Below, in pieces: positions 1 to 64,000 of a DNA stretch of 64,000 bases. The notes under the pieces are model-generated. The model did not search any database, had not been told where the DNA came from, and saw only the letters and a list, made by a program, of their open reading frames with translations. The first letter of the stretch is position 1. Every line of letters begins with the position of its first letter. Source of the DNA: Thermodesulfobacteriota bacterium (GTDB lineage: Bacteria > Desulfobacterota_D > UBA1144 > Nemesobacterales > UBA2774); the NCBI GenBank assembly GCA_963422265.1, contig OY729416.1, positions 352,001 to 416,000 on the forward strand. Direction: 5' to 3'. Both the position numbers and the translations under genes were made by a program.

Positions 1-38
1 GGAACGTCTCCTAAGACTTGAAGGGTCAATAGCTTAAA

Positions 39-491
39 GTGAAAAAGGGGATTGCTAACCTTATAGCAACTTTCTTTTACGTAGGATTATCCCCTTATGT
101 GCCAGGGACTCTCGGCACTCTTGCAGCGATACCGCTTTTCTACTTACTTTCCTTCACACCTGTATATGTATACTTAGCATTCACCATATTGATAATACTA
201 ATTTCAATCTGGGCATCTAGTATAAGTGAGAGTATTTACGGAAAAACCGACCCGAGGCAAATTGTAACTGACGAAGTGTGTGGCTATCTTGTGACGATGA
301 GTTTCGTTCAACCTACGTTGACTAACATGTTGGTGGGTTTCCTGTTTTTTAGAATATTTGATATTGTAAAACCTCCTCCGGCTAAGCAAGCCGAGCGTTT
401 GCATGGTGGCTTAGGGGTTGTCTTGGACGACGTGGCAGCCGGGATATATGCAAATATAGTTATTCACCTCATGCTGAAATACGCGTTTTAG
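39..491 (+). CDS. pgpA: Phosphatidylglycerophosphatase A
   Basis: PGTLGT, D(P)xxIVxDEVxG, FRIFDIxKP and GVVLDDVAAG motifs; hydrophobic; sits before cinA-recA. Confidence 0.93.
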   Translation: MKKGIANLIATFFYVGLSPYVPGTLGTLAAIPLFYLLSFTPVYVYLAFTILIILISIWASSISESIYGKTDPRQIVTDEVCGYLVTMSFVQPTLTNMLVGFLFFRIFDIVKPPPAKQAERLHGGLGVVLDDVAAGIYANIVIHLMLKYAF

Positions 492-553
492 TGATTCTAA
501 TTTGGGAGGATTGCGTTATCGTTATATTCCTTGGTGATGAAGGACGTTGAGAA

Positions 554-1795
554 ATGAAGATTGAAATTATAACCACGGGTGATGAGCTTATGAGTGGCCT
601 TACCCAGGACAGTAATTTTCGCTGGGCGGCTGAGGTATTTTTTAGCCTCGAATTTAACGTGGAGTATCATACAACCGTTGGGGATTTAAGAGGGGCGATA
701 CTGAGCGCATTTAGAACCGCGGAGACTAGGGCGGACGTCGTTATAGTTACCGGTGGGCTTGGTCCCACGCCAGATGACCTGACGGTTGAGCTCGCTGCTG
801 AATACTTCGGCGCGTCCCTAGAATTTAACCAGGCTGTGTTTAAAACTTTGGAAGAAAGACTTATGAAGAGGGGGCGGACCGTTAATAAATCAAATAAAAA
901 ACAGGCCTATCTTCCCTCCGGTTCCGTTGTATTAAAAAATCATTGGGGTACTGCACCCGGCTTTAATTATGAGCGAGACGGAACCCTTTTTTACTTTCTT
1001 CCTGGGGTTCCTATAGAGTTTCAGTCTATGATGAGGGAATACGTTCTTCCAGACTTGGGAAGGCGCTATTGTAGAAGAGTCAAACGTTGCGCTAAATTGA
1101 TTAAGACTTTTGGGCTTCCGGAATCAGAGCTTGCAGAGATGCTAAAAGGTATTGAGCGTGAAGGGATCAGGCTCGGATATAGGTCTCATTTTCCAGAGGT
1201 TCACCTACGCGTCTCTGCCTCGTCTAGTAATGCGTCAGGTGCTCAAGAGCTTATGTCTGAGTTCGTTGACGAAATTCTGATGAGGTTAGGCGACAGCGTT
1301 TTTACGACTGAAGGAGAGTTGATAGAAGAGGTTGTTGGAAGGCTTCTTTGTGAAAACAACTTTACCCTAGCAACGGCAGAGTCCTGCACCGGTGGACTTC
1401 TCTCTCACAGGATAACCAACGTGCCGGGTAGCTCTTCTTACTTCTTGGAAAGTATAGTATCTTATAGTAATGAGTCTAAGAGTAGGGTACTCAAGGTTCC
1501 CGTGGAACTAATAGACTTGCATGGGGCGGTCAGCGCGCCAGTTGTAGAGGCAATGGCAGCGGGGGTGAGAAAACTATCCGGTGCCGATTTAGGAGTAGGT
1601 ATTTCAGGGATTGCCGGCCCTGACGGAGGAACTGTTGAAAAACCAGTTGGGACCGTGTTTATAGGTATGGACAGTGAGATCGGTCAAGCAGTTTCTCATG
1701 AGTATCTATTCCACGGAGACCGTGAGCGAATCAAGTTAATTACCGTAGAGACAGCCCTTAATTTAATTCGCAAAAATTTAATAATTAGAGTATAA
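554..1795 (+). CDS. cinA: Competence/damage-inducible protein A (MoCF-like domain + PncC NMN deamidase)
   Basis: [36 protein letters not shown] motifs. Confidence 0.95.
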
Positions 1796-1811
1796 TTACA
1801 GCAATAATATA

Positions 1812-2849
1812 ATGGTAGAAACAAAAATGACAGAAGCAAAAGAAGAAAGCTCTAAAGAAAAAACGATAGATGTAGCAATCTCATCTATTGAAAAGCAGTT
1901 CGGAAAGGGTTCCATTATGAGGCTTGGAGCGGACTCTCCCTTGCCTCAGCTCTCGGTAATCCCTTCAGGGTCTATAGGTCTCGATATAGCGTTGGGCGTA
2001 GGGGGTTTTCCTAAAGGTAGAATTGTTGAAATCTACGGTCCCGAGTCTTCAGGTAAAACCACTCTTGCTCTACACGTAATAGCTGAGGCTCATAAGAAGG
2101 GTGGCATTGCTGCCTTTGTTGACGCCGAGCACGCTCTTGATCCTAGCTATGCTCAGAGGTTGGGGGTAAAGATAGATGACTTGCTTATATCACAGCCTGA
2201 CTTTGGCGAGCAGGCTCTTGAAATAGTTGATACTTTGGTAAGAAGTGGTGCCGTCGACGTTATTGTCCTTGACTCAGTGGCGGCTTTGGTGCCACGGGCT
2301 GAGATAGAAGGTGAGATGGGCGATGCCCACGTAGGACTTCAGGCGAGGTTAATGTCACAGGCGCTCAGAAAACTCACCGCGACGGTTGGTAGGTCAAACA
2401 CGTTGGTTATATTTGTTAATCAGACGAGGATGAAGATTGGGACGCTTCCTTATATGAATCCGGAGACAACTAGTGGTGGTACCGCTCTTAGGTTTTATTC
2501 CTCAGTCAGAATAGACGTGCGTAGGCTAGGTTCAATTAAAAATGGTGAAGAAGTTGCTGGAAACAGGGTTAGGGCAAGGGTAGTAAAGAATAAAGTTGCG
2601 CCTCCCTTTAGGGATGCTGAGTTTGACGTAATGTTTGGTCATGGGATTTCACAGACTGGCGAGATGATAGATTTAGGGACAAAGCTCAAGGTAGTCAAAA
2701 AGAGTGGGGCGTGGTACTCCTATGAGAATGAGAGACTCGGACAAGGACGTGAAAACGCTAGAACGTTTCTTCAGAACAATTCTGAAGTAAGAGAGCGTCT
2801 AAAAAGTGAAATTTTACTTAACCTTAAATCTACGAAAGGGAAGAAATGA
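1812..2849 (+). CDS. recA: Recombinase A
   Basis: [38 protein letters not shown]. Confidence 0.99.
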
Positions 2850-2955
2850 GAAGGTAGATAGCAAACAAAGCTACGACAAGTAGCATTTTCCTTTGTAAAC
2901 AGGCCTGTCGTCGCGCGATAATTCTTCCTGCCAACTTTGTATTAATAGTTATGAA

Positions 2956-3651
2956 ATGAGGATATTAGGAATAGAGACATCGACGTATTCAGGAAGCGTT
3001 GCAGTAATAGACAAAGAACAAATAAAGGGTGAATACTATTTCAGCATAGGTCCTTCCCATGCCGAGAAGCTCGTTCCTTCTGTCAATTGGCTATTGAATG
3101 ATATAGGAGTTGAAAAAACCCAGCTAGATGGAGTTGCCGTGTCGGTCGGTCCCGGTTCATTCACGTCCCTTAGAGTAGGGGTTTCTGTAGCCAAGGGCAT
3201 ATCTTACTCTTTGGGTATTCCCGTTGCGGGGTTTTCTTCTCTTGAGGTGCTGGCTATGAATGCACCTTTCTTTCAATGCAACGTATGCCCGGTGATTGAC
3301 GCTAAGAGAGGAGAGGTTTTCTGCGCTCTTTTCAATTCGCGTGCTGGGAAGCTAGAAAGAGCAACTCCAGATTTAATTTGTAACATTAAAAATTTGACAG
3401 AATTTATCAATACGAAGACAGCGTTTGTTGGCGAGGGAGCTTTACTTTATAGAGATTTTCTGGAAGATAGTTTAGGGGATTGTAGAATATATGATTCATT
3501 GAATTTGAATTTTCCCAGGGCTTCAATGCTTTGCGTATTGGCAACTCACAAATTTCGGAGTGGATACGAGGGCGATCCATATAAACTCATGCCAAACTAT
3601 ATAAGGCAATCTAACGCAGAAATTCAAAAAAGGAGAAGTCTGAATGGATAG
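2956..3651 (+). CDS. tsaB: tRNA threonylcarbamoyladenosine biosynthesis protein TsaB
   Basis: ILGIETS, GPGSFTSLRVG, IDAKRGEV. Confidence 0.95.
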   Translation: MRILGIETSTYSGSVAVIDKEQIKGEYYFSIGPSHAEKLVPSVNWLLNDIGVEKTQLDGVAVSVGPGSFTSLRVGVSVAKGISYSLGIPVAGFSSLEVLAMNAPFFQCNVCPVIDAKRGEVFCALFNSRAGKLERATPDLICNIKNLTEFINTKTAFVGEGALLYRDFLEDSLGDCRIYDSLNLNFPRASMLCVLATHKFRSGYEGDPYKLMPNYIRQSNAEIQKRRSLNG

Positions 3652-3856
3652 AGAAGAAAAGATTGGCAATTTGCTTGTGGGTGACGAGGAGTTCAAGAAA
3701 ATATACTACGAGCACAGGGAGCTTGACGAGGTTATAAGAAATTTGGAAGTCAAGGGATCTTTGACCTTAAATGATGAACTAGAGGTTAAAAAGTTAAAAA
3801 AAATAAAGCTTTCGCTCAAAGATAGATTGGAAGCTAAGCTAAGTGGAGGCAGGTAA
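3644..3856 (+). CDS. Small DUF465/YdcH-like coiled-coil protein
   Basis: EHRELDxxI...LKKxKLxLKD pattern; SD aggag upstream; overlaps tsaB stop. Confidence 0.75.
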   Translation: MDREEKIGNLLVGDEEFKKIYYEHRELDEVIRNLEVKGSLTLNDELEVKKLKKIKLSLKDRLEAKLSGGR

Positions 3857-3901
3857 TTTGCTTGCACCTAAAGTTCACGAACCTTATGGGGGTGCTTTAT
3901 A

Positions 3902-5605
3902 ATGGCGAGAATGATTGGCGCGGCGATGTTTTTTGAAACTCTTTTAGATCAGGGTATTGATGTTGTATTCGGTCTTCCTGGTGGTTACGTGCTTAAGGTG
4001 TACGATGTGATGCCACAATATACTGATAGAATAAAGCATGTTCTCGCCAGGCACGAGCAGGGAGCTACTCACATGGCGGATGGATACGCCAGAGCATCAG
4101 GTAAACCGGGCGTGGTGCTTTGCACGTCAGGACCTGCAGCGACAAACACGGTAACAGGTATTGCCACCGCTCAAATGGATTCTTCTCCTATAGTTGTTTT
4201 CACCGGTCAGGTGCCGCTTCCCTATTTGGGTAGCGACGCGTTTCAAGAAGCAGACCATATCGGAATAACGCGTCCATGTACAAAACATAATTATTTGGTA
4301 AGAAAGTCAAAAGATCTTCCGCGGGTAATGAAAGAGGCATTTCATATTGCCGGAACGGGCAGGCCTAGCCCAGTGCTTGTTGACATGCCAAAGGACGTTA
4401 TACTGGAGGAAGATGAACTTGTAATTCCTGATGAGATAAATTTGCGTGGCTATAAACCTCCTACCAAGGGTGATCCTAAACAGGTTAAGAAAGCGGCGGA
4501 AATGATTCTTGAAGCTAAACGTCCCCTTATTTTCGGTGGGGGGGGGCTAATATGGTCAGGGGCATCTGAAGAGCTTAAAGAATTTGCTCACCGTCTTGAA
4601 ATTCCAGTTACATCGACTCTCATGGGTTTAGGGGCATATCCGGCTAACGACCCGCTTTTTATACATATGCTTGGTATGCACGGTTCTTATGCGGCGAACA
4701 TGGCGGTTCACGATAGCGATCTTGTAATCTCCATAGGGGCGAGGTTTGATGATAGGGCTACTGGTGGCAACTTTGAAAAGTTTGCTCCAAAAGCGAAGAT
4801 TATTCATATTGATATAGATCCGGCTACGATTGATAAGAACATTGTTGTTCACTGCCCAATTGTGGGCGATGCTAAACAAGTAATTAGGCAATTATTAGAC
4901 GTTATTCCCTCGACAATTGATAAAGACAGAAAACCATGGCTTGCCCAGATTGAGGAATGGGATCGGCAGCAGCCAATGAGTTATAACCAGAACGGAGATA
5001 AAATTTTAACGACTTTTGTAATAGATACCCTTAATAGAATTACCGATGACGACGCTATTATTGTAAGCGACGTCGGACAGCACCAGATGTGGGTCGCTCA
5101 GTTTTACAAATTCAACTATCCCAGAACTCATATTACTTCGGGGGGGCTTGGAACTATGGGGTTTGGTTTTCCTGCTGCAATGGGAGCTAAATTCGCAAAG
5201 CCTGACAAACAAGTAGTTTGCGTATGTGGGGATGGAAGTTTCCAAATGAATATGCAGGAGCTTGCGACGGCGGTTGAAAACCGTATGGATATAAAAATCT
5301 TGCTCCTTAACAACAGACATCACGGAATGGTTAGGCAGTGGCAGACTATGTTCTTTAATAGTAATTATTCAGCTTCTTATTTTGAGGTTCTTCCCGATTT
5401 TGTTATGCTAGCTAAATCATTTGGAGCCAAAGGACTGAGGGCTGAGAGACCAGAAGAGCTTGAAGCTACGCTAAGGGAAGGGCTTTCCACTGAAGGGGTA
5501 GTGCTCATGGAGGTTTTAGTTGATTGCGAAGAGCTTGTTTATCCCATGATAGCTCCGGGCGGCGCGATGAACGAGATGATACTCGGAGCTGCGGACATGG
5601 CGTAA
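3902..5605 (+). CDS. ilvB: Acetolactate synthase large subunit
   Basis: RHEQGA, TSGPAATN, DVGQHQMW, SGGLGTMG, GDGSFQMN. Confidence 0.97.
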   Translation: MARMIGAAMFFETLLDQGIDVVFGLPGGYVLKVYDVMPQYTDRIKHVLARHEQGATHMADGYARASGKPGVVLCTSGPAATNTVTGIATAQMDSSPIVVFTGQVPLPYLGSDAFQEADHIGITRPCTKHNYLVRKSKDLPRVMKEAFHIAGTGRPSPVLVDMPKDVILEEDELVIPDEINLRGYKPPTKGDPKQVKKAAEMILEAKRPLIFGGGGLIWSGASEELKEFAHRLEIPVTSTLMGLGAYPANDPLFIHMLGMHGSYAANMAVHDSDLVISIGARFDDRATGGNFEKFAPKAKIIHIDIDPATIDKNIVVHCPIVGDAKQVIRQLLDVIPSTIDKDRKPWLAQIEEWDRQQPMSYNQNGDKILTTFVIDTLNRITDDDAIIVSDVGQHQMWVAQFYKFNYPRTHITSGGLGTMGFGFPAAMGAKFAKPDKQVVCVCGDGSFQMNMQELATAVENRMDIKILLLNNRHHGMVRQWQTMFFNSNYSASYFEVLPDFVMLAKSFGAKGLRAERPEELEATLREGLSTEGVVLMEVLVDCEELVYPMIAPGGAMNEMILGAADMA

Positions 5606-5711
5606 CTGGATAAGTTAAGTTCGGCAAGTGGGATCAGTTTTTAATACCAAGTTTATTTCCCCACTTAATAAAGTTGGGCGTTAACCGATGAATTGTGGAG
5701 GCATATAATAA

Positions 5712-7241
<1,530 letters not shown>

Positions 7242-7242
<1 letters not shown>

Positions 7243-7931
7243 TGCGTGAGAGAGGACGGAGTCCTGTAGCTTCTGAAGGCTTTATCTTTATATGTATCTT
7301 TGCTTTCTTAGCGTGGTTTTCGGCTATTCTGGGTTTTACAATCTTTTCTTGTGCTTTTGCCCTACTTTGCGTTCTAAATATTTTTTTCTTTCGTGACCCC
7401 GAGAGAGACGTCCCTCAGGATAAAGATTCTTTAGTCTCACCTGCCGATGGAAGAGTCATACTTATTAAAGATGCTTACGAGAAAGATTTTCTTCACGCTA
7501 AGTTATTAAAGGTGAGCATATCCCTTGCGCTCTATGATTGTCACGTTAACAGAGCACCTATGGATGGTAGGGTACTCAGCACAAAATATACGCCCGGGAG
7601 CTTCAATATCGCAAATATGCCTGAGTGGTTCTACTTCGGGAATATCAAAAAAGCTTCGGAGAATAACGAGAGGCTCTCCACGTTAATTGAAGGTAAGAAT
7701 GGGGAAAACTTAGTAATATCTCAGGTAGCGGGCTTTCTAGCTAGGAGAATAGTCTCTTATGCTGAAGGCGGAGCAGAATTAAAAAAAGGTGAGAGATACG
7801 GTATTATTAAGTTTGGTTCGCGCGTGGATGTTTACCTACCCGTAGAATACGTTATAGAGGTAGAAGTAGGTAGCAGGGTAAAAGCGGGTGAAACAGTGAT
7901 AGCTAGGCTTAAAGAGCATAAATATGACTAG
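7242..7931 (+). CDS. psd: Phosphatidylserine decarboxylase proenzyme
   Basis: FFRDPER, SPADG, HVNRAP, FGSRVD self-cleavage motif. Confidence 0.95.
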
Positions 7932-8733
7932 GAGACGATCTAAGCGTGAAAAGGTAATACCTTTTATCCCTAACGTATTCACTACGGGTAATTTGTTATT
8001 TGGATTACTGTCAGTAGTAACCTCAATGCACATTCTTGCTGCGAGCTCTTCGGGAGGGGCGTCTTCCGAGTGGCTTTTTAAGAAATACTGGTGGGCTTCC
8101 GTATTTATTGTAGTGGCAGCCTTTTTCGATACTATGGATGGAACGCTCGCAAGGTTATTTAAACATGAAAGCAGATTCGGTCTTTCTTATGACTCGCTTT
8201 CAGACCTTGTCTCATTTGGCGTGGCTCCCGTCGTCCTTATATACGTATGGGTTTTGATGGAAGCTGAGAAGCTCGGTCTGATGGTACTTCTTATCTACGC
8301 GGTATGCACTGCCCTCAGGCTTGCGCGCTTCAACGTTCAATCTGGCAGCGTTGAAAAGCATGAGTTTTCTGGACTTCCGAGTCCGTGGGCGGCGGGTCTT
8401 ATGATTTCTCCTGTGATGCTACTTAGCGAGCTTCAGATATTTCCCGATGAAAGAATGATGTGGTTTTATCTTTTTGAAGCTCCTTTTATAGGTCTTCTTA
8501 TGGTGAGTAGCGTAAAGTATGTGAAGTTTCCAAAGGTCGATATGGGAACGCCTTTTAACGCCCTCGTTCTGGTGGCGATATCTTTTGCAACTGTAGCAAC
8601 TAACCCCGAGATAGTTTTTATTTCCGTCGTGTATATATATGCTATAGGTGGATTAGCGGTTTATATATACAACTATACAAGGGGCAAAACGAAAATATCA
8701 GATGGAGTAGAGACTACAGAAGGTGGTAGCTAG
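7924..8733 (+). CDS. pssA: CDP-diacylglycerol-serine O-phosphatidyltransferase
   Basis: PNxxT, DxxDGxxAR...G..DSLSDxxSFGVAP, LRLARFN. Confidence 0.95.
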   Translation: MTRRRSKREKVIPFIPNVFTTGNLLFGLLSVVTSMHILAASSSGGASSEWLFKKYWWASVFIVVAAFFDTMDGTLARLFKHESRFGLSYDSLSDLVSFGVAPVVLIYVWVLMEAEKLGLMVLLIYAVCTALRLARFNVQSGSVEKHEFSGLPSPWAAGLMISPVMLLSELQIFPDERMMWFYLFEAPFIGLLMVSSVKYVKFPKVDMGTPFNALVLVAISFATVATNPEIVFISVVYIYAIGGLAVYIYNYTRGKTKISDGVETTEGGS

Positions 8734-10273
8734 CTGGTGCTGGGCGTATTATATCTGCTATCAAATTGTTGCTGAGCTCTATGGCTGCGTTCTCATCGGA
8801 TTTGGCTATTTCAATAACCCTGTGGACTTCACCATCATCTATAAGATCAAGTTGTTTCTGGCTCGGGCACATACATTCATTGAGGTCACCGGGTTCGAAT
8901 TTATCCAAACCTGACCCATAACTCCGTTTGTTCGTTTTAGCTATAGACTGGCCGATGTCACTAATTAAATACATAAACAATTTATCAATATATTGCTCAC
9001 CAAACATATTAGGGTAAAAGGAATGATAACATGAGAAGTTAATTACCGTTGTCATGTTTCTAATAACTTTTAATCTCCCTCTATTAAAAACGCCTACAAG
9101 TATTGGCGCCGGTTTTCTGTACTCAATACTGTACCAAGGTTCTCTGCTCTTAGTCAGGTATCTTTTATGAAATCCTTTTTCTTCTCCTAGCTCTATATAA
9201 GACATTACGCCTTTTCTGTTGTGCTCTTGCACGTCAAGACAATACACGGGTTTATTATCATTTGATAAGATGTCAAAGTCTTCCTCGGTGAAGACTATTT
9301 TTTTAACTTGAGCACTTTTCGTGATGCACTTAGAAATGTTCTTCTGTGTAAGATCATATTCTCTGATAGATGGCAATGTAAGTGAAAAAAACTCGTTTGC
9401 ACCAGTTGCTAATCCTCTCTTAAATGAACCGTATAGTGAGAATCTACAGAACTCGTCCGGAATATGCTGACCTTTGTACAGTGCCGTTATAATCGGGGTC
9501 CATTTTTTATCAAATGGTAAAGCTGAACGAACTAACCTATGGTCGTAGTTTTGTTCTATATTCATCTCAGCGTTTAACCTATCATTGCTATCGATCAAGG
9601 TTATTTTTATAGACTCTTCTTTCTTGCTATTTTCACAAAGCAGAATACAAACCGTAGTCGTGGCATCAGGAAATACCTCTTCCTCGTTGCCGAAGATAAT
9701 GATTTGCTTCAAAAGATTGTTGTTAAGTAGGCTTTTCTTGATTTCCTTACCATATCCCGTATTAAAGAACTCAAAAGGCATGATAAAAGCTAGGCGACCG
9801 TTCTCTTTCAGCTCTTGAAGTGCTTTTACAAGAAATACTGACGAAATATTTGAGTATCCAACGAGCTTTTTTCCAATCTTGCCTTCAATTTTTGCTAAGA
9901 TATTATGCCTGTTAAGAAATTTCTGGAATCTCATATATGGCGGATTACATATAATCGCATCAAATTTCCCATTATCTGCTTCTAAGTAGTCATTATTTAT
10001 AATGTTGAGGTTGTTTGAGGACATGTATTCTGAAAAAGATAGGATGTTCTCGTCGATTTCATAAGCGGTGTATTTTATCTTCGTTGGATTAATTGTCTTT
10101 GATATAGCTTCATAAAATATGCCTAAGCCAAATGAGGGGTCCAGAATGGATGTAGGTCTTATCTTGCAAACCCAAGATGCCATAGCCCTGGCAATAGGGG
10201 CCGGTGTAAAAAATTGACCAAATTCCTTCCTATAATCGATGGGTGTAGCCGATATATATTCTGCTTCACGCAT
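8714..10273 (-). CDS. Type II N6-adenine DNA methyltransferase (gamma class, M.AccI-like)
   Basis: GQFFTP, DPSFGLG (motif I), NPPY (motif IV); coupled to the upstream REase. Confidence 0.88.
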   Translation of the reverse strand: MREAEYISATPIDYRKEFGQFFTPAPIARAMASWVCKIRPTSILDPSFGLGIFYEAISKTINPTKIKYTAYEIDENILSFSEYMSSNNLNIINNDYLEADNGKFDAIICNPPYMRFQKFLNRHNILAKIEGKIGKKLVGYSNISSVFLVKALQELKENGRLAFIMPFEFFNTGYGKEIKKSLLNNNLLKQIIIFGNEEEVFPDATTTVCILLCENSKKEESIKITLIDSNDRLNAEMNIEQNYDHRLVRSALPFDKKWTPIITALYKGQHIPDEFCRFSLYGSFKRGLATGANEFFSLTLPSIREYDLTQKNISKCITKSAQVKKIVFTEEDFDILSNDNKPVYCLDVQEHNRKGVMSYIELGEEKGFHKRYLTKSREPWYSIEYRKPAPILVGVFNRGRLKVIRNMTTVINFSCYHSFYPNMFGEQYIDKLFMYLISDIGQSIAKTNKRSYGSGLDKFEPGDLNECMCPSQKQLDLIDDGEVHRVIEIAKSDENAAIELSNNLIADIIRPAPASYHLL

Positions 10274-11324
10274 TTACAATATCTCTCATGAATACTTCTT
10301 CATCTAAATACCCTTTTCCACCTTCAAAAGTTACGTAGAACAGCAATCGTCCGCGATCTAGTTCCTTCATTGATGATGCGTGCTCTGGCATATCAATTTT
10401 ACCGAGAACCTCTTTACCAATTTTCACATTGACTTTTATCGTGGTTTTGCCCTGATTTTTTACGTCTCGCTCAATAGAAAAATTTGTTTCTTCATTGTTA
10501 TCATCAGAAACTAATTCTAAGATATTCTTAAAAGAGATTATATATGCTTTATCAAAGAATACCTGCAGGTAGAAATGTCTAACGTTATAAGTTTGAATCC
10601 ATCGGTTAACCAAGGCGATGTCTTCTAGTTTTGGCGTAATGCTAAGGTAGTCACGTTTGTGTAGCGTCTTTATGTTTGCTTTTAATTTTCTTAACTCCTC
10701 TTTCAATTCTCTGAGTTGTTGTGTCAGCGACCATGAAGGCAGTCTAAAATCAATATCTCTGAACGTTTGTTCAGTGGCGCCTAATAGCATCTCATAAATT
10801 GCCCCACTCTTTCTTTTAAGAATTTGTCCAAATTCACTATTAAGGATATTGCCTTGTATTTCTTTACATTTGGTTAAAGCTGACTCCTGTCTGTTTTGCA
10901 TAAATGAGGCATATTTTTCTACAAGAAAAGAGCTAGACCGCACTTCTAATGCGGCTACTGCACGTCTGACTTTCTTATCGTTTTCTATATCAACTTGTTT
11001 ACTTGGAAAATCATTGACTCTGAAAATTAATAGATCAGGTCTTTTTCCAATGGTGTTTAGCTCTTTCTGATACCTAGAATAAAACTCTGCAAATCCCTTG
11101 TCACCTGCTGCTATGGATTCTGCCCTGCCATACTTGACAGAGAAATAATCGGTAGAGTTTTCATTTATAGCTTTATGGATTATATTCTCCGCCCAATCGC
11201 CTTGTTCTTTATTAGTAAGAAATTCAGAGCTAGCCATAGTAGGTGGGCGGTCTTTCATCTCGATCTCGGTATCTATCTCGAGAGGAGACTCTACAATTAG
11301 TTCTTGAATCTTATCCTTGTACAT
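10266..11324 (-). CDS. AccI-family type II restriction endonuclease
   Basis: SSEFLTNKEQGDWAE, GKRPDLL, EVRSS and SITPKxED segments recognised as AccI-family; paired with MTase. Confidence 0.8.
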   Translation of the reverse strand: MYKDKIQELIVESPLEIDTEIEMKDRPPTMASSEFLTNKEQGDWAENIIHKAINENSTDYFSVKYGRAESIAAGDKGFAEFYSRYQKELNTIGKRPDLLIFRVNDFPSKQVDIENDKKVRRAVAALEVRSSSFLVEKYASFMQNRQESALTKCKEIQGNILNSEFGQILKRKSGAIYEMLLGATEQTFRDIDFRLPSWSLTQQLRELKEELRKLKANIKTLHKRDYLSITPKLEDIALVNRWIQTYNVRHFYLQVFFDKAYIISFKNILELVSDDNNEETNFSIERDVKNQGKTTIKVNVKIGKEVLGKIDMPEHASSMKELDRGRLLFYVTFEGGKGYLDEEVFMRDIVNA

Positions 11325-11341
11325 ACGTTTTTTTGCTTACC

Positions 11342-11549
11342 CTATGGCTTCTTTTCATACATAGTCAACCCGACGCGCTGTATATGATCAATCCGCTGAT
11401 ATCCCGCAATATGGATAGGTCAATATCGGAGCCATTTTTATAGGCGCCTTTGGCATGGGAGTCATATAAAACTGCTTTTTCCACTTGTGGGTAACAGGAA
11501 ATACTGAGCGTATTTTTTGAATAGCATGTTTTGGTAAACCGTATTTCAT
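11342..11549 (-). pseudogene. MNT (minimal nucleotidyltransferase) antitoxin remnant
   Basis: Manual translation MKYGLPKHAIQKIRSVF / CYPQVEKAVLYDSHAKGAYKNGSDIDLSILRDIS / IDHIQRVGLTMYEKKP*; two frameshifts, GS changed to DS, internal deletion. Confidence 0.85.
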
Positions 11550-11972
11550 GCCGATTTCTCCTGCTTCAGTCTCTCTAGTTCGGTTTGCAACGCCTGGAAT
11601 CCTATAAAGTATCTGTCAAGAATTGCCGTAATAAACTGGGAAGCGGTAGCTTCATTATTAGGTGTGCGAGGTCAGGTTGCGGCTTTGGATCATATCCATC
11701 TATTCTTCACCATTTTCAATCAAGCCCGCCTTGAAAGCGGCCCGCGTCGTGTCCCTTGACCCTTATAGATTCTGCACGCCGCTCTCTCCAAGAAAGTCTT
11801 TCAAGGTGCTCCATGCTAACTCATGCGTATATTCAAAACCTTGTATCAAACTCTGTGCTTTCAGCTTTAAGGGTTGGTGGTGCTTCCCTAGTTTTACTGC
11901 CTCTTTCAGTTGGGAAAAAACCTTATGTAAATGGTTTGACCTTTGAATCCGGCGGATGTCTTGGCTACTCAT
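11546..11972 (-). pseudogene. HEPN toxin (HI0074-type nucleotidyltransferase substrate-binding) remnant
   Basis: ...FEYTHELAW.TLKDFL...QNL*GSRDTTRAAFKAGLIENGEE*MDMIQSRNLTSHT/ NEATA...; RxxxxH motif; two nonsense codons and one frameshift; ATGA overlap with MNT. Confidence 0.88.
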
Positions 11973-12026
11973 AATAGAACTCTATTTCTTAGATGGATAC
12001 GACAGATTCGAACAGTATCGATCAGT

Positions 12027-12055
12027 ATTATAAAAAGAAAGTTCACCAGCGTCAA
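12027..12055 (-). promoter_or_regulatory. Sigma70-type promoter TTGACG-N17-TATAAT reading into HEPN-MNT-REase-MTase
   Basis: Near-consensus hexamers at 17-bp spacing on the minus strand, about 55 bp upstream of the HEPN ATG. Confidence 0.7.
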
Positions 12056-12199
12056 AGGAGATGGCTTGTTAGGATAACGCGTTAGGAATTCCTAAACGGT
12101 ATTAACACCACGGTATTGTATGTTACAATATCACCTATTATAAAATTATACGCTGAAATTGTTTCAGTAGACTTTGTCTCCTAAGCAAGCAAATGTCTT

Positions 12200-15178
12200 A
12201 TGAATTTTGGTCCTGTCCCTAACTTCTATCGGCAAACAATCAGTCCAATGTGTGCTAGAGGTGCTAATGTCACGGGGCTAGGCTTCATGCTGTCCGCTTT
12301 TTTGATAGTATGTTGTGGTATGATGCTACCTTCTTGCAGTAAACACGTCCTTAGTCCAAGCTGGGGAGAGGAGAAAAAAAGTATGAGTAATAGAAACGCT
12401 TCCCCTGCTTCTGCTGGGGGCGGGTTCTCAGCTCAGATTGAGGGAGAGATGCCTGTTCTAACTACTCCACGAGGGGACAACTTGGAGAGTGGTATGAAAA
12501 AAGAAGCATGTTATGAGAGAAACCGAGAAAACTGTATAGAAAAGTATAGACTTGATAACGGGCTTACAGTAATACTCGAGGAGAACCATTCCTCTCCTGT
12601 GGTAGCCGTAAACGTCTGGGTGAAAACTGGGAGCGCGTGTGAGAATGAAGGAGAATATGGACTTGCTCACGTGCACGAACACATGCTATTTAAGGGCACT
12701 ACAAAGAGAGATGTAGGTGAGATCGCAAAGGTGATAGAAAGTAGCGGTGGGGACATTAACGCCTTTACCTCTTTTGATGAGACCGTTTACTACGTCGTGA
12801 TAGCAAGCAGGTTCCTAGACACTGCCCTTGACGTGCTTGCAGATGCTATCCAGAATTCTACGTTCAATCCTCAAGAGCTTAAGAAAGAGCTGGAAGTAGT
12901 GCTCGAAGAGATAAGAAGGGGCAAAGACTCACCCGGCAGGAACCTAAGTGAAAAGATGTTCCGGGTGGCTTTCGAGAAGCACCCTTATGGAAGGAGCGTT
13001 ATAGGAAGCGTTGATAGCGTAAGGAGTTTTTCCCGTCAAAGCGTCACGGATTTTTATAAGAAATGGTATTCTCCGAACAACATAGTTCTCATAGTTGTAG
13101 GGGACTTTAACGCTGAGAAGATCAAGCCTAAAATAGATGAGCTTTACGGAGGATTCCCGTCAAAAAAGCTCCCCGAGTGCGTGATTGAGAACGAACCGGA
13201 ACAGAGGGAGATGAGGGCTTTTATAATTGATAAACCCATTCAGGAGTGTTATTTCTCAATAGCTTACCATATTCCAAACGCCACAGGTGAAGATACTCCG
13301 GCACTTGACGTTCTTTCCTATGTGCTAGGAGGCAGCGAGAGTTCAAGATTATATAGAAATATTAAGGAAGAAAAAGGGCTTGTAAATAGCATTTACGCTT
13401 ATAGCTATACGCCTAAGCATGAAGGGATTTTTGTCATAGGAGGGACGGTAGATACTGACAAGGCTAAAGAAGCTCTGGCTGAGATTATAAAAGAGATTAG
13501 CCGCTTTAAGTATGAACCAGTAGATAACGATGAGCTTTCCCGAGTAAAGGTCAATATAGAAACCGACGCTATTTATACTAAACAGACTATGCAGGGTCAG
13601 GCGCAGAAGCTTGGTTTTTACGAGGTTAAGACCGGCGATTTCAGATATGAGGATGAATATTTGGACAGGGTCAATAGGACGAGCAGAGATGACGTGATTC
13701 TAGTTGCCAGAAAGTATTTTAACGATGACAATCTCACTGCAGGCTTCCTTTTCCCATCCACTCAAATTACTATGACCGAAGATGAGATCAAGACTGTTGC
13801 AAAGGCTTCCGCTAAGGAGGTGGAAATCGCCCATCGGACGACGAAAGAGCGTAAGACGGAAAAACTCGTGGAAAAAGATCTTATGGACGAGACAATTCTC
13901 TACCCGGATACGTTAAGTGGAGAAAGCGCGGGGGATTATGCTAGAAAGCACGTGCTTGATAATGGGATAACGGTTCTGATTAAGAAGAACAGTTCGGTCC
14001 CTCTGTTTGCGGCGAGGGCTGCATTTTTAGGTGGGGTGAGATATGAGACTGTATCTACTAATGGGTTATCAAATTTCGTGTCTGAAATGCTGACAAGAGG
14101 CACGAAAAAAAGGAGTACAGAGGAGATAGCGCGCCAGATAGAATCTTTAGCGGGTGAGGTAGAGGGTTTTTCAGGCAGGAATAGCTTCGGAGTGACCGTT
14201 GAGTCCCTAAGCAAAAACTTTGACGAAGCATTTGAAATATTCGCCGACGTGTTGCTCAATCCATCGTTTGACGAAGATGAGATAAAGCGCGCTAGAAGGG
14301 AAATTTTGGCTGAAATAAACAGGCAGGGCGATAATCTCCCTAGCACCACCGTAAACCTTTTTTTGCGCGCTTTGTTCAGTAAACATCCTTATGGATTAAA
14401 CCCGCTCGGCAGTATAGAGACAGTAAGCAAGTTTAATGAAAATGACTTGAAAATATTTTATCAAAGCCATGCGCGACCTGAAGACATGGTTATTTCAGTC
14501 GTTGGAGACGTTGATGAAGATTATATGTTGGATGCGGTTAAAAAACAGTTTGGAAGTTTCAAAAGGGTGGATAAACCTGCCCCAAAACTTAATCCAGAGG
14601 TGCCTCCTTCCAAAATTACAAAAAGGGTAGAGAACAAAAAGGACAAAGCGCAGACGCATATAGTAATGGGATTCCTCGCCCCCTCACTTAGGGATGATGA
14701 CTACTATGTTTTTGAATTGCTCAACACCGTCTTGTCAGGGCAGGGTGGGAGACTTTTTCTTGAACTAAGGGATCGTAAAAGCCTCGCTTACACCGTAACT
14801 TCGTTTTATACGCCTGGGCTTGAGCCTGGATTCTTCGGTTTGTATATTGGGACTGCTCCCCATAAGGAGCAAGAGGCGACCTTAGGAATGAAGGAACAGT
14901 TGGCGTCCTTGCTAAAACAAGGAATAACCGATGATGAGTTAAAAAGAGCTCAGAATTATTTGGTGGGAGACTTTGAAATTGGCCTCCAGCGAAATTCTTC
15001 TCAGGCGGCTAAAATTGGCTTTGATGAGTTATACGGCTTAGGATGGGAGGAATATAAGAAATATCCTGAAAAGATATATGCCGTTACCAAAGAAGACGTG
15101 TTAAGAGCAGCGAGGAAGTATATCAATCTCGACACTTATACGCTTGCAATAGTAAAACCCGAAAGCTTGTCTCAATAA
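12200..15178 (+). CDS. M16 family (pitrilysin/PqqL-like) zinc peptidase with two M16 modules
   Basis: HVHEHMLFKGT (HxxEH), NAFTSFDET; second module lacks HxxEH; possible lipobox LPSC; start uncertain. Confidence 0.92.
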   Translation: MNFGPVPNFYRQTISPMCARGANVTGLGFMLSAFLIVCCGMMLPSCSKHVLSPSWGEEKKSMSNRNASPASAGGGFSAQIEGEMPVLTTPRGDNLESGMKKEACYERNRENCIEKYRLDNGLTVILEENHSSPVVAVNVWVKTGSACENEGEYGLAHVHEHMLFKGTTKRDVGEIAKVIESSGGDINAFTSFDETVYYVVIASRFLDTALDVLADAIQNSTFNPQELKKELEVVLEEIRRGKDSPGRNLSEKMFRVAFEKHPYGRSVIGSVDSVRSFSRQSVTDFYKKWYSPNNIVLIVVGDFNAEKIKPKIDELYGGFPSKKLPECVIENEPEQREMRAFIIDKPIQECYFSIAYHIPNATGEDTPALDVLSYVLGGSESSRLYRNIKEEKGLVNSIYAYSYTPKHEGIFVIGGTVDTDKAKEALAEIIKEISRFKYEPVDNDELSRVKVNIETDAIYTKQTMQGQAQKLGFYEVKTGDFRYEDEYLDRVNRTSRDDVILVARKYFNDDNLTAGFLFPSTQITMTEDEIKTVAKASAKEVEIAHRTTKERKTEKLVEKDLMDETILYPDTLSGESAGDYARKHVLDNGITVLIKKNSSVPLFAARAAFLGGVRYETVSTNGLSNFVSEMLTRGTKKRSTEEIARQIESLAGEVEGFSGRNSFGVTVESLSKNFDEAFEIFADVLLNPSFDEDEIKRARREILAEINRQGDNLPSTTVNLFLRALFSKHPYGLNPLGSIETVSKFNENDLKIFYQSHARPEDMVISVVGDVDEDYMLDAVKKQFGSFKRVDKPAPKLNPEVPPSKITKRVENKKDKAQTHIVMGFLAPSLRDDDYYVFELLNTVLSGQGGRLFLELRDRKSLAYTVTSFYTPGLEPGFFGLYIGTAPHKEQEATLGMKEQLASLLKQGITDDELKRAQNYLVGDFEIGLQRNSSQAAKIGFDELYGLGWEEYKKYPEKIYAVTKEDVLRAARKYINLDTYTLAIVKPESLSQ

Positions 15179-15233
15179 AAGTATATACTCGTGAAAACGG
15201 GTAAGGGCAAGAGGTTTGGTTCTCTCGGTATTA

Positions 15234-16088
15234 TCACCAACGCTTCCCATAAAGCTTTTCGGCATTATTCCAAAATATATCTTCCTTTAACTTTTCCGAT
15301 ATATCGGCGCCTTCTATTTTCCAGTATTCCGAGGCGAAATCGCTCCAGGGAATGTCCGAACCAAAAAGGAACCTGTCGCCTCCTATTCCTCTTTCCTCAA
15401 TTTCCTTGAGCAACCAGGTTGAACCAAACCCGACTGCCCACGACGAGTCGGTATAGACTTGATAGCCCTCTTGAACCAAGTCAAAGAATTTAGGCACGAA
15501 TTTTATATGGCCGCTAACCCCGCCACCCATGTGAACGACGTGTATTTTAACCTGTTTTCCGTATTCCTTAATTAGAGCCAGAGCGTTGTCAATATCAGAG
15601 CCCCCGCCTGGGCTTGTATGTATATGTAGAGGCATATCGTTATTGGCTGCTGTATCCAGAATCTTCTTCCATAGCTTAGAAGACTCATCATCCCACTGAG
15701 CAGGGTCAAAGGTGCCTCCGAGAAGACAAGTAGTTTTTAATCCAACTAAGCCTTTTTCACCAACCAACTTTAGCGCCTCTTCTGTGCGCTCCTTATCTTT
15801 AGGTAGTGCTGAAACCCAGATTAACCCTAGAAGGCGATCGGTGGATTGAACACTTTCCCCAACTAACGGATTCAACGTAAATGGTTGAGCAGAATCGGGG
15901 TAGCCGTAATTAGACATGATTAACGCGCGTTCTACTCCGTGATCATCCATTCCCTTAACGTAGTCGTCAGTTTTGTCGTAGTCTGTTGTAGGTTTGACCG
16001 CTTGAGGAAGACCATAATACGCAAAACCGGGCACGGGACCTATGTGGCTGTGATTGTCAAAAACCTTCTTTCTTTTTACAGTATTCAT
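15234..16088 (-). CDS. Amidohydrolase-2 family metal-dependent hydrolase
   Basis: DNHSH, LHIHT, VHMGG, LFGSDIP TIM-barrel motifs; SD aggagg. Confidence 0.85.
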   Translation of the reverse strand: MNTVKRKKVFDNHSHIGPVPGFAYYGLPQAVKPTTDYDKTDDYVKGMDDHGVERALIMSNYGYPDSAQPFTLNPLVGESVQSTDRLLGLIWVSALPKDKERTEEALKLVGEKGLVGLKTTCLLGGTFDPAQWDDESSKLWKKILDTAANNDMPLHIHTSPGGGSDIDNALALIKEYGKQVKIHVVHMGGGVSGHIKFVPKFFDLVQEGYQVYTDSSWAVGFGSTWLLKEIEERGIGGDRFLFGSDIPWSDFASEYWKIEGADISEKLKEDIFWNNAEKLYGKRW

Positions 16089-16111
16089 CTGATGATCCTC
16101 CTTTGGTTTTT

Positions 16112-16489
16112 TTAATGCGTCCCGATAGTTTCTCCAACTCGTTTACGCATAGATTTTTCAATAGATGTAGCTGTTTCTCCTTCATCAAGGCGCGCAGCCA
16201 CTTCCTTAAAGTCATCTCCATATCCCCCACGCGACTTTTGGCTAGCTTTTTTCATAACGTTCGCTAGGGACTTTGAATCTTCTAGACCTGGGCTATTTTT
16301 TGATGCCTCAGGAGTTTGTGAGGCAACTTTCCTGTGCATAACGGACACGTTGGAGAACACTCTCTCAAGTCTATCTCTACTACCGCATTCAGGGCAACTC
16401 GATTGTAGCTCGTTTGCTTCTGAAAGGCTAAAAAAGAATATCTCAACGTCTTTATTACACTCTAAACAGTGGTATTCATATATAGGCAT
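16112..16489 (-). CDS. FmdB-family zinc-ribbon protein
   Basis: MPIYEYHCLEC...CPECGS signature. Confidence 0.88.
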   Translation of the reverse strand: MPIYEYHCLECNKDVEIFFFSLSEANELQSSCPECGSRDRLERVFSNVSVMHRKVASQTPEASKNSPGLEDSKSLANVMKKASQKSRGGYGDDFKEVAARLDEGETATSIEKSMRKRVGETIGTH

Positions 16490-16519
16490 TTAGTTTTTCT
16501 TATAGTTTATATTTTTATA

Positions 16520-16548
16520 ATTGTAGGAAATATTATCTTTATAGTCAA
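16520..16548 (-). promoter_or_regulatory. Sigma70-type promoter TTGACT-N17-TACAAT for fmdB-amidohydrolase
   Basis: Both hexamers 5/6 to consensus with 17-bp spacer. Confidence 0.65.
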
Positions 16549-16709
16549 CCGTTAGTTTTGGGGCTTATATATTTCATAGCCAAATCTGCCCCCGCGTCAA
16601 CTTCTTATAAATATAAACTATCCTATACATGAACTTGATTGGGGGATGGGGAAACGATTTCTCCCTATACGTCAAATCTATATGAGTCCCTTGGTTTAAT
16701 TTACTAAAG

Positions 16710-16738
16710 TTGACAATCTATTCAATATAGTGAATATT
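16710..16738 (+). promoter_or_regulatory. Promoter TTGACA-N17-AATATT overlapped by palindrome TATTCAATATAGTGAATA (16719-16736)
   Basis: Perfect -35, 4/6 -10; 18-bp palindrome with one mismatched pair. Confidence 0.55.
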
Positions 16739-16744
16739 TTGTAA

Positions 16745-17209
16745 GTGATACCCATGGAAAAGTTTGTATTCAAAATAGTGGAGAATAAAAAGGATCTTGA
16801 AGCGTATTTTAAGTTGCGTCACAACGTATTTGTTAAGGAACAAGCGATTTTTGATGAAACCGACTTAGATGAATGCGATACAGAGCCTTTTCACAAAGCC
16901 GTGCACGTTGTAGCTTTGAAAGAGTCGGATGGTCAGATAGTGGGTGCCGTCAGGTGTTACAGGAAGGAAGGTACTACTTGGTTCGGGGGTCGCCTTAGCG
17001 CATCAAAAGGTTATCGGAATGGTAGGGTGGGAGTGGGGCTTATTAAGTTTGCGGTAAGCATAATGAAAAAAGAGAATTGCTCAAAATTTCTCGCTTACGT
17101 GCAGCCTCAAAACGTAAAGTTTTTCGTAAGATTAGGTTGGAAATCGATAGGAGAGCCCGAGATATATCACGGACTTTCTCATCAGCTTATGGAAGCCTGT
17201 TTAGATTAA
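16745..17209 (+). CDS. GNAT acetyltransferase, MSMEG_0567/Sll0786 (NitE-like) family
   Basis: LRHxVFVxEQxIF, GAVRC, WFGGRL, FLAxVQxQNVxFFxRLGW, HQLMxA. Confidence 0.85.
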   Translation: MIPMEKFVFKIVENKKDLEAYFKLRHNVFVKEQAIFDETDLDECDTEPFHKAVHVVALKESDGQIVGAVRCYRKEGTTWFGGRLSASKGYRNGRVGVGLIKFAVSIMKKENCSKFLAYVQPQNVKFFVRLGWKSIGEPEIYHGLSHQLMEACLD

Positions 17210-17223
17210 CCTAAAGGGTAGTA

Positions 17224-18186
17224 ATGAAGCAATTAATTAAGAGTCTGAAAAAATCTGATAGCTTAGTCCAGAAAGAAACTATTCAAAAAATCTGGAGCTA
17301 TTTCCCTCAAATCTCCGATATAGACGGAGGAGAAGTTCTTCTAGGGGATGATGCCGCCGCTATAGAATTTGGAAACAGTTACTTACTAATTGCAGGAGAG
17401 GGGGTTTATCCACCACTTCTAAAGTTGTCTCCCTACCTTGCGGGGCGTGTTTCGGTTCTTACAAACGTGAACGATATATATGCGATGGGTGGACGGCCTA
17501 TGGCTATTGTTGACGTGCTTATTTCCGATTGTGATGAAAACATGAAAGACGTTCTTAGCGGTATAAAGGAAAATGCAGCCCGCTACAGGGTGCCTGTAGT
17601 AGGGGGGCACGTATCGCAGGATTCTGGATGTTCCTCTCTTTCAGTTTTTATAATAGGTAAAGCTGAAAAGATACTATCAAGCTTTAACGCTCAAAAAGGG
17701 GATGACTTAGTTTTTGTATTTAATCCTAACGGCAAGTTTGTTTCTGGATTTAACTTCTGGGATTCCTCCAGCACCCTCGAAAGCAGCAAAGCGATTAAGG
17801 ATTTAGAGTTAATTGCGGAAGCTGCAGAGGAAGGCTTAGCAGACGCCGCTAAAGACGTAAGTATGAGTGGATTGATAGGCTCCCTCTTGATGATTCTTGA
17901 GAGCTCTCAAGTAGGAGCGGAAATCAACGTTGATACTATTTTGCGACCTTGCAACGTTCCGTTAGCCAAGTGGTTAGTAACGTTTCCTAGCTTTGGTTTC
18001 ATTTTCTCATTAAGACCCGAAAAGACATCGGTGTTTAAGGATAAGTTCAGCGCTTCATCTCTGAGTTGTGAGAGTATTGGAAGGGTCGTAAAGGAGAAGA
18101 GGGTTTATTTTATTAAGGGTGAAAGGGAAAAGGAGCTTTTTTGGAATATCGAGGAGACACCATTTATTGGGGTTAACCTGAGGTAG
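17224..18186 (+). CDS. AIR-synthase/SelD/HypE-fold protein, Sll0787 (NitF-like) family
   Basis: GDDAAAI, NVNDIYAMGGRP, VPVVGGH, AKDVSMSGLIG, WLxTFPSFGF. Confidence 0.87.
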   Translation: MKQLIKSLKKSDSLVQKETIQKIWSYFPQISDIDGGEVLLGDDAAAIEFGNSYLLIAGEGVYPPLLKLSPYLAGRVSVLTNVNDIYAMGGRPMAIVDVLISDCDENMKDVLSGIKENAARYRVPVVGGHVSQDSGCSSLSVFIIGKAEKILSSFNAQKGDDLVFVFNPNGKFVSGFNFWDSSSTLESSKAIKDLELIAEAAEEGLADAAKDVSMSGLIGSLLMILESSQVGAEINVDTILRPCNVPLAKWLVTFPSFGFIFSLRPEKTSVFKDKFSASSLSCESIGRVVKEKRVYFIKGEREKELFWNIEETPFIGVNLR

Positions 18187-18193
18187 GATAAGG

Positions 18194-18778
18194 ATGGAGA
18201 AGGAAGCCAATCAAATTGATCATATCGTTTCTAAACTCGGAGAAAAGATAAAGCTACTCCGTATTGAAAAGAGTTTATCTCTAAGGGATTTGTCTAGTAA
18301 ATCTGGAATCTCTGCTGCGGCTATACACAAGTTGGAGTCAAATGGTATGACTCCAACTATTACTACTATGATGAAAATAGCCGATGCGCTAGAAAGAAAC
18401 GTCAGTTATTTCATAGAGGAAGAAGGGAACAAGGACGTTGTATTTATTCCTGTGACTAAGCGAGAACCTATTCTGACTTTTAAGAAAGGGCTAGACTTAA
18501 AAGGTATTTCAGCGAAACAATACGGTGATTTTATTATGACGGCGGCTTACGCAACGGTAGAAGTAGGAGCGTCTAGCGGACGGACGCCGATGCAGCACCG
18601 AGGTGAGGAGTTGATCTATTGTCTTAGGGGCAAGATAGAGTTCAGTGTGCAGGATGAGGTCTATGTTTTAGATCCGGGGGACAGTATAAATTTCAGGACA
18701 AACTTAAAGCATAGGTGGAAAAATATCGGGGATAGGCAAGCAAAGTTAATATGGGTACTCGCAGTTCCGCCTTCGTGA
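18194..18778 (+). CDS. XRE HTH + cupin transcriptional regulator (PuuR/SutR-like)
   Basis: N-terminal HTH (LSLRDLS..SGIS..I.KLE); cupin HxGEE...GDS...HRW. Confidence 0.92.
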   Translation: MEKEANQIDHIVSKLGEKIKLLRIEKSLSLRDLSSKSGISAAAIHKLESNGMTPTITTMMKIADALERNVSYFIEEEGNKDVVFIPVTKREPILTFKKGLDLKGISAKQYGDFIMTAAYATVEVGASSGRTPMQHRGEELIYCLRGKIEFSVQDEVYVLDPGDSINFRTNLKHRWKNIGDRQAKLIWVLAVPPS

Positions 18779-18816
18779 GCGGCGTGTGAGCGAATGAAAG
18801 GGAGAATGCTCTAGAA

Positions 18817-20097
18817 TTGAACAAATCGAAACAAGAGTACATGGCAGACCTAATTAGAGACGCAAACGCACTCGCTATGAAGAATATATTATCTGCCGAG
18901 CCTGTGGTTGCAGATGTAGATACTGCACTTAACGTAATACCGGGAATGGATAGCAACGTGATACTTCATTCGGGACCGCCTATCAGTTGGCAGAGAATGT
19001 GTGACCCGATGAAAAGAGCAGTTAGGGGGGCTTTAATGTTTGAGGGGCTTGCGAGAGACGATCTTGAAGCGGAAAGGCTTATGAGATCAAATAAAATAAA
19101 GCTCTCTCCCAACCACCACTGTAATTCTGTTGGTCCCATGACGGGAGTCGTATCGGCTTCTATGCCCGTTATTATTACAAAGGACTTAACTCATGGGAAC
19201 AAGGCTTATTCTACGTTTAACGAAGGTGGAGGAAGGGCGTTGTGGTTTGGTGCTGTCGAAAAAGAGACAATAGAGAGACTTAGGTTTATCAGGGACGTCT
19301 TCGGTCCCGTCATGCAAAGGGTAATTAAGAAAATAGGGGATATACCTATATGGGGCATATTAGCACAGGGGATTCAGATGGGAGATGAATGTCACAATAG
19401 GCATACTGCATCTACCAACATATTTGTAAAAAGTATTATAGAGCCTCTTTTTTCTTTGAAAATCTCAACGGCTCGTGCTCTTCAAGTTTACAGGTTCATT
19501 GCAGGAAACAGCCATTTTTTTCTCAATATAACTATGACTGGATGCAAGCTCGCAATGGACTCGGCAAAAAATATACCTAATTCAACAATTGTAACGACGA
19601 TGTCACGAAATGGCACTGATTTTGGGATTAGGGTCAGTGGTCTTGGGGACAAGTGGTTTACTTATAGCGCCCCTTATTTACGTGACGCGCTCTACAATCC
19701 GGGCTACGACTATGAAGACGGCGCTCCAGATATAGGTGATAGCTCAATAATTGAGACAATGGGTCTTGGGGGATTCGTAATTGCTGCCGCACCTTCAATG
19801 GCTTCTTTTGCTGGAGGCGGATTTCAGGAAGCGGTTAATATAACAAGAGAAATGAGCCAGATAACGTCTTCTAAGAACCCTAAGTTTGGTATTACGTCAT
19901 TAAACTTTGACGGCGCTCCGACTGGCATAGACATTCGTAAAGTTGTTGAAACTGGGATATTGCCAAGTATAAATAGCGCCGTTGTTCATAAAAGCTCCGG
20001 GTCAGGGCAAATAGGTGCGGGGATAGTTCATGCTCCTTATGAGTGTTTTGTGAAAGCAGTTAAGGCATTTGGCGATAAATATAATCTGCACGCATGA
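18817..20097 (+). CDS. DUF1116 protein (YlbE/AllG/YahG family)
   Basis: LHSGPP, VGPMTG, MGDECHNR, MSRNG, DIGDSSIxE, D.RKVVETGI.P.IN, GQIGAG. Confidence 0.9.
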   Translation: MNKSKQEYMADLIRDANALAMKNILSAEPVVADVDTALNVIPGMDSNVILHSGPPISWQRMCDPMKRAVRGALMFEGLARDDLEAERLMRSNKIKLSPNHHCNSVGPMTGVVSASMPVIITKDLTHGNKAYSTFNEGGGRALWFGAVEKETIERLRFIRDVFGPVMQRVIKKIGDIPIWGILAQGIQMGDECHNRHTASTNIFVKSIIEPLFSLKISTARALQVYRFIAGNSHFFLNITMTGCKLAMDSAKNIPNSTIVTTMSRNGTDFGIRVSGLGDKWFTYSAPYLRDALYNPGYDYEDGAPDIGDSSIIETMGLGGFVIAAAPSMASFAGGGFQEAVNITREMSQITSSKNPKFGITSLNFDGAPTGIDIRKVVETGILPSINSAVVHKSSGSGQIGAGIVHAPYECFVKAVKAFGDKYNLHA

Positions 20098-20139
20098 TAA
20101 ACGTAGGATTGGTTAAATGAAACGGACGGCAAGTGACAA

Positions 20140-21699
20140 ATGACAATAGTAAATACGGTTAAAAGAAATAATTATCAGGACTCAATGAAGCTCATGCAGA
20201 TTAGTCGGGAGCTTAAATCTATGTCTGGGGTTATAAGTGCGTCCGCGATAATGGCGACCGAGGCTAATTTGGCGATGTTAAAGGAGGCGGGCTTGATTGA
20301 AAATATCCCCGAGTTAGTTACGGCTAATGATTTAATTGTAGCCATTAAAGCTCAATCCGATGAGGTTGCGAAGGAAGCTATAAGTGAATTGGACTCCCTT
20401 ATAAAGCCTACTGGTTCAACTCTCTCATCGAACTTAGAATATAAGAATTTCGGTTTGGCTTTTAACTCGCTGATTGGGGCTAACCTCACGGTTATTTCCG
20501 TGCCTGGGGAATATGCAAAACTAGAGGTTGCTAAGGCGATTGATAGTGGGCTTCATACGTTTCTGTTCAGTGATAACCTAACGGTTGAGGAAGAGATAGA
20601 GCTGAAGCAAAGAGCTAGGGATAAAGGGCTCTTGGTTATGGGCCCTGGATGTGGAACAGCATTGATAGATGGTATTGGCATAGGATTTGCCAACTTTATC
20701 AATAAAGGCCCAATTGGCGTGATTGCCGCCTCTGGGACGGGGCTTCAAGAGATCACCTGCCTTATTAATAATTTTGGATCAGGCATCACTCACGGAATTG
20801 GAGTTGGGGGAAGGGATTTATCTGAGGAAGTAGGGGGAATTATGACCTTAGAAGCAATAAGGATGCTTAAAAACGATGATAATACAGAGGCACTTGTAAT
20901 TGTTTCTAAACCCCCATCTCGCAGAGTTGCAGATATGGTTGTGTCCGCGGTTAGGGATTCGGGAATGCCGTCCGTTGTTTGCTTTTTGGGCAGCGATCTG
21001 ACTACTCAAGATGGACATATTTATTTTACTTCCAACTTGGAGGATGCAGCCCTTAGCGTAGTCGGACTAACTACAAAGACTGATATGAAGCAAAACCTAA
21101 ACTTAGATAAAGAGTTGTGGGGGCGGGCGAAGGAAATGGTAGAGTCTTTTGATTCTAAGCAGAAGTATATAAGGGGGTTATATTCGGGGGGCACGCTTTG
21201 TTATGAAGCCCAACAAATACTTACTCCAATTCTAGGAACAATATATTCAAATGCCCCACTCAATAAAAAGCACAAACTTAAAGATTCAAGATTGAGCGTG
21301 CGAAACTCCTGTATAGACCTGGGAGAAGAGGAATTCACGATAGGGCGTCCACATCCGATGATAGACGCAGGTTTGAGGGTAGAGAGACTAATAACCGAGT
21401 CGAGTAAACCAGAAGTTGCGGTCATATTATTCGACGTGGTACTAGGCTACGTGGCGAGCTCTGACCCCGCTGGTGATTTGGTATTAGCAATTAGGGATGC
21501 TAGAAGTTTGGCGAGAAAAAGAGGGAAGAACATTGCATTTGTTTCTCACGTGTGTGGCACTGAAAATGATCCGCAGTGCCTACGAGAACAAGAACAAAAG
21601 TTAAAGGAAGAAGGAGTTCTTGTATTTCCGACCAACGCTCTTGCTGCAAGAATCGCCGGGTGGATTGTAAAAAGGGGTGAGGTGGACAAGTATGAATAA
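20140..21699 (+). CDS. fdrA: FdrA/AllF/YahF family protein (succinyl-CoA-synthetase-alpha-like)
   Basis: YQDSMKLM, ISVPGEYA, FSDN, MGPGCGT, ASGTGLQE, GGRDL, GLYSGGTL, GRPHPMID. Confidence 0.9.
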   Translation: MTIVNTVKRNNYQDSMKLMQISRELKSMSGVISASAIMATEANLAMLKEAGLIENIPELVTANDLIVAIKAQSDEVAKEAISELDSLIKPTGSTLSSNLEYKNFGLAFNSLIGANLTVISVPGEYAKLEVAKAIDSGLHTFLFSDNLTVEEEIELKQRARDKGLLVMGPGCGTALIDGIGIGFANFINKGPIGVIAASGTGLQEITCLINNFGSGITHGIGVGGRDLSEEVGGIMTLEAIRMLKNDDNTEALVIVSKPPSRRVADMVVSAVRDSGMPSVVCFLGSDLTTQDGHIYFTSNLEDAALSVVGLTTKTDMKQNLNLDKELWGRAKEMVESFDSKQKYIRGLYSGGTLCYEAQQILTPILGTIYSNAPLNKKHKLKDSRLSVRNSCIDLGEEEFTIGRPHPMIDAGLRVERLITESSKPEVAVILFDVVLGYVASSDPAGDLVLAIRDARSLARKRGKNIAFVSHVCGTENDPQCLREQEQKLKEEGVLVFPTNALAARIAGWIVKRGEVDKYE

Positions 21700-22654
21700 A
21701 GTTAATGAAACCAACAAGAGAACCGCCATCGTCGCTTTCGGGGGTAACGCTCTTATGGGAAAGGATGGAAATAGCCCCTACGTTGAGCAGATGAGGAAGA
21801 CCGATGTTATGTGTAATAAGCTCCTAAGCCTTTTTAACATGGGTTATAGAGTATTGATTACCCATGGTAATGGACCTCAGGTCGGCAATTTCCTAATGCA
21901 GCAAGAGAATCTAGCTGCAAACGTTCCTCCTCTACCGCTTGACGCATGTAACGCCATGACCCAGGGGCAAATCGGTTATATGATTGAGCAAAGTCTCAGA
22001 AATACGTTCACAAGAAACAAGATAAACAAGCCAATAATCGTTTTGATAACACAGATTGTTGTTTCAGAAGATGACCCTGCTTTTAACGAGCCTACAAAGT
22101 TTATAGGACCGTTTTTTAATAGGCAGCAAAGTGAGAAGCTAAGTAGAGAAGAAGGATGGCTTATGAGAGAGGACTCGGGGCGTGGATACAGACGTATTGT
22201 AGCTTCCCCTAAGCCAATAGATATAATAGAAAAAGAAGAGATAATGGAAATGACAAATAGAGATTTTGTCGTCATAGCTTGTGGCGGGGGAGGAATTCCT
22301 GTGGTTCGTGATAAGAGAAATATGCTTAGGGGCGTGGCAGCTGTTATTGATAAGGATTTTGCTGCCGAAAAAATAGGTAGCTACATGAGAGCAGAAGTTC
22401 TCTTGCTCGTTACGCCCGTCGAGCAAGTGGCAATTAATTACGGGACTCCTAAGCAAAAAGATTTATCTAAAGTTACGCTTGAAGAAGCGGAGCACTATCT
22501 CTCAGAAGGGCATTTTGCCCTGGGAAGCATGGGACCTAAAATTGAAGCTGCTATACAATTTATTCGTTCAGGTGGGGATAAAGTAGTAATAACGTCTATT
22601 GACAATATAGAATCAGCAATAAACGGAGGAGCGGGAACGGAGATAACCCGATAA
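21692..22654 (+). CDS. arcC: Carbamate kinase
   Basis: GGNAL, THGNGPQVG, PTKFIG, GGGGIPV, VIDKD, GSMGPK. Confidence 0.95.
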   Translation: MNKVNETNKRTAIVAFGGNALMGKDGNSPYVEQMRKTDVMCNKLLSLFNMGYRVLITHGNGPQVGNFLMQQENLAANVPPLPLDACNAMTQGQIGYMIEQSLRNTFTRNKINKPIIVLITQIVVSEDDPAFNEPTKFIGPFFNRQQSEKLSREEGWLMREDSGRGYRRIVASPKPIDIIEKEEIMEMTNRDFVVIACGGGGIPVVRDKRNMLRGVAAVIDKDFAAEKIGSYMRAEVLLLVTPVEQVAINYGTPKQKDLSKVTLEEAEHYLSEGHFALGSMGPKIEAAIQFIRSGGDKVVITSIDNIESAINGGAGTEITR

Positions 22655-22680
22655 GCGTACGAGGATTTATGGGACGGATG

Positions 22681-22710
22681 TTCATCTCCTTATTTCGAAA
22701 TAGGAATGAA
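22681..22710. other. Imperfect inverted repeat centred on the palindrome TATTTCGAAATA, between arcC and the next promoter
   Basis: TTCATCTCCTTATTTCGAAATAGGAATGAA; possible terminator or protein-binding site. Confidence 0.35.
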
Positions 22711-22725
22711 GGAGTCTAAAAAAGA

Positions 22726-22758
22726 TTGAACTTACTCTCTGTTTATAATATAATGAAC
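22726..22758 (+). promoter_or_regulatory. Promoter TTGAAC-N17-TATAAT overlapped by imperfect palindrome GTTTATAATATAATGAAC
   Basis: Perfect -10 at 22749-22754 with 17-bp spacer; palindrome 22741-22758. Confidence 0.65.
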
Positions 22759-22870
22759 TAAAAGGGGTTTTTGATCTAAACGCTTGAAATGAAAAGTATA
22801 GAAGTTTTTAACGGCGGCGGTGTTTTTTTTGCAAATTAGCAAATAATATATAGATAGGAGGTATTGTGCT

Positions 22871-23362
22871 ATGGCGGTAGATAGAATAAAGGCCGATAGG
22901 CCAGAAGTAGGAAAACCTTTGGTTAACTACGAGGAAAAGCTTTTCCCCGATCATAAGGCGAGAGAGGGAGAGAAGGCGCTGTTCCTTGTGCACTCAGTTC
23001 CTTACGAAGGTTCAGTAGCAGGTATCAATATGCTAACTGCCATAAGGACGAAGAGAAAGGGATACGACACGAAGGTTCTTTTCTATGGACCTGCATCGGC
23101 GATACCTGTATATAGAGGTTGGCCGAACGTAGGAGACGACGGTTACGGAGCGGGTATTCAGCTTTATCCCAATCTTGTAAACAGGATGCTAGGTGAAGGT
23201 ATAACGGTTTATGCCTGCCGTTTTTCGGCGGCGGCTCTTCTAGGTATGAACGAGTCAAGCTTTATTGAGGGTGTAATACCTATTCACCCAACTGATATAT
23301 TAGATATTGTAATAGAGCATCATAGAGCGGGTGCATTGGTGTTTAATACTTGGACTATGTAA
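22871..23362 (+). CDS. MSMEG_0572/Sll0783 (NitB-like) DsrE-fold protein
   Basis: LVxYEEKxF.D.KA..GEKAL..HxVxYEGS, RKGYxT, YACRF, C-terminal NTWT. Confidence 0.88.
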   Translation: MAVDRIKADRPEVGKPLVNYEEKLFPDHKAREGEKALFLVHSVPYEGSVAGINMLTAIRTKRKGYDTKVLFYGPASAIPVYRGWPNVGDDGYGAGIQLYPNLVNRMLGEGITVYACRFSAAALLGMNESSFIEGVIPIHPTDILDIVIEHHRAGALVFNTWTM

Positions 23363-23478
23363 ATTTTAGCGCTCGTCTTTATCGATAACCTGCGGATAAG
23401 CTAAGCAACTTATGCTGAAGCACGATAATCCGTTCTTATTTATGGTTTGCGCATAAATAAACTCTGGGGGGGGGTAAG

Positions 23479-24609
23479 ATGGACTCAAGGACCCTTAAAG
23501 TAGAGTTGCAGAGTCGTGGTCTAAGGATTGCTGACACAAAAAACATTAGGAGAGGCGGGGCTGGTCCTACAGGTGGAATACATTTAAGGATTCTTCCCGA
23601 CAGCGAGGCGAATATTCCAGTTGTAGGAGACTTTGTTAATTCTTCTCCCTACTACTTGGATCAAATCAACGGTGAGCACTGGATATTCAAAGATGAAGTC
23701 GCTTTGGCTCAGGTAGAGCCTATGGGCAACGGCAAGTTCACTGAACACAAAACCTCAATGGGCGTGCCGATGCAGAAGGTTGGCATACTTCACTGTCCAA
23801 CCACCTTTGCCACTACGCTTCTTCAGACCTGTGATTTCTGGCAGGACGAGAGGAGATGCAAGTTTTGTGGTATAGAACTTACGTTGAGAGACAGAAGCAC
23901 GGTTGGATTTAAGAATGCAAGGAGCCTTGTTGAAACAATATCAATCGCTAAGGAATTGGACGGCATATCAAATATCGTATTTACTTCGGGAGTAGCACCG
24001 GATGAGGAGAAAGCTCTGAAAAAATACGCTGAGATATGCTCTGCGGTAAAAAAGGCAACCGAGCTACCAATTCAGTTACAGATTATTCCTCCGGATGACT
24101 TTGCATGGTTTAAGAGGCTAAAGGATTCCGGCGTAGATGCGCTTGGCATTCATATTGAGACCTTTGATCCGGAGGTCTTTGAAAAAATAACGCCCGGAAA
24201 GGCAGGTATAGGCTTTGACAGATATGTAGAGGCTTGGAAGGAAGCCGTTAAGGTATTCGGGAGATGGCAGGTGAGCACTTACGTCCTTGTGGGGATGGGT
24301 GAGAAGTTAGAAACGGTGATGGAGGGCGCGGAGCTGTGCGCTGAGATAGGGGTTTATCCATTTATTGTTCCTTTCAGGCCGGTAGCGGGCACTCCAATGG
24401 AGAATATGAAGCCCCCTAGCCCGGAGACTATGGACTACGTCTATACGGAGGCGGCAAAAGTGCTAGCTCAATATGAGCAGGCATCTAAGAGCAGCCTAGC
24501 AGGTTGCGTCAGTTGTGGTGAGTGCTCTGCGCTTCCTGATTTTGAGAGGGTAGCGGTTAAAAGTAACGTAAAATTCAGAAAGTTCACTAAACGGATGAAA
24601 TTAAGTTAA
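23479..24609 (+). CDS. Radical SAM protein, MSMEG_0568/Sll0785 (NitD-like) family
   Basis: RRGGAGP, ATTLLQTC-X8-CxxC, PGKA, QVSTYxLxGxGE, YPFxVPFxP, C-terminal GCxxCGxCS. Confidence 0.9.
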   Translation: MDSRTLKVELQSRGLRIADTKNIRRGGAGPTGGIHLRILPDSEANIPVVGDFVNSSPYYLDQINGEHWIFKDEVALAQVEPMGNGKFTEHKTSMGVPMQKVGILHCPTTFATTLLQTCDFWQDERRCKFCGIELTLRDRSTVGFKNARSLVETISIAKELDGISNIVFTSGVAPDEEKALKKYAEICSAVKKATELPIQLQIIPPDDFAWFKRLKDSGVDALGIHIETFDPEVFEKITPGKAGIGFDRYVEAWKEAVKVFGRWQVSTYVLVGMGEKLETVMEGAELCAEIGVYPFIVPFRPVAGTPMENMKPPSPETMDYVYTEAAKVLAQYEQASKSSLAGCVSCGECSALPDFERVAVKSNVKFRKFTKRMKLS

Positions 24610-24639
24610 TTAAAAGTTTTTTAAGGGGTTAAAAGCTAT

Positions 24640-25971
24640 ATGGCTAAAGTGAAAATTGTTGTTATCGGGGGTGGTGCAGGTGGAATCTCTGCGGCATCTA
24701 CGTCTAAGGGTCTTCTACCTAACGCCTCGGTTACCTTGTTTACTGAATTTGAAGACGTTGCGTATAGTCCTTGCGGAATTCCTTTTGTTCTGGGTAAGGA
24801 AATACCTAGCTTTGAAAATCTCTTTCTTCAAACATCTGAGCATTATGCAAAGATTGGCATTGATCTTAAGCTCCAAACCAGGGTTACAGGGATAAATCTT
24901 GAAAATAGGACGGTAAGCGTAGGCTCTCAGACGTTTGAATGGGAAAAGCTCATAATAGCGACTGGGTTTGAATACGACGAGCCAGATATCCCTGGCATTC
25001 ATCTTAAAGGAGTTAAATATGTAAAGAATATTAGAAGAGCAATGGAGTTTGATAAAGAACTTGAAAATATGAAAAGGGCGATTGTCACGTGTGCGACCCC
25101 CCTTGGTATAGAAATGGCTGGAAACCTTGCGCACAGAGGGCTTGAGACTCATCTAGTTGACGAAGGAGCATGGCTTATGTCAGAGGTTGCTGACCCTGAT
25201 ATTATGGAGCCTGTTAAGGAATCCCTCGAGAAGATGGGTGTACAGATTCATTTCGGCACAAAGGTTCTTGAATTTCAAGGCTCTAGTGGAAAAGTCAATA
25301 GAGTTGTGACGAGCGAGGGTGAAATAGGTGCTGACGTAGTTGTGATCGCATCGCATAAAAAGCCGAATAACCGTCTGTCACGAGAAGCCGGGATAAGTCT
25401 GGGGGCAACCGGCGGTATAGTAGTTGACGATCACATGCGAACTTCAGTGGAGAATGTTTACGCGGCGGGTGACTGCACGGAGATTATTCACGGCGTAACG
25501 GAAATACCGATACAGGGGCTTTCGGGAAGTCATGCCTACTCACAGGGACGGGTTGCGGGTGCAAACGCCGCAGGACAGAACCGTTCATACGATCCAGTTT
25601 TTATTCCATGGGGCATGGTTGGAGGACAGGTTCAAATTGGTGGTGTATCAATGGGAGAGACGCTTCATAAAGCACTCGGAATACCTCATATCGTTGCCTA
25701 TTCAGTGGGAATATCAAGAGCAAGATATTACCCAGGGGTTACCAGGATACGGGTAAAGCTCATAGCTGACCCCAAGACTGGTCGCGTATTGGGTGCTCAG
25801 ATGGCTGGGGGAGAAGGGATTAAAGAAAGGGCTGACTTCTTAGCCTTTGTCATTAAGCGTGGAGTGACTATTGACGAGCTCGCTTGGATGGAGAACGTAT
25901 ATTCACCGCCTATAGGGGCGTTAATGGAACCAATTGCTTTGGCAGCCCAGGCGGGGCTAGGCAAGCTATGA
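24640..25971 (+). CDS. FAD-dependent disulfide oxidoreductase, CoA-disulfide reductase/NADH oxidase-like
   Basis: GGGAGG, YSPCGIP (single redox Cys), ATG, VYAAGDC, YSPP; NAD(P)H GxGxxG motif degenerate. Confidence 0.85.
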   Translation: MAKVKIVVIGGGAGGISAASTSKGLLPNASVTLFTEFEDVAYSPCGIPFVLGKEIPSFENLFLQTSEHYAKIGIDLKLQTRVTGINLENRTVSVGSQTFEWEKLIIATGFEYDEPDIPGIHLKGVKYVKNIRRAMEFDKELENMKRAIVTCATPLGIEMAGNLAHRGLETHLVDEGAWLMSEVADPDIMEPVKESLEKMGVQIHFGTKVLEFQGSSGKVNRVVTSEGEIGADVVVIASHKKPNNRLSREAGISLGATGGIVVDDHMRTSVENVYAAGDCTEIIHGVTEIPIQGLSGSHAYSQGRVAGANAAGQNRSYDPVFIPWGMVGGQVQIGGVSMGETLHKALGIPHIVAYSVGISRARYYPGVTRIRVKLIADPKTGRVLGAQMAGGEGIKERADFLAFVIKRGVTIDELAWMENVYSPPIGALMEPIALAAQAGLGKL

Positions 25972-26030
25972 TATTCATAATTGATAATCATATTCTGAAC
26001 TTTTATACTGCTGGCTTGTGGAGACCATAA

Positions 26031-26279
26031 ATGGCATTCGGGCAATGGTTGAGAGAGAGTGCTGAGAGATACCTGCTTCAGGCAGCTAGCGATGAAATGA
26101 TTTCTCAATATCCGGGATGCTGCGCCAAACCCTATAGAGATGGTCAATCTCAATCTTTTTTCTGGCGGAAGATATTTGTGCCCGCGTATTTGATAATTCC
26201 TTGGAGTCTCCGCAGGAGGCTGATTATCTACTCTTCATATTCAGGTAGGAAGCGTCCACAATGGAAAAAATATACTTAG
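26031..26279 (+). CDS. Small hypothetical protein (82 aa) inside the operon
   Basis: SD ggaga before ATG; fills the gap between co-oriented genes; Trp/Arg-rich amphipathic C-half; GCC motif. Confidence 0.65.
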   Translation: MAFGQWLRESAERYLLQAASDEMISQYPGCCAKPYRDGQSQSFFWRKIFVPAYLIIPWSLRRRLIIYSSYSGRKRPQWKKYT

Positions 26280-26301
26280 AGGGCTTGGCATCACACGTAG
26301 T

Positions 26302-27360
26302 TTGCCTAATTTACCGTATAGAATACTAGCGCGAGTTACTACGCTTCCCACTCAAATGAAAAGAGAAGATAAAAGGCGTTCCTATAATGTGCAGGCGGGG
26401 TTTATTGGATGTAAGGTTATTCCTGCGTTGCATAGGTCTTATAAGAATTTATGCGTTCATAGTATATTTAACCACGCTTTATATTTAAGTACTCAAGATC
26501 ACGTTTTAATCAAAGTGATAAAGGATAAAGATTATCTGAGCCCTACTTCTTTAGCGTTAAGAGGGGCCGGTGATTTCAGTTTTAACTTAGCCCAGGTGGA
26601 GCAAGGAACGGAAATCATATTTAACGAGAATGGACTTACCTCTAAAGGCAATCTTTTTACAATTGATTTTAAGGGGGCTTCTACCTACGACTCACCCCGG
26701 TTTTCTACAAAGTGCAAGAAATTGAGCGTAGAAGAAATCAGTTTAAACCTTAGAATTTTGCAGGATGTAAGCTATACGTGCCCGTCAAAAGAAGGACTAG
26801 TTCCTCTCTTAGAAAATGTTGAGTTATACGGACCTCTCGAAGTGTTTGCGCGAAAACAGAAGCCAACCTTATCCGAAAATTCCAGACCTTATATAGATAT
26901 GCTAATGTGGGGGCTATATGGGAGAGACGTCGGCATGGCAATGAGGGGTGCGGGAGCGATTATCGGACTCGGACCCGGGCTTACTCCTTCGTGTGATGAT
27001 TTCTTGACAGGTCTCATTCTAAGTCTCAATTTGGGAGGACCCGTTCTTTTTAGAAACGAGACGATTACAGTCGATTTCTTTAAGAGAGTATCCAAAGAAA
27101 TTTGTATGGTGGCTCGGAACAAAACAACTATCTATAGCCTGAACTCACTAAGAGAAGCGGTGATTGGGGAGGGAACTAACAATGCTGTCGAGCTTATTTA
27201 CGGCATCATTGCAGAGTGCCCTAAACGCGTGGCAGATTTGTCAAAGAGGCTAGTTAAGATGGGGGAGACTACTGGAGCCGATATGGCTGTTGGAATCTGC
27301 TATGGAATTAGGTTGTTGACTTCAATTATTGAACTCAGAGAATTAAATGAATACGCATAG
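26302..27360 (+). CDS. DUF2877 protein (YlbF/AllH/YahE family)
   Basis: IGLGPGLTPSxDDFLxG and G.TTGAD...G motifs; start may be ATG 26356. Confidence 0.88.
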   Translation: MPNLPYRILARVTTLPTQMKREDKRRSYNVQAGFIGCKVIPALHRSYKNLCVHSIFNHALYLSTQDHVLIKVIKDKDYLSPTSLALRGAGDFSFNLAQVEQGTEIIFNENGLTSKGNLFTIDFKGASTYDSPRFSTKCKKLSVEEISLNLRILQDVSYTCPSKEGLVPLLENVELYGPLEVFARKQKPTLSENSRPYIDMLMWGLYGRDVGMAMRGAGAIIGLGPGLTPSCDDFLTGLILSLNLGGPVLFRNETITVDFFKRVSKEICMVARNKTTIYSLNSLREAVIGEGTNNAVELIYGIIAECPKRVADLSKRLVKMGETTGADMAVGICYGIRLLTSIIELRELNEYA

Positions 27361-28519
27361 AATAGCCCTCCTGACATATTCTACAAAACCTAGAGGTGGC
27401 GTTGCGCATACTTTGTCGCTTGCCAAAAGCCTTGCATCCCTTAGGCATAAAGTGGGTATTTATGCCCTTTCGTCAGGGGAGGATTTCTTCAAGCAGGTTG
27501 GCGTCCCCTATACGCTTATTCCATGTCCTAAAAGGAGTTATGAGAGCGTTGAAGAGAAGGTGAAAGACTATATAAACGTATATACGGAATATCTAGCTAA
27601 TAATGAAAAAATCTACGATATTTACCATGCAGAGGACTGCATTTCAGCAAATGCCCTTTTTAATTTGCGTGAAAGGGGAATCATTAAATTTTATGTGAGA
27701 ACAATTCATCATATAGACGATTTCACTTCAGAATCTCTCATAGATTGTCAACTGAATAGCATACTCAAGCCTGACTATTTAATAGTTGTCAGTAAGTTCT
27801 GGCAGCGTGTGCTCAGAGCTAAATACTCTTTAAGTTCTAACGTTATAAATAATGGGGTTGAAGTAGAGAAATTCAGGTGCAATGAGAAGGCGGGATCAAA
27901 AGAGATTGCTAAGGGAAAGTTCTCTGTTGAAGGTAAAAAAGTAATGTTGAGCATCGGGGGGATTGAACCTCGTAAGAATACTATTACCGCTCTTAGGGCT
28001 TTTAATATTGCCAGAGCCTATTTTAAGGCAAAAGGTGAGAAGCTCATATGGATTGTAGGTGGAGGTGAAACCCTTTTTGATTACAGGGGTTACCGTGAGG
28101 AATTTTACTTAGAAATTGATAAATTAAATCTGCTGTTGGATAGAGACGTTATTATACTTGGAAACGTGCCCGATAGCTCAATGCCTTTTCTATATGAAGC
28201 ATCAGACGTTTTTGTATTTCCCTCTCTTAAGGAAGGGTGGGGGCTCGTTGTCCAAGAAGCAATGGCGTCAGCAGTTCCTGTAATCGCTTCGGATATAGAG
28301 CCTATGACGGAGTATTTGAAGAATGGAGACAACTCAATTCTCATTGATCCTATGGACTATAAAACCCTAGCTAATGAAGTTATAAGAATTATTGAAAACA
28401 AGGAACTAAGAACAAGGATTATAAACAAGGGCAAGGAGACTGCTCAGGCGTATAGCTGGAAAAGCGCAGCTCTGAAACACTCCCGGTACTATTCGGATAT
28501 ACTATCATTTAATGTTTGA
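27347..28519 (+). CDS. GT4 glycosyltransferase, MSMEG_0565 family
   Basis: TYSTKPRGGVxHTL, HAEDCISANA, RTIHHIDDF, GGIEPRKN, GGETLFDY, FPSxKEGWG. Confidence 0.9.
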   Translation: MNTHRIALLTYSTKPRGGVAHTLSLAKSLASLRHKVGIYALSSGEDFFKQVGVPYTLIPCPKRSYESVEEKVKDYINVYTEYLANNEKIYDIYHAEDCISANALFNLRERGIIKFYVRTIHHIDDFTSESLIDCQLNSILKPDYLIVVSKFWQRVLRAKYSLSSNVINNGVEVEKFRCNEKAGSKEIAKGKFSVEGKKVMLSIGGIEPRKNTITALRAFNIARAYFKAKGEKLIWIVGGGETLFDYRGYREEFYLEIDKLNLLLDRDVIILGNVPDSSMPFLYEASDVFVFPSLKEGWGLVVQEAMASAVPVIASDIEPMTEYLKNGDNSILIDPMDYKTLANEVIRIIENKELRTRIINKGKETAQAYSWKSAALKHSRYYSDILSFNV

Positions 28520-28528
28520 AAGGGAATT

Positions 28529-28927
28529 ATGATAGAAGCAAAAGCCGTATGGAAGAAAAATTATCAGGTAGAGGTTAAGGCAAGACAATTTAATATAGAC
28601 GTTGACGAAGCACCTATGTTTCATGGGGATGATACTGGTATGATGCCTACAGAATTGTTTCTATCCTCGGTGGCTACGTGTTTTTGTCTTGCGCTTGTGT
28701 ACGTTGCTAGGAAACAGAACGTTGAGCTAAGTGATTTGAGAGTTAACGTAACCGGAGAGGTAAATACGAAAAACTGCACGTTTACCAGATTATTCATAAA
28801 AGTAGGGAGTTCTCTCGCTACTGAAGCATTGGAAGAGATGATAAGTGCCGCAAAGAAATACTGTTACGTTAGCAACACGGTCAATAGGTCTTGTCCCATA
28901 GAATATGATATGATAAGTGGCGTCTGA
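28529..28927 (+). CDS. OsmC/Ohr-family protein
   Basis: DE...G.DxGxxPxE...xxxC and KYCxVSxT two-Cys pattern. Confidence 0.88.
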   Translation: MIEAKAVWKKNYQVEVKARQFNIDVDEAPMFHGDDTGMMPTELFLSSVATCFCLALVYVARKQNVELSDLRVNVTGEVNTKNCTFTRLFIKVGSSLATEALEEMISAAKKYCYVSNTVNRSCPIEYDMISGV

Positions 28928-28949
28928 GCTTAAAGGAATGTGTGGTTTG

Positions 28950-29402
28950 ATGCGAAAGGTTATAATCAAATACGGCTACTTCCAGGATTCTCTAAGGCTA
29001 ATGCGCGTTTCAACAGTATTCAGACAAAGAAGCGGCGTAAAGAACGCGGTCGCAGTTATGGCAACGGAGAAAGCGAAACACGTGCTTGAAGACACGGGTC
29101 TTATAACGGATGAGGTTAGGGAGGCAAACGGCAGTGATTTGGTATTGGCGGTAGAGGCTAAATCCAATGAAATTGCCGAACGGGTGATAGGAGAAATGTT
29201 CAAGGAGATTTCAGCGGGTTTGCAAGCGAGCGAGGAAAATACACCTGACTTATTAAAAGATGGGCTCAGGGTTATAAACGTTGGTCTTGACGTGTTTAAG
29301 GATGCGCTTGAAGATCAAGGCGTGAAAACGGTGCACGTTAAGTGGGAAGTGCCAGCAAAGGGTGACGAAAAGATTATTGGTATTTTGAAGAAGATGTGTT
29401 AG
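28950..29402 (+). CDS. Mini-FdrA: duplicated FdrA N-terminal domain fused to FdrA C-terminal tail domain
   Basis: N-half FQDSLRLM...VMATE...DLVLAV matches 20140 FdrA N-terminus; C-half VINVGL..F..AL..QG....HV.W..PA.G. Confidence 0.8.
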   Translation: MRKVIIKYGYFQDSLRLMRVSTVFRQRSGVKNAVAVMATEKAKHVLEDTGLITDEVREANGSDLVLAVEAKSNEIAERVIGEMFKEISAGLQASEENTPDLLKDGLRVINVGLDVFKDALEDQGVKTVHVKWEVPAKGDEKIIGILKKMC

Positions 29403-29438
29403 CTGCGAGTTGGAAGCAGCATAGTGTAGGTGTGTAAG

Positions 29439-30005
29439 ATGAGCATACGAAAACCTGAAAGACTAAAGGACGTGCTCTCAGACCCGCAAGGGCTCGCAAG
29501 GGCATTTTCAAGGCATACTTACGGTATGCTTGTATGGGTAGATTTGTTTGGCTATAAAATTCAATTTATTGAGGATGTTAGCCTCAGAGCCATTGTTACT
29601 AGAATAATCGCTGATAATGCTAAGCACGCGAAACTCTTTGCGAATAGGGCAAAGGAGATGGGGGAAACCCCCGAGGCTTATAATCCTCCTGAGATAGGTC
29701 AAAGAATCTATAATATACTTAGAAACTATGTTAACGTGTTTGATGATTTTGCTTACGCGTGGGGAGCGCTAATACATTTTTCAGCTTTGCTTGACTTGTA
29801 TAGTAGCGTTGCGGATCCCCGAAGCCGCGACGTTATCCTGCAAGTTCAAACTGACGTCATAGTGCATTTGGTGCATCTCGAACGATATTTTGCGGTGAAT
29901 GCTAACACGCAGGAAAAAAGGAAGCGGGTACAGGAGATAAAAGCGATAGTAGATAGCGCATATTCCGATAGAGAGGATGAGGAGATAAAATGGTATGCGT
30001 TGTAG
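29439..30005 (+). CDS. Ferritin-like four-helix-bundle protein with degenerate metal ligands
   Basis: Twice-repeated helix pair ending DNAKH and DVIVH (D/ExxH-like). Confidence 0.55.
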   Translation: MSIRKPERLKDVLSDPQGLARAFSRHTYGMLVWVDLFGYKIQFIEDVSLRAIVTRIIADNAKHAKLFANRAKEMGETPEAYNPPEIGQRIYNILRNYVNVFDDFAYAWGALIHFSALLDLYSSVADPRSRDVILQVQTDVIVHLVHLERYFAVNANTQEKRKRVQEIKAIVDSAYSDREDEEIKWYAL

Positions 30006-30843
30006 CAAAATTCCGAGCTTTGAAGAGTTAAAAAAGCCTCTACGTTATCACGATCCAAAGTACTTTTATTTCAAACTTATTTCCTTTTTGTTAAGAGCCG
30101 TTGGAACTTTATCAGACGGGATCAGGGTCGGGTATGATTATGGTTTCGATTCAGGTGCCATAATGAACTACATATATGAAAATACACCTCACGGGCGACT
30201 TGGGATTGGAAAAAGCATTGATGCGACTTTTCTTAATCAGACGACTTGCAAGGCATTCAGGTCTATTAAGCAGATACAAAAGAACGTGATTTTAAAGTAC
30301 TTAAGTGAGAGGAATGATAGAAATACATTTATTGTAGATTTGGCTGCCGGCAACGCAGATTACATATATGACGTATTAGATGAAACTGTATCCGACGTAT
30401 CAGTTCTGCTTTGTGACATAAGTCGAGATACCCTTGCAGAAAGCAAAGCGATAGCAAGGAGACGAAACCTTGTTGATAAAATCCGTTATGAGGATGGAGA
30501 CACTCTTGATCCCGATAATCTGAGAGGCATTGAGCCTTTGCCTAACCTTGTTATTGAGGTTGGGCTTTTCGGTATCATCCATGATGATGAACGGATAAAG
30601 AAGCATATGCTTGATCTTAAAGAGATATTGAATCCGGATGCGTTTTTGTTTAACGTGCAGACATACAACGAGCAAATAGAGATCATAGCAAGAGCGCTTA
30701 AAAACCAGAAGGGAGAGCCTTGCGTCTGGCACCTACGCCCTGCCGAGCTTGTAATAAGTTGGGCGGAGGAAGCTGGCTTCAAAAATCCCGAAGTTACTAT
30801 GGATCCTTATAATATATATGCCGCTGTATTGATGAGAGCTTAA
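29995..30843 (+). CDS. Class I SAM-dependent methyltransferase (YnbC C-terminal/Methyltransf_20-like)
   Basis: GI..G...GFDSG...xYxYxNxPxG...GxxID..FL; VDLAAG. Confidence 0.8.
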   Translation: MRCSKIPSFEELKKPLRYHDPKYFYFKLISFLLRAVGTLSDGIRVGYDYGFDSGAIMNYIYENTPHGRLGIGKSIDATFLNQTTCKAFRSIKQIQKNVILKYLSERNDRNTFIVDLAAGNADYIYDVLDETVSDVSVLLCDISRDTLAESKAIARRRNLVDKIRYEDGDTLDPDNLRGIEPLPNLVIEVGLFGIIHDDERIKKHMLDLKEILNPDAFLFNVQTYNEQIEIIARALKNQKGEPCVWHLRPAELVISWAEEAGFKNPEVTMDPYNIYAAVLMRA

Positions 30844-30869
30844 ATCGGATCAGTTATAAAATACGGGTA

Positions 30870-32255
30870 ATGAAAAAAGAAAGATTCGTCCTAGATTGGC
30901 GATCCTCTAGTAAAAGTTCTCCATTCCTGAATGAGATTCTATCGGACAGACTTAAATCCGTTCTCGAGAGTCCTCACGGAATGTGGAACTATATGACCTA
31001 CCGCGACGCAATAGGTATGTTGGATTGCGATCCGGGAAATATATATAGGGAAGGTAGGATTGATTTGGATCCCACCGTCTGGGCTGACCTAGGATGGATG
31101 ATCTGCTATGTTGGTCCTCCCTCGAAAGCCGTTGAGGCTATGCGCGCCAATACGATTGAGGACAATATTAATCCTTACTCTCCTGATCTAATAAACCCAC
31201 TTAGGGATACTTCTGCTGAACTAAAATTTAAGCGGTGCAGGAGCAAGGATTTCGAAGTTATAGGATTAGAAGGCAGTCAGGCTGGAGTTTCTTATGTTCT
31301 ACAGTCCGTTATGAACCCGGGGGATGAAGTGATCATAACCGATCCGGGTTATTTTCATTTTGAATCATCAATTCTTATGGGGGGTGGGGTGCCAATTAGG
31401 ATTGTGCTAGATTCGAATAACGGTTTCAGACTAGAGCCCAATCAGGTAGAGGCTTGCATTACACCAAAAACGAAGGTGATTATCGTCTGTGATCCTTTGA
31501 ATCCATTCGGTTCCATCCAGACTAAAGAGGAGCTGCTTCAGATAATAGAAATCGCTAGAAAATACAACGTGATTATCATTGATGATATTACGCATAACAC
31601 CCAGCAAATAGATCCCAATTCCATGCACTATCCAATGACCTCTCTCTATAAAGAGACTAATATAGACAACGTGGTCTCAACCTTTAGCCTTTCACACGGT
31701 TACGGAATGGCTGGTGTAAGGATGGGGTTTCTCGCCGGTAATGCTGAACTAATGCGAGCGTGCCTTATAGCAAAAACCTCGCTAACTAGGCTTAATACCA
31801 ACCTTATAGCACAATACGGAGCTTTAGCCGCTCTTCAAGATAAAGATTACCTAATATACTCCCAGAACGTTATTAGGCGTAATTATAAAATAGTCAAGGA
31901 GATTATAAGGAATAACAAGGGGGTGTCCATACCCGTTGAGCCTCAGTATGGTTTCTCTATGGTTATTGACATCTCAGAAACTGGGGTATCCTCTCAAGAG
32001 CTGACCGTGGCGCTATTTAAGCATAATATTGCCGTTTATCCTGGGGATGGGCTCGGTAGTGTAGGCTCGACAGATTATATAAGGCTCAATATTTCAAGAC
32101 CCGACCTGTGGGCATTCGAGCGCTTAGAAAAATATCTCCCGGTTGCACTGTCCGAGGCTAAGTGCGGCGCTTATAAACAAAGCGTGATAGAATTCTTCGA
32201 GCGAAAACAAACTGATCGGGCAAAAATGATTATTGAGAACATTAGGAAAAGCTAG
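30870..32255 (+). CDS. Aminotransferase class I/II fold protein with His at the PLP-Lys position
   Basis: PGDEVI..DPGY, PxNPxG, IDD, SLSHGYGMAGVRMG, IRL. Confidence 0.85.
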   Translation: MKKERFVLDWRSSSKSSPFLNEILSDRLKSVLESPHGMWNYMTYRDAIGMLDCDPGNIYREGRIDLDPTVWADLGWMICYVGPPSKAVEAMRANTIEDNINPYSPDLINPLRDTSAELKFKRCRSKDFEVIGLEGSQAGVSYVLQSVMNPGDEVIITDPGYFHFESSILMGGGVPIRIVLDSNNGFRLEPNQVEACITPKTKVIIVCDPLNPFGSIQTKEELLQIIEIARKYNVIIIDDITHNTQQIDPNSMHYPMTSLYKETNIDNVVSTFSLSHGYGMAGVRMGFLAGNAELMRACLIAKTSLTRLNTNLIAQYGALAALQDKDYLIYSQNVIRRNYKIVKEIIRNNKGVSIPVEPQYGFSMVIDISETGVSSQELTVALFKHNIAVYPGDGLGSVGSTDYIRLNISRPDLWAFERLEKYLPVALSEAKCGAYKQSVIEFFERKQTDRAKMIIENIRKS

Positions 32256-33202
32256 TGAATTTGTCCGAAAGTATTCTCGACCTAATTGGAAACACGCCGC
32301 TTATAAAGCTCAATAGCTTAGCAAGTGGATTTAAGCCTGAAGTATATGTAAAGGGCGAGTCTTATAACCCGAGTGGCAGTATTAAGGACAGAGTTGCAAT
32401 TAATATAATCAAAGATGCTGAGAGTAGAGGAGTTCTCAAACCGGGTGACACAATAGTTGAAGCTACGTCTGGCAATATGGGAGCTGCCTTAGCTCTTATA
32501 GGAACCGTAAAGGGGTATAGATGCATACTTACATTACCTGAGACAACTACAAGAGAAAAGATACAAGTGCTTAAGCTATTTGGTGCGGAAGTGATCCTTA
32601 CTCCAAAGGGTCTTTCACCGTCTGATGAGCAAAGTTGCTACGAGGTAGCGCGCAGGACGGCTGGGGAGAAAAACGCTTTCTACGTTAATCAGTATTTTAA
32701 TAGTCTCAATCCAGACGCGCATTATAAGACCACCGGACTGGAGATATGGCGCGATACGCAAGGCAGTGTTGATACGGTTATTTGTGGTATAGGAACTGGG
32801 GGGACTATAACTGGAGTGGGTAAGTACCTAAAAGAAAGGAAGGCAGGTATTAGAGTTATTGGAGTTGAGCCCGTGGGCTCGGTATTTAAGACGTATCTTG
32901 AAACAGGAGCGTTTACGACTGAAGCATCGGATTTTAGCATAGAAGGGATTGGGAAGAATTTCATACCGGGGGCACTTGACCTTGGCTATGTTGACGACGT
33001 CATACAGGTGTATGAGCAAGACGCCTTTCATTGGCAGAAGGATCTATTGAAGAGAGAAGGTATTTTAGTGGGTCCATCGAGCGGTGCTGCTATAGATGCT
33101 GCTATTAGATACGCTCGTGACAATTATAAAGATGAATATATTGTTGTTATACTTCCTGATGCAGGATCGAAATACTTATCAAGATACGCAGGGATTAGCT
33201 GA
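32255..33202 (+). CDS. Cysteine synthase / cystathionine beta-synthase family PLP enzyme
   Basis: IGNTPL, KxExxNPSGSIKDR, EATSGN, GTGGT, IEGIG, GPSSG, PDxGxKYLS. Confidence 0.92.
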   Translation: MNLSESILDLIGNTPLIKLNSLASGFKPEVYVKGESYNPSGSIKDRVAINIIKDAESRGVLKPGDTIVEATSGNMGAALALIGTVKGYRCILTLPETTTREKIQVLKLFGAEVILTPKGLSPSDEQSCYEVARRTAGEKNAFYVNQYFNSLNPDAHYKTTGLEIWRDTQGSVDTVICGIGTGGTITGVGKYLKERKAGIRVIGVEPVGSVFKTYLETGAFTTEASDFSIEGIGKNFIPGALDLGYVDDVIQVYEQDAFHWQKDLLKREGILVGPSSGAAIDAAIRYARDNYKDEYIVVILPDAGSKYLSRYAGIS

Positions 33203-33231
33203 TCCTACTATACGTAACAGGACGTATTTCC

Positions 33232-34464
33232 ATGTTAACCCTTAGTGAAGACAAAGTTCAGAGTTTGACTGAAGATTATGGTTCGCCCCTATTTGTCGTT
33301 TCAGCCAATACGGTGAGAGAAAACGTTAAGAATTTTAGGAGTCAGTTTTCTGAACGTTATCCAGAGGTCGTAGTTGCTTACTCTTATAAGGTAAATTACC
33401 TGCCTGATGTTCTAAGAATTATTCACAAGGACGGCGCTTGGGCTGAGGTAGCCTCCGGATTTGAGTATGAGCTAGCGAAAAGGTTGGGTGTTCCTGGTCG
33501 TTCTATTGTATTTAATGGTCCCTATAAAAAAAAAGAAGAACTAATACGGGCTGTAGAAGACGGGGCTATAATAAACGTAGATAACGCTGAAGAAATCAGT
33601 GTGCTTGAGGGGCTATCCTGCACTGCTCGGAAGCCGATCAACGTAGGGATTAGGGTTAATACGAATGTAGAGACTGACCAACTGCCCGACCGCTTTGGCT
33701 TTAATCTGGAATCTGGTGAAGCAGCGCGGGTTGTAGCTTTATGTGCTGATAGAAAATTATTGAACGTAATTGGATTACACATACACCTTACGAGTTATAT
33801 TGTTGAGTCTAAGTGCGAAGGTGATGTTCCCTCAAAGGGAATAAAACTTATGTGGCCAAAGGGATGTCAGGCTTATGAGGAAGCTTCAAGAAAGATTGCG
33901 AGGTTCGCGAGAGAGGTTGGTGAGAAGTATGGCATTCGGTTTAAGTACCTAGATATGGGGGGAGGTTTCCCTACGGTAGATTCATTGACTCCCTACGTTG
34001 AGGCAATAACTATTCCAATACTGAGTGAATTTAGACGAGAAAGTCTGCCACTATTAATACTGGAGCCTGGGAGGGCAATAGTAAGTAACGCTATTGACCT
34101 TATCTCAACGGTCATAACGGTCAAGAGTGTTGCTGATGAGGGAATATTCGCGGTAATTGATAGCGGAATTAATCTTCTTCCAACTTCCATTTTTAGATAT
34201 CAGAACGTTGAATGTATAACGGATTCAAAGGGCAAATTGAAAGAAACTACTGTTTACGGACCCCTTTGTCTTCAAATCGACGTAGTTACAAAGGCGCAAC
34301 TTCCTGAGCTTAGAGTTGGGGATAAAGTTATTATTAAAAACGTAGGAGCCTACAATATGCCCCAGTCGGGCACGTTCATTTTTCAACAGCCGATGGTCGT
34401 TATGATAGACGCCGAAGAAGTAAGGATTATTAAGAAATCAGGAACTGTTGAAGATATATTATAA
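33232..34464 (+). CDS. Fold-III PLP decarboxylase (diaminopimelate/ornithine decarboxylase-like)
   Basis: YSYKxN, EVASGFE, FNGPYK, RFG, DMGGGF, EPGR, GPLC, GAY. Confidence 0.88.
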   Translation: MLTLSEDKVQSLTEDYGSPLFVVSANTVRENVKNFRSQFSERYPEVVVAYSYKVNYLPDVLRIIHKDGAWAEVASGFEYELAKRLGVPGRSIVFNGPYKKKEELIRAVEDGAIINVDNAEEISVLEGLSCTARKPINVGIRVNTNVETDQLPDRFGFNLESGEAARVVALCADRKLLNVIGLHIHLTSYIVESKCEGDVPSKGIKLMWPKGCQAYEEASRKIARFAREVGEKYGIRFKYLDMGGGFPTVDSLTPYVEAITIPILSEFRRESLPLLILEPGRAIVSNAIDLISTVITVKSVADEGIFAVIDSGINLLPTSIFRYQNVECITDSKGKLKETTVYGPLCLQIDVVTKAQLPELRVGDKVIIKNVGAYNMPQSGTFIFQQPMVVMIDAEEVRIIKKSGTVEDIL

Positions 34465-34532
34465 TAAACTCTTCCGGACACAAGACTTAAAAAATAGTTT
34501 TAGGTATCATAGTAACTTGTAGTTGTTAGCAA

Positions 34533-34606
34533 GGGCTGTTAGCTCAGCTAGGTAGAGCAGGTGACTCTTAATCATCGGGTCGGGGGTTCGATTCCCTCAC
34601 AGCCCA
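34533..34606 (+). tRNA. tRNA-Lys(CTT); CCA not encoded
   Basis: Acceptor GGGCTGT/ACAGCCC; anticodon arm GGTGA-CT CTT AA-TCATC; GTTCGA T-loop. Confidence 0.95.
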
Positions 34607-34611
34607 CAATG

Positions 34612-34698
<87 letters not shown>

Positions 34699-34728
34699 TT
34701 TAGAGATTAATTAGAGGGGTTTCTATTT

Positions 34729-36009
34729 ATGAAAGTCAATGTGGAAGATTTAAGTAGCACACGGAAAAGAGTAGATGTCGTAATACCGATAGAAGATGTT
34801 AGATCGGTTAGAAACAAGGTGTTTCAGGAAATAAAGAAGAGCGCCAAAATAAAGGGGTTTCGTCCGGGTAAAGCCCCTGACGGCGTTGTAGAATCTATGT
34901 ATAAGAGCGAGATACTTAGCGAAGCTGCTGCAAGGCTTGTTCAGAGTACGCTGGAAGATGCTCTTAAAGAAGCTTCTGTGTCTCCTGTAAGCAGACCCGA
35001 AGTCGCGCCGTCCGAGGCAGTCTCTACAGATAAAGATTTTACGTACTCAGCGACCTTTGACGTTCTTCCCAATATAGAGCTTATGGAATACAAGGGAATA
35101 CCGCTTAAAAAAGAAGTTAAGGAAGTTACAGATAGCGATGTTGAGTATGCAATTGAGCAGCTTCGCAACCATAAAGCCGAGGTTAAGCCATATGAAAAGG
35201 AAAAGGGAGTTGAGAAAAGCGACGTTGCCATAGTTGACTTTCAGGGTTATTTAGAGGGTAAGCTCATTGAGGATCTTAACCGTAAAGACATGCAATTTCT
35301 GGTGGGTGAAGGGAAAATGCTCCCTGAGTTTGAAGAGAACTTGCTGGGTATGAAGAAGGGTGAAGAAAAGAAATTCGACGTAAAATACGATGAAGACTTT
35401 CAGATAAGAGAAGTAGCGGGGAAGGAAGTGAATTTCAAACTCACCGTAAAGGACATTTTACAGAGAGAGTTGCCGGTGATTGATGATGAACTTGCCAAAG
35501 GCGCGGGACTTAAGACCCTCAGCGAGCTTAAGGAGAAGATAAAGGACGACCTAAGTCGTCAGGTTGAGCATCAATCGCTCACGAAAATGAAAAGCGACCT
35601 ACTTGATCTTATAGTAGAGAGAAATGAGATTGAAGTGCCTTTGAGCCTCGTCAAGGAAGAAGAATCCAGAATGACGCAGCAAATAATTAAAAATATGGGG
35701 CAAAGAGGAGTCAAATCTCAACCTATAGATGAGGCGACTCAAAGCATGGTGCAAGAGCGTGCTCTCAGAAACGTAAAGGCATCTATGATACTGGGCGCGA
35801 TCTCGAGAAAGGAGGGTATTTCCGTCTCCGAAGATGATATAAATGAGAACCTTTCCGCGGTTGCAGATAGTTATAACGTTCCTACGGAGCAAGTTAGGGA
35901 GGCTTATGAGCGGAATAATATGCTAGAGGGTTTGGAAGTCAACCTTGCGGAGCAAAAAGTCATTGATTTTCTTATAAAGAACGCTGATGTAGAAGAGGGA
36001 CTGATATGA
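34729..36009 (+). CDS. tig: Trigger factor
   Basis: GFRPGKAP signature, FKBP domain, tig-clpP-clpX-lon order. Confidence 0.97.
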   Translation: MKVNVEDLSSTRKRVDVVIPIEDVRSVRNKVFQEIKKSAKIKGFRPGKAPDGVVESMYKSEILSEAAARLVQSTLEDALKEASVSPVSRPEVAPSEAVSTDKDFTYSATFDVLPNIELMEYKGIPLKKEVKEVTDSDVEYAIEQLRNHKAEVKPYEKEKGVEKSDVAIVDFQGYLEGKLIEDLNRKDMQFLVGEGKMLPEFEENLLGMKKGEEKKFDVKYDEDFQIREVAGKEVNFKLTVKDILQRELPVIDDELAKGAGLKTLSELKEKIKDDLSRQVEHQSLTKMKSDLLDLIVERNEIEVPLSLVKEEESRMTQQIIKNMGQRGVKSQPIDEATQSMVQERALRNVKASMILGAISRKEGISVSEDDINENLSAVADSYNVPTEQVREAYERNNMLEGLEVNLAEQKVIDFLIKNADVEEGLI

Positions 36010-36020
36010 GGACAGTTACG

Positions 36021-36049
36021 TTGACAATAAGGGTTAAGCTTAGTATATT
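36021..36049 (+). promoter_or_regulatory. clpP promoter TTGACA-N17-TATATT
   Basis: Perfect -35, 5/6 -10; predicted TSS falls at the GTG/ATG start. Confidence 0.7.
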
Positions 36050-36055
36050 GTTAAG

Positions 36056-36658
36056 GTGATGTCTAGCTACGTTCCAATAGTTATTGAACAAACCAGCAGG
36101 GGCGAGAGGGCTTATGATATTTTTTCCCGTTTACTCAAGGATAGGATAGTTTTTATTGGGTCTCCTATAATAGATGCCGTAGCGGATACGGTAATTGCTC
36201 AACTCTTATTTTTGGAGTCGGAAAATCCGGATAAAGACATTTATCTCTACATGAACTCACCGGGGGGGCACGTAACTTCTGGTCTGGCTATATACGATAC
36301 CATGCAGTACATAAAGCCTGATGTGGCGACTATGTGCATAGGGCAGGCTGCCAGTATGGCGGCTGTTTTGCTTGCAGCGGGTGCTGAGGGTAAGCGATTC
36401 GCTCTTCCCCATGCCCGTATGATGATTCATCAGGTGCTCGGTGGTGTGGAAGGACAAGCGACGGATATTGAGATTCACGCAAAAGAGATTCTTAGGATTA
36501 AAGAAGAAATTAACCGTATTCTTGCAAAGCATACTAACCAGCCATTTAATAAAATTGCGGATGATACAGAGAGAGATTTCTTTCTGAGACCGGATGACGC
36601 CTTAGAATATGGGCTGGTTGACTCTATAATTACTAAGAGAGAGGGGGCGGTTTTATGA
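36056..36658 (+). CDS. clpP: ATP-dependent Clp protease proteolytic subunit
   Basis: [26 protein letters not shown]. Confidence 0.98.
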
Positions 36659-37929
36659 CTTCAGGGCGCAACGTGAAAGAGGGTAAGCTCTACTGTTCTT
36701 TTTGCGGAAAGAGCCAGAAGGAAGTTAGGAAGCTTATTGCTGGTCCAACCGTATATATATGCAACGAGTGCATTGAGCTTTGTAACGAGATTATAGCTGA
36801 CGAGGATGCTAAAGAGGGTGTTCTCAAAAAGCGGTATTCAAGTTTACCTACGCCTTTGCAAATCAAACAGTTCTTAGATGAATACGTAATAGGGCAAGAG
36901 AGGGCTAAAAAGGTATTGTCTGTAGCGGTATATAATCACTATAAGAGAATTGAGTTTAATGTCTATCGCAGCAATAAAAATCCTGGGGTTGAGGTTCAGA
37001 AAAGTAATATCCTAATGATCGGACCTACTGGAAGTGGCAAAACTCTCATGGCTCAGACCTTGGCTAAACTCCTTGAGGTGCCATTTACGATTGTGGATGC
37101 AACATGCTATACAGAGGCAGGCTACGTTGGGGAAGACGTAGAGAACATGATTGTAAGCCTGCTGCAGGCTGCAGACTACGATCTTGAAAAAGCCTCAAGG
37201 GGAATTATATATATAGATGAGATAGACAAGCTTGCTAGAAAAACTGGAGACAGCCCTTCAATCACAAGGGATGTTTCTGGCGAGGGTGTGCAGCAGTCTT
37301 TACTCAAAATTATGGAAGGCACCAAGGCTAACGTGCCACCCAAGGGTGGAAGAAAGCATCCTCAGCAAGAGTTTTTACAGATTGACACTACTAATATTCT
37401 GTTTATTTGTGGCGGTGCTTTCTGCGGGCTTGAGGATATTGTAAAGCGGAGAATAGGAGAGAAATCAATTGGGTTTGAAGCCAATCTCGGGAGAGTCAAT
37501 GAAAAGGATCTAGGTGCCGTGCTAAAGGAGGTGCAACCTGAGGATCAGATACAATATGGGCTTATACCAGAATTTGTTGGTAGAATCCCGGTTGTAGCTA
37601 CCCTTGAAGAACTCAGTGAAGAGTCTTTTGTTGAAATACTCACAAAACCTAGAAATGCAATCATCAAGCAGTTTCAAAAGCTTATGGAGATTGAAAATGT
37701 CCAACTCGAAGTTACAGAAGGTGCCCTTGCATCTATAGCTCAAGAGGCTATTAACAGAAAAACCGGGGCGAGAGGCTTAAGGGCTATAATTGAGAATGTT
37801 ATGCTTGATATTTCATACGAAGTTCCATCACTCAAGGGACTGAGTCGCTGTGTGATAACGGAGGACGTTATTAGAGGGGCTAGTGATCCTCTCTTTATTT
37901 ACGAAGAGGAAGCCCGATTGGGAACTTAG
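36655..37929 (+). CDS. clpX: ClpX ATP-binding subunit
   Basis: CSFCGK zinc finger, [27 protein letters not shown]. Confidence 0.99.
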
Positions 37930-37960
37930 TACCTAAATACAGCCTTTAAGGAGAGTTATT

Positions 37961-40405
37961 ATGCCAAACTTGATTAAAGTAGACAAGAAAGAAGAAAATA
38001 AAGAAGAAAATATGGAGACCCTGCCGTTACTACCGCTTAGGGACGTTGTTATATTCCCTTATATGGTGTCGCCGCTTTTTGTCGGACGTGAAAAGTCAAT
38101 TCATGCACTTGAGGAGGCGATGAAGAAAGATAAAGAGATATTTCTTGCCGCGCAAAAGGATGCTAAAACTAACGATCCCACGGAGAAAGATATTTATGAT
38201 ATAGGAACTATTGGCACCATTGTTCAAATGCTAAGGTTGCCAGATAGCACGGTAAAAGTGCTCGTCGAAGGAAAAAAAAGGGCGCGTATCCAAAATTACG
38301 TTCTTAATAAGAGCCATTTTGTCGTACAGGTGCAGCCCGTTCCTGAGCCAGATGAGATAGGTGTAGAAACGGAGGCGCTTATACGCACCCTTGTTACGGC
38401 ATTTGAAAATTACGTGAAGTTGAACAAAAAAATTCCTTCGGAAGTACTCGTAACCCTTTCTTCGATAAAGGATCCTGGACAGTTATCAGATACTATTTCG
38501 TCACATCTTGGTTTTAAGCTTGAGGATAAGCAGGAGATATTGGAGACGCTCGATCCTGCCGAGAGGCTTGAAAAATTGTATGAAAAAATGCAGTCCGAAG
38601 TTGAGATCATGCAGATTGAGAAGAGAATTAGGTCCAGGGTCAAAAAGCAAATGGAGAAAGCTCAGAAGGAGTATTATCTTACCGAGCAGATGAGAGCAAT
38701 TCAGAAAGAATTGGGTGAAAAGGACGATCTTAAATCTGAAATACAAGAGTTCGAAGATAATTTAAAGAAGAAAGAGCTTACGGAAGAGGCTGAGCAGAAG
38801 GTAAAACGTGAGATCAAGAAATTAAAACAGATGTCTCCTATGTCCGCAGAAGCGACTGTGGTTAGAAACTACATTGATTGGCTTCTTTCTATTCCTTGGC
38901 AGGGCGAAGTAACGGAGGATACGATCGATATTGAAGAAGCTCAAAAGATTCTTGATAACGATCATTTTGGGCTTGAAAAGCCTAAAGAGAGAATAATTGA
39001 ATATCTATCGGTTCAGGCTCTGATCAGTAAGATTAAAGGTCCTATACTTTGTTTTGTAGGACCTCCAGGGGTGGGTAAAACGTCCCTTGCAAAGTCAATT
39101 GCGCGCTCCATGGGACGTAAGTTTATAAGGGTATCACTGGGAGGAGTGAGGGACGAGGCTGAGATAAGGGGGCACCGCCGCACTTACATAGGTGCGCTCC
39201 CCGGAAAAATTATTCAAGGGGTTAGGAAGGCAGGCACTATGAATCCAGTGTTCTTGCTTGATGAAATAGATAAGCTCGGTATGGACTTTAGAGGTGATCC
39301 TGCGTCCGCTCTTTTAGAGGCTCTCGATCCTGAGCAGAATGTTGCCTTTAATGATCATTACCTTGAGGTTGATTATGACCTTTCAAATGTGATGTTTATC
39401 ACGACGGCGAATGTTCTTCACACCATTCCATGGGCACTACAGGATAGAATGGAAATCATAAGGATTTCAGGCTATACAGAAGATGAGAAGCTCGAAATAG
39501 CAAGGAAGTTTCTACTACCAAAACAGCGAGAGGCTCATGGTCACAAGAAGGAAAGTGTTAAGGTCTCAGACGCTGCAATTCTTGAAATTATCAGACGCTA
39601 TACGAAAGAGGCTGGTGTTAGAACCCTTGAGCGTGAGATTGCTAATCTTTGTAGAAAAGCTGCCCGCGATATAGTGAAGAAGGGAAAAGATCATACAGTC
39701 AGGATTACCCCTGCGCTGCTTAAGAAGCAGAACTATCTCGGCGTGCCTAAGTTTAAGTATGGCGAGATAGAAGAAAAAGAATATGTTGGCATGTCAACGG
39801 GTCTCGCATGGACAGAGGTAGGTGGAGAGCTTTTAAACATTGAGGTCTCCGTTATGCCCGGTAAGGGGACTTTTACGGTTACGGGCAAGCTTGGTGAAGT
39901 TATGCAGGAATCCACTCAGGCTGCTATGAGCTACGTAAGGTCAAGGGCTGAAAAGCTTGGGCTTGAGCGTAACTTCCATCAGAGAGTTGATATACATATA
40001 CACGTTCCTGAGGGTGCAACTCCAAAGGATGGACCATCGGCGGGTATAGCGATATCAACTGCCATAGTGTCGGCACTCATTAAAAAGCCGGTCAAGAATG
40101 ACATTGCTATGACGGGTGAAATTACGCTTAGGGGTAGGGTGCTTCCTATAGGGGGCCTAAAGGAAAAAGTTCTTGCGGCGCACCGCGGCAAGGTAAAGAC
40201 CGTGATTATACCACAAGAGAATGAAAAGGATCTTACGGAGATACGTAATAACATCTTAAAAGATATAAATATTAAACTTGTTGAGCACGTGGATGACGTT
40301 CTCGAAGAGGCGATTGTCTCACAAGGGCCCGTGCTTAATGACCTGATAATTCCGCCTCCTTCTGGCATGGCTTTGGGGAACGAGATTGGCACTAACGTGA
40401 ACTGA
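37961..40405 (+). CDS. lon: Lon protease
   Basis: [29 protein letters not shown]. Confidence 0.99.
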
Positions 40406-40545
40406 TAGGTTAGTATATGTATATAGTTATATTTTATCTGTCCATTGTCTGAGTTTGCTATAGACAAATGAGTCAAATTAGGTTATACATCACCCTCTTG
40501 AAAGTTGTCAGTAGATTATCTCGTTTGAGATACTTTGTGTTACAA

Positions 40546-40620
40546 GGGCGGTTAGCTCAGCGGGAGAGCGCTTGCCTTACAAGCAAGATGTCACAGGTTC
40601 AAATCCTGTACCGCCCACCA
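40546..40620 (+). tRNA. tRNA-Val(TAC)
   Basis: GGGCGGT/ACCGCCC-A-CCA; CTTGC-CT TAC AA-GCAAG. Confidence 0.96.
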
Positions 40621-40637
40621 CTAACGAGATTCACTGC

Positions 40638-40715
40638 GGAGCCGTAGTTCAGACCGGTTAGAACGCTGGCCTGTCAAGCCAGAGGTCGCGGGTTCAAGTC
40701 CCGTCGGCTCCGCCA
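40638..40715 (+). tRNA. tRNA-Asp(GTC)
   Basis: GGAGCCG/CGGCTCC-G-CCA; CTGGC-CT GTC AA-GCCAG. Confidence 0.96.
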
Positions 40716-40763
40716 CTTACTTATTATAATATAAAGAAAAATGTAAAAGCTCGGTTACCCAAA

Positions 40764-42341
40764 ATGGTTTTGGACACGAATATAAGAAAACAAATTGAGC
40801 TACGCGGAATCCATTTTGAAACAATCGTAAATCAAATAAACACCTTCAGAGAAGGAGTGAGACCGGCAGAGCTTGTTCGCCCGTGCACTATAGGGGACGG
40901 TGTAGAGTTCCTAGAAGGAAACGTGGACTACTTCTGCCGTTTATACGAGAGCGACCTTTCTAGTAAACAAATTATCAAATTTGTTCCCGCTTCAGGTGCT
41001 GCAAGTAGAATGTTTGGGCAGCTACTTGCAGCACCTAGTGATGATAAAGGTAGGATAAATAAAAAAACTCTTCTTCAAGACGCCGAGAGGGGTGATAGCA
41101 ACTCGGAAGCATTTCTCCTTTTTATAAAAGAGCTTGAGAAATTCGCATTTTACAGCGATTTGGTTTCCTGCTTAAATAAGTATGCCCTCAGCGTTAAGAA
41201 TATACTTGAGGAAGGTTTTTATAATGAGGTTCTGGATTTTACTCTTGGCTCAAAAGGACTAAATTACGCTAACTTGCCTAAGGGGCTAATAAAATTTCAT
41301 ACTTATCCTGATGGGAGCAGGACTGCTTTTGAGGAACACCTTGTTGAAGCGTTAGATTACTCAGTCGGTGCGTTCAAGAAAGCTCGCGTGCACTTTACAG
41401 TGTCCCCAGACCATCTTCATAGCTTTAAGGCGCTCGCAAAACTTATAGGACCACGTTATGAGCGGGATGGAATTGAGTTCGAAATCACTTTTTCAATTCA
41501 GAATCCATCTACCGACACTATAGCAGTTGATATCGAGAACAAGCCGTTCTTAGACGCGGAGGGGAAAATTGTTTTAAGGCCTGGCGGGCATGGTGTTTTG
41601 CTCGATAATCTAAACGAGATCTATTGTGATATAGCTTTTATAAAAAATATAGACAACGTGGTTCCTGACCGTATCAAGCAGGAAATGTGCACCTATAAAA
41701 AAGCACTGGGGGGGATGCTAATAGATATTCAGAGCAAGGTCTCGGGGTATCTAAAAGAACTTGAAAAGGGTAGAAAGGACGTTAAGTTTTTAGATCGCCT
41801 CGCACGGTTTGCGCTTCGCTTTCTTAATACCACTTTGCCTGAAGGTTTTGAAAAAGCGACTGAGGAGGCAAAGGTGAGTTTCTTATACTCAAAACTCAAT
41901 AGACCTATAAGGGTTTGTGGAGTAGTTAGAAACGAGGGGGAGCCCGGTGGAGGACCCTTTTGGGTAAGAAATGAAGATAGAACTCTATCTAAGCAAATCA
42001 TTGAGTCAGCGCAGGTTGACGTAAACTCCGACGCTCAGAGGTCTATTTGGGAATCCTCAACCCACTTTAACCCCGTTGATATAGTATGCGGGCTTAGGGA
42101 TTATCAAGGCAATCCATTTAATCTCACTGAGTATTCAGATCCTAGCACCGCGTTTATATCAATCAAATCAAAAGACGGAAGGAGCCTTAAAGCCCTTGAG
42201 CTACCTGGTCTTTGGAACGGCTCGATGGCGTATTGGAACACGACGTTTGTCGAGGTTCCGCTCATTACTTTTAATCCCGTTAAAACGCTGTTAGACCTAT
42301 TGAGACCTGAGCACCAGAACGAGAAAAATCTTCCTTCTTAG
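40764..42341 (+). CDS. DUF4301 family protein
   Basis: KFVPASGAASRMF, LPKGL, EEHL, RPGGHG, FIKNIDNV, GEPGGGPF, THFNPVD, ELPGLWNG, FNPVK. Confidence 0.9.
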   Translation: MVLDTNIRKQIELRGIHFETIVNQINTFREGVRPAELVRPCTIGDGVEFLEGNVDYFCRLYESDLSSKQIIKFVPASGAASRMFGQLLAAPSDDKGRINKKTLLQDAERGDSNSEAFLLFIKELEKFAFYSDLVSCLNKYALSVKNILEEGFYNEVLDFTLGSKGLNYANLPKGLIKFHTYPDGSRTAFEEHLVEALDYSVGAFKKARVHFTVSPDHLHSFKALAKLIGPRYERDGIEFEITFSIQNPSTDTIAVDIENKPFLDAEGKIVLRPGGHGVLLDNLNEIYCDIAFIKNIDNVVPDRIKQEMCTYKKALGGMLIDIQSKVSGYLKELEKGRKDVKFLDRLARFALRFLNTTLPEGFEKATEEAKVSFLYSKLNRPIRVCGVVRNEGEPGGGPFWVRNEDRTLSKQIIESAQVDVNSDAQRSIWESSTHFNPVDIVCGLRDYQGNPFNLTEYSDPSTAFISIKSKDGRSLKALELPGLWNGSMAYWNTTFVEVPLITFNPVKTLLDLLRPEHQNEKNLPS

Positions 42342-43643
42342 ATGAGCAATTGCAAAAAGAGCGTATCGGTTGGTATCAAGGTCAACTTGCCAGCCAGATT
42401 ATTGAAGGTAGGAGAATCTTTTATAGACGCTCTTGAACATATAGACGCTCTTTACCAAATACAGACTTTGGGTGAACTTACGCTCCTATTGGAGAAAAGG
42501 GTGTGGAGAGAGATGGTTAAGGAATTAGAAAGTGTGTCTCCTACGTTGTTCAGCAAATCTGAAAGAGACGAGCTTATTCATCAACTCAAAGTTTTAAGTG
42601 AGGGGATATTTGATCTCTATCCCGTGTCCGTAGGTCAGGGAGGGGTAAGGCGCGTTGAGCTTATTGTAGGAAAAGTCTTTTCAGGGGAAAGTGCGCATAG
42701 TAGTTATTATTCGGGTGCTTGCGGTAAGTTGAATCTTGATTATTCCAATACCATAGAGCTATATGACGGTTATCTTGACAGATTCAGAGAAGCACTCCCC
42801 GTTTCTGAGCGCTTCAAGGGCGATCCGGTGGCAGGAAATGTGCCAGAAATGAGGTGTATGGACGTGTTTTCATTGGCGGGTGCGCTCAACGCTAAGCACA
42901 AGCCAATATGTATCTTCTACTCAGGCGGAAGCCGAGAGGGCTTATCCTCATTATCACACCTTACTGTGTTTATTAATCTTTATACCGCGAGGTTTAGGGA
43001 GCTTACTTGGAAAATCGCAGAAGGGTATTTGCTTGGCTCTGAAATTCTTAGAGGGCTTTCAGATGATGATGTGGCTAAGATACTTCTTGTTTGGCTCAGG
43101 GGACATGACGTCGGACATTTTATGGGTGTTGATAAGCTATCGGATGGTATGTCTGAGTTTGACAGAGATTATATGTGTCTTCACGAATTTAAGTCTGATT
43201 TGATAGCCCTTAATAATCTAAAATACTTACCTAACGACGTCTTGAGTGAGGACTTGATCAGAAAGGTTTACTTGGTATCCATTGCTGAAATGTTTAGATA
43301 TATAAGACGGGGTAACATATACGGGCATCCGGACTCTGCGTCTGCTTATCTTGCATATCTTTATTTGCAAGATAGAGGAGCGATAGGGTTTCACTCGTGT
43401 AATGGGAAGTTTGAGGTCTATTTCGACACTCTTGAATCTTCGGTTACAGAGTTGACGGGTGAGGTGCTAAGGGTTTTTGCTCAGGGAGACGTTGAAAGAG
43501 CGAGGGGTATCGTAAATAGGTGGGGAGGCTTAAATGGAGATGGGGAGAATGGATTGCCTCACAACTGCCCGGATGAGCTTCTGTGCGTAGTTATGGATGA
43601 GAGCATCCCTCGTTACATTGAGTATGATTTTGAGCTTAGCTAG
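42342..43643 (+). CDS. Peptidase M49 (dipeptidyl peptidase III)-like protein with altered zinc motif
   Basis: HDVGH in place of HExxH, downstream ExKSD, FRYIRRG; family call by eye. Confidence 0.55.
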   Translation: MSNCKKSVSVGIKVNLPARLLKVGESFIDALEHIDALYQIQTLGELTLLLEKRVWREMVKELESVSPTLFSKSERDELIHQLKVLSEGIFDLYPVSVGQGGVRRVELIVGKVFSGESAHSSYYSGACGKLNLDYSNTIELYDGYLDRFREALPVSERFKGDPVAGNVPEMRCMDVFSLAGALNAKHKPICIFYSGGSREGLSSLSHLTVFINLYTARFRELTWKIAEGYLLGSEILRGLSDDDVAKILLVWLRGHDVGHFMGVDKLSDGMSEFDRDYMCLHEFKSDLIALNNLKYLPNDVLSEDLIRKVYLVSIAEMFRYIRRGNIYGHPDSASAYLAYLYLQDRGAIGFHSCNGKFEVYFDTLESSVTELTGEVLRVFAQGDVERARGIVNRWGGLNGDGENGLPHNCPDELLCVVMDESIPRYIEYDFELS

Positions 43644-43666
43644 TTGGGTTAATTCACGTTGTTAAT

Positions 43667-43909
43667 CTAAAATAGCTCTTGTTGTGAGTCTTCAAGCAAG
43701 ACCGTTTTAGGTATGTTCTTTGCCTTAGTAATAGCTTTTTCCTTTATCTCTTCGACGAAGTCGCTTGAATCATTTGCGAGAGACAAATTTACAGAGATAT
43801 AAACTGTGTTATCCGAAGTTCCATAGTCTTCAAGCTCAATAGCGACTCTGACCATATAAGACTTTTCGTCTTCCATAGGCATTACGTTTTCTAGCGTGTA
43901 TTGAATCAA
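43667..43909 (-). CDS. Hypothetical protein (80 aa, acidic)
   Basis: ORF with SD agga upstream of TTG; co-oriented with neighbour. Confidence 0.5.
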   Translation of the reverse strand: MIQYTLENVMPMEDEKSYMVRVAIELEDYGTSDNTVYISVNLSLANDSSDFVEEIKEKAITKAKNIPKTVLLEDSQQELF

Positions 43910-43933
43910 TCTAGTTTATTCCTATTGTGATAT

Positions 43934-44560
43934 TCAGTTTAATTGCTTCCTCACTGGCTTTGGTTCAAGGTCTCCTTCCAAAAATTTCTTTGAGAACTTC
44001 CTTGCTTGTTCAAGCACTATTTTAGGGTTTGCCTTAGTTACTCTTCCACTCTTCGCTCTGATTTGAGCTATATAAGCTATTGAAGCATAATATTCGGATG
44101 CTTCATTTTCTGAATAAATATTCCATTTTCCGTCAAATTTTTTGGTTGATCCCGCTGCCATATCAACTATATCCGTTGCCGATAATGTCCGAGAGTGGTT
44201 GCCCCATATATCAAAAATAAGAAATCTTACCTCAACTGCTGAAAGTGCCTCTTTAGAGATGACACTATATTCCGCACTGTATTGATAACTCCCACTAGAA
44301 TAACGCTCACCAGAGTCATAAATAGTAGTGACGCCGGCAGTACCAGATATATCCGCTGGGATTGAAGTGTCATGGATAGTAATCCACTCTCTTGTAAGTG
44401 AGGACCCCTTATTTAGAACTATTCCGTAACCTAGTGCAGTTTTAATTGATCCACCAGACGTCTTTGTAACGTTTTCGGCGGCCAATGAACTTGTCAAAGA
44501 TAATACAAGTAGAATCGTTGCAAATGTGGTTTTCAATATCCTTCTAAATACATCAAACAT
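43934..44560 (-). CDS. Secreted hypothetical protein
   Basis: SD aggagg; N-terminal signal peptide ending ...SLAA. Confidence 0.75.
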   Translation of the reverse strand: MFDVFRRILKTTFATILLVLSLTSSLAAENVTKTSGGSIKTALGYGIVLNKGSSLTREWITIHDTSIPADISGTAGVTTIYDSGERYSSGSYQYSAEYSVISKEALSAVEVRFLIFDIWGNHSRTLSATDIVDMAAGSTKKFDGKWNIYSENEASEYYASIAYIAQIRAKSGRVTKANPKIVLEQARKFSKKFLEGDLEPKPVRKQLN

Positions 44561-45069
44561 TTTTTCCTCCTGCTTGCCAGGTGTTAAAACACTTTATTGG
44601 TACCCTCTATGATACACTCTACCTAATAGTTTATCTGAAGACTATGTGATACTTATGAATTTTCGATTTGATTCAGGGTTTTCAGTGAATTGTACAGTTG
44701 AACAGAAACTTCATTCTTGATTGTAAGCCCTCCTTCACGGGGCTACTCATCCGTAGGGCTGTTTTGCCAATAGTTTGTCCAGTGCCTTCTTTACAACTTT
44801 AGGTTATATTTCTCTCTGGAGTGCTCCTACATACTCGTGCCTCTTTCATATTTTGATCCATATAAATGCTGTTGTTTAGCATGAGGAGTTTTACATTGGG
44901 CAAAACAAAGGCAGAAAATTTATATTTTTGTTTGAGAGTCCTTGTTTAACAAAAGTTCCAAACTCTTCAATAAAATTAGGCATGTATTTTGTCTGAATCC
45001 TAAAGCCTTTTTAAGTTGGCTTCCGCCGAAATGTACTCTTTAATTCAAGCTCACCAAGCTGTTTCTCTG

Positions 45070-45996
45070 TCAATCCAGTTCAAAGCAGATTTTTTTGAAG
45101 TTACACAAATCGCAGGTTTTTCTGTTTTCAGTTCTTTCAAAGTCAGTCATAGTGGCTAGGTTATTCTCCACCTCTGATAAATAGCCTTTCATGTTGTCAA
45201 TACTAGCCATTATATCATTCTTAGCGTTTTCTATTTCTACGGAATTGAAATGATGCCTGATTTGCTTGTTCTGAATAAGGTTGTGTTCTAGCACGCGTAT
45301 ATCCTCAAGCGGGTGGTTAAGCTCTTCATTCGCATATATTACATATACTAGGAACTGAAACGTGTTGCTTTCGCCAGATCCTGTCTTCCAGTCCACTATT
45401 TGAAGCTTGTCTTCTAGCTTATATGCTAGGTCGATTTTAATGAAAAACTGCTCGTCACTAAAGGAAAGGCAGCTAGGCTTCATGCTCTCAATTGTGACTA
45501 TGTTGTTTCTATTCAGATTTCGCACAGTTTCTAGGACTTCTGATTTGTAAAAATTTTCAAGACAAGAAATTGTCTCATTATAATTCCTTTTCCAAGCCTC
45601 GTTAGATACCTCAGTTTCGTACTCGTGTTCAAAAAGTGCTAGCTCGTTCTTTAGACTGTTGACAGTCTTCCGATAACCCCCTTCCCTTGATGATTTGAAC
45701 CCTCTTCTCATCATTCCAGTAACTCTTTTATGGGATTTTTCAAATGGGGTCAGGCTTCCAGTTGATATGAGTTCTTTTAGTATTCTTTCAATCTCATGGT
45801 GAACTGCGTTTCCTTTCCACATCCACCTTAGTTGTAAATTTTTTAAAACGTATAGCTCACGAGCAACAGTATCAGAGATATTACTATCCCAACCACCCCA
45901 TGATCCGTAGTAGTTGTAGTAGTATTTTCTCTTACACTCGGTAAATAGGGCATCCCTTGATACTGACCAACTGAATTCATTCTTGAAATCGCTCAT
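45070..45996 (-). CDS. PD-(D/E)XK nuclease, Cas4/AddB-like (PDDEXK_1) with four-Cys staple
   Basis: SWS...ECKRKYYYNY, IDL...IVDWKTG, QxxxY, C-terminal CxxC-X5-C. Confidence 0.85.
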   Translation of the reverse strand: MSDFKNEFSWSVSRDALFTECKRKYYYNYYGSWGGWDSNISDTVARELYVLKNLQLRWMWKGNAVHHEIERILKELISTGSLTPFEKSHKRVTGMMRRGFKSSREGGYRKTVNSLKNELALFEHEYETEVSNEAWKRNYNETISCLENFYKSEVLETVRNLNRNNIVTIESMKPSCLSFSDEQFFIKIDLAYKLEDKLQIVDWKTGSGESNTFQFLVYVIYANEELNHPLEDIRVLEHNLIQNKQIRHHFNSVEIENAKNDIMASIDNMKGYLSEVENNLATMTDFERTENRKTCDLCNFKKICFELD

Positions 45997-46216
45997 TTGA
46001 TAATCTTGTTGGAAGCTGTGCCCAAACTACTTGCCCTTCTTATATGACAAAGACGTGGAAAATAACGTAACACATGCTAAGATATTATAAATAAGGAAAA
46101 ATAAGTATTGCAACCTACCTTGAGCACCAGCTTAATTTTAGCGCATGTGTATCGCGGAATTGTCTTATTGGACTGGGTTGATGGACTAAAAGAAAAAGGA
46201 AGGTCTAAATGGCGTT

Positions 46217-47602
46217 ATGCGTAGTTATGTAATAGTAGTCATGTTAACTATTGTCATTGGGGGAATGCTTTATTTATTCTCTGGCGTTGTGGGTTCGCCG
46301 CCTGAGATATATATACGACTTGATTCGGATACCGTAGGGAGCAAGCCTTTTGATATTGAAATTGCTAGCGAGGGCCAGGGGTTAAAGGCGGTTTCAATCG
46401 TGTTGGCGCGTGACAATAGAGAATCAACCCTTGTTAACAAGTCTTATCCCAAGGGAATTAAAGGGGATATTATAACTGTCTCTTTAGACCCCTCAGAACT
46501 CAGCGTTAAGGTGGGGATTGGTGAGCTTATAGTTACCGCCGAGAGTAGGTCGTATCTAGGAGTTTCTTCTATGAATATTGCTATAGTTAGTAAAAAGATC
46601 AATTTGGATTTCATTCCTCCTAAGATCAGCATTATTAGCACTGAGCATTATGTAAACCATGGGGGCTCAGGTCTTGTTATATATAAAGCCTCTCCCGACG
46701 CGGTTAAGACCGGTGTTTCGGTAGGGCACTATTTTTTCCCTGGCTATGAAGGGCATTTGCAGAGCGACGGTGTTTACCTAGCTTTCTTTGCTTATCCATA
46801 CGACCTTAAGCCTAATGAGAATATTGTCGTTACGGCTCAGGATAAAGCTGGAAACCAAAGAAAAGTGGCATTATTTTTTAGACTTAAAAATGTTAGCTAT
46901 AGAAAGAGTAAAATAAAATTAAGTAATAGGTTTATAGAAAACGTCGGTAATCTACTATCGGGCAATCACGAGACAGATACTGATTATAAAGAGATTTTTC
47001 TTAGAGTGAATAATGAACTTAGGAAACGTAACGATGAGACAATAAGGGAAACAGGTTCAAATTCCAAGCCGGGGATTATGTGGAAAGGGGCTTTTCATCA
47101 GTTGTCTAACTCAAAGGTAGAGGCGAATTTTGCAGATGAAAGAACGTATTTCTTTAATGATGAGCTGATAGATAGACAATATCATCTTGGATATGATCTT
47201 GCCGTTACTAAAAGGTATCCGATTGAGGTGGCTAATAACGGCGTTGTTGTATATGCGGATGAGCTAGGTATTTATGGTAATACTGTAATCATTGATCATG
47301 GCATGGGACTTTCAACTCTATATGGACACATGAGTTCTATTGAAGTTAGAGTTGGGGATGAGGTTAAGAAGGAAGGTGTAATTGGCAGAACGGGGCAGAC
47401 GGGGCTTGCGGCTGGTGATCATCTTCACTATGGGGTCTATATAAACGGCGTCGCAGTCCGTCCTATAGAATGGTGGGACGCCAAATGGATTAGAGACAAT
47501 ATAACGCTCAAGATTGATAAAGCTAAATCTGAGATTGGAAGCTACGCTACTGGGAACGGAGAGAGCCTAAGTATTGATTATTTACGGCAAGAATCCCGTT
47601 AG
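46217..47602 (+). CDS. M23 family peptidoglycan metallo-endopeptidase
   Basis: HLGYD, YGN, YGHM, GDHLHY; N-terminal TM anchor. Confidence 0.92.
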   Translation: MRSYVIVVMLTIVIGGMLYLFSGVVGSPPEIYIRLDSDTVGSKPFDIEIASEGQGLKAVSIVLARDNRESTLVNKSYPKGIKGDIITVSLDPSELSVKVGIGELIVTAESRSYLGVSSMNIAIVSKKINLDFIPPKISIISTEHYVNHGGSGLVIYKASPDAVKTGVSVGHYFFPGYEGHLQSDGVYLAFFAYPYDLKPNENIVVTAQDKAGNQRKVALFFRLKNVSYRKSKIKLSNRFIENVGNLLSGNHETDTDYKEIFLRVNNELRKRNDETIRETGSNSKPGIMWKGAFHQLSNSKVEANFADERTYFFNDELIDRQYHLGYDLAVTKRYPIEVANNGVVVYADELGIYGNTVIIDHGMGLSTLYGHMSSIEVRVGDEVKKEGVIGRTGQTGLAAGDHLHYGVYINGVAVRPIEWWDAKWIRDNITLKIDKAKSEIGSYATGNGESLSIDYLRQESR

Positions 47603-48308
47603 GGAGCTTTTTACTGACAATAACTCTACAATTGAGGAGCTTTTTCTTTCTGATAATGCAAGAAAACACAGGAATAGCGACTTACTGAAGTCAGCCAATA
47701 AGCGGGGAGTAAAAGTATCGTTTCTTCCACATGAAGCCTTGACTAGGTTATCCCAATCGCCATATCATCAAGGGATGGCTGCGAAGGTCGCGAATTTTGA
47801 GTACTCTAGGGTCTCTGATATTATAGAGTGTGCTAGGATGAGAGGAGAGAAGCTCCTCTTTTTAATTCTTGATCATGTTGAGGATCCACAAAACCTAGGT
47901 GCTATCATAAGAACTGTAAACGCACTTGGTGCCCACGGTATCGCTATACCTAAGGACCGTGCGGCTTCGGTAACTCCCTCCGTGATTAAGGCTTCAGCAG
48001 GCGCCGTCCAACACGTTCTTATTGCGAAAGTAGTTAATCTTTCTACCTTGATAAAGGACTTAAGAAAAAAAGGAGTATGGATAGTAGGAGCAGATACTCA
48101 GGCTTCAAAGTCATTATCTGAAGAGAAGTTGGGCGGTTTAGATTTAGCTATAGTAGTTGGCAATGAGGGTAGGGGACTTGGGAATAAGATAAGGGGTGAT
48201 TGCGATTTCCTGCTGTCGATTCCCCAGTCAGGTAAAGTTGCATCGCTAAACGCCTCGGTTGCAGCGGGAATTATAATATATGAGCTAATGAAACAAAGAA
48301 AGTCTTAG
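47574..48308 (+). CDS. rlmB: 23S rRNA (G2251) 2'-O-methyltransferase
   Basis: YGKNPV, HQG, DPQNLGAIIRT, GNEGRG, SLNASVAAG. Confidence 0.93.
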   Translation: MIIYGKNPVRELFTDNNSTIEELFLSDNARKHRNSDLLKSANKRGVKVSFLPHEALTRLSQSPYHQGMAAKVANFEYSRVSDIIECARMRGEKLLFLILDHVEDPQNLGAIIRTVNALGAHGIAIPKDRAASVTPSVIKASAGAVQHVLIAKVVNLSTLIKDLRKKGVWIVGADTQASKSLSEEKLGGLDLAIVVGNEGRGLGNKIRGDCDFLLSIPQSGKVASLNASVAAGIIIYELMKQRKS

Positions 48309-48325
48309 ACTCAATTTTCTTTGAG

Positions 48326-50410
48326 TTAGTCAATTCCTACTAGTTTTCTGAATTCGCTCTCTTCCAAGATTCTTATTCCAAGTGATAGCCCCTTATCATA
48401 CTTTGAACCGGGGTCTTTTCCCACAACTACATAGGACGTCTGCTTAGTAACAGAGGAAGACGCCCGCCCGCCCTTTGATTCTACAATTTCTTGAGCCTCA
48501 TCACGAGTGAATGTTTCCAGCCCACCCGTGAAGACAAAACTCTGTCCGTTGAGTTCATTGTTATCTATTTGCGTTTTTTCTTTATACTTTATGTGAATTC
48601 CCGTGGACAGCATCTTGTTGATTAAATCCTGATTTTGTTTTGATTTAAAGAAATGTAAAATACTTTTTGCTATTTCAGGTCCAATCGTGGGCGTTCTGAT
48701 TAGAAATTCTTCTGATGTCTCCATTAGGGAGTTAACATCAGTAAAATTCTCCGCTAGCACTTGCGCTACCCGTTCACCCACGTGCCTTATGCTAAGCGCG
48801 TTTATAAAGCGGTCAAACGAGACTACCTTACTTCTTTCAACTTCTCTTTCCAAGTTCTCAGCCGACTTTTCAGCGAACCTTTCAAGTGGGAGTAAGTCTT
48901 CTTTCTTCAAACTAAATACGTCTCCCATACCCTTTATCAGCTTGTTTTTTAACAACTGCTCTACTGTTCTTTCTCCAAGCCCCTCGATATTGAAAGCCTT
49001 CTTTGAGGCGAGATGCTGAATTCGTCCTTTCAATTGAGACGGGCACGAGAGGTTAGGGCAATAATAGTAAGCCCCCTCCTTTTCTACAGTAGTCGCGCAT
49101 GAAGGACAAGCTTCGGGCATACTAAAAGTCCTTTCTTCACCTCTCCTTTTCTCCTTAATTGGCATTACGACTTCAGGTATTACGTCACCCGCTCGTTGGA
49201 TCAAAACGGTATCATAAAACCGTATATCCCTTTCTTTGATTATATCCTCTGTATGGAGCGAGGCGCGTTTTATTGTGATCCCACCTATCTTCACTGGCTC
49301 GAGCTCGGCGACGGGGGTAAGGAGACCCGTGCGTCCTACCTGCACTACAATATCTTTTATCTTAGTCGTTGCCTGTCTAGGCTTGAACTTATAGGCGATG
49401 CTCCATCGGGTATGCTTTGCAGTAGCCCCTAGTCTAGTTTGGTAATCCCTTCTATTTACCTTTACAACAATGCCGTCCGCTTCATAAGGGAGGCTATCTC
49501 TAGCGGATTCTATTTCCCTTTGATATTTAATGGCTTCATTTATATTAGAGCATTCCCTTACGTTGTTATCAATCTTAAATCCCCAAACCCGTAATGCGTC
49601 CACAATTTGCGATTCGCTAGTAACTTTGAGACCTCTTATCTCTCCAATCCCCCAAGCATAAAAATCAAGTAGTCTCTTAGCAGTTACCCTTGAATCAAGA
49701 TGCCTTACAGCTCCAGAAGCCGCGTTTCTAGGATTAGCAAAGAGGGGTTCGCCAGAATCGGATAGTTCCTTATTAAGAGTCTTAAAATTCTCCAGCGGGT
49801 ACAATACCTCACCTCTTATCTCTATCAAGTTAGGAATTCCGTAGCTGCTTCCCCGATCGGAGCTTTGAATACTTTTGAGCCGTAGGGGAATAGTCTTTAT
49901 CGTTTTCAGGTTAGTTATGATGTCTTCACCGACCGAACCGTCCCCCCTCGTAGCCCCTTTTGTTAGTAACCCCCTTTCATAGGTAAGCGAGGCAGATACC
50001 CCATCAAACTTGGGTTCAGCAACGTATTGAACGTCTTCTTCTATGTCTAAGAGTCTTTTGACCCTTTTATCAAAGTTATATGCTTCTCCATCAGTGGAAA
50101 TACTGTCTATGCTCATCATGGGAATAAGGTGAGATACGGGGTTAAAACCCTCTGCTACGACTCCCCCAATCCGCTGGGTAGGGGAATCTGGTGTGATTAG
50201 GTCTGGGTATTGAGACTCAAGTTGTATTAATTCTTTTAGCAGAGCGTCAAATTCATAATCCAAAATCTCTGATCGGTCTTTTACATAGTAGAGATTATCA
50301 TGACGCTCAATCTCTTCCCGTAATCTCTTAGCTTCTTCTAATGTATCTTTAGGAATAGTAGTTGCTGAACTTTGTTGCACTATAGAAGTTTTTGCTTTCA
50401 CGTCAGACAT
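48326..50410 (-). CDS. ligA: NAD-dependent DNA ligase
   Basis: EPKFDG, RGEV, FANPRNAA, DGIVVK, Zn finger, BRCT. Confidence 0.98.
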   Translation of the reverse strand: MSDVKAKTSIVQQSSATTIPKDTLEEAKRLREEIERHDNLYYVKDRSEILDYEFDALLKELIQLESQYPDLITPDSPTQRIGGVVAEGFNPVSHLIPMMSIDSISTDGEAYNFDKRVKRLLDIEEDVQYVAEPKFDGVSASLTYERGLLTKGATRGDGSVGEDIITNLKTIKTIPLRLKSIQSSDRGSSYGIPNLIEIRGEVLYPLENFKTLNKELSDSGEPLFANPRNAASGAVRHLDSRVTAKRLLDFYAWGIGEIRGLKVTSESQIVDALRVWGFKIDNNVRECSNINEAIKYQREIESARDSLPYEADGIVVKVNRRDYQTRLGATAKHTRWSIAYKFKPRQATTKIKDIVVQVGRTGLLTPVAELEPVKIGGITIKRASLHTEDIIKERDIRFYDTVLIQRAGDVIPEVVMPIKEKRRGEERTFSMPEACPSCATTVEKEGAYYYCPNLSCPSQLKGRIQHLASKKAFNIEGLGERTVEQLLKNKLIKGMGDVFSLKKEDLLPLERFAEKSAENLEREVERSKVVSFDRFINALSIRHVGERVAQVLAENFTDVNSLMETSEEFLIRTPTIGPEIAKSILHFFKSKQNQDLINKMLSTGIHIKYKEKTQIDNNELNGQSFVFTGGLETFTRDEAQEIVESKGGRASSSVTKQTSYVVVGKDPGSKYDKGLSLGIRILEESEFRKLVGID

Positions 50411-52124
50411 ATTTCGCCTTTAGCCAATTGCTAAGTTCGTCTAATTCCAAAGTGTTTAATACCGACTTTTTCTCCACCCAGCCTCTTCTAGCCGTGCCAA
50501 CCCCGTATTTCATAAAATCAAGCTGGTTTGGATAATGAGAGTCGGTCGATATTATTATTTTCACTCCAGCCTCTATGGCTTTTCTTACGTGGAGGTCTTT
50601 TAGGTCTAGCCTCTTGTAAGAGGAGTTGATTTCAAGAGCTTTTCTATGTTTAAGAGCAGTTTCAATTACCCTGTCCATATCCACCATGTAAGGCTCTCGT
50701 CTATTAATTAGTCTTCCAGTCGGATGTCCCAGGGCGTGTACGTATGGATTTTTAAGCGCTCTTACTATTCGTTCAGTCATAGCGTCTTTATCCATCTTAA
50801 ACCCACTGTGCACAGATGCTATAACTACGTCTAGCTCTTTTAATATCTCATCAGGATAATCAAGCGTTCCATCGCTTCTTATATCCACTTCAGAACCCAT
50901 AAAAATCTTTATTCCATCGAGCCTTTTGTCTATGCTTTTAAGCTCCTTCCTTTTTTCATAAAGTCTTTGTGCGGAGAGTCCATTCGCTATTCTAGAAGAG
51001 GGTGAGTGATCAGTAATTGCAATGTATTCGTATCCGCGCTCAATCGCGCTCATAGCCATCTCTTCAATGGTCGCCTTGCCATCGCTCCAAGCAGAATGAG
51101 TATGTAGATCACCTTTTATATCGTTGAGTTTGACAAGGTTAGGTAGCCTGTCCTTAATCGCCGCTTCTATTTCACCTCTGTCTTCCCTCAGCTCAGGCGC
51201 GATAATGGGGAGCCCTATTGCTTTATAAACGTCTTTTTCAAACTTGCCAGCGATTATTTTGCCGTCTTGATAGACGCCGTGTTCATTTATTCTGATCCCC
51301 TCTTTTGCAGCGAGAGTTCTAATTCTCGCGTTGTGCGCATGGGAACTAGAAAAATACTGGAGCGCCGCACCGTAGGAATCTGGGTTGCATACGTGGAGGT
51401 TAACCTGAACGCCATCTCCTGTAATTATGCTGACCCCAGCGCTACCTGACGCAATTGCTTCCCTTACAAAAGACATCTCTGTGAAGGACTTGGCTGTTTT
51501 CTCCGCATCGTCCGCAATAGTTAGTATATCAATATCGCTTACGGTCTCTTTCATCCTTCTAAGTGCTCCCACTATAACAGTCTGTTGGGTTCCAGGAATA
51601 CTCTCTATACCTTTTGCTATTTGCTCAGCGAGAGGCAGAGCAATCCCTAGCAGCACGCGCCCTTCGCTCTCTTTCAATAGTTCAATCCCTCTCTTTATAT
51701 CCTTGATTTTCTTTTCTCCGAAGCCCTTGAGGTTAAGAATTTCTTTACTATCTAGCACCTTTTCAAGGTCTCTAAGACTCCTTACTCCTTTGTGTTTATA
51801 TAAGAGTGAAAGCGTCTTGGCACCAAGACCGTTAATTTTCAATAAATCAACTAGCTCTGTAGGGACTTTGTCTCTTAGCTTTTCATATTCTTTTATATTT
51901 CCCGTTTCTATGTGCTCCCTTATTTTATTGGCTAGGTCCTTTCCAACGCCTGGTATTTTCGCGAGGTCGTCTTTCTCAATCCTTCGCTCAATTTCTTCAT
52001 TTAGTTCAAGTATGTTTAACGCAGCCGTTCTATATGACCTTATTCTGAAGGGGTTCTCATCAAGTATGCTCAGCATGTCTGCAATACACCCAAATACTTT
52101 TGCTATTTCGTTGTTTTTGTTCAC
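50403..52124 (-). CDS. polX: DNA polymerase X / PHP exonuclease
   Basis: HhH IPGVG, DID; PHP motifs HTH..SDG, TDH, GHPTGR, TDSH; third catalytic Asp appears to be Asn. Confidence 0.93.
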   Translation of the reverse strand: MNKNNEIAKVFGCIADMLSILDENPFRIRSYRTAALNILELNEEIERRIEKDDLAKIPGVGKDLANKIREHIETGNIKEYEKLRDKVPTELVDLLKINGLGAKTLSLLYKHKGVRSLRDLEKVLDSKEILNLKGFGEKKIKDIKRGIELLKESEGRVLLGIALPLAEQIAKGIESIPGTQQTVIVGALRRMKETVSDIDILTIADDAEKTAKSFTEMSFVREAIASGSAGVSIITGDGVQVNLHVCNPDSYGAALQYFSSSHAHNARIRTLAAKEGIRINEHGVYQDGKIIAGKFEKDVYKAIGLPIIAPELREDRGEIEAAIKDRLPNLVKLNDIKGDLHTHSAWSDGKATIEEMAMSAIERGYEYIAITDHSPSSRIANGLSAQRLYEKRKELKSIDKRLDGIKIFMGSEVDIRSDGTLDYPDEILKELDVVIASVHSGFKMDKDAMTERIVRALKNPYVHALGHPTGRLINRREPYMVDMDRVIETALKHRKALEINSSYKRLDLKDLHVRKAIEAGVKIIISTDSHYPNQLDFMKYGVGTARRGWVEKKSVLNTLELDELSNWLKAKYV

Positions 52125-52257
52125 AAGCGGTTTCCCCCCCTCCTATAAGCTATAAAGAATAATAACAAGCTAGCACGTGAAGCTTAGTAGAAAAGATAAT
52201 AATTTCTTGTCGTCGTTGGAACTCGTTTTATAGAAGTAGCAGGGTAACACCTCTTGA

Positions 52258-54015
52258 TCACTGGATAGATGCGGTTTGTAATTCCGATGAGTACTGCTCG
52301 ATGCCGGTAAATATTCCTTCTGCTAAACGGTCTATGTAATCTGTGTTTTTTAACCTTTTTTCATCTCGTGGATTACTAATGAATGACGTTTCAACTAATA
52401 TGCTAGGTATGTCAGCCCCTATCAATACTATAAATGGTGCCTTTTTTACTCCTTTGTTTTGAACGGGTTTATATCTTCTGGATACTTCGTTGACGAGAGA
52501 ATTCTGAACGTATCCGGCAAAACGCTCTGACTCATCGATTTTAGCACTTAACAGGTATTTTTGGAGAACGTTTTTCAGGTCGCTTCTTGATATTCTAGTA
52601 GAAGCATTTTCTCGCGCGGCGACTGCAAGCGAGCGTTGATCGTCAGTAAAGCTCAGCACGTAAGTCTCAATCCCTGAGGCTTTCTTATCTCTCGCAGCGT
52701 TGCAGTGGATTGATATAAAGAGATCAGCTCCAAGCTTTTTAGCTATTCCCGTCCTCTCCTCGAGTGGAATAAACTTGTCCGAGTTTCTGGTCAAATATAT
52801 TTTCTCTATTCCTAGATTTTTTCTGTCCCTGTCCAGTTTTTTCTTGAGAGCTTTTGCAATTTTTAAGTTTATGTCTTTCTCTTTAAGACCGGATGGACCT
52901 ATTGCTCCAGGATCGTGACCACCATGTCCAGGGTCAATCACAACAGTCTTGATTTTCAAGCCGAGTGCTTTTGATAGAGATGACACTTTGTCTTGTGGAA
53001 GTTTAGGTGGGTATTTATAGGCGTTTTGACCGTTGCTTTTTGAAAGGAGCATCTTTTCATCTCCGTGTATGTCCATTACAATCCTAAAAGGTTCTTGAAG
53101 AGCAAAAACCTTGTAGTTATCGAAACTCTTAATATAGAGAACAACCCTTACTTTATTATGTGTGTTCCTTGCAAACTTGATCTGTTCAAGAAGTCCTTTG
53201 GTAATAGGTTCTACATACATATCGTCGTTTACTCTCGTGTCGTTAATATCTACAAATAGTCGGAGTGGTTTTCCGATAGAGGGATCGGGCTTTAGGAGTT
53301 TAGGGTAAAACGTCGCTTCTTTATCCAGGTGTATTACTACCCTTGTAAAGTTATTAGTTGACCAGTGGCGTATTTTGTTGACGCTGGTTAATCTGCTTTT
53401 TGATCTAGGACTGGGCTTTGCATCACCGTGTCTTTTACTTGGCTTAAAGGGCGTGAGTTCCTGTATTTTATGCTCGGCTATGGGTTTCATATCGGCATTT
53501 TGGAAATCGGAGACTATTTTCTTGTATTCAATATAAGCTCCTGGCTTGCTACGTTTTTCAATAATTCTCGCCACTCTCAATTGCGCATCATCCGCAAGAC
53601 TGTTGTCCGGATACTTCCTTATAAATAGCCTTGAGTACTCAACCGACCTATCTAAATCATCCTGCGACTTAAACCTCTCTCCCATTTCTTCATACATCTT
53701 GGCTGAAATAAATAGCGAGTCAGGGGCTTTTTTAGCTTTAGGGGAGTTTTTGTATATGCTGTAGAACGCTATGGCAATTATCTCCCATATCTTTTTATCT
53801 CGGACTTTTTTTGAATCCGCTGCTAAGTTTTTATAAAGCTGGAGGGTTTCAGAATATAAGTTCTCGCTGAGATCCTGGGCATTGGAATCTAGAATGGAGA
53901 AGGATAACCCTAAAATTAATAAGATAGCTGTGAAATGAAACTTCTTTATACTCACTGTAAAGTTATATAATTTTTTGGATATTAGCAAGCCGCTTTTTAT
54001 AGATAACTTTAACAT
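52258..54015 (-). CDS. N-acetylmuramoyl-L-alanine amidase (TPR-like + AMIN + Amidase_3)
   Basis: IDPGHGGHDPGA, EK, SIHCNA, LVETSFISN; AMIN-like RVV/RLFVD repeats. Confidence 0.92.
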   Translation of the reverse strand: MLKLSIKSGLLISKKLYNFTVSIKKFHFTAILLILGLSFSILDSNAQDLSENLYSETLQLYKNLAADSKKVRDKKIWEIIAIAFYSIYKNSPKAKKAPDSLFISAKMYEEMGERFKSQDDLDRSVEYSRLFIRKYPDNSLADDAQLRVARIIEKRSKPGAYIEYKKIVSDFQNADMKPIAEHKIQELTPFKPSKRHGDAKPSPRSKSRLTSVNKIRHWSTNNFTRVVIHLDKEATFYPKLLKPDPSIGKPLRLFVDINDTRVNDDMYVEPITKGLLEQIKFARNTHNKVRVVLYIKSFDNYKVFALQEPFRIVMDIHGDEKMLLSKSNGQNAYKYPPKLPQDKVSSLSKALGLKIKTVVIDPGHGGHDPGAIGPSGLKEKDINLKIAKALKKKLDRDRKNLGIEKIYLTRNSDKFIPLEERTGIAKKLGADLFISIHCNAARDKKASGIETYVLSFTDDQRSLAVAARENASTRISRSDLKNVLQKYLLSAKIDESERFAGYVQNSLVNEVSRRYKPVQNKGVKKAPFIVLIGADIPSILVETSFISNPRDEKRLKNTDYIDRLAEGIFTGIEQYSSELQTASIQ

Positions 54016-54051
54016 TCTACCAAAACTTTTATAGTTTGAAAGCTCTATTTT

Positions 54052-54080
54052 TTGAAATGATAGCTACTTAGTGATAAATT
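54052..54080 (+). promoter_or_regulatory. Promoter TTGAAA-N17-TAAATT with extended TG
   Basis: ATG 54088 lies 7 nt after the -10; no SD. Confidence 0.55.
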
Positions 54081-54087
54081 TGCTTTA

Positions 54088-54855
54088 ATGAAGGTTGTCA
54101 TACTCGGTTGCGCAACGTCAACTGGAGTGCCTATTGTGGGTTGTAATTGCCCTGTTTGCCTATCTACAAATCCTAAAAATAAAAGGACGCGATGCTCCTT
54201 ATTTGTAAAGGTTAAAGGCAGGAATCTGCTAATTGATACTTCAACCGATTTAAGATTGCAGGCGTTAAGGCATGGAGTAACAAGGGTAGATGCTGTGCTT
54301 TACACTCATTCACACGCTGACCATACTCACGGTATTGATGAGCTGAGGGTCTATAATTTTGTAAATAAGGCAGTAATCCCGTGTTTTGGGAATAAGAAGA
54401 CTGTTTCTAATATTGAGAATAACTTTCGATATATTTTCGATAGAGTCGCACCTACCGGAGGCAAGCCTAAAATTGAAATGAACATTGTATCTGGACAGTT
54501 TGATTTTCATGGCATAACAGTACTGCCCGTTGATATATATCATGCGAGTTGGACTATTCTTGGCTATAGGATAGGTGGAATGGCGTACCTGACTGATTGC
54601 AGTGGTATTCCTGAAGAATCGTTTGAAAAACTAAAGGAACTTGATCTTCTAATAGTTAGCGCGCTTAGATATAGATCGCATGCGGCCCACTTTAACGTTG
54701 AACAGGCTATCGAGATTGCGCACAGAATAAACCCTGAGCTTACAGTATTCACCCACATGGGGCACGAGATTGATTATGACTATTTATCAAGCACTCTTCC
54801 CACAGGTATTGTCCCAGCTTATGACGGAATGATTATAGGGCTTGATGATCCTTAA
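54088..54855 (+). CDS. MBL-fold metallo-hydrolase, PhnP-like
   Basis: GVPxxGCxCxVC, THSHADHTHG, YLTD, THMGH, AYDG. Confidence 0.92.
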   Translation: MKVVILGCATSTGVPIVGCNCPVCLSTNPKNKRTRCSLFVKVKGRNLLIDTSTDLRLQALRHGVTRVDAVLYTHSHADHTHGIDELRVYNFVNKAVIPCFGNKKTVSNIENNFRYIFDRVAPTGGKPKIEMNIVSGQFDFHGITVLPVDIYHASWTILGYRIGGMAYLTDCSGIPEESFEKLKELDLLIVSALRYRSHAAHFNVEQAIEIAHRINPELTVFTHMGHEIDYDYLSSTLPTGIVPAYDGMIIGLDDP

Positions 54856-54895
54856 ATTTTAGATTATCAAGGTTAGTATTAGTTGGAGGATAGAG

Positions 54896-56119
54896 ATGAA
54901 GGACTTTGTTAAAGAGCTGGCTCGACAAAATAATACTAAGATCGTGTTATGCGTTCTGGATGGTTTAGGCGGGCTTCCTCAGGGGGGCAAAACAGAGCTT
55001 GAGGTCGCATATACGCCTAATCTTGACAAGCTAGCGGAGAGTGGCGCATGTGGTCACCATATACCTGTTGCGGTAGGAATTACGCCCGGAAGCGGCGCCG
55101 CCCATCTTGGATTATTTGGTTATGATCCCCTCAAATATGAGATAGGTCGCGGAGTGCTTGAAGCTCTTGGGCTCGGTATAAGTCTTACCTCCAATGATAT
55201 AGCAGTAAGAGGCAATTTCGCCACGGTTAGATACGAAGGGAATGCGCCCATCGTGGTTGATAGGAGGGCGGGAAGGATTCCCACTGAAGAGAACGTAAGG
55301 ATAGTATTAAAAATTACCCAAGAGATTCAGGAGATTGACGGGATAAAAGTGAATATGACTTCTGGTATGGAACATAGGTCGGCTATTGTCTTTACTTTTC
55401 CTGAGCCAATCTCAGAGAGAGAGATTGTTATAAATGACACTGATCCTCAAACTGCGGGTAGAAGTCCAGTTCCTCTTGTTGGGCATGGACCAGAAGCCAG
55501 TAAGGTCGCTAGCGTCATGGCTAAATTCGTTGACTGGGTAGCCGAAATTTTGAGGGAAGAAGAGAGAGCAAATTACTTATTGTTAAGAGGTGTAGCTACT
55601 TATCCAAGTTTGATTTCCTATTACGATGCCTATGGACTCAGGGCATCGTGTATTGCAGTATATCCTATGTATAAGGGTGTCTCAAAGTTGGTGGGCATGG
55701 ACGTTCTTGAAGTCGATGATGAATCTATCAAGGGTGAAATAGATACGCTGAAAAGCAACTTTAATGATTATGACTTTTTCTATCTACACGTAAAAAAGAC
55801 TGATAGTTACGGCGAGGATGGGAATTTTAACGCAAAGGTAAAGGTGATTGAAGAGTTCGACGGCTTAGTCCCGGATATATTAGAGCTGAATCCGGATGTT
55901 TTTGTTGTAACTGGTGATCACTCTACGCCGGCTACGATGAAAGGTCACAGTTGGCATACGGTTCCTGTCCTAATTAGGTCTTCCTTAGCTAGAGGGTCGG
56001 GGACGGCAACCTTTTCCGAGATAGAGTGTCTTAAGGGTGAGCTTGGCACTTTCCATGCGGTTGACTTAATAACTCTTATGCTAGCTCATGCGGAAAGGCT
56101 CCAGAAATACGGGGCTTAA
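54896..56119 (+). CDS. apgM: Cofactor-independent phosphoglycerate mutase, archaeal type
   Basis: DGLGG, TPNLD, PGSGAAHL, GRG, RGN, DRRAGR, TGDHSTP, HSWH. Confidence 0.92.
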   Translation: MKDFVKELARQNNTKIVLCVLDGLGGLPQGGKTELEVAYTPNLDKLAESGACGHHIPVAVGITPGSGAAHLGLFGYDPLKYEIGRGVLEALGLGISLTSNDIAVRGNFATVRYEGNAPIVVDRRAGRIPTEENVRIVLKITQEIQEIDGIKVNMTSGMEHRSAIVFTFPEPISEREIVINDTDPQTAGRSPVPLVGHGPEASKVASVMAKFVDWVAEILREEERANYLLLRGVATYPSLISYYDAYGLRASCIAVYPMYKGVSKLVGMDVLEVDDESIKGEIDTLKSNFNDYDFFYLHVKKTDSYGEDGNFNAKVKVIEEFDGLVPDILELNPDVFVVTGDHSTPATMKGHSWHTVPVLIRSSLARGSGTATFSEIECLKGELGTFHAVDLITLMLAHAERLQKYGA

Positions 56120-56185
56120 AACTGGATTTATAGCTCTTGAAGCTAAAGGCTTTTGTGGTAGTCTTTAATTAATTTCGTATTAAGA

Positions 56186-56270
56186 GCCGAAGTGGTGGAA
56201 TTGGCAGACACGCAGTCTTGAGGGGGCTGTGCCTTAGGGTGTGCGGGTTCGACTCCCGCCTTCGGCACCA
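56186..56270 (+). tRNA. tRNA-Leu(GAG)
   Basis: GCCGAAG/CTTCGGC-A-CCA; CAGTC-TT GAG GG-GGCTG; variable arm. Confidence 0.95.
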
Positions 56271-56333
56271 TTTATTCAATATATGCGTATGTTTCCCCCC
56301 TCACGCTGAGCTTCAACTCGCTCTTTTTGCACC

Positions 56334-56942
56334 TTAATCAAGCTCTCTCAGTATTGATTCAGCTTTATCATCTTGTCCCAATCTCTCATAAGCCATAGCC
56401 ATGTGAAGCTTAGCCTGCTTATGAAGGAGGGTTTCTGTTTGAGCGTCAAGTTTAGATAAATAATCTATTGCCTGCATCCATTTTTCTTGATTAAAACTTG
56501 CCAGCCCTTGGGTTAGGATTGCCGATTGAGTGAGTTTGGGTTGATTCACGCTAGATTTTAGAAAAGCATCTAACGTGGTAATTGAATCATCGTATTTACC
56601 TATTTGGTAATTTACAACGCCCGAATAATAAATAGCTATTTGAGAGATTTTCTCGTCCGGGTATTGGTCAACTACGGATTGAAAACCTGCCAAAGCGTCT
56701 TCTTCATTGCCAGCATTGAGATTTTCTACTGCTCTGTTGAGTAACGAGTTTGCTTCAGATTCCCTTTCTGCTGAAGATAGGCTTATAACGTATGCCACGA
56801 TAATAATAACTATTACTATGCCAACGATAGCCGCAATTTTATTGAAATGGTTTGCTATGTGTTCTACCGCTCTGGCTATAGCCCGAGTGAATCTATCAGG
56901 CTGCTTCAGCTCTTTTTCCGTGTATTTTATATTTTCTGTCAT
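56334..56942 (-). CDS. Membrane-anchored TPR protein (YfgM-like)
   Basis: KELKQPD.F, single TM helix, TPR-like helical repeats. Confidence 0.75.
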   Translation of the reverse strand: MTENIKYTEKELKQPDRFTRAIARAVEHIANHFNKIAAIVGIVIVIIIVAYVISLSSAERESEANSLLNRAVENLNAGNEEDALAGFQSVVDQYPDEKISQIAIYYSGVVNYQIGKYDDSITTLDAFLKSSVNQPKLTQSAILTQGLASFNQEKWMQAIDYLSKLDAQTETLLHKQAKLHMAMAYERLGQDDKAESILRELD

Positions 56943-57056
56943 CGGAAGGTGATTATAATCAGACGTTATAGAAATACAAATGGGAATTTCACTTTAAATT
57001 CTTATGTGGACATATATATTGCAGTTCGGGTTCAATTAAGATAAGCTTTTCTAATA

Positions 57057-58508
57057 ATGAGAGCCTTGATACGAGCTATTACGCTTGTTTTTATTGCCTT
57101 ATCCTTCATGGGACTCTTTCTAAGCCGAGCAGAAAGTGAAAAACAATCTGAGAACGGTCATAATATAGCTTCAGACAGTAGTGATTATAATCAACGTCCC
57201 GGGGAGATCGTGGTCGTGGAGATTAATGGCACTATCAATCCTGCGACGCTTGACTACATTCGCACGGGGCTGGATGCTGCAAAGGATAAAAACGCCGAGG
57301 CGTTAGTTATTTTGCTAGATACGCCGGGAGGCCTTCTTAGTTCAACAAAAGAGATAGTTAAGCTCATCCTAGGCTCATCCATACCGGTTGTGGTTTACGT
57401 ATCTCCTAGTGGAGCCTCGGCGACGTCCGCCGGGGTTTTTATCACTCTCTCAGCTAACATAGCGGCTATGGCGCCCGGAACTAGCATTGGGGCGGCTCAT
57501 CCTGTAACTCTGGGTCCGGAAGGTAATCAACGGAAGAAAAAAATTCCAGAAGAGTCTAAGAGCAGTGGCAGAGAAAAATCTGGAGACAAAACGGAAAATA
57601 CAGATCAACGCGCGCAGCGAGACGTGATGAATGAAAAAATAGAGAATTATGCTTCTTCATTTATCCAGAGTATCGCCGAGCAGAGAGGAAGGAACGTCGA
57701 GTGGGCAAATTTAGCCGTTAGAGAGAGCTCTTCTATTACGGCAAACGAGGCGCTTAGGTTGCAGGTGATTGATCTCATCTCACCTGATCTGGGCACGCTC
57801 ATCAACGAGATTGACGGTCGTGGGGTAAAGCTCTCTCGGGGAGATAAAACGCTCAGAACTAAAGGGACGTCGATATCTAGGGTTGAAATGAGCGCCAAGC
57901 AACAACTGATTAATATTTTGAGTACTCCAGACATCGCATTTTTGTTGCTATCGTTGGGTTCGCTGGGTCTATTGCTTGAGTTCTATAATCCGGGCCTAAT
58001 TTTTCCGGGAGTTACTGGGGTCGTTTGTCTTCTTATGGGATTCGTATCGCTTCAGATTCTCGCGTTTAACCATGCTGGCCTCGTCTTGCTGCTTTTAGCT
58101 ATTGGGCTTTTCGTTACAGAGGTTTATGTAACCAGTTATGGGCTTCTGAGCCTTGGAGGTATTATAAGTTTTGCCCTCGGGGCATTGCTTCTATTTGACA
58201 CCCCCGAATCAGACGTAAGGGTAAGCTTTGACGTAGTAATAGCCTCTACGTTGGCAATGGGACTGTTTTTTGCATACGTAGCCTATTATTTGGCTAAATC
58301 CCAAAAACTCTCTCCACAGCTAGGCTTTGAAGGACTCAAAGGAGAAGAAGGCGAGGCGTTCTCTGAAGTTAATAAAGAAGGTAAGGTATTCATAATGGGT
58401 GAATATTGGGACGCCGAGAGCGATGAACTCATTTCCAAAGGTGATAAAATCAAGGTTATAAAATACGTCAAAGGTCTTAAAGTGAGAGTAAAGAAGATTG
58501 ACGTCTAA
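57057..58508 (+). CDS. nfeD: NfeD membrane-bound serine protease
   Basis: LDTPGG, A.SAG, MAPGTSIGAAHPV, TM region, C-terminal GEYW OB fold. Confidence 0.93.
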   Translation: MRALIRAITLVFIALSFMGLFLSRAESEKQSENGHNIASDSSDYNQRPGEIVVVEINGTINPATLDYIRTGLDAAKDKNAEALVILLDTPGGLLSSTKEIVKLILGSSIPVVVYVSPSGASATSAGVFITLSANIAAMAPGTSIGAAHPVTLGPEGNQRKKKIPEESKSSGREKSGDKTENTDQRAQRDVMNEKIENYASSFIQSIAEQRGRNVEWANLAVRESSSITANEALRLQVIDLISPDLGTLINEIDGRGVKLSRGDKTLRTKGTSISRVEMSAKQQLINILSTPDIAFLLLSLGSLGLLLEFYNPGLIFPGVTGVVCLLMGFVSLQILAFNHAGLVLLLLAIGLFVTEVYVTSYGLLSLGGIISFALGALLLFDTPESDVRVSFDVVIASTLAMGLFFAYVAYYLAKSQKLSPQLGFEGLKGEEGEAFSEVNKEGKVFIMGEYWDAESDELISKGDKIKVIKYVKGLKVRVKKIDV

Positions 58509-58520
58509 GAATCTTAGGAG

Positions 58521-59339
58521 GTGCTACTAAACATGTTTTCAACATTATTTATCTTCGTATCGATTATCGTGATACTTATACTTTCGGGGGTCAGAATCCT
58601 TAACGAATATGAGAGAGGCGTTGTTTTCAGGTTGGGAAGAATTGTATTGCCCAAGGGTCCTGGGTTCAAGTGGATTATCCCCGCAGTGGATAAAATGACC
58701 AAGATAAGTCTGAGGCTCATTACAATGGACGTTCCTCCTCAAGACGTGATAACAAAGGACAACGTATCTGTTAAGGTCAATGCGGTGGTCTATTTCCGAG
58801 TAGTTGAACCCACAAAGGCGGTCATTCAGGTAGAGAACTATCTATACGCGACTTCGCAGCTTGCTCAGACTACGCTGAGAAGCGTTTTGGGGCAGGTTGA
58901 GCTTGATGAGCTATTAGCGGAAAGAGAAAAGCTTAACGTCAAGCTCCAGGAGGTTTTAGATAAGCAGACGGACGCCTGGGGAATAAAGGTAACGCTGGTT
59001 GAGCTTAAATACGTAGATCTGCCTGAGGATATGAAACAGATAATGGCGCGTCAGGCTGAAGCCGAAAGAGAGAGGAGGGCTAAGGTGATTAGTGCGGAGG
59101 GAGAGTTTCAGGCAGCGACCAAACTGTCTGAGGCATCTGATATTCTCTCTAGAAATCCAATGGCGCTTCAGCTAAGGTTTCTTCAAACTCTAACTGAGAT
59201 GTCAAGTAACCAGACCTCTACCATAGTTTTCCCTCTGCCCCTTGATTTATTGAAACCGTTTTTTGAAAACGCAGCCAAAGTTACAGCGGCGAGCAGCGAG
59301 TCAGACAATGGAAAAGATCAGAAGGGAATCCAGAGTTGA
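58521..59339 (+). CDS. SPFH/slipin (stomatin-like) protein
   Basis: [40 protein letters not shown]; nfeD partner. Confidence 0.95.
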
Positions 59340-61000
59340 CGAGATATTGTATTCTGAAAGTATTGAACGTAATTCTTTTATCCACTCTAATGGCGTGTGG
59401 CTCGGTGGATCACAAAGAAAAGGAGAGGTTAACGTCCGAGACTAAACAGTCTGCCTTTTCTAAGTTTGATATGGAACCTAAAGGTGGAGGACAGTTAATT
59501 ATTCGCCTAAGTGCAGAGCCCGCGACGCTGAACCCAATTACGGCTACAGACGCGTACGAAAATAGGGTAAACAGCGGTAATGTTTACGAAACCCTAATAG
59601 AGAGAGATAATAAAACGCTTGAGCTAAAACCTTTGCTTGCAGAGTCTTGGAAGGTTTCGGAGGATAAGCTTACCTATACGTTCAAGATTAAAGAAGGGGT
59701 AAAATGGCACGACGGGGCACCATTTACTTCTGAAGATATAGTTTTCTCATATAAGACTATAATGGATCCGCTGGTTGACTCCCCTCAGTTGAGATCTTAT
59801 TACCAGGAGATCAGGGACGTACGGGTTATAGATAGGCACACCGTCGAATTCATTTACGCAAGACCCTATTTTCTTGCACTTGAGTTCTGTGGTGGAATTC
59901 CTATTGTTCCCAAACATGTATTTGAGAGAGGTGATTTTAATACCAACCCCGCGGGTAGGAATCCAATTGGAACGGGACCTTATAAATTCGTTAAATGGAC
60001 TACTGGAAGGGAAATCGTCCTTGAAAGAAATCCTAATTACTGGGGTAAGAAACCTAGTCTATACAAGATAGTATTCAGGATAATTACGAACTCTTCCGTG
60101 GCGCTTCAAGTATTGAAGCGCCAGGAACTTGACGTCGCGGGACTAACGCCTATCCAGTGGGCAAGGCAAACAGGATCACACAGTTTTCAGGAAAATTTCA
60201 GTAAGTTCAGCTACTTCACCCCTAACTATAGCTACATAGGGTGGAACTTAACCAAACCGTATTTCTCCGACAAACGAGTAAGGACTGCACTTACTCACCT
60301 TATCAATAGAGAACTGGTACTAGACAAAGTTCTTTACAATCTAGGTAGCGTGGTTACAAATCCATTTTATATAAAAAGTAAAGAGTACAATGGCTCGATT
60401 AAACCGCTCCCTTATGATGTTGAGACTGCAAAAAGGTTGCTTGAAGAAGCGGGCTGGATAGACAGGGATCGGGATGGGATAAGGGATAAGGACGGAGTTA
60501 AATTCGCGTTTGAGTTTTTAATACCCGTAGATTATGAGATTGGGGAGAAAGTAGCTACCATCCTAAAGGAAGAGCTTGATCGGGTGGGAATAAAGATGGA
60601 TATACGTAAGACGGAGTGGCCAGTTTTTACTACGAGGCTTAACGAAAGAACGTTTGACGCAGTTACTCTTGCCTGGTCCATGGGCGTTGAGTCAGATCCT
60701 TACCAGATATGGAGTTCTACCCAGGCTGAGAAAGGCTCAAACTTTGTCGGGTTCAAAAGTGATGAGTCGGATAGATTGATGGAGGAAGCTAGAAAAGAAT
60801 TCGACATAGAAAAAAGAATTGAACTCTATAAAAAATTCTCGAAAATTATTCACGAAGAACAGCCTTATACATTTCTGTTTGCCAGAAAATCGACGGTTGC
60901 AATACATAAAAGATTTGAAAACGTAAACGTTTATCCTCTGGGAATAGATTTTCGTGAATGGCGCGTAACATCTCCAAAGTCAGATACAAACTTACCCTAG
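59336..61000 (+). CDS. Peptide ABC transporter substrate-binding lipoprotein (family 5)
   Basis: Lipobox LMAC, LAESW, GVKWHDG, GTGPYKF. Confidence 0.93.
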
Positions 61001-61019
61001 GATTATCATCTTCATAGGT

Positions 61020-61059
61020 ATTGTTACTAGCAGGCGCGGGTTGCTAGTAGTGATCTTTT
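61020..61059 (+). terminator. Stem-loop between SBP and permease genes (partial terminator or mRNA stabiliser)
   Basis: TACTAGCAG/TTGCTAGTA stem, extendable with G-U pairs, followed by CTTTT. Confidence 0.5.
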
Positions 61060-61077
61060 AGTTTTGCTTAAAATAAT

Positions 61078-62079
61078 ATGGGAGACTATATAGTTAAGCG
61101 CCTCTTCCTTCTTATACCAACAATGCTTGGTATAACTATAATTACCTTTTTCATAATCCAGCTTGCCCCTGGAGGTCCGGTTGAGAGGAAGCTACAGTTG
61201 GATCAGGGAATACAAGCGGAGGCTATCACCCAGCAAATTGTGGAAGAGACCAAGAAACTCTACGGACTTGATAAGCCCATTTACATCCGTTACGGAATTT
61301 GGCTCAAGCAGATTTTCACTCTTGACTTCGGAAATTCGTATAAGGACCACCGCCCGGTAATAGATAAAATTGCGGAAAGAATACCTATAACGCTTGCCCT
61401 GAACATAATCTCAATATTCTTGATATATCTTATTGCTATTCCCACAGGAGTATATTCAGCCGTGAAACATGGAAGTCTTGCAGAGCGGGCAACTACTTTT
61501 ATCCTATTCATACTCTATTCAATACCGAGCTTTTGGATGGCTATGATGCTGATTTTTTTTCTAGGAGGAGGCGAGTATTGGGACGTTTTTCCCGTATATG
61601 GCATTATGTCCTCTGGGGCGGAAAACTATCCTTTTTTCAAGAAAGCGCTTAACTTTCTATGGCACTTAGCTCTTCCAGTTTTTTGCTTAACTTACGGCAG
61701 CCTTGCTTATCTGTCGCGTTTTCAAAAAGGGAGCCTGCTTGAAGTGTTAAGGGAAGACTTCGTAAGAACGGCTGAGGCAAAAGGGTTGTCTCAATCAAGC
61801 GTGTTGTTAAAGCACGCCCTTAGGAATGCCCTAATACCCGTAATTACAATCTTAGCGGGAATCCTGCCGGCAATGATAGGCGGAAGCGTGATTATCGAGA
61901 GCATATTTTCAATACCTGGTATAGGGCAGTTGGGTTTTGAGGCTGTTTTATCTCGAGACTATCCAGTAATAATGGCGATTGCTACAATATCAGCTTTTTT
62001 AACTTTAATCGGGATACTCATTGCTGATCTGGTTTACGTGTTTGTAGATCCTCGAATTAGTTTTGAGGCTAGGAGATGA
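61078..62079 (+). CDS. Peptide ABC transporter permease (OppB/DppB-like)
   Basis: YGLDKP, DFGxS, RTAEAKGL EAA loop, RDYP, DPRI. Confidence 0.93.
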   Translation: MGDYIVKRLFLLIPTMLGITIITFFIIQLAPGGPVERKLQLDQGIQAEAITQQIVEETKKLYGLDKPIYIRYGIWLKQIFTLDFGNSYKDHRPVIDKIAERIPITLALNIISIFLIYLIAIPTGVYSAVKHGSLAERATTFILFILYSIPSFWMAMMLIFFLGGGEYWDVFPVYGIMSSGAENYPFFKKALNFLWHLALPVFCLTYGSLAYLSRFQKGSLLEVLREDFVRTAEAKGLSQSSVLLKHALRNALIPVITILAGILPAMIGGSVIIESIFSIPGIGQLGFEAVLSRDYPVIMAIATISAFLTLIGILIADLVYVFVDPRISFEARR

Positions 62080-63074
62080 GGGGGATACAGGGCTCGGGAT
62101 ATTGGGGAAGCGTCTGGCAAAGATTCAAAGAAGACAGATTAGCCCTTTCGGCTTTTATACTAATACTTGCTCTATTTGGGATCGCTGTTTGTAAAAATCT
62201 TCTTGCTGGTAACTCGCCAATTGTTCTTAAATACCAAGGGCAATACTATTTTCCAGCACTCGTCCAGTATAGCCAGCCTTTTAGCAAGGATTACAAGCAA
62301 ATAGAAAACACCCTAAATGGCGAAGACTTTGCAATCTTCCCGCCTTTTAGATACAGCCCCACCGAAAATGACCTACAATCTATTCTGTCGCCCCCATCAA
62401 AGGAGCATTTATTTGGAACGGACGATAGGGGGAGAGATGTCTTAAGCCGTATGATCCATGGGACGAGGATATCGCTCTCCATCGGGTTTGTAGCTGTTGG
62501 AATCGCCGCTTTCATAGGAATACTACTAGGTAGTATAGCAGGGTACTACGGTGGCATCGTCGATTTTATAGTCTCAAGACTATTTGAGGTCATGATGACT
62601 TTCCCAGTGTTCTTCCTTATCTTAGCAATACTAGCGTTCAGAGATCCTAGTATCTATAACATTATGATAGTAATTGGAGCGACGAGTTGGACAGGAATAG
62701 CTAGACTTGTAAGAGGTGAGTTCTTAAAGTTAAGAGAATTCGAGTATGTAGAAGCGGCAGTAGCCCTTGGGAGCAGTGACTTTAGAATTATGATGAAGCA
62801 TATGCTTCCCAACTCACTAGCGCCCGTTTTGGTAGATGTTACTTTTGGCATAGCGGGTGCGATACTGGTAGAGTCCGCCCTTAGCTTTTTAGGCTTCGGC
62901 GTGCCTCCTCCGGAGCCAAGCTGGGGAGATATGCTATCACAGTCACAGAGGTATGTAGATTTTGCCTGGTGGCTTGTTCTATTTCCCGGGATTGCTATAT
63001 TTCTAACTGTAACGTCTTTCAACCTAGTTGGAGAGGGATTTAGAAATGCTATTGATCCTAAGTTCATTAAGTAA
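62076..63074 (+). CDS. Peptide ABC transporter permease (OppC/DppC-like)
   Basis: GTDDRGRD, EYVEAA, LSFLGFG, PSWG. Confidence 0.93.
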   Translation: MRGIQGSGYWGSVWQRFKEDRLALSAFILILALFGIAVCKNLLAGNSPIVLKYQGQYYFPALVQYSQPFSKDYKQIENTLNGEDFAIFPPFRYSPTENDLQSILSPPSKEHLFGTDDRGRDVLSRMIHGTRISLSIGFVAVGIAAFIGILLGSIAGYYGGIVDFIVSRLFEVMMTFPVFFLILAILAFRDPSIYNIMIVIGATSWTGIARLVRGEFLKLREFEYVEAAVALGSSDFRIMMKHMLPNSLAPVLVDVTFGIAGAILVESALSFLGFGVPPPEPSWGDMLSQSQRYVDFAWWLVLFPGIAIFLTVTSFNLVGEGFRNAIDPKFIK

Positions 63075-63104
63075 TCTCTTTTTAGAGAAACGTTGAGCGA
63101 GAAT

Positions 63105-64000
63105 ATGGATAAAGCCCTTGAGATTAAGAATTTAAGAGTTTCCTTCGAGACTGACGGCGAAAGGGTCGAGGTAGTAAGCGACGTCTCTATCTCGGCACCT
63201 AAGGGAAAAGTCGTAGGTATCGTCGGTGAAAGTGGTTGCGGTAAGACGGTAACTGCATTATCTGTAATGCGGCTTATACCCGAGCCTCCAGGTAAAGTTG
63301 AAGCGGGGCAGATCATCTTCGATGGAGTTGACCTTCTTACTTGCAGTGACCGTGATATGCGTTTTATAAGGGGTAATAAAATATCAATGATATTTCAAGA
63401 GCCCGTTAGCTCACTTAACCCCGTGCTTAAGATCGGGGATCAAATTGGCGAGGTGCTAAGAACTCATCTTAAACTCTCCAGGAAAGCGGAAAGGGTGCGG
63501 GTAATAGAGCTACTTCGGTTAGTGGGAATTCCTTCACCTGAGCAAAGAATGAATAGTTATCCACATGAGATGAGCGGGGGGATGTCTCAACGCGTGATGA
63601 TAGCAATGGCTCTGGCGTGTAATCCGGAGGTTTTGATTGCGGATGAACCAACTACGGCGCTCGACGTTACTATACAGGCTGTCATCCTTGAGCTAATTGA
63701 TGAACTCAGGACGAAGCTGGGAATGACGGTTTTACTTATTACGCATGATCTCGGAATAGTTGCCGAAATTGTTGATGAAGTTTACGTCATGTACGCAGGG
63801 AAAGTTGTTGAGCACGCTCAGACCGAAGAGCTTTTTAAGAATCCACTTAATCCATATACAGTTGGGTTATTAAATTCGCTTCCCGATCTTCGTTCTAATA
63901 AGGAGACGTTAAACGCAATACCGGGTCTTGTGCCAAATCCTGTTAGCTTGCTAACCGGTTGCAGGTTCCGGGATCGGTGTTACATGGCAATAGAGAGGTG
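63105..64000 (+). CDS. Peptide ABC transporter ATPase (OppD/DppD-like), truncated by window end
   Basis: Manual translation: GESGCGKT, IFQEP, YPHEMSGGM, ADEPTTALD, ITHDL. Confidence 0.93.
   Translation, partial: MDKALEIKNLRVSFETDGERVEVVSDVSISAPKGKVVGIVGESGCGKTVTALSVMRLIPEPPGKVEAGQIIFDGVDLLTCSDRDMRFIRGNKISMIFQEPVSSLNPVLKIGDQIGEVLRTHLKLSRKAERVRVIELLRLVGIPSPEQRMNSYPHEMSGGMSQRVMIAMALACNPEVLIADEPTTALDVTIQAVILELIDELRTKLGMTVLLITHDLGIVAEIVDEVYVMYAGKVVEHAQTEELFKNPLNPYTVGLLNSLPDLRSNKETLNAIPGLVPNPVSLLTGCRFRDRCYMAIER

Follow-up and report, generated by a model that had tools for sequence, protein, structure and literature searches.

The 21 closely spaced open reading frames (ORFs) that, in the ORF listing, fill positions 15234 to 34464 of the window (the whole 64,000-nucleotide stretch of DNA that was analyzed) represent a sister version of the Nit1C, or gpr, cluster without the nitrilase and make up one co-inherited pathway locus that is common to many uncultured Dadabacteria. 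We put the probability of its being one conserved variant of Nit1C without a nitrilase at roughly 90%. It consists of two modules, the first of which runs from the GNAT gene to the GT4 gene and includes the amidohydrolase gene, and the second of which runs from the OsmC gene to the decarboxylase gene. The limits set in the original prediction turned out to be exact ORF boundaries (the first minus-strand ORF ends at 15234, and the last plus-strand ORF stops at 34464). Gaps between ORFs within a unit range from -23 to +116 bases, and two larger gaps, of 255 (divergent) and 216 bases, fit the three apparent transcription units described earlier. Every gene family that had been named was found, but an HTH-cupin regulator (18194 to 18778) had gone unmentioned and has to be included to reach the count of 21 genes. 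The two larger gaps contain the following elements:

16490..16744, either strand, region between divergent genes with a promoter-like site on each strand (+16710..16738 and -16548..16520, each a 10/12 match)
22655..22870, plus strand, intergenic promoter-like site (TTGAAC-17-TATAAT at 22726..22754) and 5' leader of the NitB operon

The region-wide total of promoter-like sites showed no excess over shuffles. The divergent region also carries the AT-rich repeats ATAGTnnATATTT. In the NitB leader, a small hairpin lies 5' of the ribosome-binding site, its pairing being kept through two-sided changes among 12 orthologous leaders.

The first module retains the Nit1C core, in which five Nit1C/gpr families scored above their NCBIfam cut-offs:

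16745..17209, plus strand, NitE-type GNAT, 154 aa (TIGR04045, 139.7 bits; cut-off, 68.45)
17224..18186, plus strand, NitF-type AIR-synthase-like protein, 320 aa (TIGR04049, 324.4 bits; cut-off, 321.3)
22871..23362, plus strand, NitB/MSMEG_0572-family protein, DsrE-like, 163 aa (TIGR04044, 173 bits; cut-off, 109.85)
23479..24609, plus strand, NitD/MSMEG_0568-family radical SAM (rSAM) enzyme, 376 aa (TIGR04043, 342.6 bits; cut-off, 303.7)
27347..28519, plus strand, MSMEG_0565-family GT4 glycosyltransferase, 390 aa (TIGR04047, 371.9 bits; cut-off, 259.85)

The earlier description of NitB as DsrE-like stands, albeit on weaker ground (Pfam E = 0.026; profile match to the DsrE/DsrF-like PDB entry 3mc3, E = 7.4e-4, with the cysteine aligned); Cys116 of NitB, in the motif YACRF, was invariant among the 11 sequences compared, canonical ones included. 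The rSAM enzyme has invariant cysteines in C118-x8-C127-x2-C130 and C343-x2-C346-x2-C349 and weakly matches LipS2, BioB and lipoyl synthase. The solved relatives of the NitF-type protein are ThiL, SelD, PurL and HypE, and its score against the methanogenesis marker 2 model (242.3) was below the cut-off; no conserved cysteine was found in it, the best candidate, C282, being present in 26 of 53 sequences. That these genes belong to a distinct subtype, as predicted, is borne out by the rSAM tree, in which the clade has an SH-aLRT support of 100 and a stem of 1.08, and by the drop in rSAM identity from 76% to 42% in a search of 1.84 billion representatives.

While canonical Nit1C clusters add the NitC nitrilase, the small NitG and the flavoprotein NitH, the Dadabacteria form has unrelated parts instead: an Amidohydro_2 protein, a one-cysteine CoADR-like flavoprotein with its 82-aa neighbor, and a transcarbamylase of the AllFGH type, accompanied by carbamate kinase. 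Together with a zinc-ribbon protein and the regulator, these are as follows:

15234..16088, minus strand, Amidohydro_2 metal-dependent hydrolase, 284 aa (Pfam PF04909, 69.3 bits)
16112..16489, minus strand, FmdB-type zinc-ribbon protein, 125 aa (PF09723, 45.3 bits; TIGR02605, 43.9; cut-off, 31.3)
18194..18778, plus strand, HTH-cupin regulator, PuuR-like, 194 aa (HTH_3 and Cupin_2; PuuR model, 59.9 bits, under the cut-off)
18817..20097, plus strand, AllG-like subunit, DUF1116, 426 aa (PF06545, 265.4 bits)
20140..21699, plus strand, AllF/FdrA-like subunit, 519 aa (NF004760, 474 bits; cut-off, 433)
21677..22654, plus strand, carbamate kinase (arcC), 325 aa (TIGR00746, 380.4 bits; cut-off, 358.25)
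24640..25971, plus strand, CoADR/NADH-oxidase/persulfide-reductase-like flavoprotein, 443 aa (Pyr_redox_2, 168.3 bits)
26031..26279, plus strand, conserved 82-aa protein (no Pfam or NCBIfam match)
26302..27360, plus strand, AllH-like subunit, DUF2877, 352 aa (PF11392, 69.2 bits, residues 220 to 335)

The absence of a nitrilase, NitG and NitH, as claimed earlier, was confirmed for the cluster, and none of the three exceeded its cut-off anywhere in the complete, 1.78-Mb host genome. Two distant nitrilase homologues are encoded elsewhere in that genome (218.5 and 214.4 bits versus a cut-off of 502.6; 31 to 36% identity to a NitC), and such homologues occur in 94 of 120 Dadabacteria genomes irrespective of the presence of the cluster; a NitC above the cut-off was found in none of the 120. 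Neither the flavoprotein and NitH nor the 82-aa protein and NitG showed any similarity. Among 104 fetched rSAM loci (34 of the Dadabacteria type and 70 distant ones), NitA, NitC, NitG and NitH were found in 0 of the 34, and the distant set contained NitC in 47, GT4 in 19, AllG in 1, and FdrA, arcC and Amidohydro_2 in none. Across the 104 loci, nitrilase and AllFGH/arcC set thus have a mutually exclusive distribution. Lack of a nitrilase is not unique to the Dadabacteria form, since, of the 46 distant loci whose upstream flank was long enough, 7 had no NitC beside the rSAM gene.

Residues H13, H15, H155, H157, H183, H186 and H194 of the Amidohydro_2 protein were kept in 21/21 orthologues, its identity to relatives in the divergent type of arrangement is 82 to 90%, and the cluster that contains it at 90% identity comprises 94 members with the source name amidohydrolase. 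In the other arrangement, the gene lies in line, flanked by arcC on one side and NitB on the other; it thereby occupies, beside NitB, the place that NitC has in canonical clusters. The FmdB-type protein (C8, C11, C32 and C35 kept in 9/9) is limited to the divergent arrangement. The AllF/FdrA-like subunit spans positions 4 to 496 of the 555 in the NF004760 profile. The flavoprotein, with Cys45 kept in 29/29, is of the one-cysteine type; its best solved relatives are 6ruz (2.9e-62), the coenzyme A (CoA)-persulfide reductase 8a56 and the CoADR 4fx9, and every equivalog model scored below its cut-off (CoADR-like, 283.9 versus 578.8). The regulator gene has stayed inside the operon at 19 of the 34 related loci and also occurs in loci L065 and L094; the gene for the 82-aa protein was detected by tblastn in 25 of the 34 and in L094.

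In the 120 Dadabacteria genomes, the rSAM enzyme was over the cut-off in 50, AllG in 53, and a ferritin-like protein of the second module, orf191, in 53. AllG and orf191 were each present in 49 of the 50 rSAM-bearing genomes, and in 40 of the 49 genomes having both rSAM and AllG, the position tables place the two less than 6 kb apart on one contig. Since related genomes are non-independent samples, these co-occurrence counts partly reflect descent. All long related loci share an identical gene order across a range of 72 to 85% rSAM identity, which, together with the co-occurrence, bears out the idea of one pathway locus; the combination is conserved beyond this genome. One could also imagine two or three unrelated operons lying side by side by chance (what is left of a Nit1C cluster, a ureide module with AllFGHK and a module for amino acids or polyamines), as the three apparent transcription units, the unlinked tail of several genomes and, in excerpts from PMC11326118 and PMC12625717, the AllFGHK sets of Escherichia coli and nitrifiers that occur without Nit1C genes would allow. 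This reading is highly improbable and close to refuted, not only by the co-inheritance and the constant order, but also because the two gene sets are interleaved across operons (AllH and a mini-FdrA among NitB, rSAM and GT4; the GNAT and AIR-synthase-like genes in the AllG/FdrA/arcC operon) and because AllG, the distribution of which follows rSAM within the phylum, occurs without it in only four genomes, each at most 88% complete. Nor does the FdrA module follow allantoin genes: the host genome has no allantoinase over the cut-off and no Ldh_2/AllD, from which we conclude that AllFGH/arcC does not serve allantoin breakdown.

The second module, or tail, comprises the following genes:

28529..28927, plus strand, OsmC-like protein, 132 aa, first tail gene (PF02566, 72 bits)
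28917..29402, plus strand, mini-FdrA, 161 aa (NF004760, 76.1 bits, under the cut-off)
29430..30005, plus strand, ferritin-like four-helix protein (orf191), 191 aa (profile match to bacterioferritin 1nf4, E = 2e-4)
29995..30843, plus strand, Methyltransf_20 family protein, 282 aa (PF12147, 167.5 bits)
30870..32255, plus strand, class I/II aminotransferase-fold pyridoxal phosphate (PLP) enzyme, 461 aa (PF00155 [Aminotran_1_2], 111 bits)
32255..33202, plus strand, CBS/CysK/cysteate-synthase-like PLP enzyme, 315 aa (PALP, 277.3 bits)
33232..34464, plus strand, Orn/DAP-decarboxylase-fold PLP enzyme, 410 aa (PF02784 and PF00278)

In some genomes, this tail is located at another site, where it remains intact as a module even though some unlinked copies lack the CysK-like gene; it is co-inherited with the first module even where unlinked. 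The mini-FdrA ties it to AllF and AllG, with residues 17 to 94 resembling the FdrA N terminus (37% identity, E = 5e-15) and residues 109 to 160 resembling the N-terminal extension of the L094 AllG (33%, E = 1e-10). Cys51 and Cys112 of the OsmC-like protein were kept in 16/16. The earlier label ferritin-like for orf191, whose relatives use the fourth codon as their start (188 aa), holds on weaker ground, namely, the 1nf4 match and the source-given names of homologues (rubrerythrin, bacterioferritin or ferritin-like); its profile also matches aldehyde decarbonylases. For the aminotransferase-fold enzyme, 77/77 NCBIfam matches were below the cut-off, and the best solved relatives are aspartate and aromatic aminotransferases. 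Also below their cut-offs (in parentheses) were the CysK-like enzyme for CBS (358.5 [510.25]), CapA (344.8 [600]) and PRK10717 (335.3 [387]) and the decarboxylase-fold enzyme for lysA (201.8 [297.9]) and FslC (182.1 [500]), the latter enzyme having N-citrylornithine decarboxylase 7kh2 (1.5e-42) as its best solved relative.

As for function, we tentatively predict, at somewhat short of even odds, that a hydrolase plus phosphorolysis to carbamoyl phosphate stands in for the nitrilase step, with ATP and ammonia as products. The core would make or process a small N- and S-containing metabolite, the C-N bond of which the nitrilase would cleave to ammonia in canonical clusters. Here, the amidohydrolase, whose role is a guess, would by hydrolysis or hydration give a carbamoyl (ureido or thiocarbamoyl) compound; AllFGH phosphorolysis would release carbamoyl phosphate, and carbamate kinase would convert this to ATP, NH3 and CO2, so that the net reaction would be that of the nitrilase but would also recover energy. 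A thiol or persulfide of the pathway would be held reduced by NitB, the CoADR-like flavoprotein and OsmC. The position of the amidohydrolase next to NitB, the usual place of NitC, favors such a replacement. So does locus L094, in which a genuine alpha subunit of nitrile hydratase (TIGR01323, 301.7; cut-off, 249.85) lies in the same strand block as AllG and AllH and has as its neighbors an rSAM of the canonical clade, a CoADR-like protein (54% identical), a protein like orf82 and NitB. Likewise, L065 and L021 both hold coenzyme M genes, the former with NitC and the latter with AllG, FdrA, arcC and an amidohydrolase. The breakdown direction is further suggested by the absence of allantoin genes, by the presence of CarB (1551 bits) elsewhere in the host genome, by the catabolic role of AllFGH with AllK in E. 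coli (excerpts from PMC11326118) and by nitrifier metagenome-assembled genomes, in which, according to parts of PMC12625717, AllFGHK adjoins hydrolases of biuret and triuret and upstream purine genes are lacking. Nitrogen starvation induces canonical Nit1C relatives (a portion of PMC6039565), which also speaks for this route. The action of Nit6803-family nitrilases on true carbon nitriles, e.g., fumaronitrile and cinnamonitrile (part of PMC7815647), gives, on its own, no indication of a carbamoyl intermediate.

Several observations count against breakdown: no recognizable hydratase, nitrile hydratase included, was found in Dadabacteria, the nearest solved relative of the Amidohydro_2 protein is a decarboxylase (E = 6e-4), the two nitrilase homologues could in principle act in trans, AllH is set apart from the other genes in the L021 genome, and rSAM, GNAT, GT4, the methyltransferase and three PLP enzymes resemble biosynthesis more. 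AllFGH and carbamate kinase are both reversible. In an unlikely alternative, arcC would supply carbamoyl phosphate, with which AllFGH carbamoylates a core-made amine or thiol; the AIR-synthase-like enzyme would then dehydrate or cyclize the product with ATP in the manner of HypE, an enzyme of ATP-using dehydration/cyclization and a relative of the protein, and GT4, the methyltransferase and the PLP enzymes would complete a sulfur metabolite or cofactor that bears a carbamoyl, cyano or glycosyl group. We know of no carbamoylating gene cluster with a dedicated carbamate kinase, and given CarB, none would be necessary as a carbamoyl phosphate source. Moreover, the lack of a conserved cysteine in the AIR-synthase-like protein makes a HypE-type protein-bound thiocarbamate unlikely, and the mutual exclusivity of nitrilase and AllFGH/arcC suits two bond-breaking routes better than bond making, as does the nitrogen-starvation response a catabolic role. 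Synthesis does agree with the intactness of the unlinked tail and with the in vitro kinetics of E. coli AllFGH, which, in the portions of PMC11326118 concerned, were determined in the direction of synthesis.

A similarly improbable reading is that a small thiol or persulfide carrier, maybe coenzyme M-like or glycosylated, is made, recycled and used against oxidants: NitB and rSAM would insert sulfur, the flavoprotein would reduce the disulfide or persulfide, OsmC would be a thiol-using peroxidase, and the PLP tail (cysteate-synthase-like enzyme, decarboxylase, aminotransferase) would give the carbon-sulfur skeleton, with the carbamoyl-phosphate module as an accessory. The conserved cysteines of NitB, the flavoprotein and OsmC, the 3mc3, CoA-persulfide reductase and CoADR relationships, and the weak rSAM matches are consistent with this, as are the coenzyme M genes adjoining related cores in L021 (an XcbD-XcbE fusion, 587.6 versus 600, with the contig end cutting the gene, and 475.8 over 450) and L065 (XcbA family, 308.7 over 150; XcbC, XcbD, XcbE and ComA homologues under the cut-off). 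The Mycobacterium smegmatis gpr cluster, moreover, confers peroxide resistance and a higher NADPH/NADP ratio, according to a section of PMC6039565. However, the known coenzyme M genes searched for in the host genome (ComA, XcbA and ComDE alpha) were absent, XcbE was over the cut-off in 0/120 phylum genomes, and Xcb genes were found at just 2 of the 104 rSAM-anchored loci (L003 to L106; searched database, 113 loci). Furthermore, GT4 is far below the cut-offs for BshA (77.7 versus 273.7) and MshA (76.7 versus 462.5), some tails have no CysK-like gene, and the strict AllFGH/arcC linkage would be left unexplained.

In line with the original prediction that the combination is undescribed, a literature search found no paper on a nitrilase-free Dadabacteria cluster. 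This nitrilase-free form provides a new comparative clue to the function of the widespread, long-unexplained Nit1C nitrogen-starvation cluster.

Profile searches bore out the original prediction of a 21-gene cluster, with its named families, at window positions 15234-34464. Two of the 21 ORFs, encoding an Amidohydro_2 hydrolase (here, the amidohydrolase) and an FmdB zinc ribbon protein, lie on the minus strand, and the other 19 form two plus-strand runs that are separated by 216 bases and have intergenic gaps of -23 to +116 bases; the carbamate kinase gene (arcC) overlaps the 3' end of the FdrA gene by 23 bases. The G+C content of the cluster (0.41 to 0.47) is similar to that of the remainder of the window. 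Membership of the Nit1C and gpr families was accepted where the score exceeded the curated NCBIfam cut-off, which the AIR-synthase-like protein passed narrowly.

Features of the cluster and its 3' border (score in bits; all scored genes are on the plus strand and above cut-off)
NitE, GNAT: TIGR04045, 139.7 (cut-off, 68.45)
NitF, AIR-synthase-like: TIGR04049, 324.4 (cut-off, 321.3)
NitB, ORF1 of Nit1C, YchN/DsrE-like: TIGR04044, 173 (cut-off, 109.85)
NitD, radical SAM protein (rSAM): TIGR04043, 342.6 (cut-off, 303.7)
GT4, MSMEG_0565 family: TIGR04047, 371.9 (cut-off, 259.85)
FdrA/AllF: NF004760, 474 (cut-off, 433)
AllG: PF06545, 265.4 (cut-off, 27)
AllH: PF11392, 69.2 (cut-off, 25)
Carbamate kinase: TIGR00746, 380.4 (cut-off, 358.25)
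Other plus-strand genes: HTH-cupin regulator; CoADR/NADH-oxidase-like flavoprotein; 82-aa protein without known family (orf82); OsmC; 161-aa FdrA paralogue (mini-FdrA); 191-aa ferritin-like protein (orf191); Methyltransf_20 protein; three PLP enzymes
Window 34533-34698: tRNA-Lys (CTT) and tRNA-Leu (TAG), directly 3' of the last cluster gene and marking its 3' border
Window 34729-37929: tig, clpP and clpX, downstream of the two tRNAs

A 992-aa protein with two M16 peptidase units, whose halves resemble the EF-P modification-associated proteins YfmH and YfmF (both below cut-off), is encoded at window positions 12200-15178; with a partial match beside only 1 of the 24 genome-contig loci (L009), it was rejected as a member of the cluster.

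An Rfam scan with E values up to 1 detected no riboswitch or other known RNA within the cluster, matching only the two 3' tRNAs and one snoRNA by chance. Promoter and terminator scans gave counts no higher than those in shuffled sequence (33 versus 38.6 and 17 versus 16.4, respectively), and the sites are to be read as positions only. An AT-rich motif, ATAGTnnATATTT, present in about four copies and both orientations in the divergent promoter region (window 16501-16740), could be an operator or a chance occurrence in AT-rich DNA; when half-sites were counted upstream of orthologous genes, no convincing operator motif common to the promoters emerged. Just 5' of the NitB ribosome-binding site, the leader (window 22746-22870) and its orthologues contain a short hairpin, without a matching Rfam family, whose pairing is kept via two-sided changes in 12 loci. 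In a sequencing run (X7) that is only guessed to be RNA and is not used as evidence here, short contigs lay on the genes for NitB, rSAM, the amidohydrolase and the aminotransferase and on the 5' end of the flavoprotein gene, one of them beginning at 22760, six bases past a promoter-like -10 box.

The cluster had also been predicted to be devoid of a nitrilase, NitG and NitH, and this holds. Profile searches found no Nit6803-family nitrilase (NitC; TIGR04048) among the 21 genes and no match to NitG (~100 aa; TIGR04042) or to the NitH flavoprotein (TIGR04046) in the whole host genome, a single contig of 1,783,595 bases rated 99.42% complete. NitC did not exceed its cut-off anywhere in this genome, in any of 120 genomes of the phylum or at any of the 34 loci of the Dadabacteria type. 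The best genomic matches to TIGR04048 (219.5 and 213.9 bits; cut-off, 502.6) lie about 0.85 and 1.0 Mb from the cluster:

Own genome, C1:1219776-1220663: nitrilase-branch homologue (L001); Nit6803 nitrilase is its best NCBIfam model, at less than half the cut-off
Own genome, C1:1372418-1373374: nitrilase-branch homologue (L002); same best model, likewise at less than half the cut-off

These two proteins are 31 to 36% identical to a true NitC. Such homologues, found in 94 of the 120 genomes, do not track the cluster: in one family they were present in 37/37 genomes, while the rSAM model was matched in only 10 of the 37 (9 over cut-off), and we therefore regard them as independent of it. Both orf82, as a homologue of NitG, and the CoADR-like protein, as a homologue of NitH, were considered and rejected, neither having sequence similarity to its presumed counterpart, so that the replacements are non-homologous. 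For comparison, the canonical cluster of Xenorhabdus (L026) has the full NitA-to-NitH set, with the NitB to NitH models all over cut-off.

When one genome per species was scanned with rSAM, 24 loci were found, 22 of which encode an rSAM 72 to 84% identical to that in the window. In a metagenome scan by rSAM alignment, 12 of the best 80 among 549 relatives were 73 to 85% identical and the other 68 at most 42%. The resulting comparison covers 104 loci, 34 of the Dadabacteria type and 70 distant ones; built on pattern-based scans and the best 80 of 549 metagenome relatives, it may miss rare intermediate forms.

Gene content of 104 rSAM-anchored loci, including the best 80 of 549 metagenome relatives (misses among the 34 type loci arise because contigs end early)
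NitA, NitC, NitG, NitH: 0/34 type loci each; NitC in 47/70 distant loci
AllG: 20/34 type; 1/70 distant (L094)
FdrA: 21/34 type; 0/70 distant
Carbamate kinase: 22/34 type; 0/70 distant
AllH: 21/34 type; 0/70 distant by tblastn
CoADR-like flavoprotein: 27/34 type; 1/70 distant (L094)
orf82: 25/34 type; 1/70 distant (L094)
Amidohydro_2: 20/34 type; 0/70 distant
Tail genes (Methyltransf_20, aminotransferase, CysK-like, decarboxylase): 0/70 distant each; OsmC, 1/70 distant

Gene order is identical in all long loci of the type, which come in two arrangements: one, as in the window, has the amidohydrolase and FmdB divergent, and the other has the amidohydrolase in line between arcC and NitB, with FmdB absent. 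Among the phylum's 120 species genomes, rSAM scored over cut-off in 50, AllG was found in 53 and orf191 in 53 (plus one weak match). AllG and orf191 were each present in 49 of the 50 rSAM genomes, every exception to this co-occurrence being a genome that is fragmented or ≤90% complete, and, by our reading of position tables, rSAM and AllG share a contig, with <6 kb between them, in 40 of the 49 genomes that encode the pair. Because related genomes are not independent samples, these counts indicate co-inheritance and are not a statistic. The combination in the original prediction is thus conserved, with its order, in other genomes.

At three loci (L012, L016 and L018), the cluster ends at GT4, followed in L016 and L018 by a gene for an H+-pyrophosphatase. 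In such genomes the tail is intact elsewhere: one (G001) has OsmC, mini-FdrA, orf191, methyltransferase, aminotransferase, CysK-like protein and decarboxylase, a second (G013) has the same set minus the CysK-like gene, and a third (G010) has orf191 to the decarboxylase, also minus the CysK-like gene. Hence the tail is a module that can separate from the core yet continues to accompany it. The mini-FdrA links the two modules: residues 17-94 match the N terminus of FdrA, and residues 109-160 match an N-terminal extension that is present in the AllG encoded at L094. Two observations on individual loci may be added here. In one genome (G093, contig C2:162754-173635), AllG has an in-frame TGA and orf191 is in three pieces, which could reflect decay of the cluster or assembly errors. 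MFS transporter genes are inserted in or adjoin some clusters (L023:12647-14122 and L057:11247-12614), hinting at substrate uptake or product export.

A separate rSAM clade, as expected of a distinct subtype, was recovered as well. All 31 rows of the Dadabacteria type in a 100-sequence tree fell into one clade (SH-aLRT support, 100; stem length, 1.08 changes per column); the tree came from a quick IQ-TREE search (LG+G4), carries a long-branch warning, is midpoint rooted for drawing only and leaves out 5 of 105 rows (four partial sequences and one with a too-short stop-free piece). The nearest neighbours of the clade are short contigs with only rSAM and GNAT, with or without an AIR-synthase-like gene. 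A search of 1.84 billion 50%-identity representatives retrieved 152 proteins at E values up to 1e-30: one full-length protein at 76% identity, one fragment at 72% and the next at ≤42%. The motifs C-x8-C-x2-C and C-terminal C-x2-C-x2-C are invariant in both clades, and the TIGR04043 score is 342.6 here versus 584.9 in Xenorhabdus. Many distant rSAM relatives are 500 to 560 aa long (P0143, P0147, P0149 to P0151 and others), and at one locus (L041:1888-3405) the rSAM is fused to GNAT, which points to a physical coupling of NitD and NitE.

Three relatives bear on how the exchanged genes are to be read. The first (L094, positions 1-13686 of a 13.7-kb metagenome contig) is a mosaic locus whose rSAM nests among the canonical ones. 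It encodes NitB, an orf82-like protein, a CoADR-like protein (54% identical), DUF1097, an HTH-cupin and a MocR-type regulator, the canonical-clade rSAM, an LnmK/Pnap_2097-family protein, AllH and an AllG with a mini-FdrA-like N terminus; adjoining these cluster genes is the gene for a nitrile hydratase alpha subunit (301.7, over the cut-off of 249.85). The second (L021; rSAM 72% identical) has AllG, FdrA, GNAT, AIR-synthase-like protein, arcC, NitB, amidohydrolase, rSAM, CoADR-like protein and orf82, with an IS110 fragment 3' of orf82. Directly upstream of its AllG, a single 750-aa ORF (L021:9-2261) encodes a fused XcbD-XcbE, scoring 587.6 versus 600 (the N terminus is cut by the contig end) and 475.8 versus 450. 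The AllH of this genome is encoded on a separate contig, where its neighbours are genes for a LysR regulator and a sulfite-oxidase-family molybdoenzyme and where its surroundings contain no other cluster genes. The third (L065, positions 150-13700 of a metagenome contig) has a canonical NitC-D-E-F core (NitC, 555.1) together with homologues of XcbC, XcbE, XcbD, XcbA (308.7 versus 150) and ComA, as well as OsmC, MocR and HTH-cupin regulators and an LnmK-like protein. Of the 104 rSAM-anchored loci (L003 to L106, including the best 80 of 549 metagenome relatives), only two had Xcb genes. Coenzyme M genes thus accompany the nitrilase at one locus and the amidohydrolase, AllFG and arcC at another, and a nitrile-hydrating enzyme adjoins AllG and AllH. 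Mainly on the basis of these three loci, we read the nitrilase and the carbamoyl-phosphate set as candidate alternatives for one step.

The NitB, NitD (with C-x8-C-x2-C), NitE and NitF of the locus pass the same NCBIfam models as their counterparts in Nit1C clusters of Pseudomonas, Synechocystis (sll0783-0787) and others (PMC1199592 and PMC11049912), and GT4, found in 19 of the 70 distant loci (including the best 80 of 549 metagenome relatives), is an occasional Nit1C member (PMC1199592). In contrast to Nit1C, the locus lacks the Nit6803-family nitrilase, NitG, NitH and the sigma-54 regulator NitA, with an HTH-cupin regulator instead; it has about fourteen extra genes, scores just above the family cut-offs and has its rSAM in a separate clade. 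The features given for Nit1C (Podar 2005, PMC1199592) include nitrogen-starvation induction and a requirement of the cluster for cyanide to be assimilated. As the locus has four (NitB, NitD, NitE and NitF) of the seven gene-content features defining Nit1C and misses three (NitC, NitG and NitH), it is best classified not as a Nit1C cluster but as a sister variant. The core families, including the MSMEG_0565-family GT4, are common to the locus and to gpr of Mycobacterium smegmatis (MSMEG_0565-0572); gpr has a nitrilase and the MSMEG_0569 and MSMEG_0570 families, which the Dadabacteria locus lacks, whereas AllFGH, carbamate kinase, the CoADR-like protein, OsmC and the PLP tail, all in the locus, are absent from gpr (PMC6039565). 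Full-text searches of main articles turned up no publication on the combination, in agreement with the original prediction, for which no description was known; further AllFGHK or Nit1C contexts may appear in the additional files of PMC1199592 and in PMC12625717 (Figures S12 and S15).

The three AllFGH subunit families and an adjoining carbamate kinase, all over cut-off, are shared with Escherichia coli AllFGH and AllK (PMC11326118). Unlike in E. coli, the subunit genes are split over two operons, the FdrA match stops ~55 positions short of the profile end, a separate mini-FdrA is present, and AllH (352 aa) has a long N-terminal part. A GHAG phosphohistidine motif is absent from FdrA; there being no reference to judge by, we draw nothing from its absence. 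In the own genome, neither an allantoinase (best match, 237.8; cut-off, 357.85) nor Ldh_2/AllD was found, and the substrate is therefore probably not oxalurate: the locus has the gene content of AllFGHK and not its pathway setting, in which allantoin/ureidoglycolate breakdown provides the oxalurate. The two findings that might have undone the original prediction, nitC, nitG or nitH elsewhere in the genome or allantoin genes accompanying the FdrA module, were thus not made. With regard to cores joined to coenzyme M genes (for the pathway, see PMC9457059), L021 has the same nitrilase-free core with AllG, FdrA, arcC, amidohydrolase, CoADR-like protein and orf82, and the OsmC and HTH-cupin regulator of the locus recur in L065, which has both xcb genes and NitC. 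The Dadabacteria tail differs from these in its ferritin-like protein, methyltransferase and three PLP enzymes. No ComA, XcbA or ComDE alpha was found in the own genome, where the sole XcbD-like match is 27% identical, and XcbE exceeded its cut-off in 0 of the 120 genomes of the phylum.

What we observe are the family assignments and the pattern of replacement; the mechanism is our inference. In E. coli, the oxamic transcarbamylase AllFGH turns oxalurate and phosphate into oxamate and carbamoyl phosphate, from which AllK then makes ATP (PMC11326118). In nitrifier MAGs, AllFGHK adjoins genes for biuret and triuret, and the upstream purine genes are missing (PMC12625717). The own genome encodes CarB, so that the cluster kinase is not needed for making carbamoyl phosphate. 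Taken together, the catabolic role of AllFGHK in E. coli, its setting in nitrifiers, the presence of CarB and the lack of allantoin genes favour the breakdown direction, in which a carbamoyl compound formed by a hydrolase would undergo phosphorolysis by AllFGH, and carbamate kinase would turn the resulting carbamoyl phosphate into ATP, NH3 and CO2. A precedent for exchanging a nitrilase and a transcarbamylase/kinase pair in breakdown is the agmatine pathway, where either a nitrilase-superfamily amidase or a transcarbamylase acting with carbamate kinase can cleave N-carbamoylputrescine. Against the breakdown reading, Nit6803-family enzymes are true nitrilases acting on carbon nitriles (PMC7815647), no hydratase is recognisable in Dadabacteria (nitrile hydratase is absent from the own genome), and a large share of the locus looks biosynthetic.

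Several proteins of the locus may have sulfur or redox roles. NitB has an invariant cysteine (Cys116), falls below the Pfam DsrE cut-off (E = 0.026) and, as a profile, weakly matches the DsrE-like structure 3mc3 (E = 7.4e-4 over 46 residues, with the cysteine aligned). The flavoprotein, with Pyr_redox_2 and Pyr_redox_dim (FAD and NAD(P)H domains), is closest among solved structures to NADH oxidase, CoA-persulfide reductase and CoADR but remains below every equivalog cut-off (283.9 versus 578.8); its C45 (YSPCG), a single redox-active-type cysteine near the N terminus, is kept in 29/29 orthologues. OsmC keeps both cysteines, and the rSAM has weak matches to LipS2, BioB and lipoyl synthase. The orf191 profile matches bacterioferritin (E = 2e-4), with N63..H66 and D142..H146, not ExxH, at the aligned motifs; database names of homologues and Atlas leads are also ferritin-like. 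A HypE-type carrier cysteine was sought in the AIR-synthase-like protein and is not conserved. This thiol/redox theme fits the peroxide-resistance and NADPH phenotype of M. smegmatis gpr (PMC6039565), without being proof about the product.

We speculate, and consider it improbable at present, that a single type of intermediate is common to every form of the cluster, namely a cyano group borne by a small thiol, which may be coenzyme M-like, or by an amine, as in organic thiocyanates and cyanamides. In canonical clusters, the nitrilase would cleave this intermediate directly; L094 would hydrate it with nitrile hydratase and pass the carbamoyl product to AllG and AllH; Dadabacteria would use the amidohydrolase, AllFGH and carbamate kinase, going from carbamoyl compound via carbamoyl phosphate to ATP, NH3 and CO2; and NitB with a flavoprotein (NitH or CoADR-like) would recycle the thiol. 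The idea draws by analogy on the thiocarbamate-thiocyanate chemistry of HypF and HypE. If true, it would explain cyanide assimilation, nitrogen-starvation induction, the peroxide/NADPH phenotype and the recurring coenzyme M genes.

Nit1C/gpr, recognised since 2005, is a conserved multi-phylum cluster that has been linked to peroxide resistance, to the assimilation of cyanide and to nitrogen starvation. The Dadabacteria locus amounts to a natural experiment on it, in which the block of nitrilase, NitG and NitH has given way to a hydrolase, another flavoprotein and a transcarbamylase/carbamate kinase set. This replacement names enzymes that are open to direct assay and narrows the shared intermediate to one with a C-N group able to leave either as ammonia (nitrilase) or as carbamoyl phosphate. 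For the Dadabacteria, the locus is a trait that divides the phylum, present in 50 of 120 species genomes, and, if our reading is right, AllFGH-type transcarbamylases would have a second biological setting outside purine breakdown.

Follow-up and report, generated by a model that had tools for sequence, protein, structure and literature searches.

The window analyzed here is a stretch of 64,000 nucleotides from a Thermodesulfobacteriota genome, and all coordinates below refer to it. On its + strand lie the genes of a carbamoyl phosphate module: AllG (DUF1116; 18817-20097; PF06545, E 4.5e-79, 265 bits), FdrA/AllF (20140-21699; NF004760, 474 bits against a cut-off of 433), a carbamate kinase (21677-22654; TIGR00746, 380.4 bits, cut-off 358.25) and, 3648 bp beyond the end of the kinase gene, a divergent AllH (DUF2877; 26302-27360; PF11392, 69 bits, E 5.7e-19). 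When compared with E. coli K-12, AllG displays 41% identity to YlbE, FdrA 40% to its namesake and the kinase 40% to YbcF; AllH (352 aa, 271 aa in YlbF) can be aligned over its C-terminal 119 aa alone, with 34% identity. The GRPHPMID motifs of the two FdrA proteins align, H405, P406 and I408 being near-invariant in 75 FdrA sequences, and FdrA also matches PDB entry 3dmy with 292 bits. Moreover, an N-terminal FdrA domain stands alone at 28917-29402 (+ strand; NF004760 profile positions 1-98); this "mini-FdrA" is 37% identical to residues 7-84 of FdrA. The complete genome (one contig, 99.4% complete) carries a single copy of AllG and, by tblastn, this sole carbamate kinase. The sequences identify the four genes as those of a genuine carbamoyltransferase of the AllF-AllG-AllH type and of a carbamate kinase. 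The AIRS, DUF1116, FdrA and kinase genes named in the original prediction, the conserved His of FdrA and a DUF2877 gene 3.6 kb downstream were thereby all recovered.

These genes are embedded in genes of the Nit1C type, a nitrogen-starvation cluster which, as far as the published accounts describe it, corresponds to Synechocystis sll0783-0787, the M. smegmatis gpr genes MSMEG_0565-0572 and Pseudomonas nitBCDEFGH (Podar 2005, PMC1199592; PMC6039565). Five signature families, all on the + strand, score over their NCBIfam cut-offs: a NitE-type GNAT acetyltransferase (16745-17209; TIGR04045, 139.7 bits, cut-off 68.45), an AIR-synthase-like (AIRS + AIRS_C) PurM-fold ATP enzyme of the NitF/sll0787 type (17224-18186; TIGR04049, 324.4 bits, cut-off 321.3), the DsrE-like NitB of the MSMEG_0572/Sll0783 family (22871-23362; TIGR04044, 173 bits, cut-off 109.85), a NitD-type radical SAM protein (23479-24609; TIGR04043, 342.6 bits, cut-off 303.7), with weaker matches to LipS2, HmdB, PylB and BioB, and a GT4 glycosyltransferase of the MSMEG_0565 type (27347-28519; TIGR04047, 371.9 bits, cut-off 259.85), with weaker BshA and MshA matches. 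Canonical members score much higher than these core proteins, as with AIRS (465 bits there, 324 here), and a profile search of the window returned no Nit6803-type nitrilase, NitG (TIGR04042) or NitH (TIGR04046), all of which are present in two canonical loci that we checked (nitrilase, 579 bits). In their stead the window has AllFGH, the kinase and, of the genes described next, all but the regulator and the 191-aa protein.

An Amidohydro_2 protein, a metal enzyme of the ACMSD superfamily (15234-16088, - strand; PF04909, E 6e-19), keeps 80-90% identity among close relatives and 78% in L110, a distant locus of high GC, with D11, H13, H15, H155, H157, H186 and D245 invariant; in relatives its gene directly adjoins NitB, which is the nitrilase position of canonical clusters. 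An FmdB-type zinc-ribbon protein (16112-16489, - strand; PF09723/TIGR02605) occurs in 22 of 43 close loci and also in L110, and a PuuR-like HTH_3 + cupin regulator (18194-18778, + strand; PF01381 + PF07883) in 38 of the 43. A CoA-disulfide/persulfide reductase-like flavoprotein (24640-25971, + strand; Pyr_redox_2) occupies the place of the NitH flavoprotein of canonical clusters, without a match to TIGR04046; its best PDB matches are an NADH oxidase (6ruz, 214 bits) and a CoA-persulfide reductase (8a56, 198 bits), the Cys motif being aligned. The remaining genes are on the + strand as well. A conserved 82-aa protein (26031-26279; motif FFWRxIFVPxYLxIPW), found in 31 of the 43 close loci, gave no family match in profile searches, and an OsmC/Ohr-like protein (28529-28927; PF02566) is shared with L110. 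The 191-aa product of 29430-30005, with no significant family match, has Atlas neighbours in ferritin-like, rubrerythrin and DUF455 clusters (0.90-0.92), only a lead to a ferritin-like protein. Amino-acid-tailoring genes follow: a Methyltransf_20 methyltransferase (29995-30843; PF12147, E 5e-49), a class I/II PLP aminotransferase (30870-32255; PF00155) and a CysK/CBS/cysteate-synthase-like PLP beta-replacement enzyme (32255-33202; PF00291; every NCBIfam match below cut-off), these three being kept in loci L103, L108 and L109, and an Orn/DAP-type, LysA/FslC-like PLP decarboxylase (33232-34464; PF02784 + PF00278; NCBIfam matches below cut-offs), a candidate member seen in the window.

The genes from GNAT to the kinase share one orientation and either overlap, as those of FdrA and the kinase do, or lie no more than 43 bp apart; a 217-bp gap lies directly before NitB, and a promoter and terminator scan gave sites no more frequent than chance. 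The tight spacing makes this a putative single operon, as in the original prediction, whose named genes are real; its gene list had omitted the regulator gene between AIRS and AllG.

Among 120 genomes surveyed from the phylum of the window, 50 contained both AllG and NitB, 4 contained just one of them and 66 contained neither; in 42 of the 50 they share one contig, 3.4-5.1 kb apart. The 43 close AllG loci include a kinase in 38, AIRS in 38 and NitB in 34, those without the kinase ending at a contig edge, and in L044, L050 and L110 the order is rearranged yet the genes are still interleaved. A conserved cluster of some 21 genes, which is a version of Nit1C/gpr lacking the nitrilase, includes the AllFGH and kinase genes as fixed members. 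The carbamoyl phosphate link to Nit1C proposed in the original prediction is well supported by the joint gain and loss of AllG and NitB and by the interleaved orders, but its HypE-like nitrile/thiocyanate part is not supported (see below). We found no paper describing an AllFGH and Nit1C hybrid cluster.

The module and the nitrilase appear to replace one another. No phylum genome (0/120) had a TIGR04048 nitrilase over cut-off. In a survey of 80 metagenomic NitB loci, a nitrilase-like gene lay next to NitB in 53, Amidohydro_2 in 16 and both in none, and AllG, detected in 9 of the 80, was never together with nitrilase; this mutual exclusion is a correlation among related loci. NitG and NitH are swapped too, so that more than one pairing of replaced and replacing genes would fit the pattern.

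The reading that we prefer, tentatively and with somewhat less than even confidence, is that an acyl-urea-type intermediate undergoes phosphorolysis to carbamoyl phosphate, which is then converted into ATP and ammonia, the nitrilase step being replaced. Allantoin-derived oxalurate would not be the substrate. Instead, the cluster's own enzymes would make or take up an intermediate of the acyl-urea or ureido type, which the AllFGH-type enzyme would cleave with phosphate to carbamoyl phosphate, from which the carbamate kinase would yield ATP, ammonia and CO2. This phosphorolytic, ATP-yielding route would, with Amidohydro_2, replace the hydrolytic N-releasing step of nitrilase NitC, and AIRS, GNAT, radical SAM, the DsrE-like NitB and GT4 would be the shared core, acting upstream of that step. 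A carbamoyl-splitting, ATP-making enzyme set in this cluster would offer a testable clue to the long-unexplained Nit1C chemistry.

The catabolic direction is favored by the kinase being the only one in the genome, where CarB (1551 bits) covers biosynthetic carbamoyl phosphate. To our knowledge, the known bacterial carbamate kinases all work catabolically. The AllFGH/kinase pair of E. coli is also described as catabolic, to the extent covered by PMC11326118 and PMC9843812. Furthermore, three of four unrelated AllFGH loci examined adjoin a ring-opening or metal hydrolase: in Moorella (L051) an AtzD/TrzD-family ring-opening amidohydrolase, with a permease, a kinase and a DHOD-like enzyme, and in Sporomusa (L062) and Sphaerochaeta (L069) a PF04199 cyclase-type hydrolase. 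PucR regulators plus a kinase are found in two of these three, a permease in one of the two. As in the window, AllFGH lies apart from allantoin genes in these loci and is accompanied by a hydrolase and, in many cases, a carbamate kinase. On the other hand, a role of Amidohydro_2 as the maker of the acyl-urea is a weak proposal, because the structures that its model most resembles, at 15-20% identity, belong to decarboxylases and one hydratase (ACMSD, resorcylate decarboxylases, LigJ) and not to amide-ring hydrolases.

What speaks against a catabolic reading is the biosynthetic look of the GT4, GNAT, methyltransferase, aminotransferase, CysK-like enzyme and decarboxylase, and these same genes, the GT4 being weakly BshA/MshA-like, suggest an alternative: the kinase would use carbamate and ATP to form carbamoyl phosphate, whose carbamoyl group the AllFGH-type enzyme would pass to an amide or amine N of a small molecule that the cluster makes. 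This would be a compound derived from an amino acid, glycosylated and acylated, and perhaps a thiol or redox metabolite. The CoA-disulfide-reductase-like flavoprotein and OsmC fit such a product, as does the peroxide resistance attributed to the homologous M. smegmatis gpr cluster in what PMC6039565 reports; the E. coli oxamate carbamoyltransferase is reversible, having been assayed in the synthetic direction, with kinetics for carbamoyl phosphate plus oxamate, according to the part of PMC11326118 that concerns it. We nevertheless consider biosynthesis rather improbable: with CarB the genome already has a source of carbamoyl phosphate, and no dedicated kinase is called for; the examined AllFGH contexts of relatives look catabolic; the bacterial carbamate kinases known to us work in that direction; and the module excludes a hydrolase, the nitrilase, and not a transferase.

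Highly improbable, in our view, is an ordinary oxamate carbamoyltransferase and kinase of the allantoin branch, acting on oxalurate and merely adjoining Nit1C-type genes. The closest known system, E. coli allFGHK (as outlined in PMC11326118 and PMC9843812), does have the same three subunit families plus kinase, with 40-41% identity for AllF, AllG and AllK, a conserved GRPHPMID and the kinase gene adjacent to that of FdrA. In contrast, the window shows the order AllG-FdrA-kinase, with the longer AllH 3.6 kb off, and has the extra stand-alone FdrA domain. The original prediction correctly saw no allantoin or arginine deiminase genes in the window (Pfam, 56 ORFs) but allowed for allantoin genes elsewhere; the complete genome contains no AllD/Ldh_2, AllC, ADI or allantoinase (AllB) over cut-off, and E. 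coli AllA, AllC, AllD, AllE and AllW found no match in it as queries. In a quick tree prone to long-branch effects, a branch with 99% SH-aLRT support divides the Nit-linked AllG sequences from E. coli and 30 others; the AllG sequences of the other AllFGH catabolic loci, where Nit1C-type genes occur in 0 of 37, also lie across it; the FdrA tree separates the groups less cleanly, and 14 AllG positions are group-specific, a count confounded by relatedness. The co-occurrence of AllG and NitB, the nitrilase exclusion and the genome's lack of allantoin and ADI genes make the functional tie to Nit1C-type genes well supported and oxalurate unlikely as substrate.

Equally remote is the HypF/HypE-like scheme of the original prediction, by which carbamoyl phosphate would carbamoylate a Cys, for instance on NitB, and the PurM-fold protein would use ATP to dehydrate the product to a thiocyanate or nitrile. 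AIRS does have the fold (model pLDDT 92.2; D42, D43, D84, D97 and G127-G128-H129 invariant in 24 sequences) and shares its cluster with carbamoyl phosphate enzymes, and the DsrE-like motif of NitB offers an invariant Cys. However, AIRS scores 18.5 bits on the HypE profile against a cut-off of 251.6, the weakest of four PurM-type matches in the genome, and ThiL and SelD rank above HypE among PDB sequences. A C-terminal Cys is a hallmark of HypE; the AIRS protein, ending in ...GVNLR, has none, and HypF was not found in the complete genome. Besides, AIRS is a core Nit1C family, detected in 39 of 53 canonical nitrilase-containing loci, which within the stretch covered per locus showed no AllG, FdrA or carbamate kinase (0/53), and nitrile synthesis beside a nitrilase would be futile. 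AIRS is probably not a HypE equivalent. The suggested structure comparison gave no preference for HypE (3vys_C, E 3.3e-20, TMq 0.69), with PurL (TMq 0.76), SelD and ThiL matching about equally or better, and the model points to a PurM fold, nothing more specific. As regards NitB, a Cys-carrier role is possible because Cys116 (YACRF), invariant in the alignment, lies in a DsrE-like setting; a search with the NitB profile hits 3mc3, a DsrE/DsrF-like structure, and aligns the Cys (E 0.003).

The window carries an AllFGH-type enzyme with all its subunits, together with the sole carbamate kinase of the genome; both belong to a conserved, nitrilase-less variant of the Nit1C cluster. The co-directional genes span 16745 to about 34464, and two divergent genes upstream, on the minus strand, code for an Amidohydro_2 protein and an FmdB zinc ribbon. 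The array starts with GNAT (NitE; TIGR04045, 139.7 bits vs a cut-off of 68.45), followed by an AIRS/AIRS_C protein of the sll0787 family (17224-18186, plus strand; TIGR04049, 324.4 bits, marginally above the cut-off of 321.3), an HTH_3-cupin regulator (18194-18778), AllG/DUF1116 (18817-20097, plus strand; PF06545, 265 bits vs 27, E 4.5e-79), FdrA (20140-21699, plus strand; NF004760, 474 bits vs 433) and carbamate kinase (21677-22654, plus strand; TIGR00746, 380.4 bits vs an equivalog cut-off of 358.25). It continues with NitB (ORF1, MSMEG_0572/Sll0783 family; TIGR04044, 173 bits vs 109.85), a radical SAM protein (NitD, 23479-24609; TIGR04043, 342.6 bits vs 303.7), a flavoprotein resembling CoA-disulfide and CoA-persulfide reductases, an 82-aa protein, AllH/DUF2877 (26302-27360, plus strand; PF11392, 69 bits vs 25, E 5.7e-19), which starts 3648 bp past the kinase end, and a GT4 glycosyltransferase (TIGR04047). 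OsmC, mini-FdrA (a stand-alone FdrA N-terminal domain; 28917-29402, plus strand), a 191-aa protein, a methyltransferase, an aminotransferase, a CysK-like PLP enzyme and a decarboxylase complete the order.

The ORF list and the family scans recovered every gene named in the original prediction at its expected place on the plus strand. The genes from AIRS to the kinase had been described as one operon, which the gene spacing makes plausible, with gaps of 43 bp or less from the GNAT gene through the kinase, a kinase gene that overlaps the FdrA end and a 217-bp gap ahead of NitB; the regulator gene between AIRS and AllG had been overlooked. The operon is thus a putative one, read from gene spacing. 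In a promoter/terminator scan the sites at 16710-16738, 22726-22754 and 25981-26009 are only suggestive; the whole scan gave 33 promoter-like and 17 terminator-like sites vs 39.8 and 15.9 by chance, with no excess. Two small proteins of the array belong to no family: the 82-aa protein (26031-26279) has a FFWRxIFVPxYLxIPW motif and recurs in the distant loci L129 and L110, and the 191-aa protein (29430-30005) has Atlas neighbours in ferritin-like, rubrerythrin and DUF455 clusters, which we take as a lead only.

All three subunit families of the oxamate carbamoyltransferase (FdrA/AllF, DUF1116/AllG and DUF2877/AllH) are found in the cluster, and the E. coli AllFGH enzyme and its kinase have already been published (PMC11326118, PMC9843812). 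Identity to the E. coli K-12 proteins is 40% for FdrA, 41% for AllG and 40% for the kinase, while AllH is alignable only over its final 119 residues (34% identity). The GRPHPMID motif is conserved in the alignment with E. coli FdrA, and His405 is near-invariant among 75 FdrA sequences. As to a possible correspondence of the FdrA His to the phospho-His of succinyl-CoA synthetase (SCS), the C-terminal 180 residues of FdrA matched only FdrA itself in the PDB, and the matches to SCS-alpha were limited to residues 110-285. AllG and AllH are, like the kinase, single-copy in the genome; CarB was also found. In a Sphaerochaeta MAG, FdrA and AllG are fused in one 1043-aa protein (L069:8114-11245), supporting a physical complex of both subunits. 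AllG of genome G093 contains one TGA (G093:C2:173114-173635), possibly a decayed copy or an assembly error.

Nitrogen starvation induces the Nit1C cluster, known since 2005, in cyanobacteria and mycobacteria. Its signature families were described by Podar 2005 (PMC1199592), and the gpr cluster of M. smegmatis is the same cluster under another name (PMC6039565). Five of these families are in the window cluster (NitB, radical SAM, GNAT, AIRS and GT4), which differs in being devoid of a Nit6803-type nitrilase, NitG and NitH. No Nit6803-family nitrilase (NitC) was detected in the window; the genome's best match to TIGR04048 reached 219.5 bits vs 502.6 and lies about 0.85 Mb from the cluster, and none of 120 genomes of the phylum has a match above the cut-off. 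Generic nitrilase-superfamily genes are present in 94 of those 120 genomes, with and without the cluster. NitG (TIGR04042, MSMEG_0570 family) and NitH (TIGR04046, MSMEG_0569 flavoprotein) gave no match in the ORFs tested. The nitrile hydratase profile PF02979 had no match in the genome, although the control likewise matched no genome.

A NitB profile was used to collect 80 metagenome NitB loci. In 53 of them NitB is directly followed, after a median gap of 38 bp, by a nitrilase-like gene, and the order is the canonical one, NitB-nitrilase-radical SAM-GNAT with AIRS following and GT4 in some; the nitrilase-like calls were made by tblastn with the two generic nitrilase-superfamily proteins of the window genome as queries, and in 51 of the 53 loci they rest on this search, at 31-38% identity. 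The other two (L152 and L146), analyzed with NCBIfam, both contain the nitrilase (579 bits), NitG and NitH, and one has GT4. Amidohydro_2 was detected in 16 of the 80 loci, on the same strand and within about 150 bp of NitB in 11 of these, and never together with the nitrilase (0/80). AllG is present in nine loci, none of which has a nitrilase, and 11 loci, mostly short, contain neither nitrilase nor Amidohydro_2.

The NitB of seven Amidohydro_2 loci is just 47-50% identical to that of the window. Among them is L110, a high-GC locus with F420-type and SARP-type neighbours, which holds the whole composite: FmdB, Amidohydro_2, NitB, radical SAM, GNAT, AIRS, the CoA-disulfide-reductase-like (CoADR-like) flavoprotein, a 94-aa ORF, OsmC, AllG, a 268-aa ORF, FdrA, a second zinc ribbon and GT4; therefore the variant occurs beyond the lineage of the window. 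The exchange is one of a whole module: Amidohydro_2, FmdB, the CoADR-like flavoprotein, a small protein, OsmC and AllFGH, joined by the kinase in the lineage of the window, stand in for nitrilase, NitG and NitH. Among the proteins of the variant Amidohydro_2 is the most strongly conserved, with 80-90% identity in close loci; in L110 it still reaches 78%, compared with 38-50% for the other proteins. It keeps the metal ligands of its superfamily, and its model (pLDDT 84.7) has as its closest structures ACMSD, dihydroxybenzoate and resorcylate decarboxylases, LigW and the hydratase LigJ, at 15-20% identity. Amidohydro_2 may have a role in making the AllFGH substrate. The Amidohydro_2 gene L050:16408-17268 has an in-frame stop, again possibly a decayed copy or an assembly error.

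Species-representative genomes were searched with AllG, giving 80 loci. The 43 closest (60-78% identity), from Candidatus Dadabacteria and Thermodesulfobacteriota among others, keep the same array: the kinase and AIRS are each present in 38, NitB in 34, radical SAM and Amidohydro_2 in 32 each and AllH in 29, the five loci missing the kinase all ending at a contig edge. The order is altered yet still interleaved in L044 and L050 (AllG-FdrA-GNAT-AIRS-kinase-NitB-Amidohydro_2, etc.). The remaining 37 loci (50% identity or less) have FdrA-AllG, with or without AllH and kinase, and none of them contains Nit1C-type genes. Across the 120 genomes of the phylum AllG was found in 53 and NitB in 51, with both in 50, AllG alone in three, NitB alone in one and neither in 66, counts in which related genomes are non-independent samples; the four genomes with only one of the two genes are assemblies of 100-290 contigs and 77-90% completeness. 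Both genes are on one contig, 3.4-5.1 kb apart, in 42 of the 50 genomes that have the two. Of the 36 genomes of genus g26, nine carry the cluster, AllG and NitB occurring in exactly the same nine, and all 19 members of family f9, whose genomes are of about 1 Mb, lack it.

A quick tree of 81 AllG sequences placed the 50 Nit-linked ones, L110 included, on one side of a branch with SH-aLRT support of 99%, subject to the caveats of midpoint rooting and of the long branch of L110. The FdrA quick tree was less clean than that of AllG, as the 46 Nit-linked rows require two changes and L110 falls within an 80%-supported group of 54 rows, eight of which are other rows. Group-specific positions numbered 14 in AllG vs 2 in FdrA, but relatedness confounds this contrast.

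The reading we favour, tentatively and with somewhat less than even confidence, is that the AllFGH-type enzyme would carry out the phosphorolysis of an acyl-urea or ureido-type pathway intermediate, from which the kinase would yield ATP and ammonia, so that a phosphorolytic route would take the place of the hydrolytic nitrogen release by the nitrilase. The natural swap of the nitrilase (and of NitG and NitH) narrows the possible products of the shared Nit1C core: this product likely bears a C-N group with the oxidation level of a carboxylate, which hydrolysis could release as ammonia and phosphorolysis as carbamoyl phosphate. The swap also suggests a possible gain of ATP during nitrogen scavenging in small-genome uncultured bacteria. 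We found no literature joining Nit1C-type genes with AllFGH or carbamate kinase in the main texts of open-access papers and bioRxiv preprints.

AllFGH relatives in other settings were inspected in four non-Nit loci, none of which contains allantoin genes and three of which have a hydrolase beside the AllFGH-type genes. The Moorella locus (L051) has a PucR regulator, AllH-FdrA-AllG, a ring-opening amidohydrolase of the AtzD/TrzD family (559 bits), a xanthine/uracil permease, a kinase and a dihydroorotate-dehydrogenase-like pair; that of Sporomusa (L062) has PucR, AllH-FdrA-AllG, a PF04199 cyclase-type hydrolase, a kinase and a CN_hydrolase. In the Sphaerochaeta locus the FdrA-AllG fusion is accompanied by a PF04199 hydrolase and AllH, and in a Ktedonobacteraceae locus (L063) the neighbours of FdrA-AllG are unrelated. 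Judged by their regulators and kinases, and by the permease in Moorella, the first two settings point to catabolism. These loci fit a wider acyl-urea role of the AllFGH family, oxalurate itself being an acyl-urea. Triuret genes of nitrifiers adjoin AllFGHK (PMC12625717). The Nit1C variant, too, shows that the family, assigned recently, is not limited to allantoin breakdown. The Moorella mulderi stretch L051:7364-17334 may encode an unrecognised route of the pyrimidine/barbiturate type ending in acyl-urea phosphorolysis.

A biosynthetic use of the enzyme, in which it would carbamoylate a product of the cluster, is unlikely in our view, although better placed than the readings that follow. It is solely within this alternative that we keep the idea of a mycothiol- or bacillithiol-like thiol made by GT4, GNAT, amidohydrolase and disulfide reductase, demoted because the likenesses to BshA and MshA are weak (about 77 bits vs cut-offs of 274 and 462).

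NitB was named as an example of a Cys carrier in the original prediction. All 14 sequences compared, down to 42% identity, retain its Cys116 (YACRF), and the NitB profile matches a DsrE/DsrF-like structure with Cys116 aligned (E 0.003); the Pfam DsrE model falls below threshold on the window NitB and is annotated on some homologues, and the family has been called YchN/DsrE-like (PMC1199592, PMC6039565). The window flavoprotein most resembles NADH oxidase, CoA-persulfide reductase and CoA-disulfide reductases, its active-site Cys stretch lining up with theirs, and the canonical NitH that it replaces has a weak likeness to a putative bacillithiol-disulfide reductase. These resemblances make a thiol/disulfide step plausible for either cluster type, which keeps the Cys-carrier part of the original idea alive. 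The radical SAM protein displays a C-x8-C-x2-C cluster motif (CDFWQDERRCKFC) vs the usual C-x3-C-x2-C, in agreement with its match to the 'variant_rSAM' model NF045502.

A reversed HypF/HypE route on NitB or on a cluster-made thiol, ending in carbamoyl phosphate, could use such a carrier; we consider it very unlikely. A cyano group, from cyanide or a cluster-made nitrile, would be caught on Cys116 or on the thiol as an S-cyano species, which the nitrilase would hydrolyse in canonical Nit1C and which in the variant would be hydrated to S-carbamoyl (thiocarbamate). AllFGH would then phosphorolyse the S-carbamoyl group to carbamoyl phosphate, the kinase would produce ATP, ammonia and CO2, and the CoADR-like flavoprotein would reset the thiol/disulfide state. 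If this were true, AllFGH would be a general phosphorylase for activated carbamoyl groups, and the route would explain why Pseudomonas needs Nit1C for growth on cyanide even though the Nit1C nitrilase is barely active on cyanide (PMC7815647).

The forward version, a HypE-like cyanation by the AIRS protein as first proposed, is even less probable, and several lines of evidence are contrary to it. The best families of the protein are sll0787 (324 bits) and methanogenesis marker 2 (242), for which we found no function in the open-access literature covered, followed by ThiL, SelD and PurL; HypE is absent among the matches listed in the NCBIfam scan. On the HypE model TIGR02124 it scores 18.5 bits (E 6e-4) vs 251.6, the weakest of the genome's four PurM-type matches, and no HypE was detected in the genome with this model, nor any HypF (best TIGR00143 match 24.5 bits vs 466.1). 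HypE carries the carbamoyl or cyano group on a C-terminal Cys, and the AIRS protein ends in ...PFIGVNLR, with no Cys.

By sequence, its PDB matches are ThiL (45 bits), SelD (42), PurL (34) and HypE (33.8). The comparison of structure models, meant to separate these enzymes, did not tell them apart: the AIRS model (24 sequences, pLDDT 92.2) has the PurM/AIRS fold and matches HypE (E 3.3e-20, TMq 0.69), PurL (4.5e-20, 0.76), SelD (1.2e-19) and ThiL (1.4e-19) alike, so as a predicted structure it indicates the PurM fold and nothing more specific, the fold being common to the whole superfamily. The acidic and Gly-Gly-His positions of the PurM superfamily are invariant in the AIRS sequences, consistent by analogy with an active ATP-using enzyme. 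The strongest argument is that AIRS is a core Nit1C gene: 39 of the 53 canonical loci showed a member of its family, and in these loci AllG, FdrA and the kinase were not found, so that its role must be independent of a cluster-encoded source of carbamoyl phosphate.

A plain oxalurate enzyme of the allantoin branch, fed by genes elsewhere, is likewise most improbable, since the complete genome (one contig, 1.78 Mb, 99.4% complete) contains no allantoin-pathway genes. The set AllB, AllC, AllE and AllD for oxalurate supply is not found in it: Ldh_2/AllD, AllC and arginine deiminase are all missing from the complete genome, E. coli AllA, AllC, AllD, AllE and AllW gave no match to it as tblastn queries, and the sole match to the allantoinase model (238 bits vs 358) is a dihydroorotase-like gene adjoining that of aspartate carbamoyltransferase.

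Elsewhere in the window, an AccI-type restriction endonuclease gene (PF09545, E 2e-116) adjoins an Eco57I/N6_Mtase-type methylase gene on the minus strand (8714-11324), in a stretch with a G+C content of 0.39-0.40 vs about 0.43. On the plus strand, 12200-15178 encodes a 992-aa protein with two M16 peptidase units, whose halves resemble YfmH/YfmF (associated with the 5-aminopentanol modification of EF-P) below cut-offs; this protein is also found upstream of the cluster in two compared loci (L023 and L109). Finally, at 40764-43643, a DUF4301 protein (653 bits) is followed by a 433-aa protein without a Pfam family, the stop of the first gene adjoining the start of the second.
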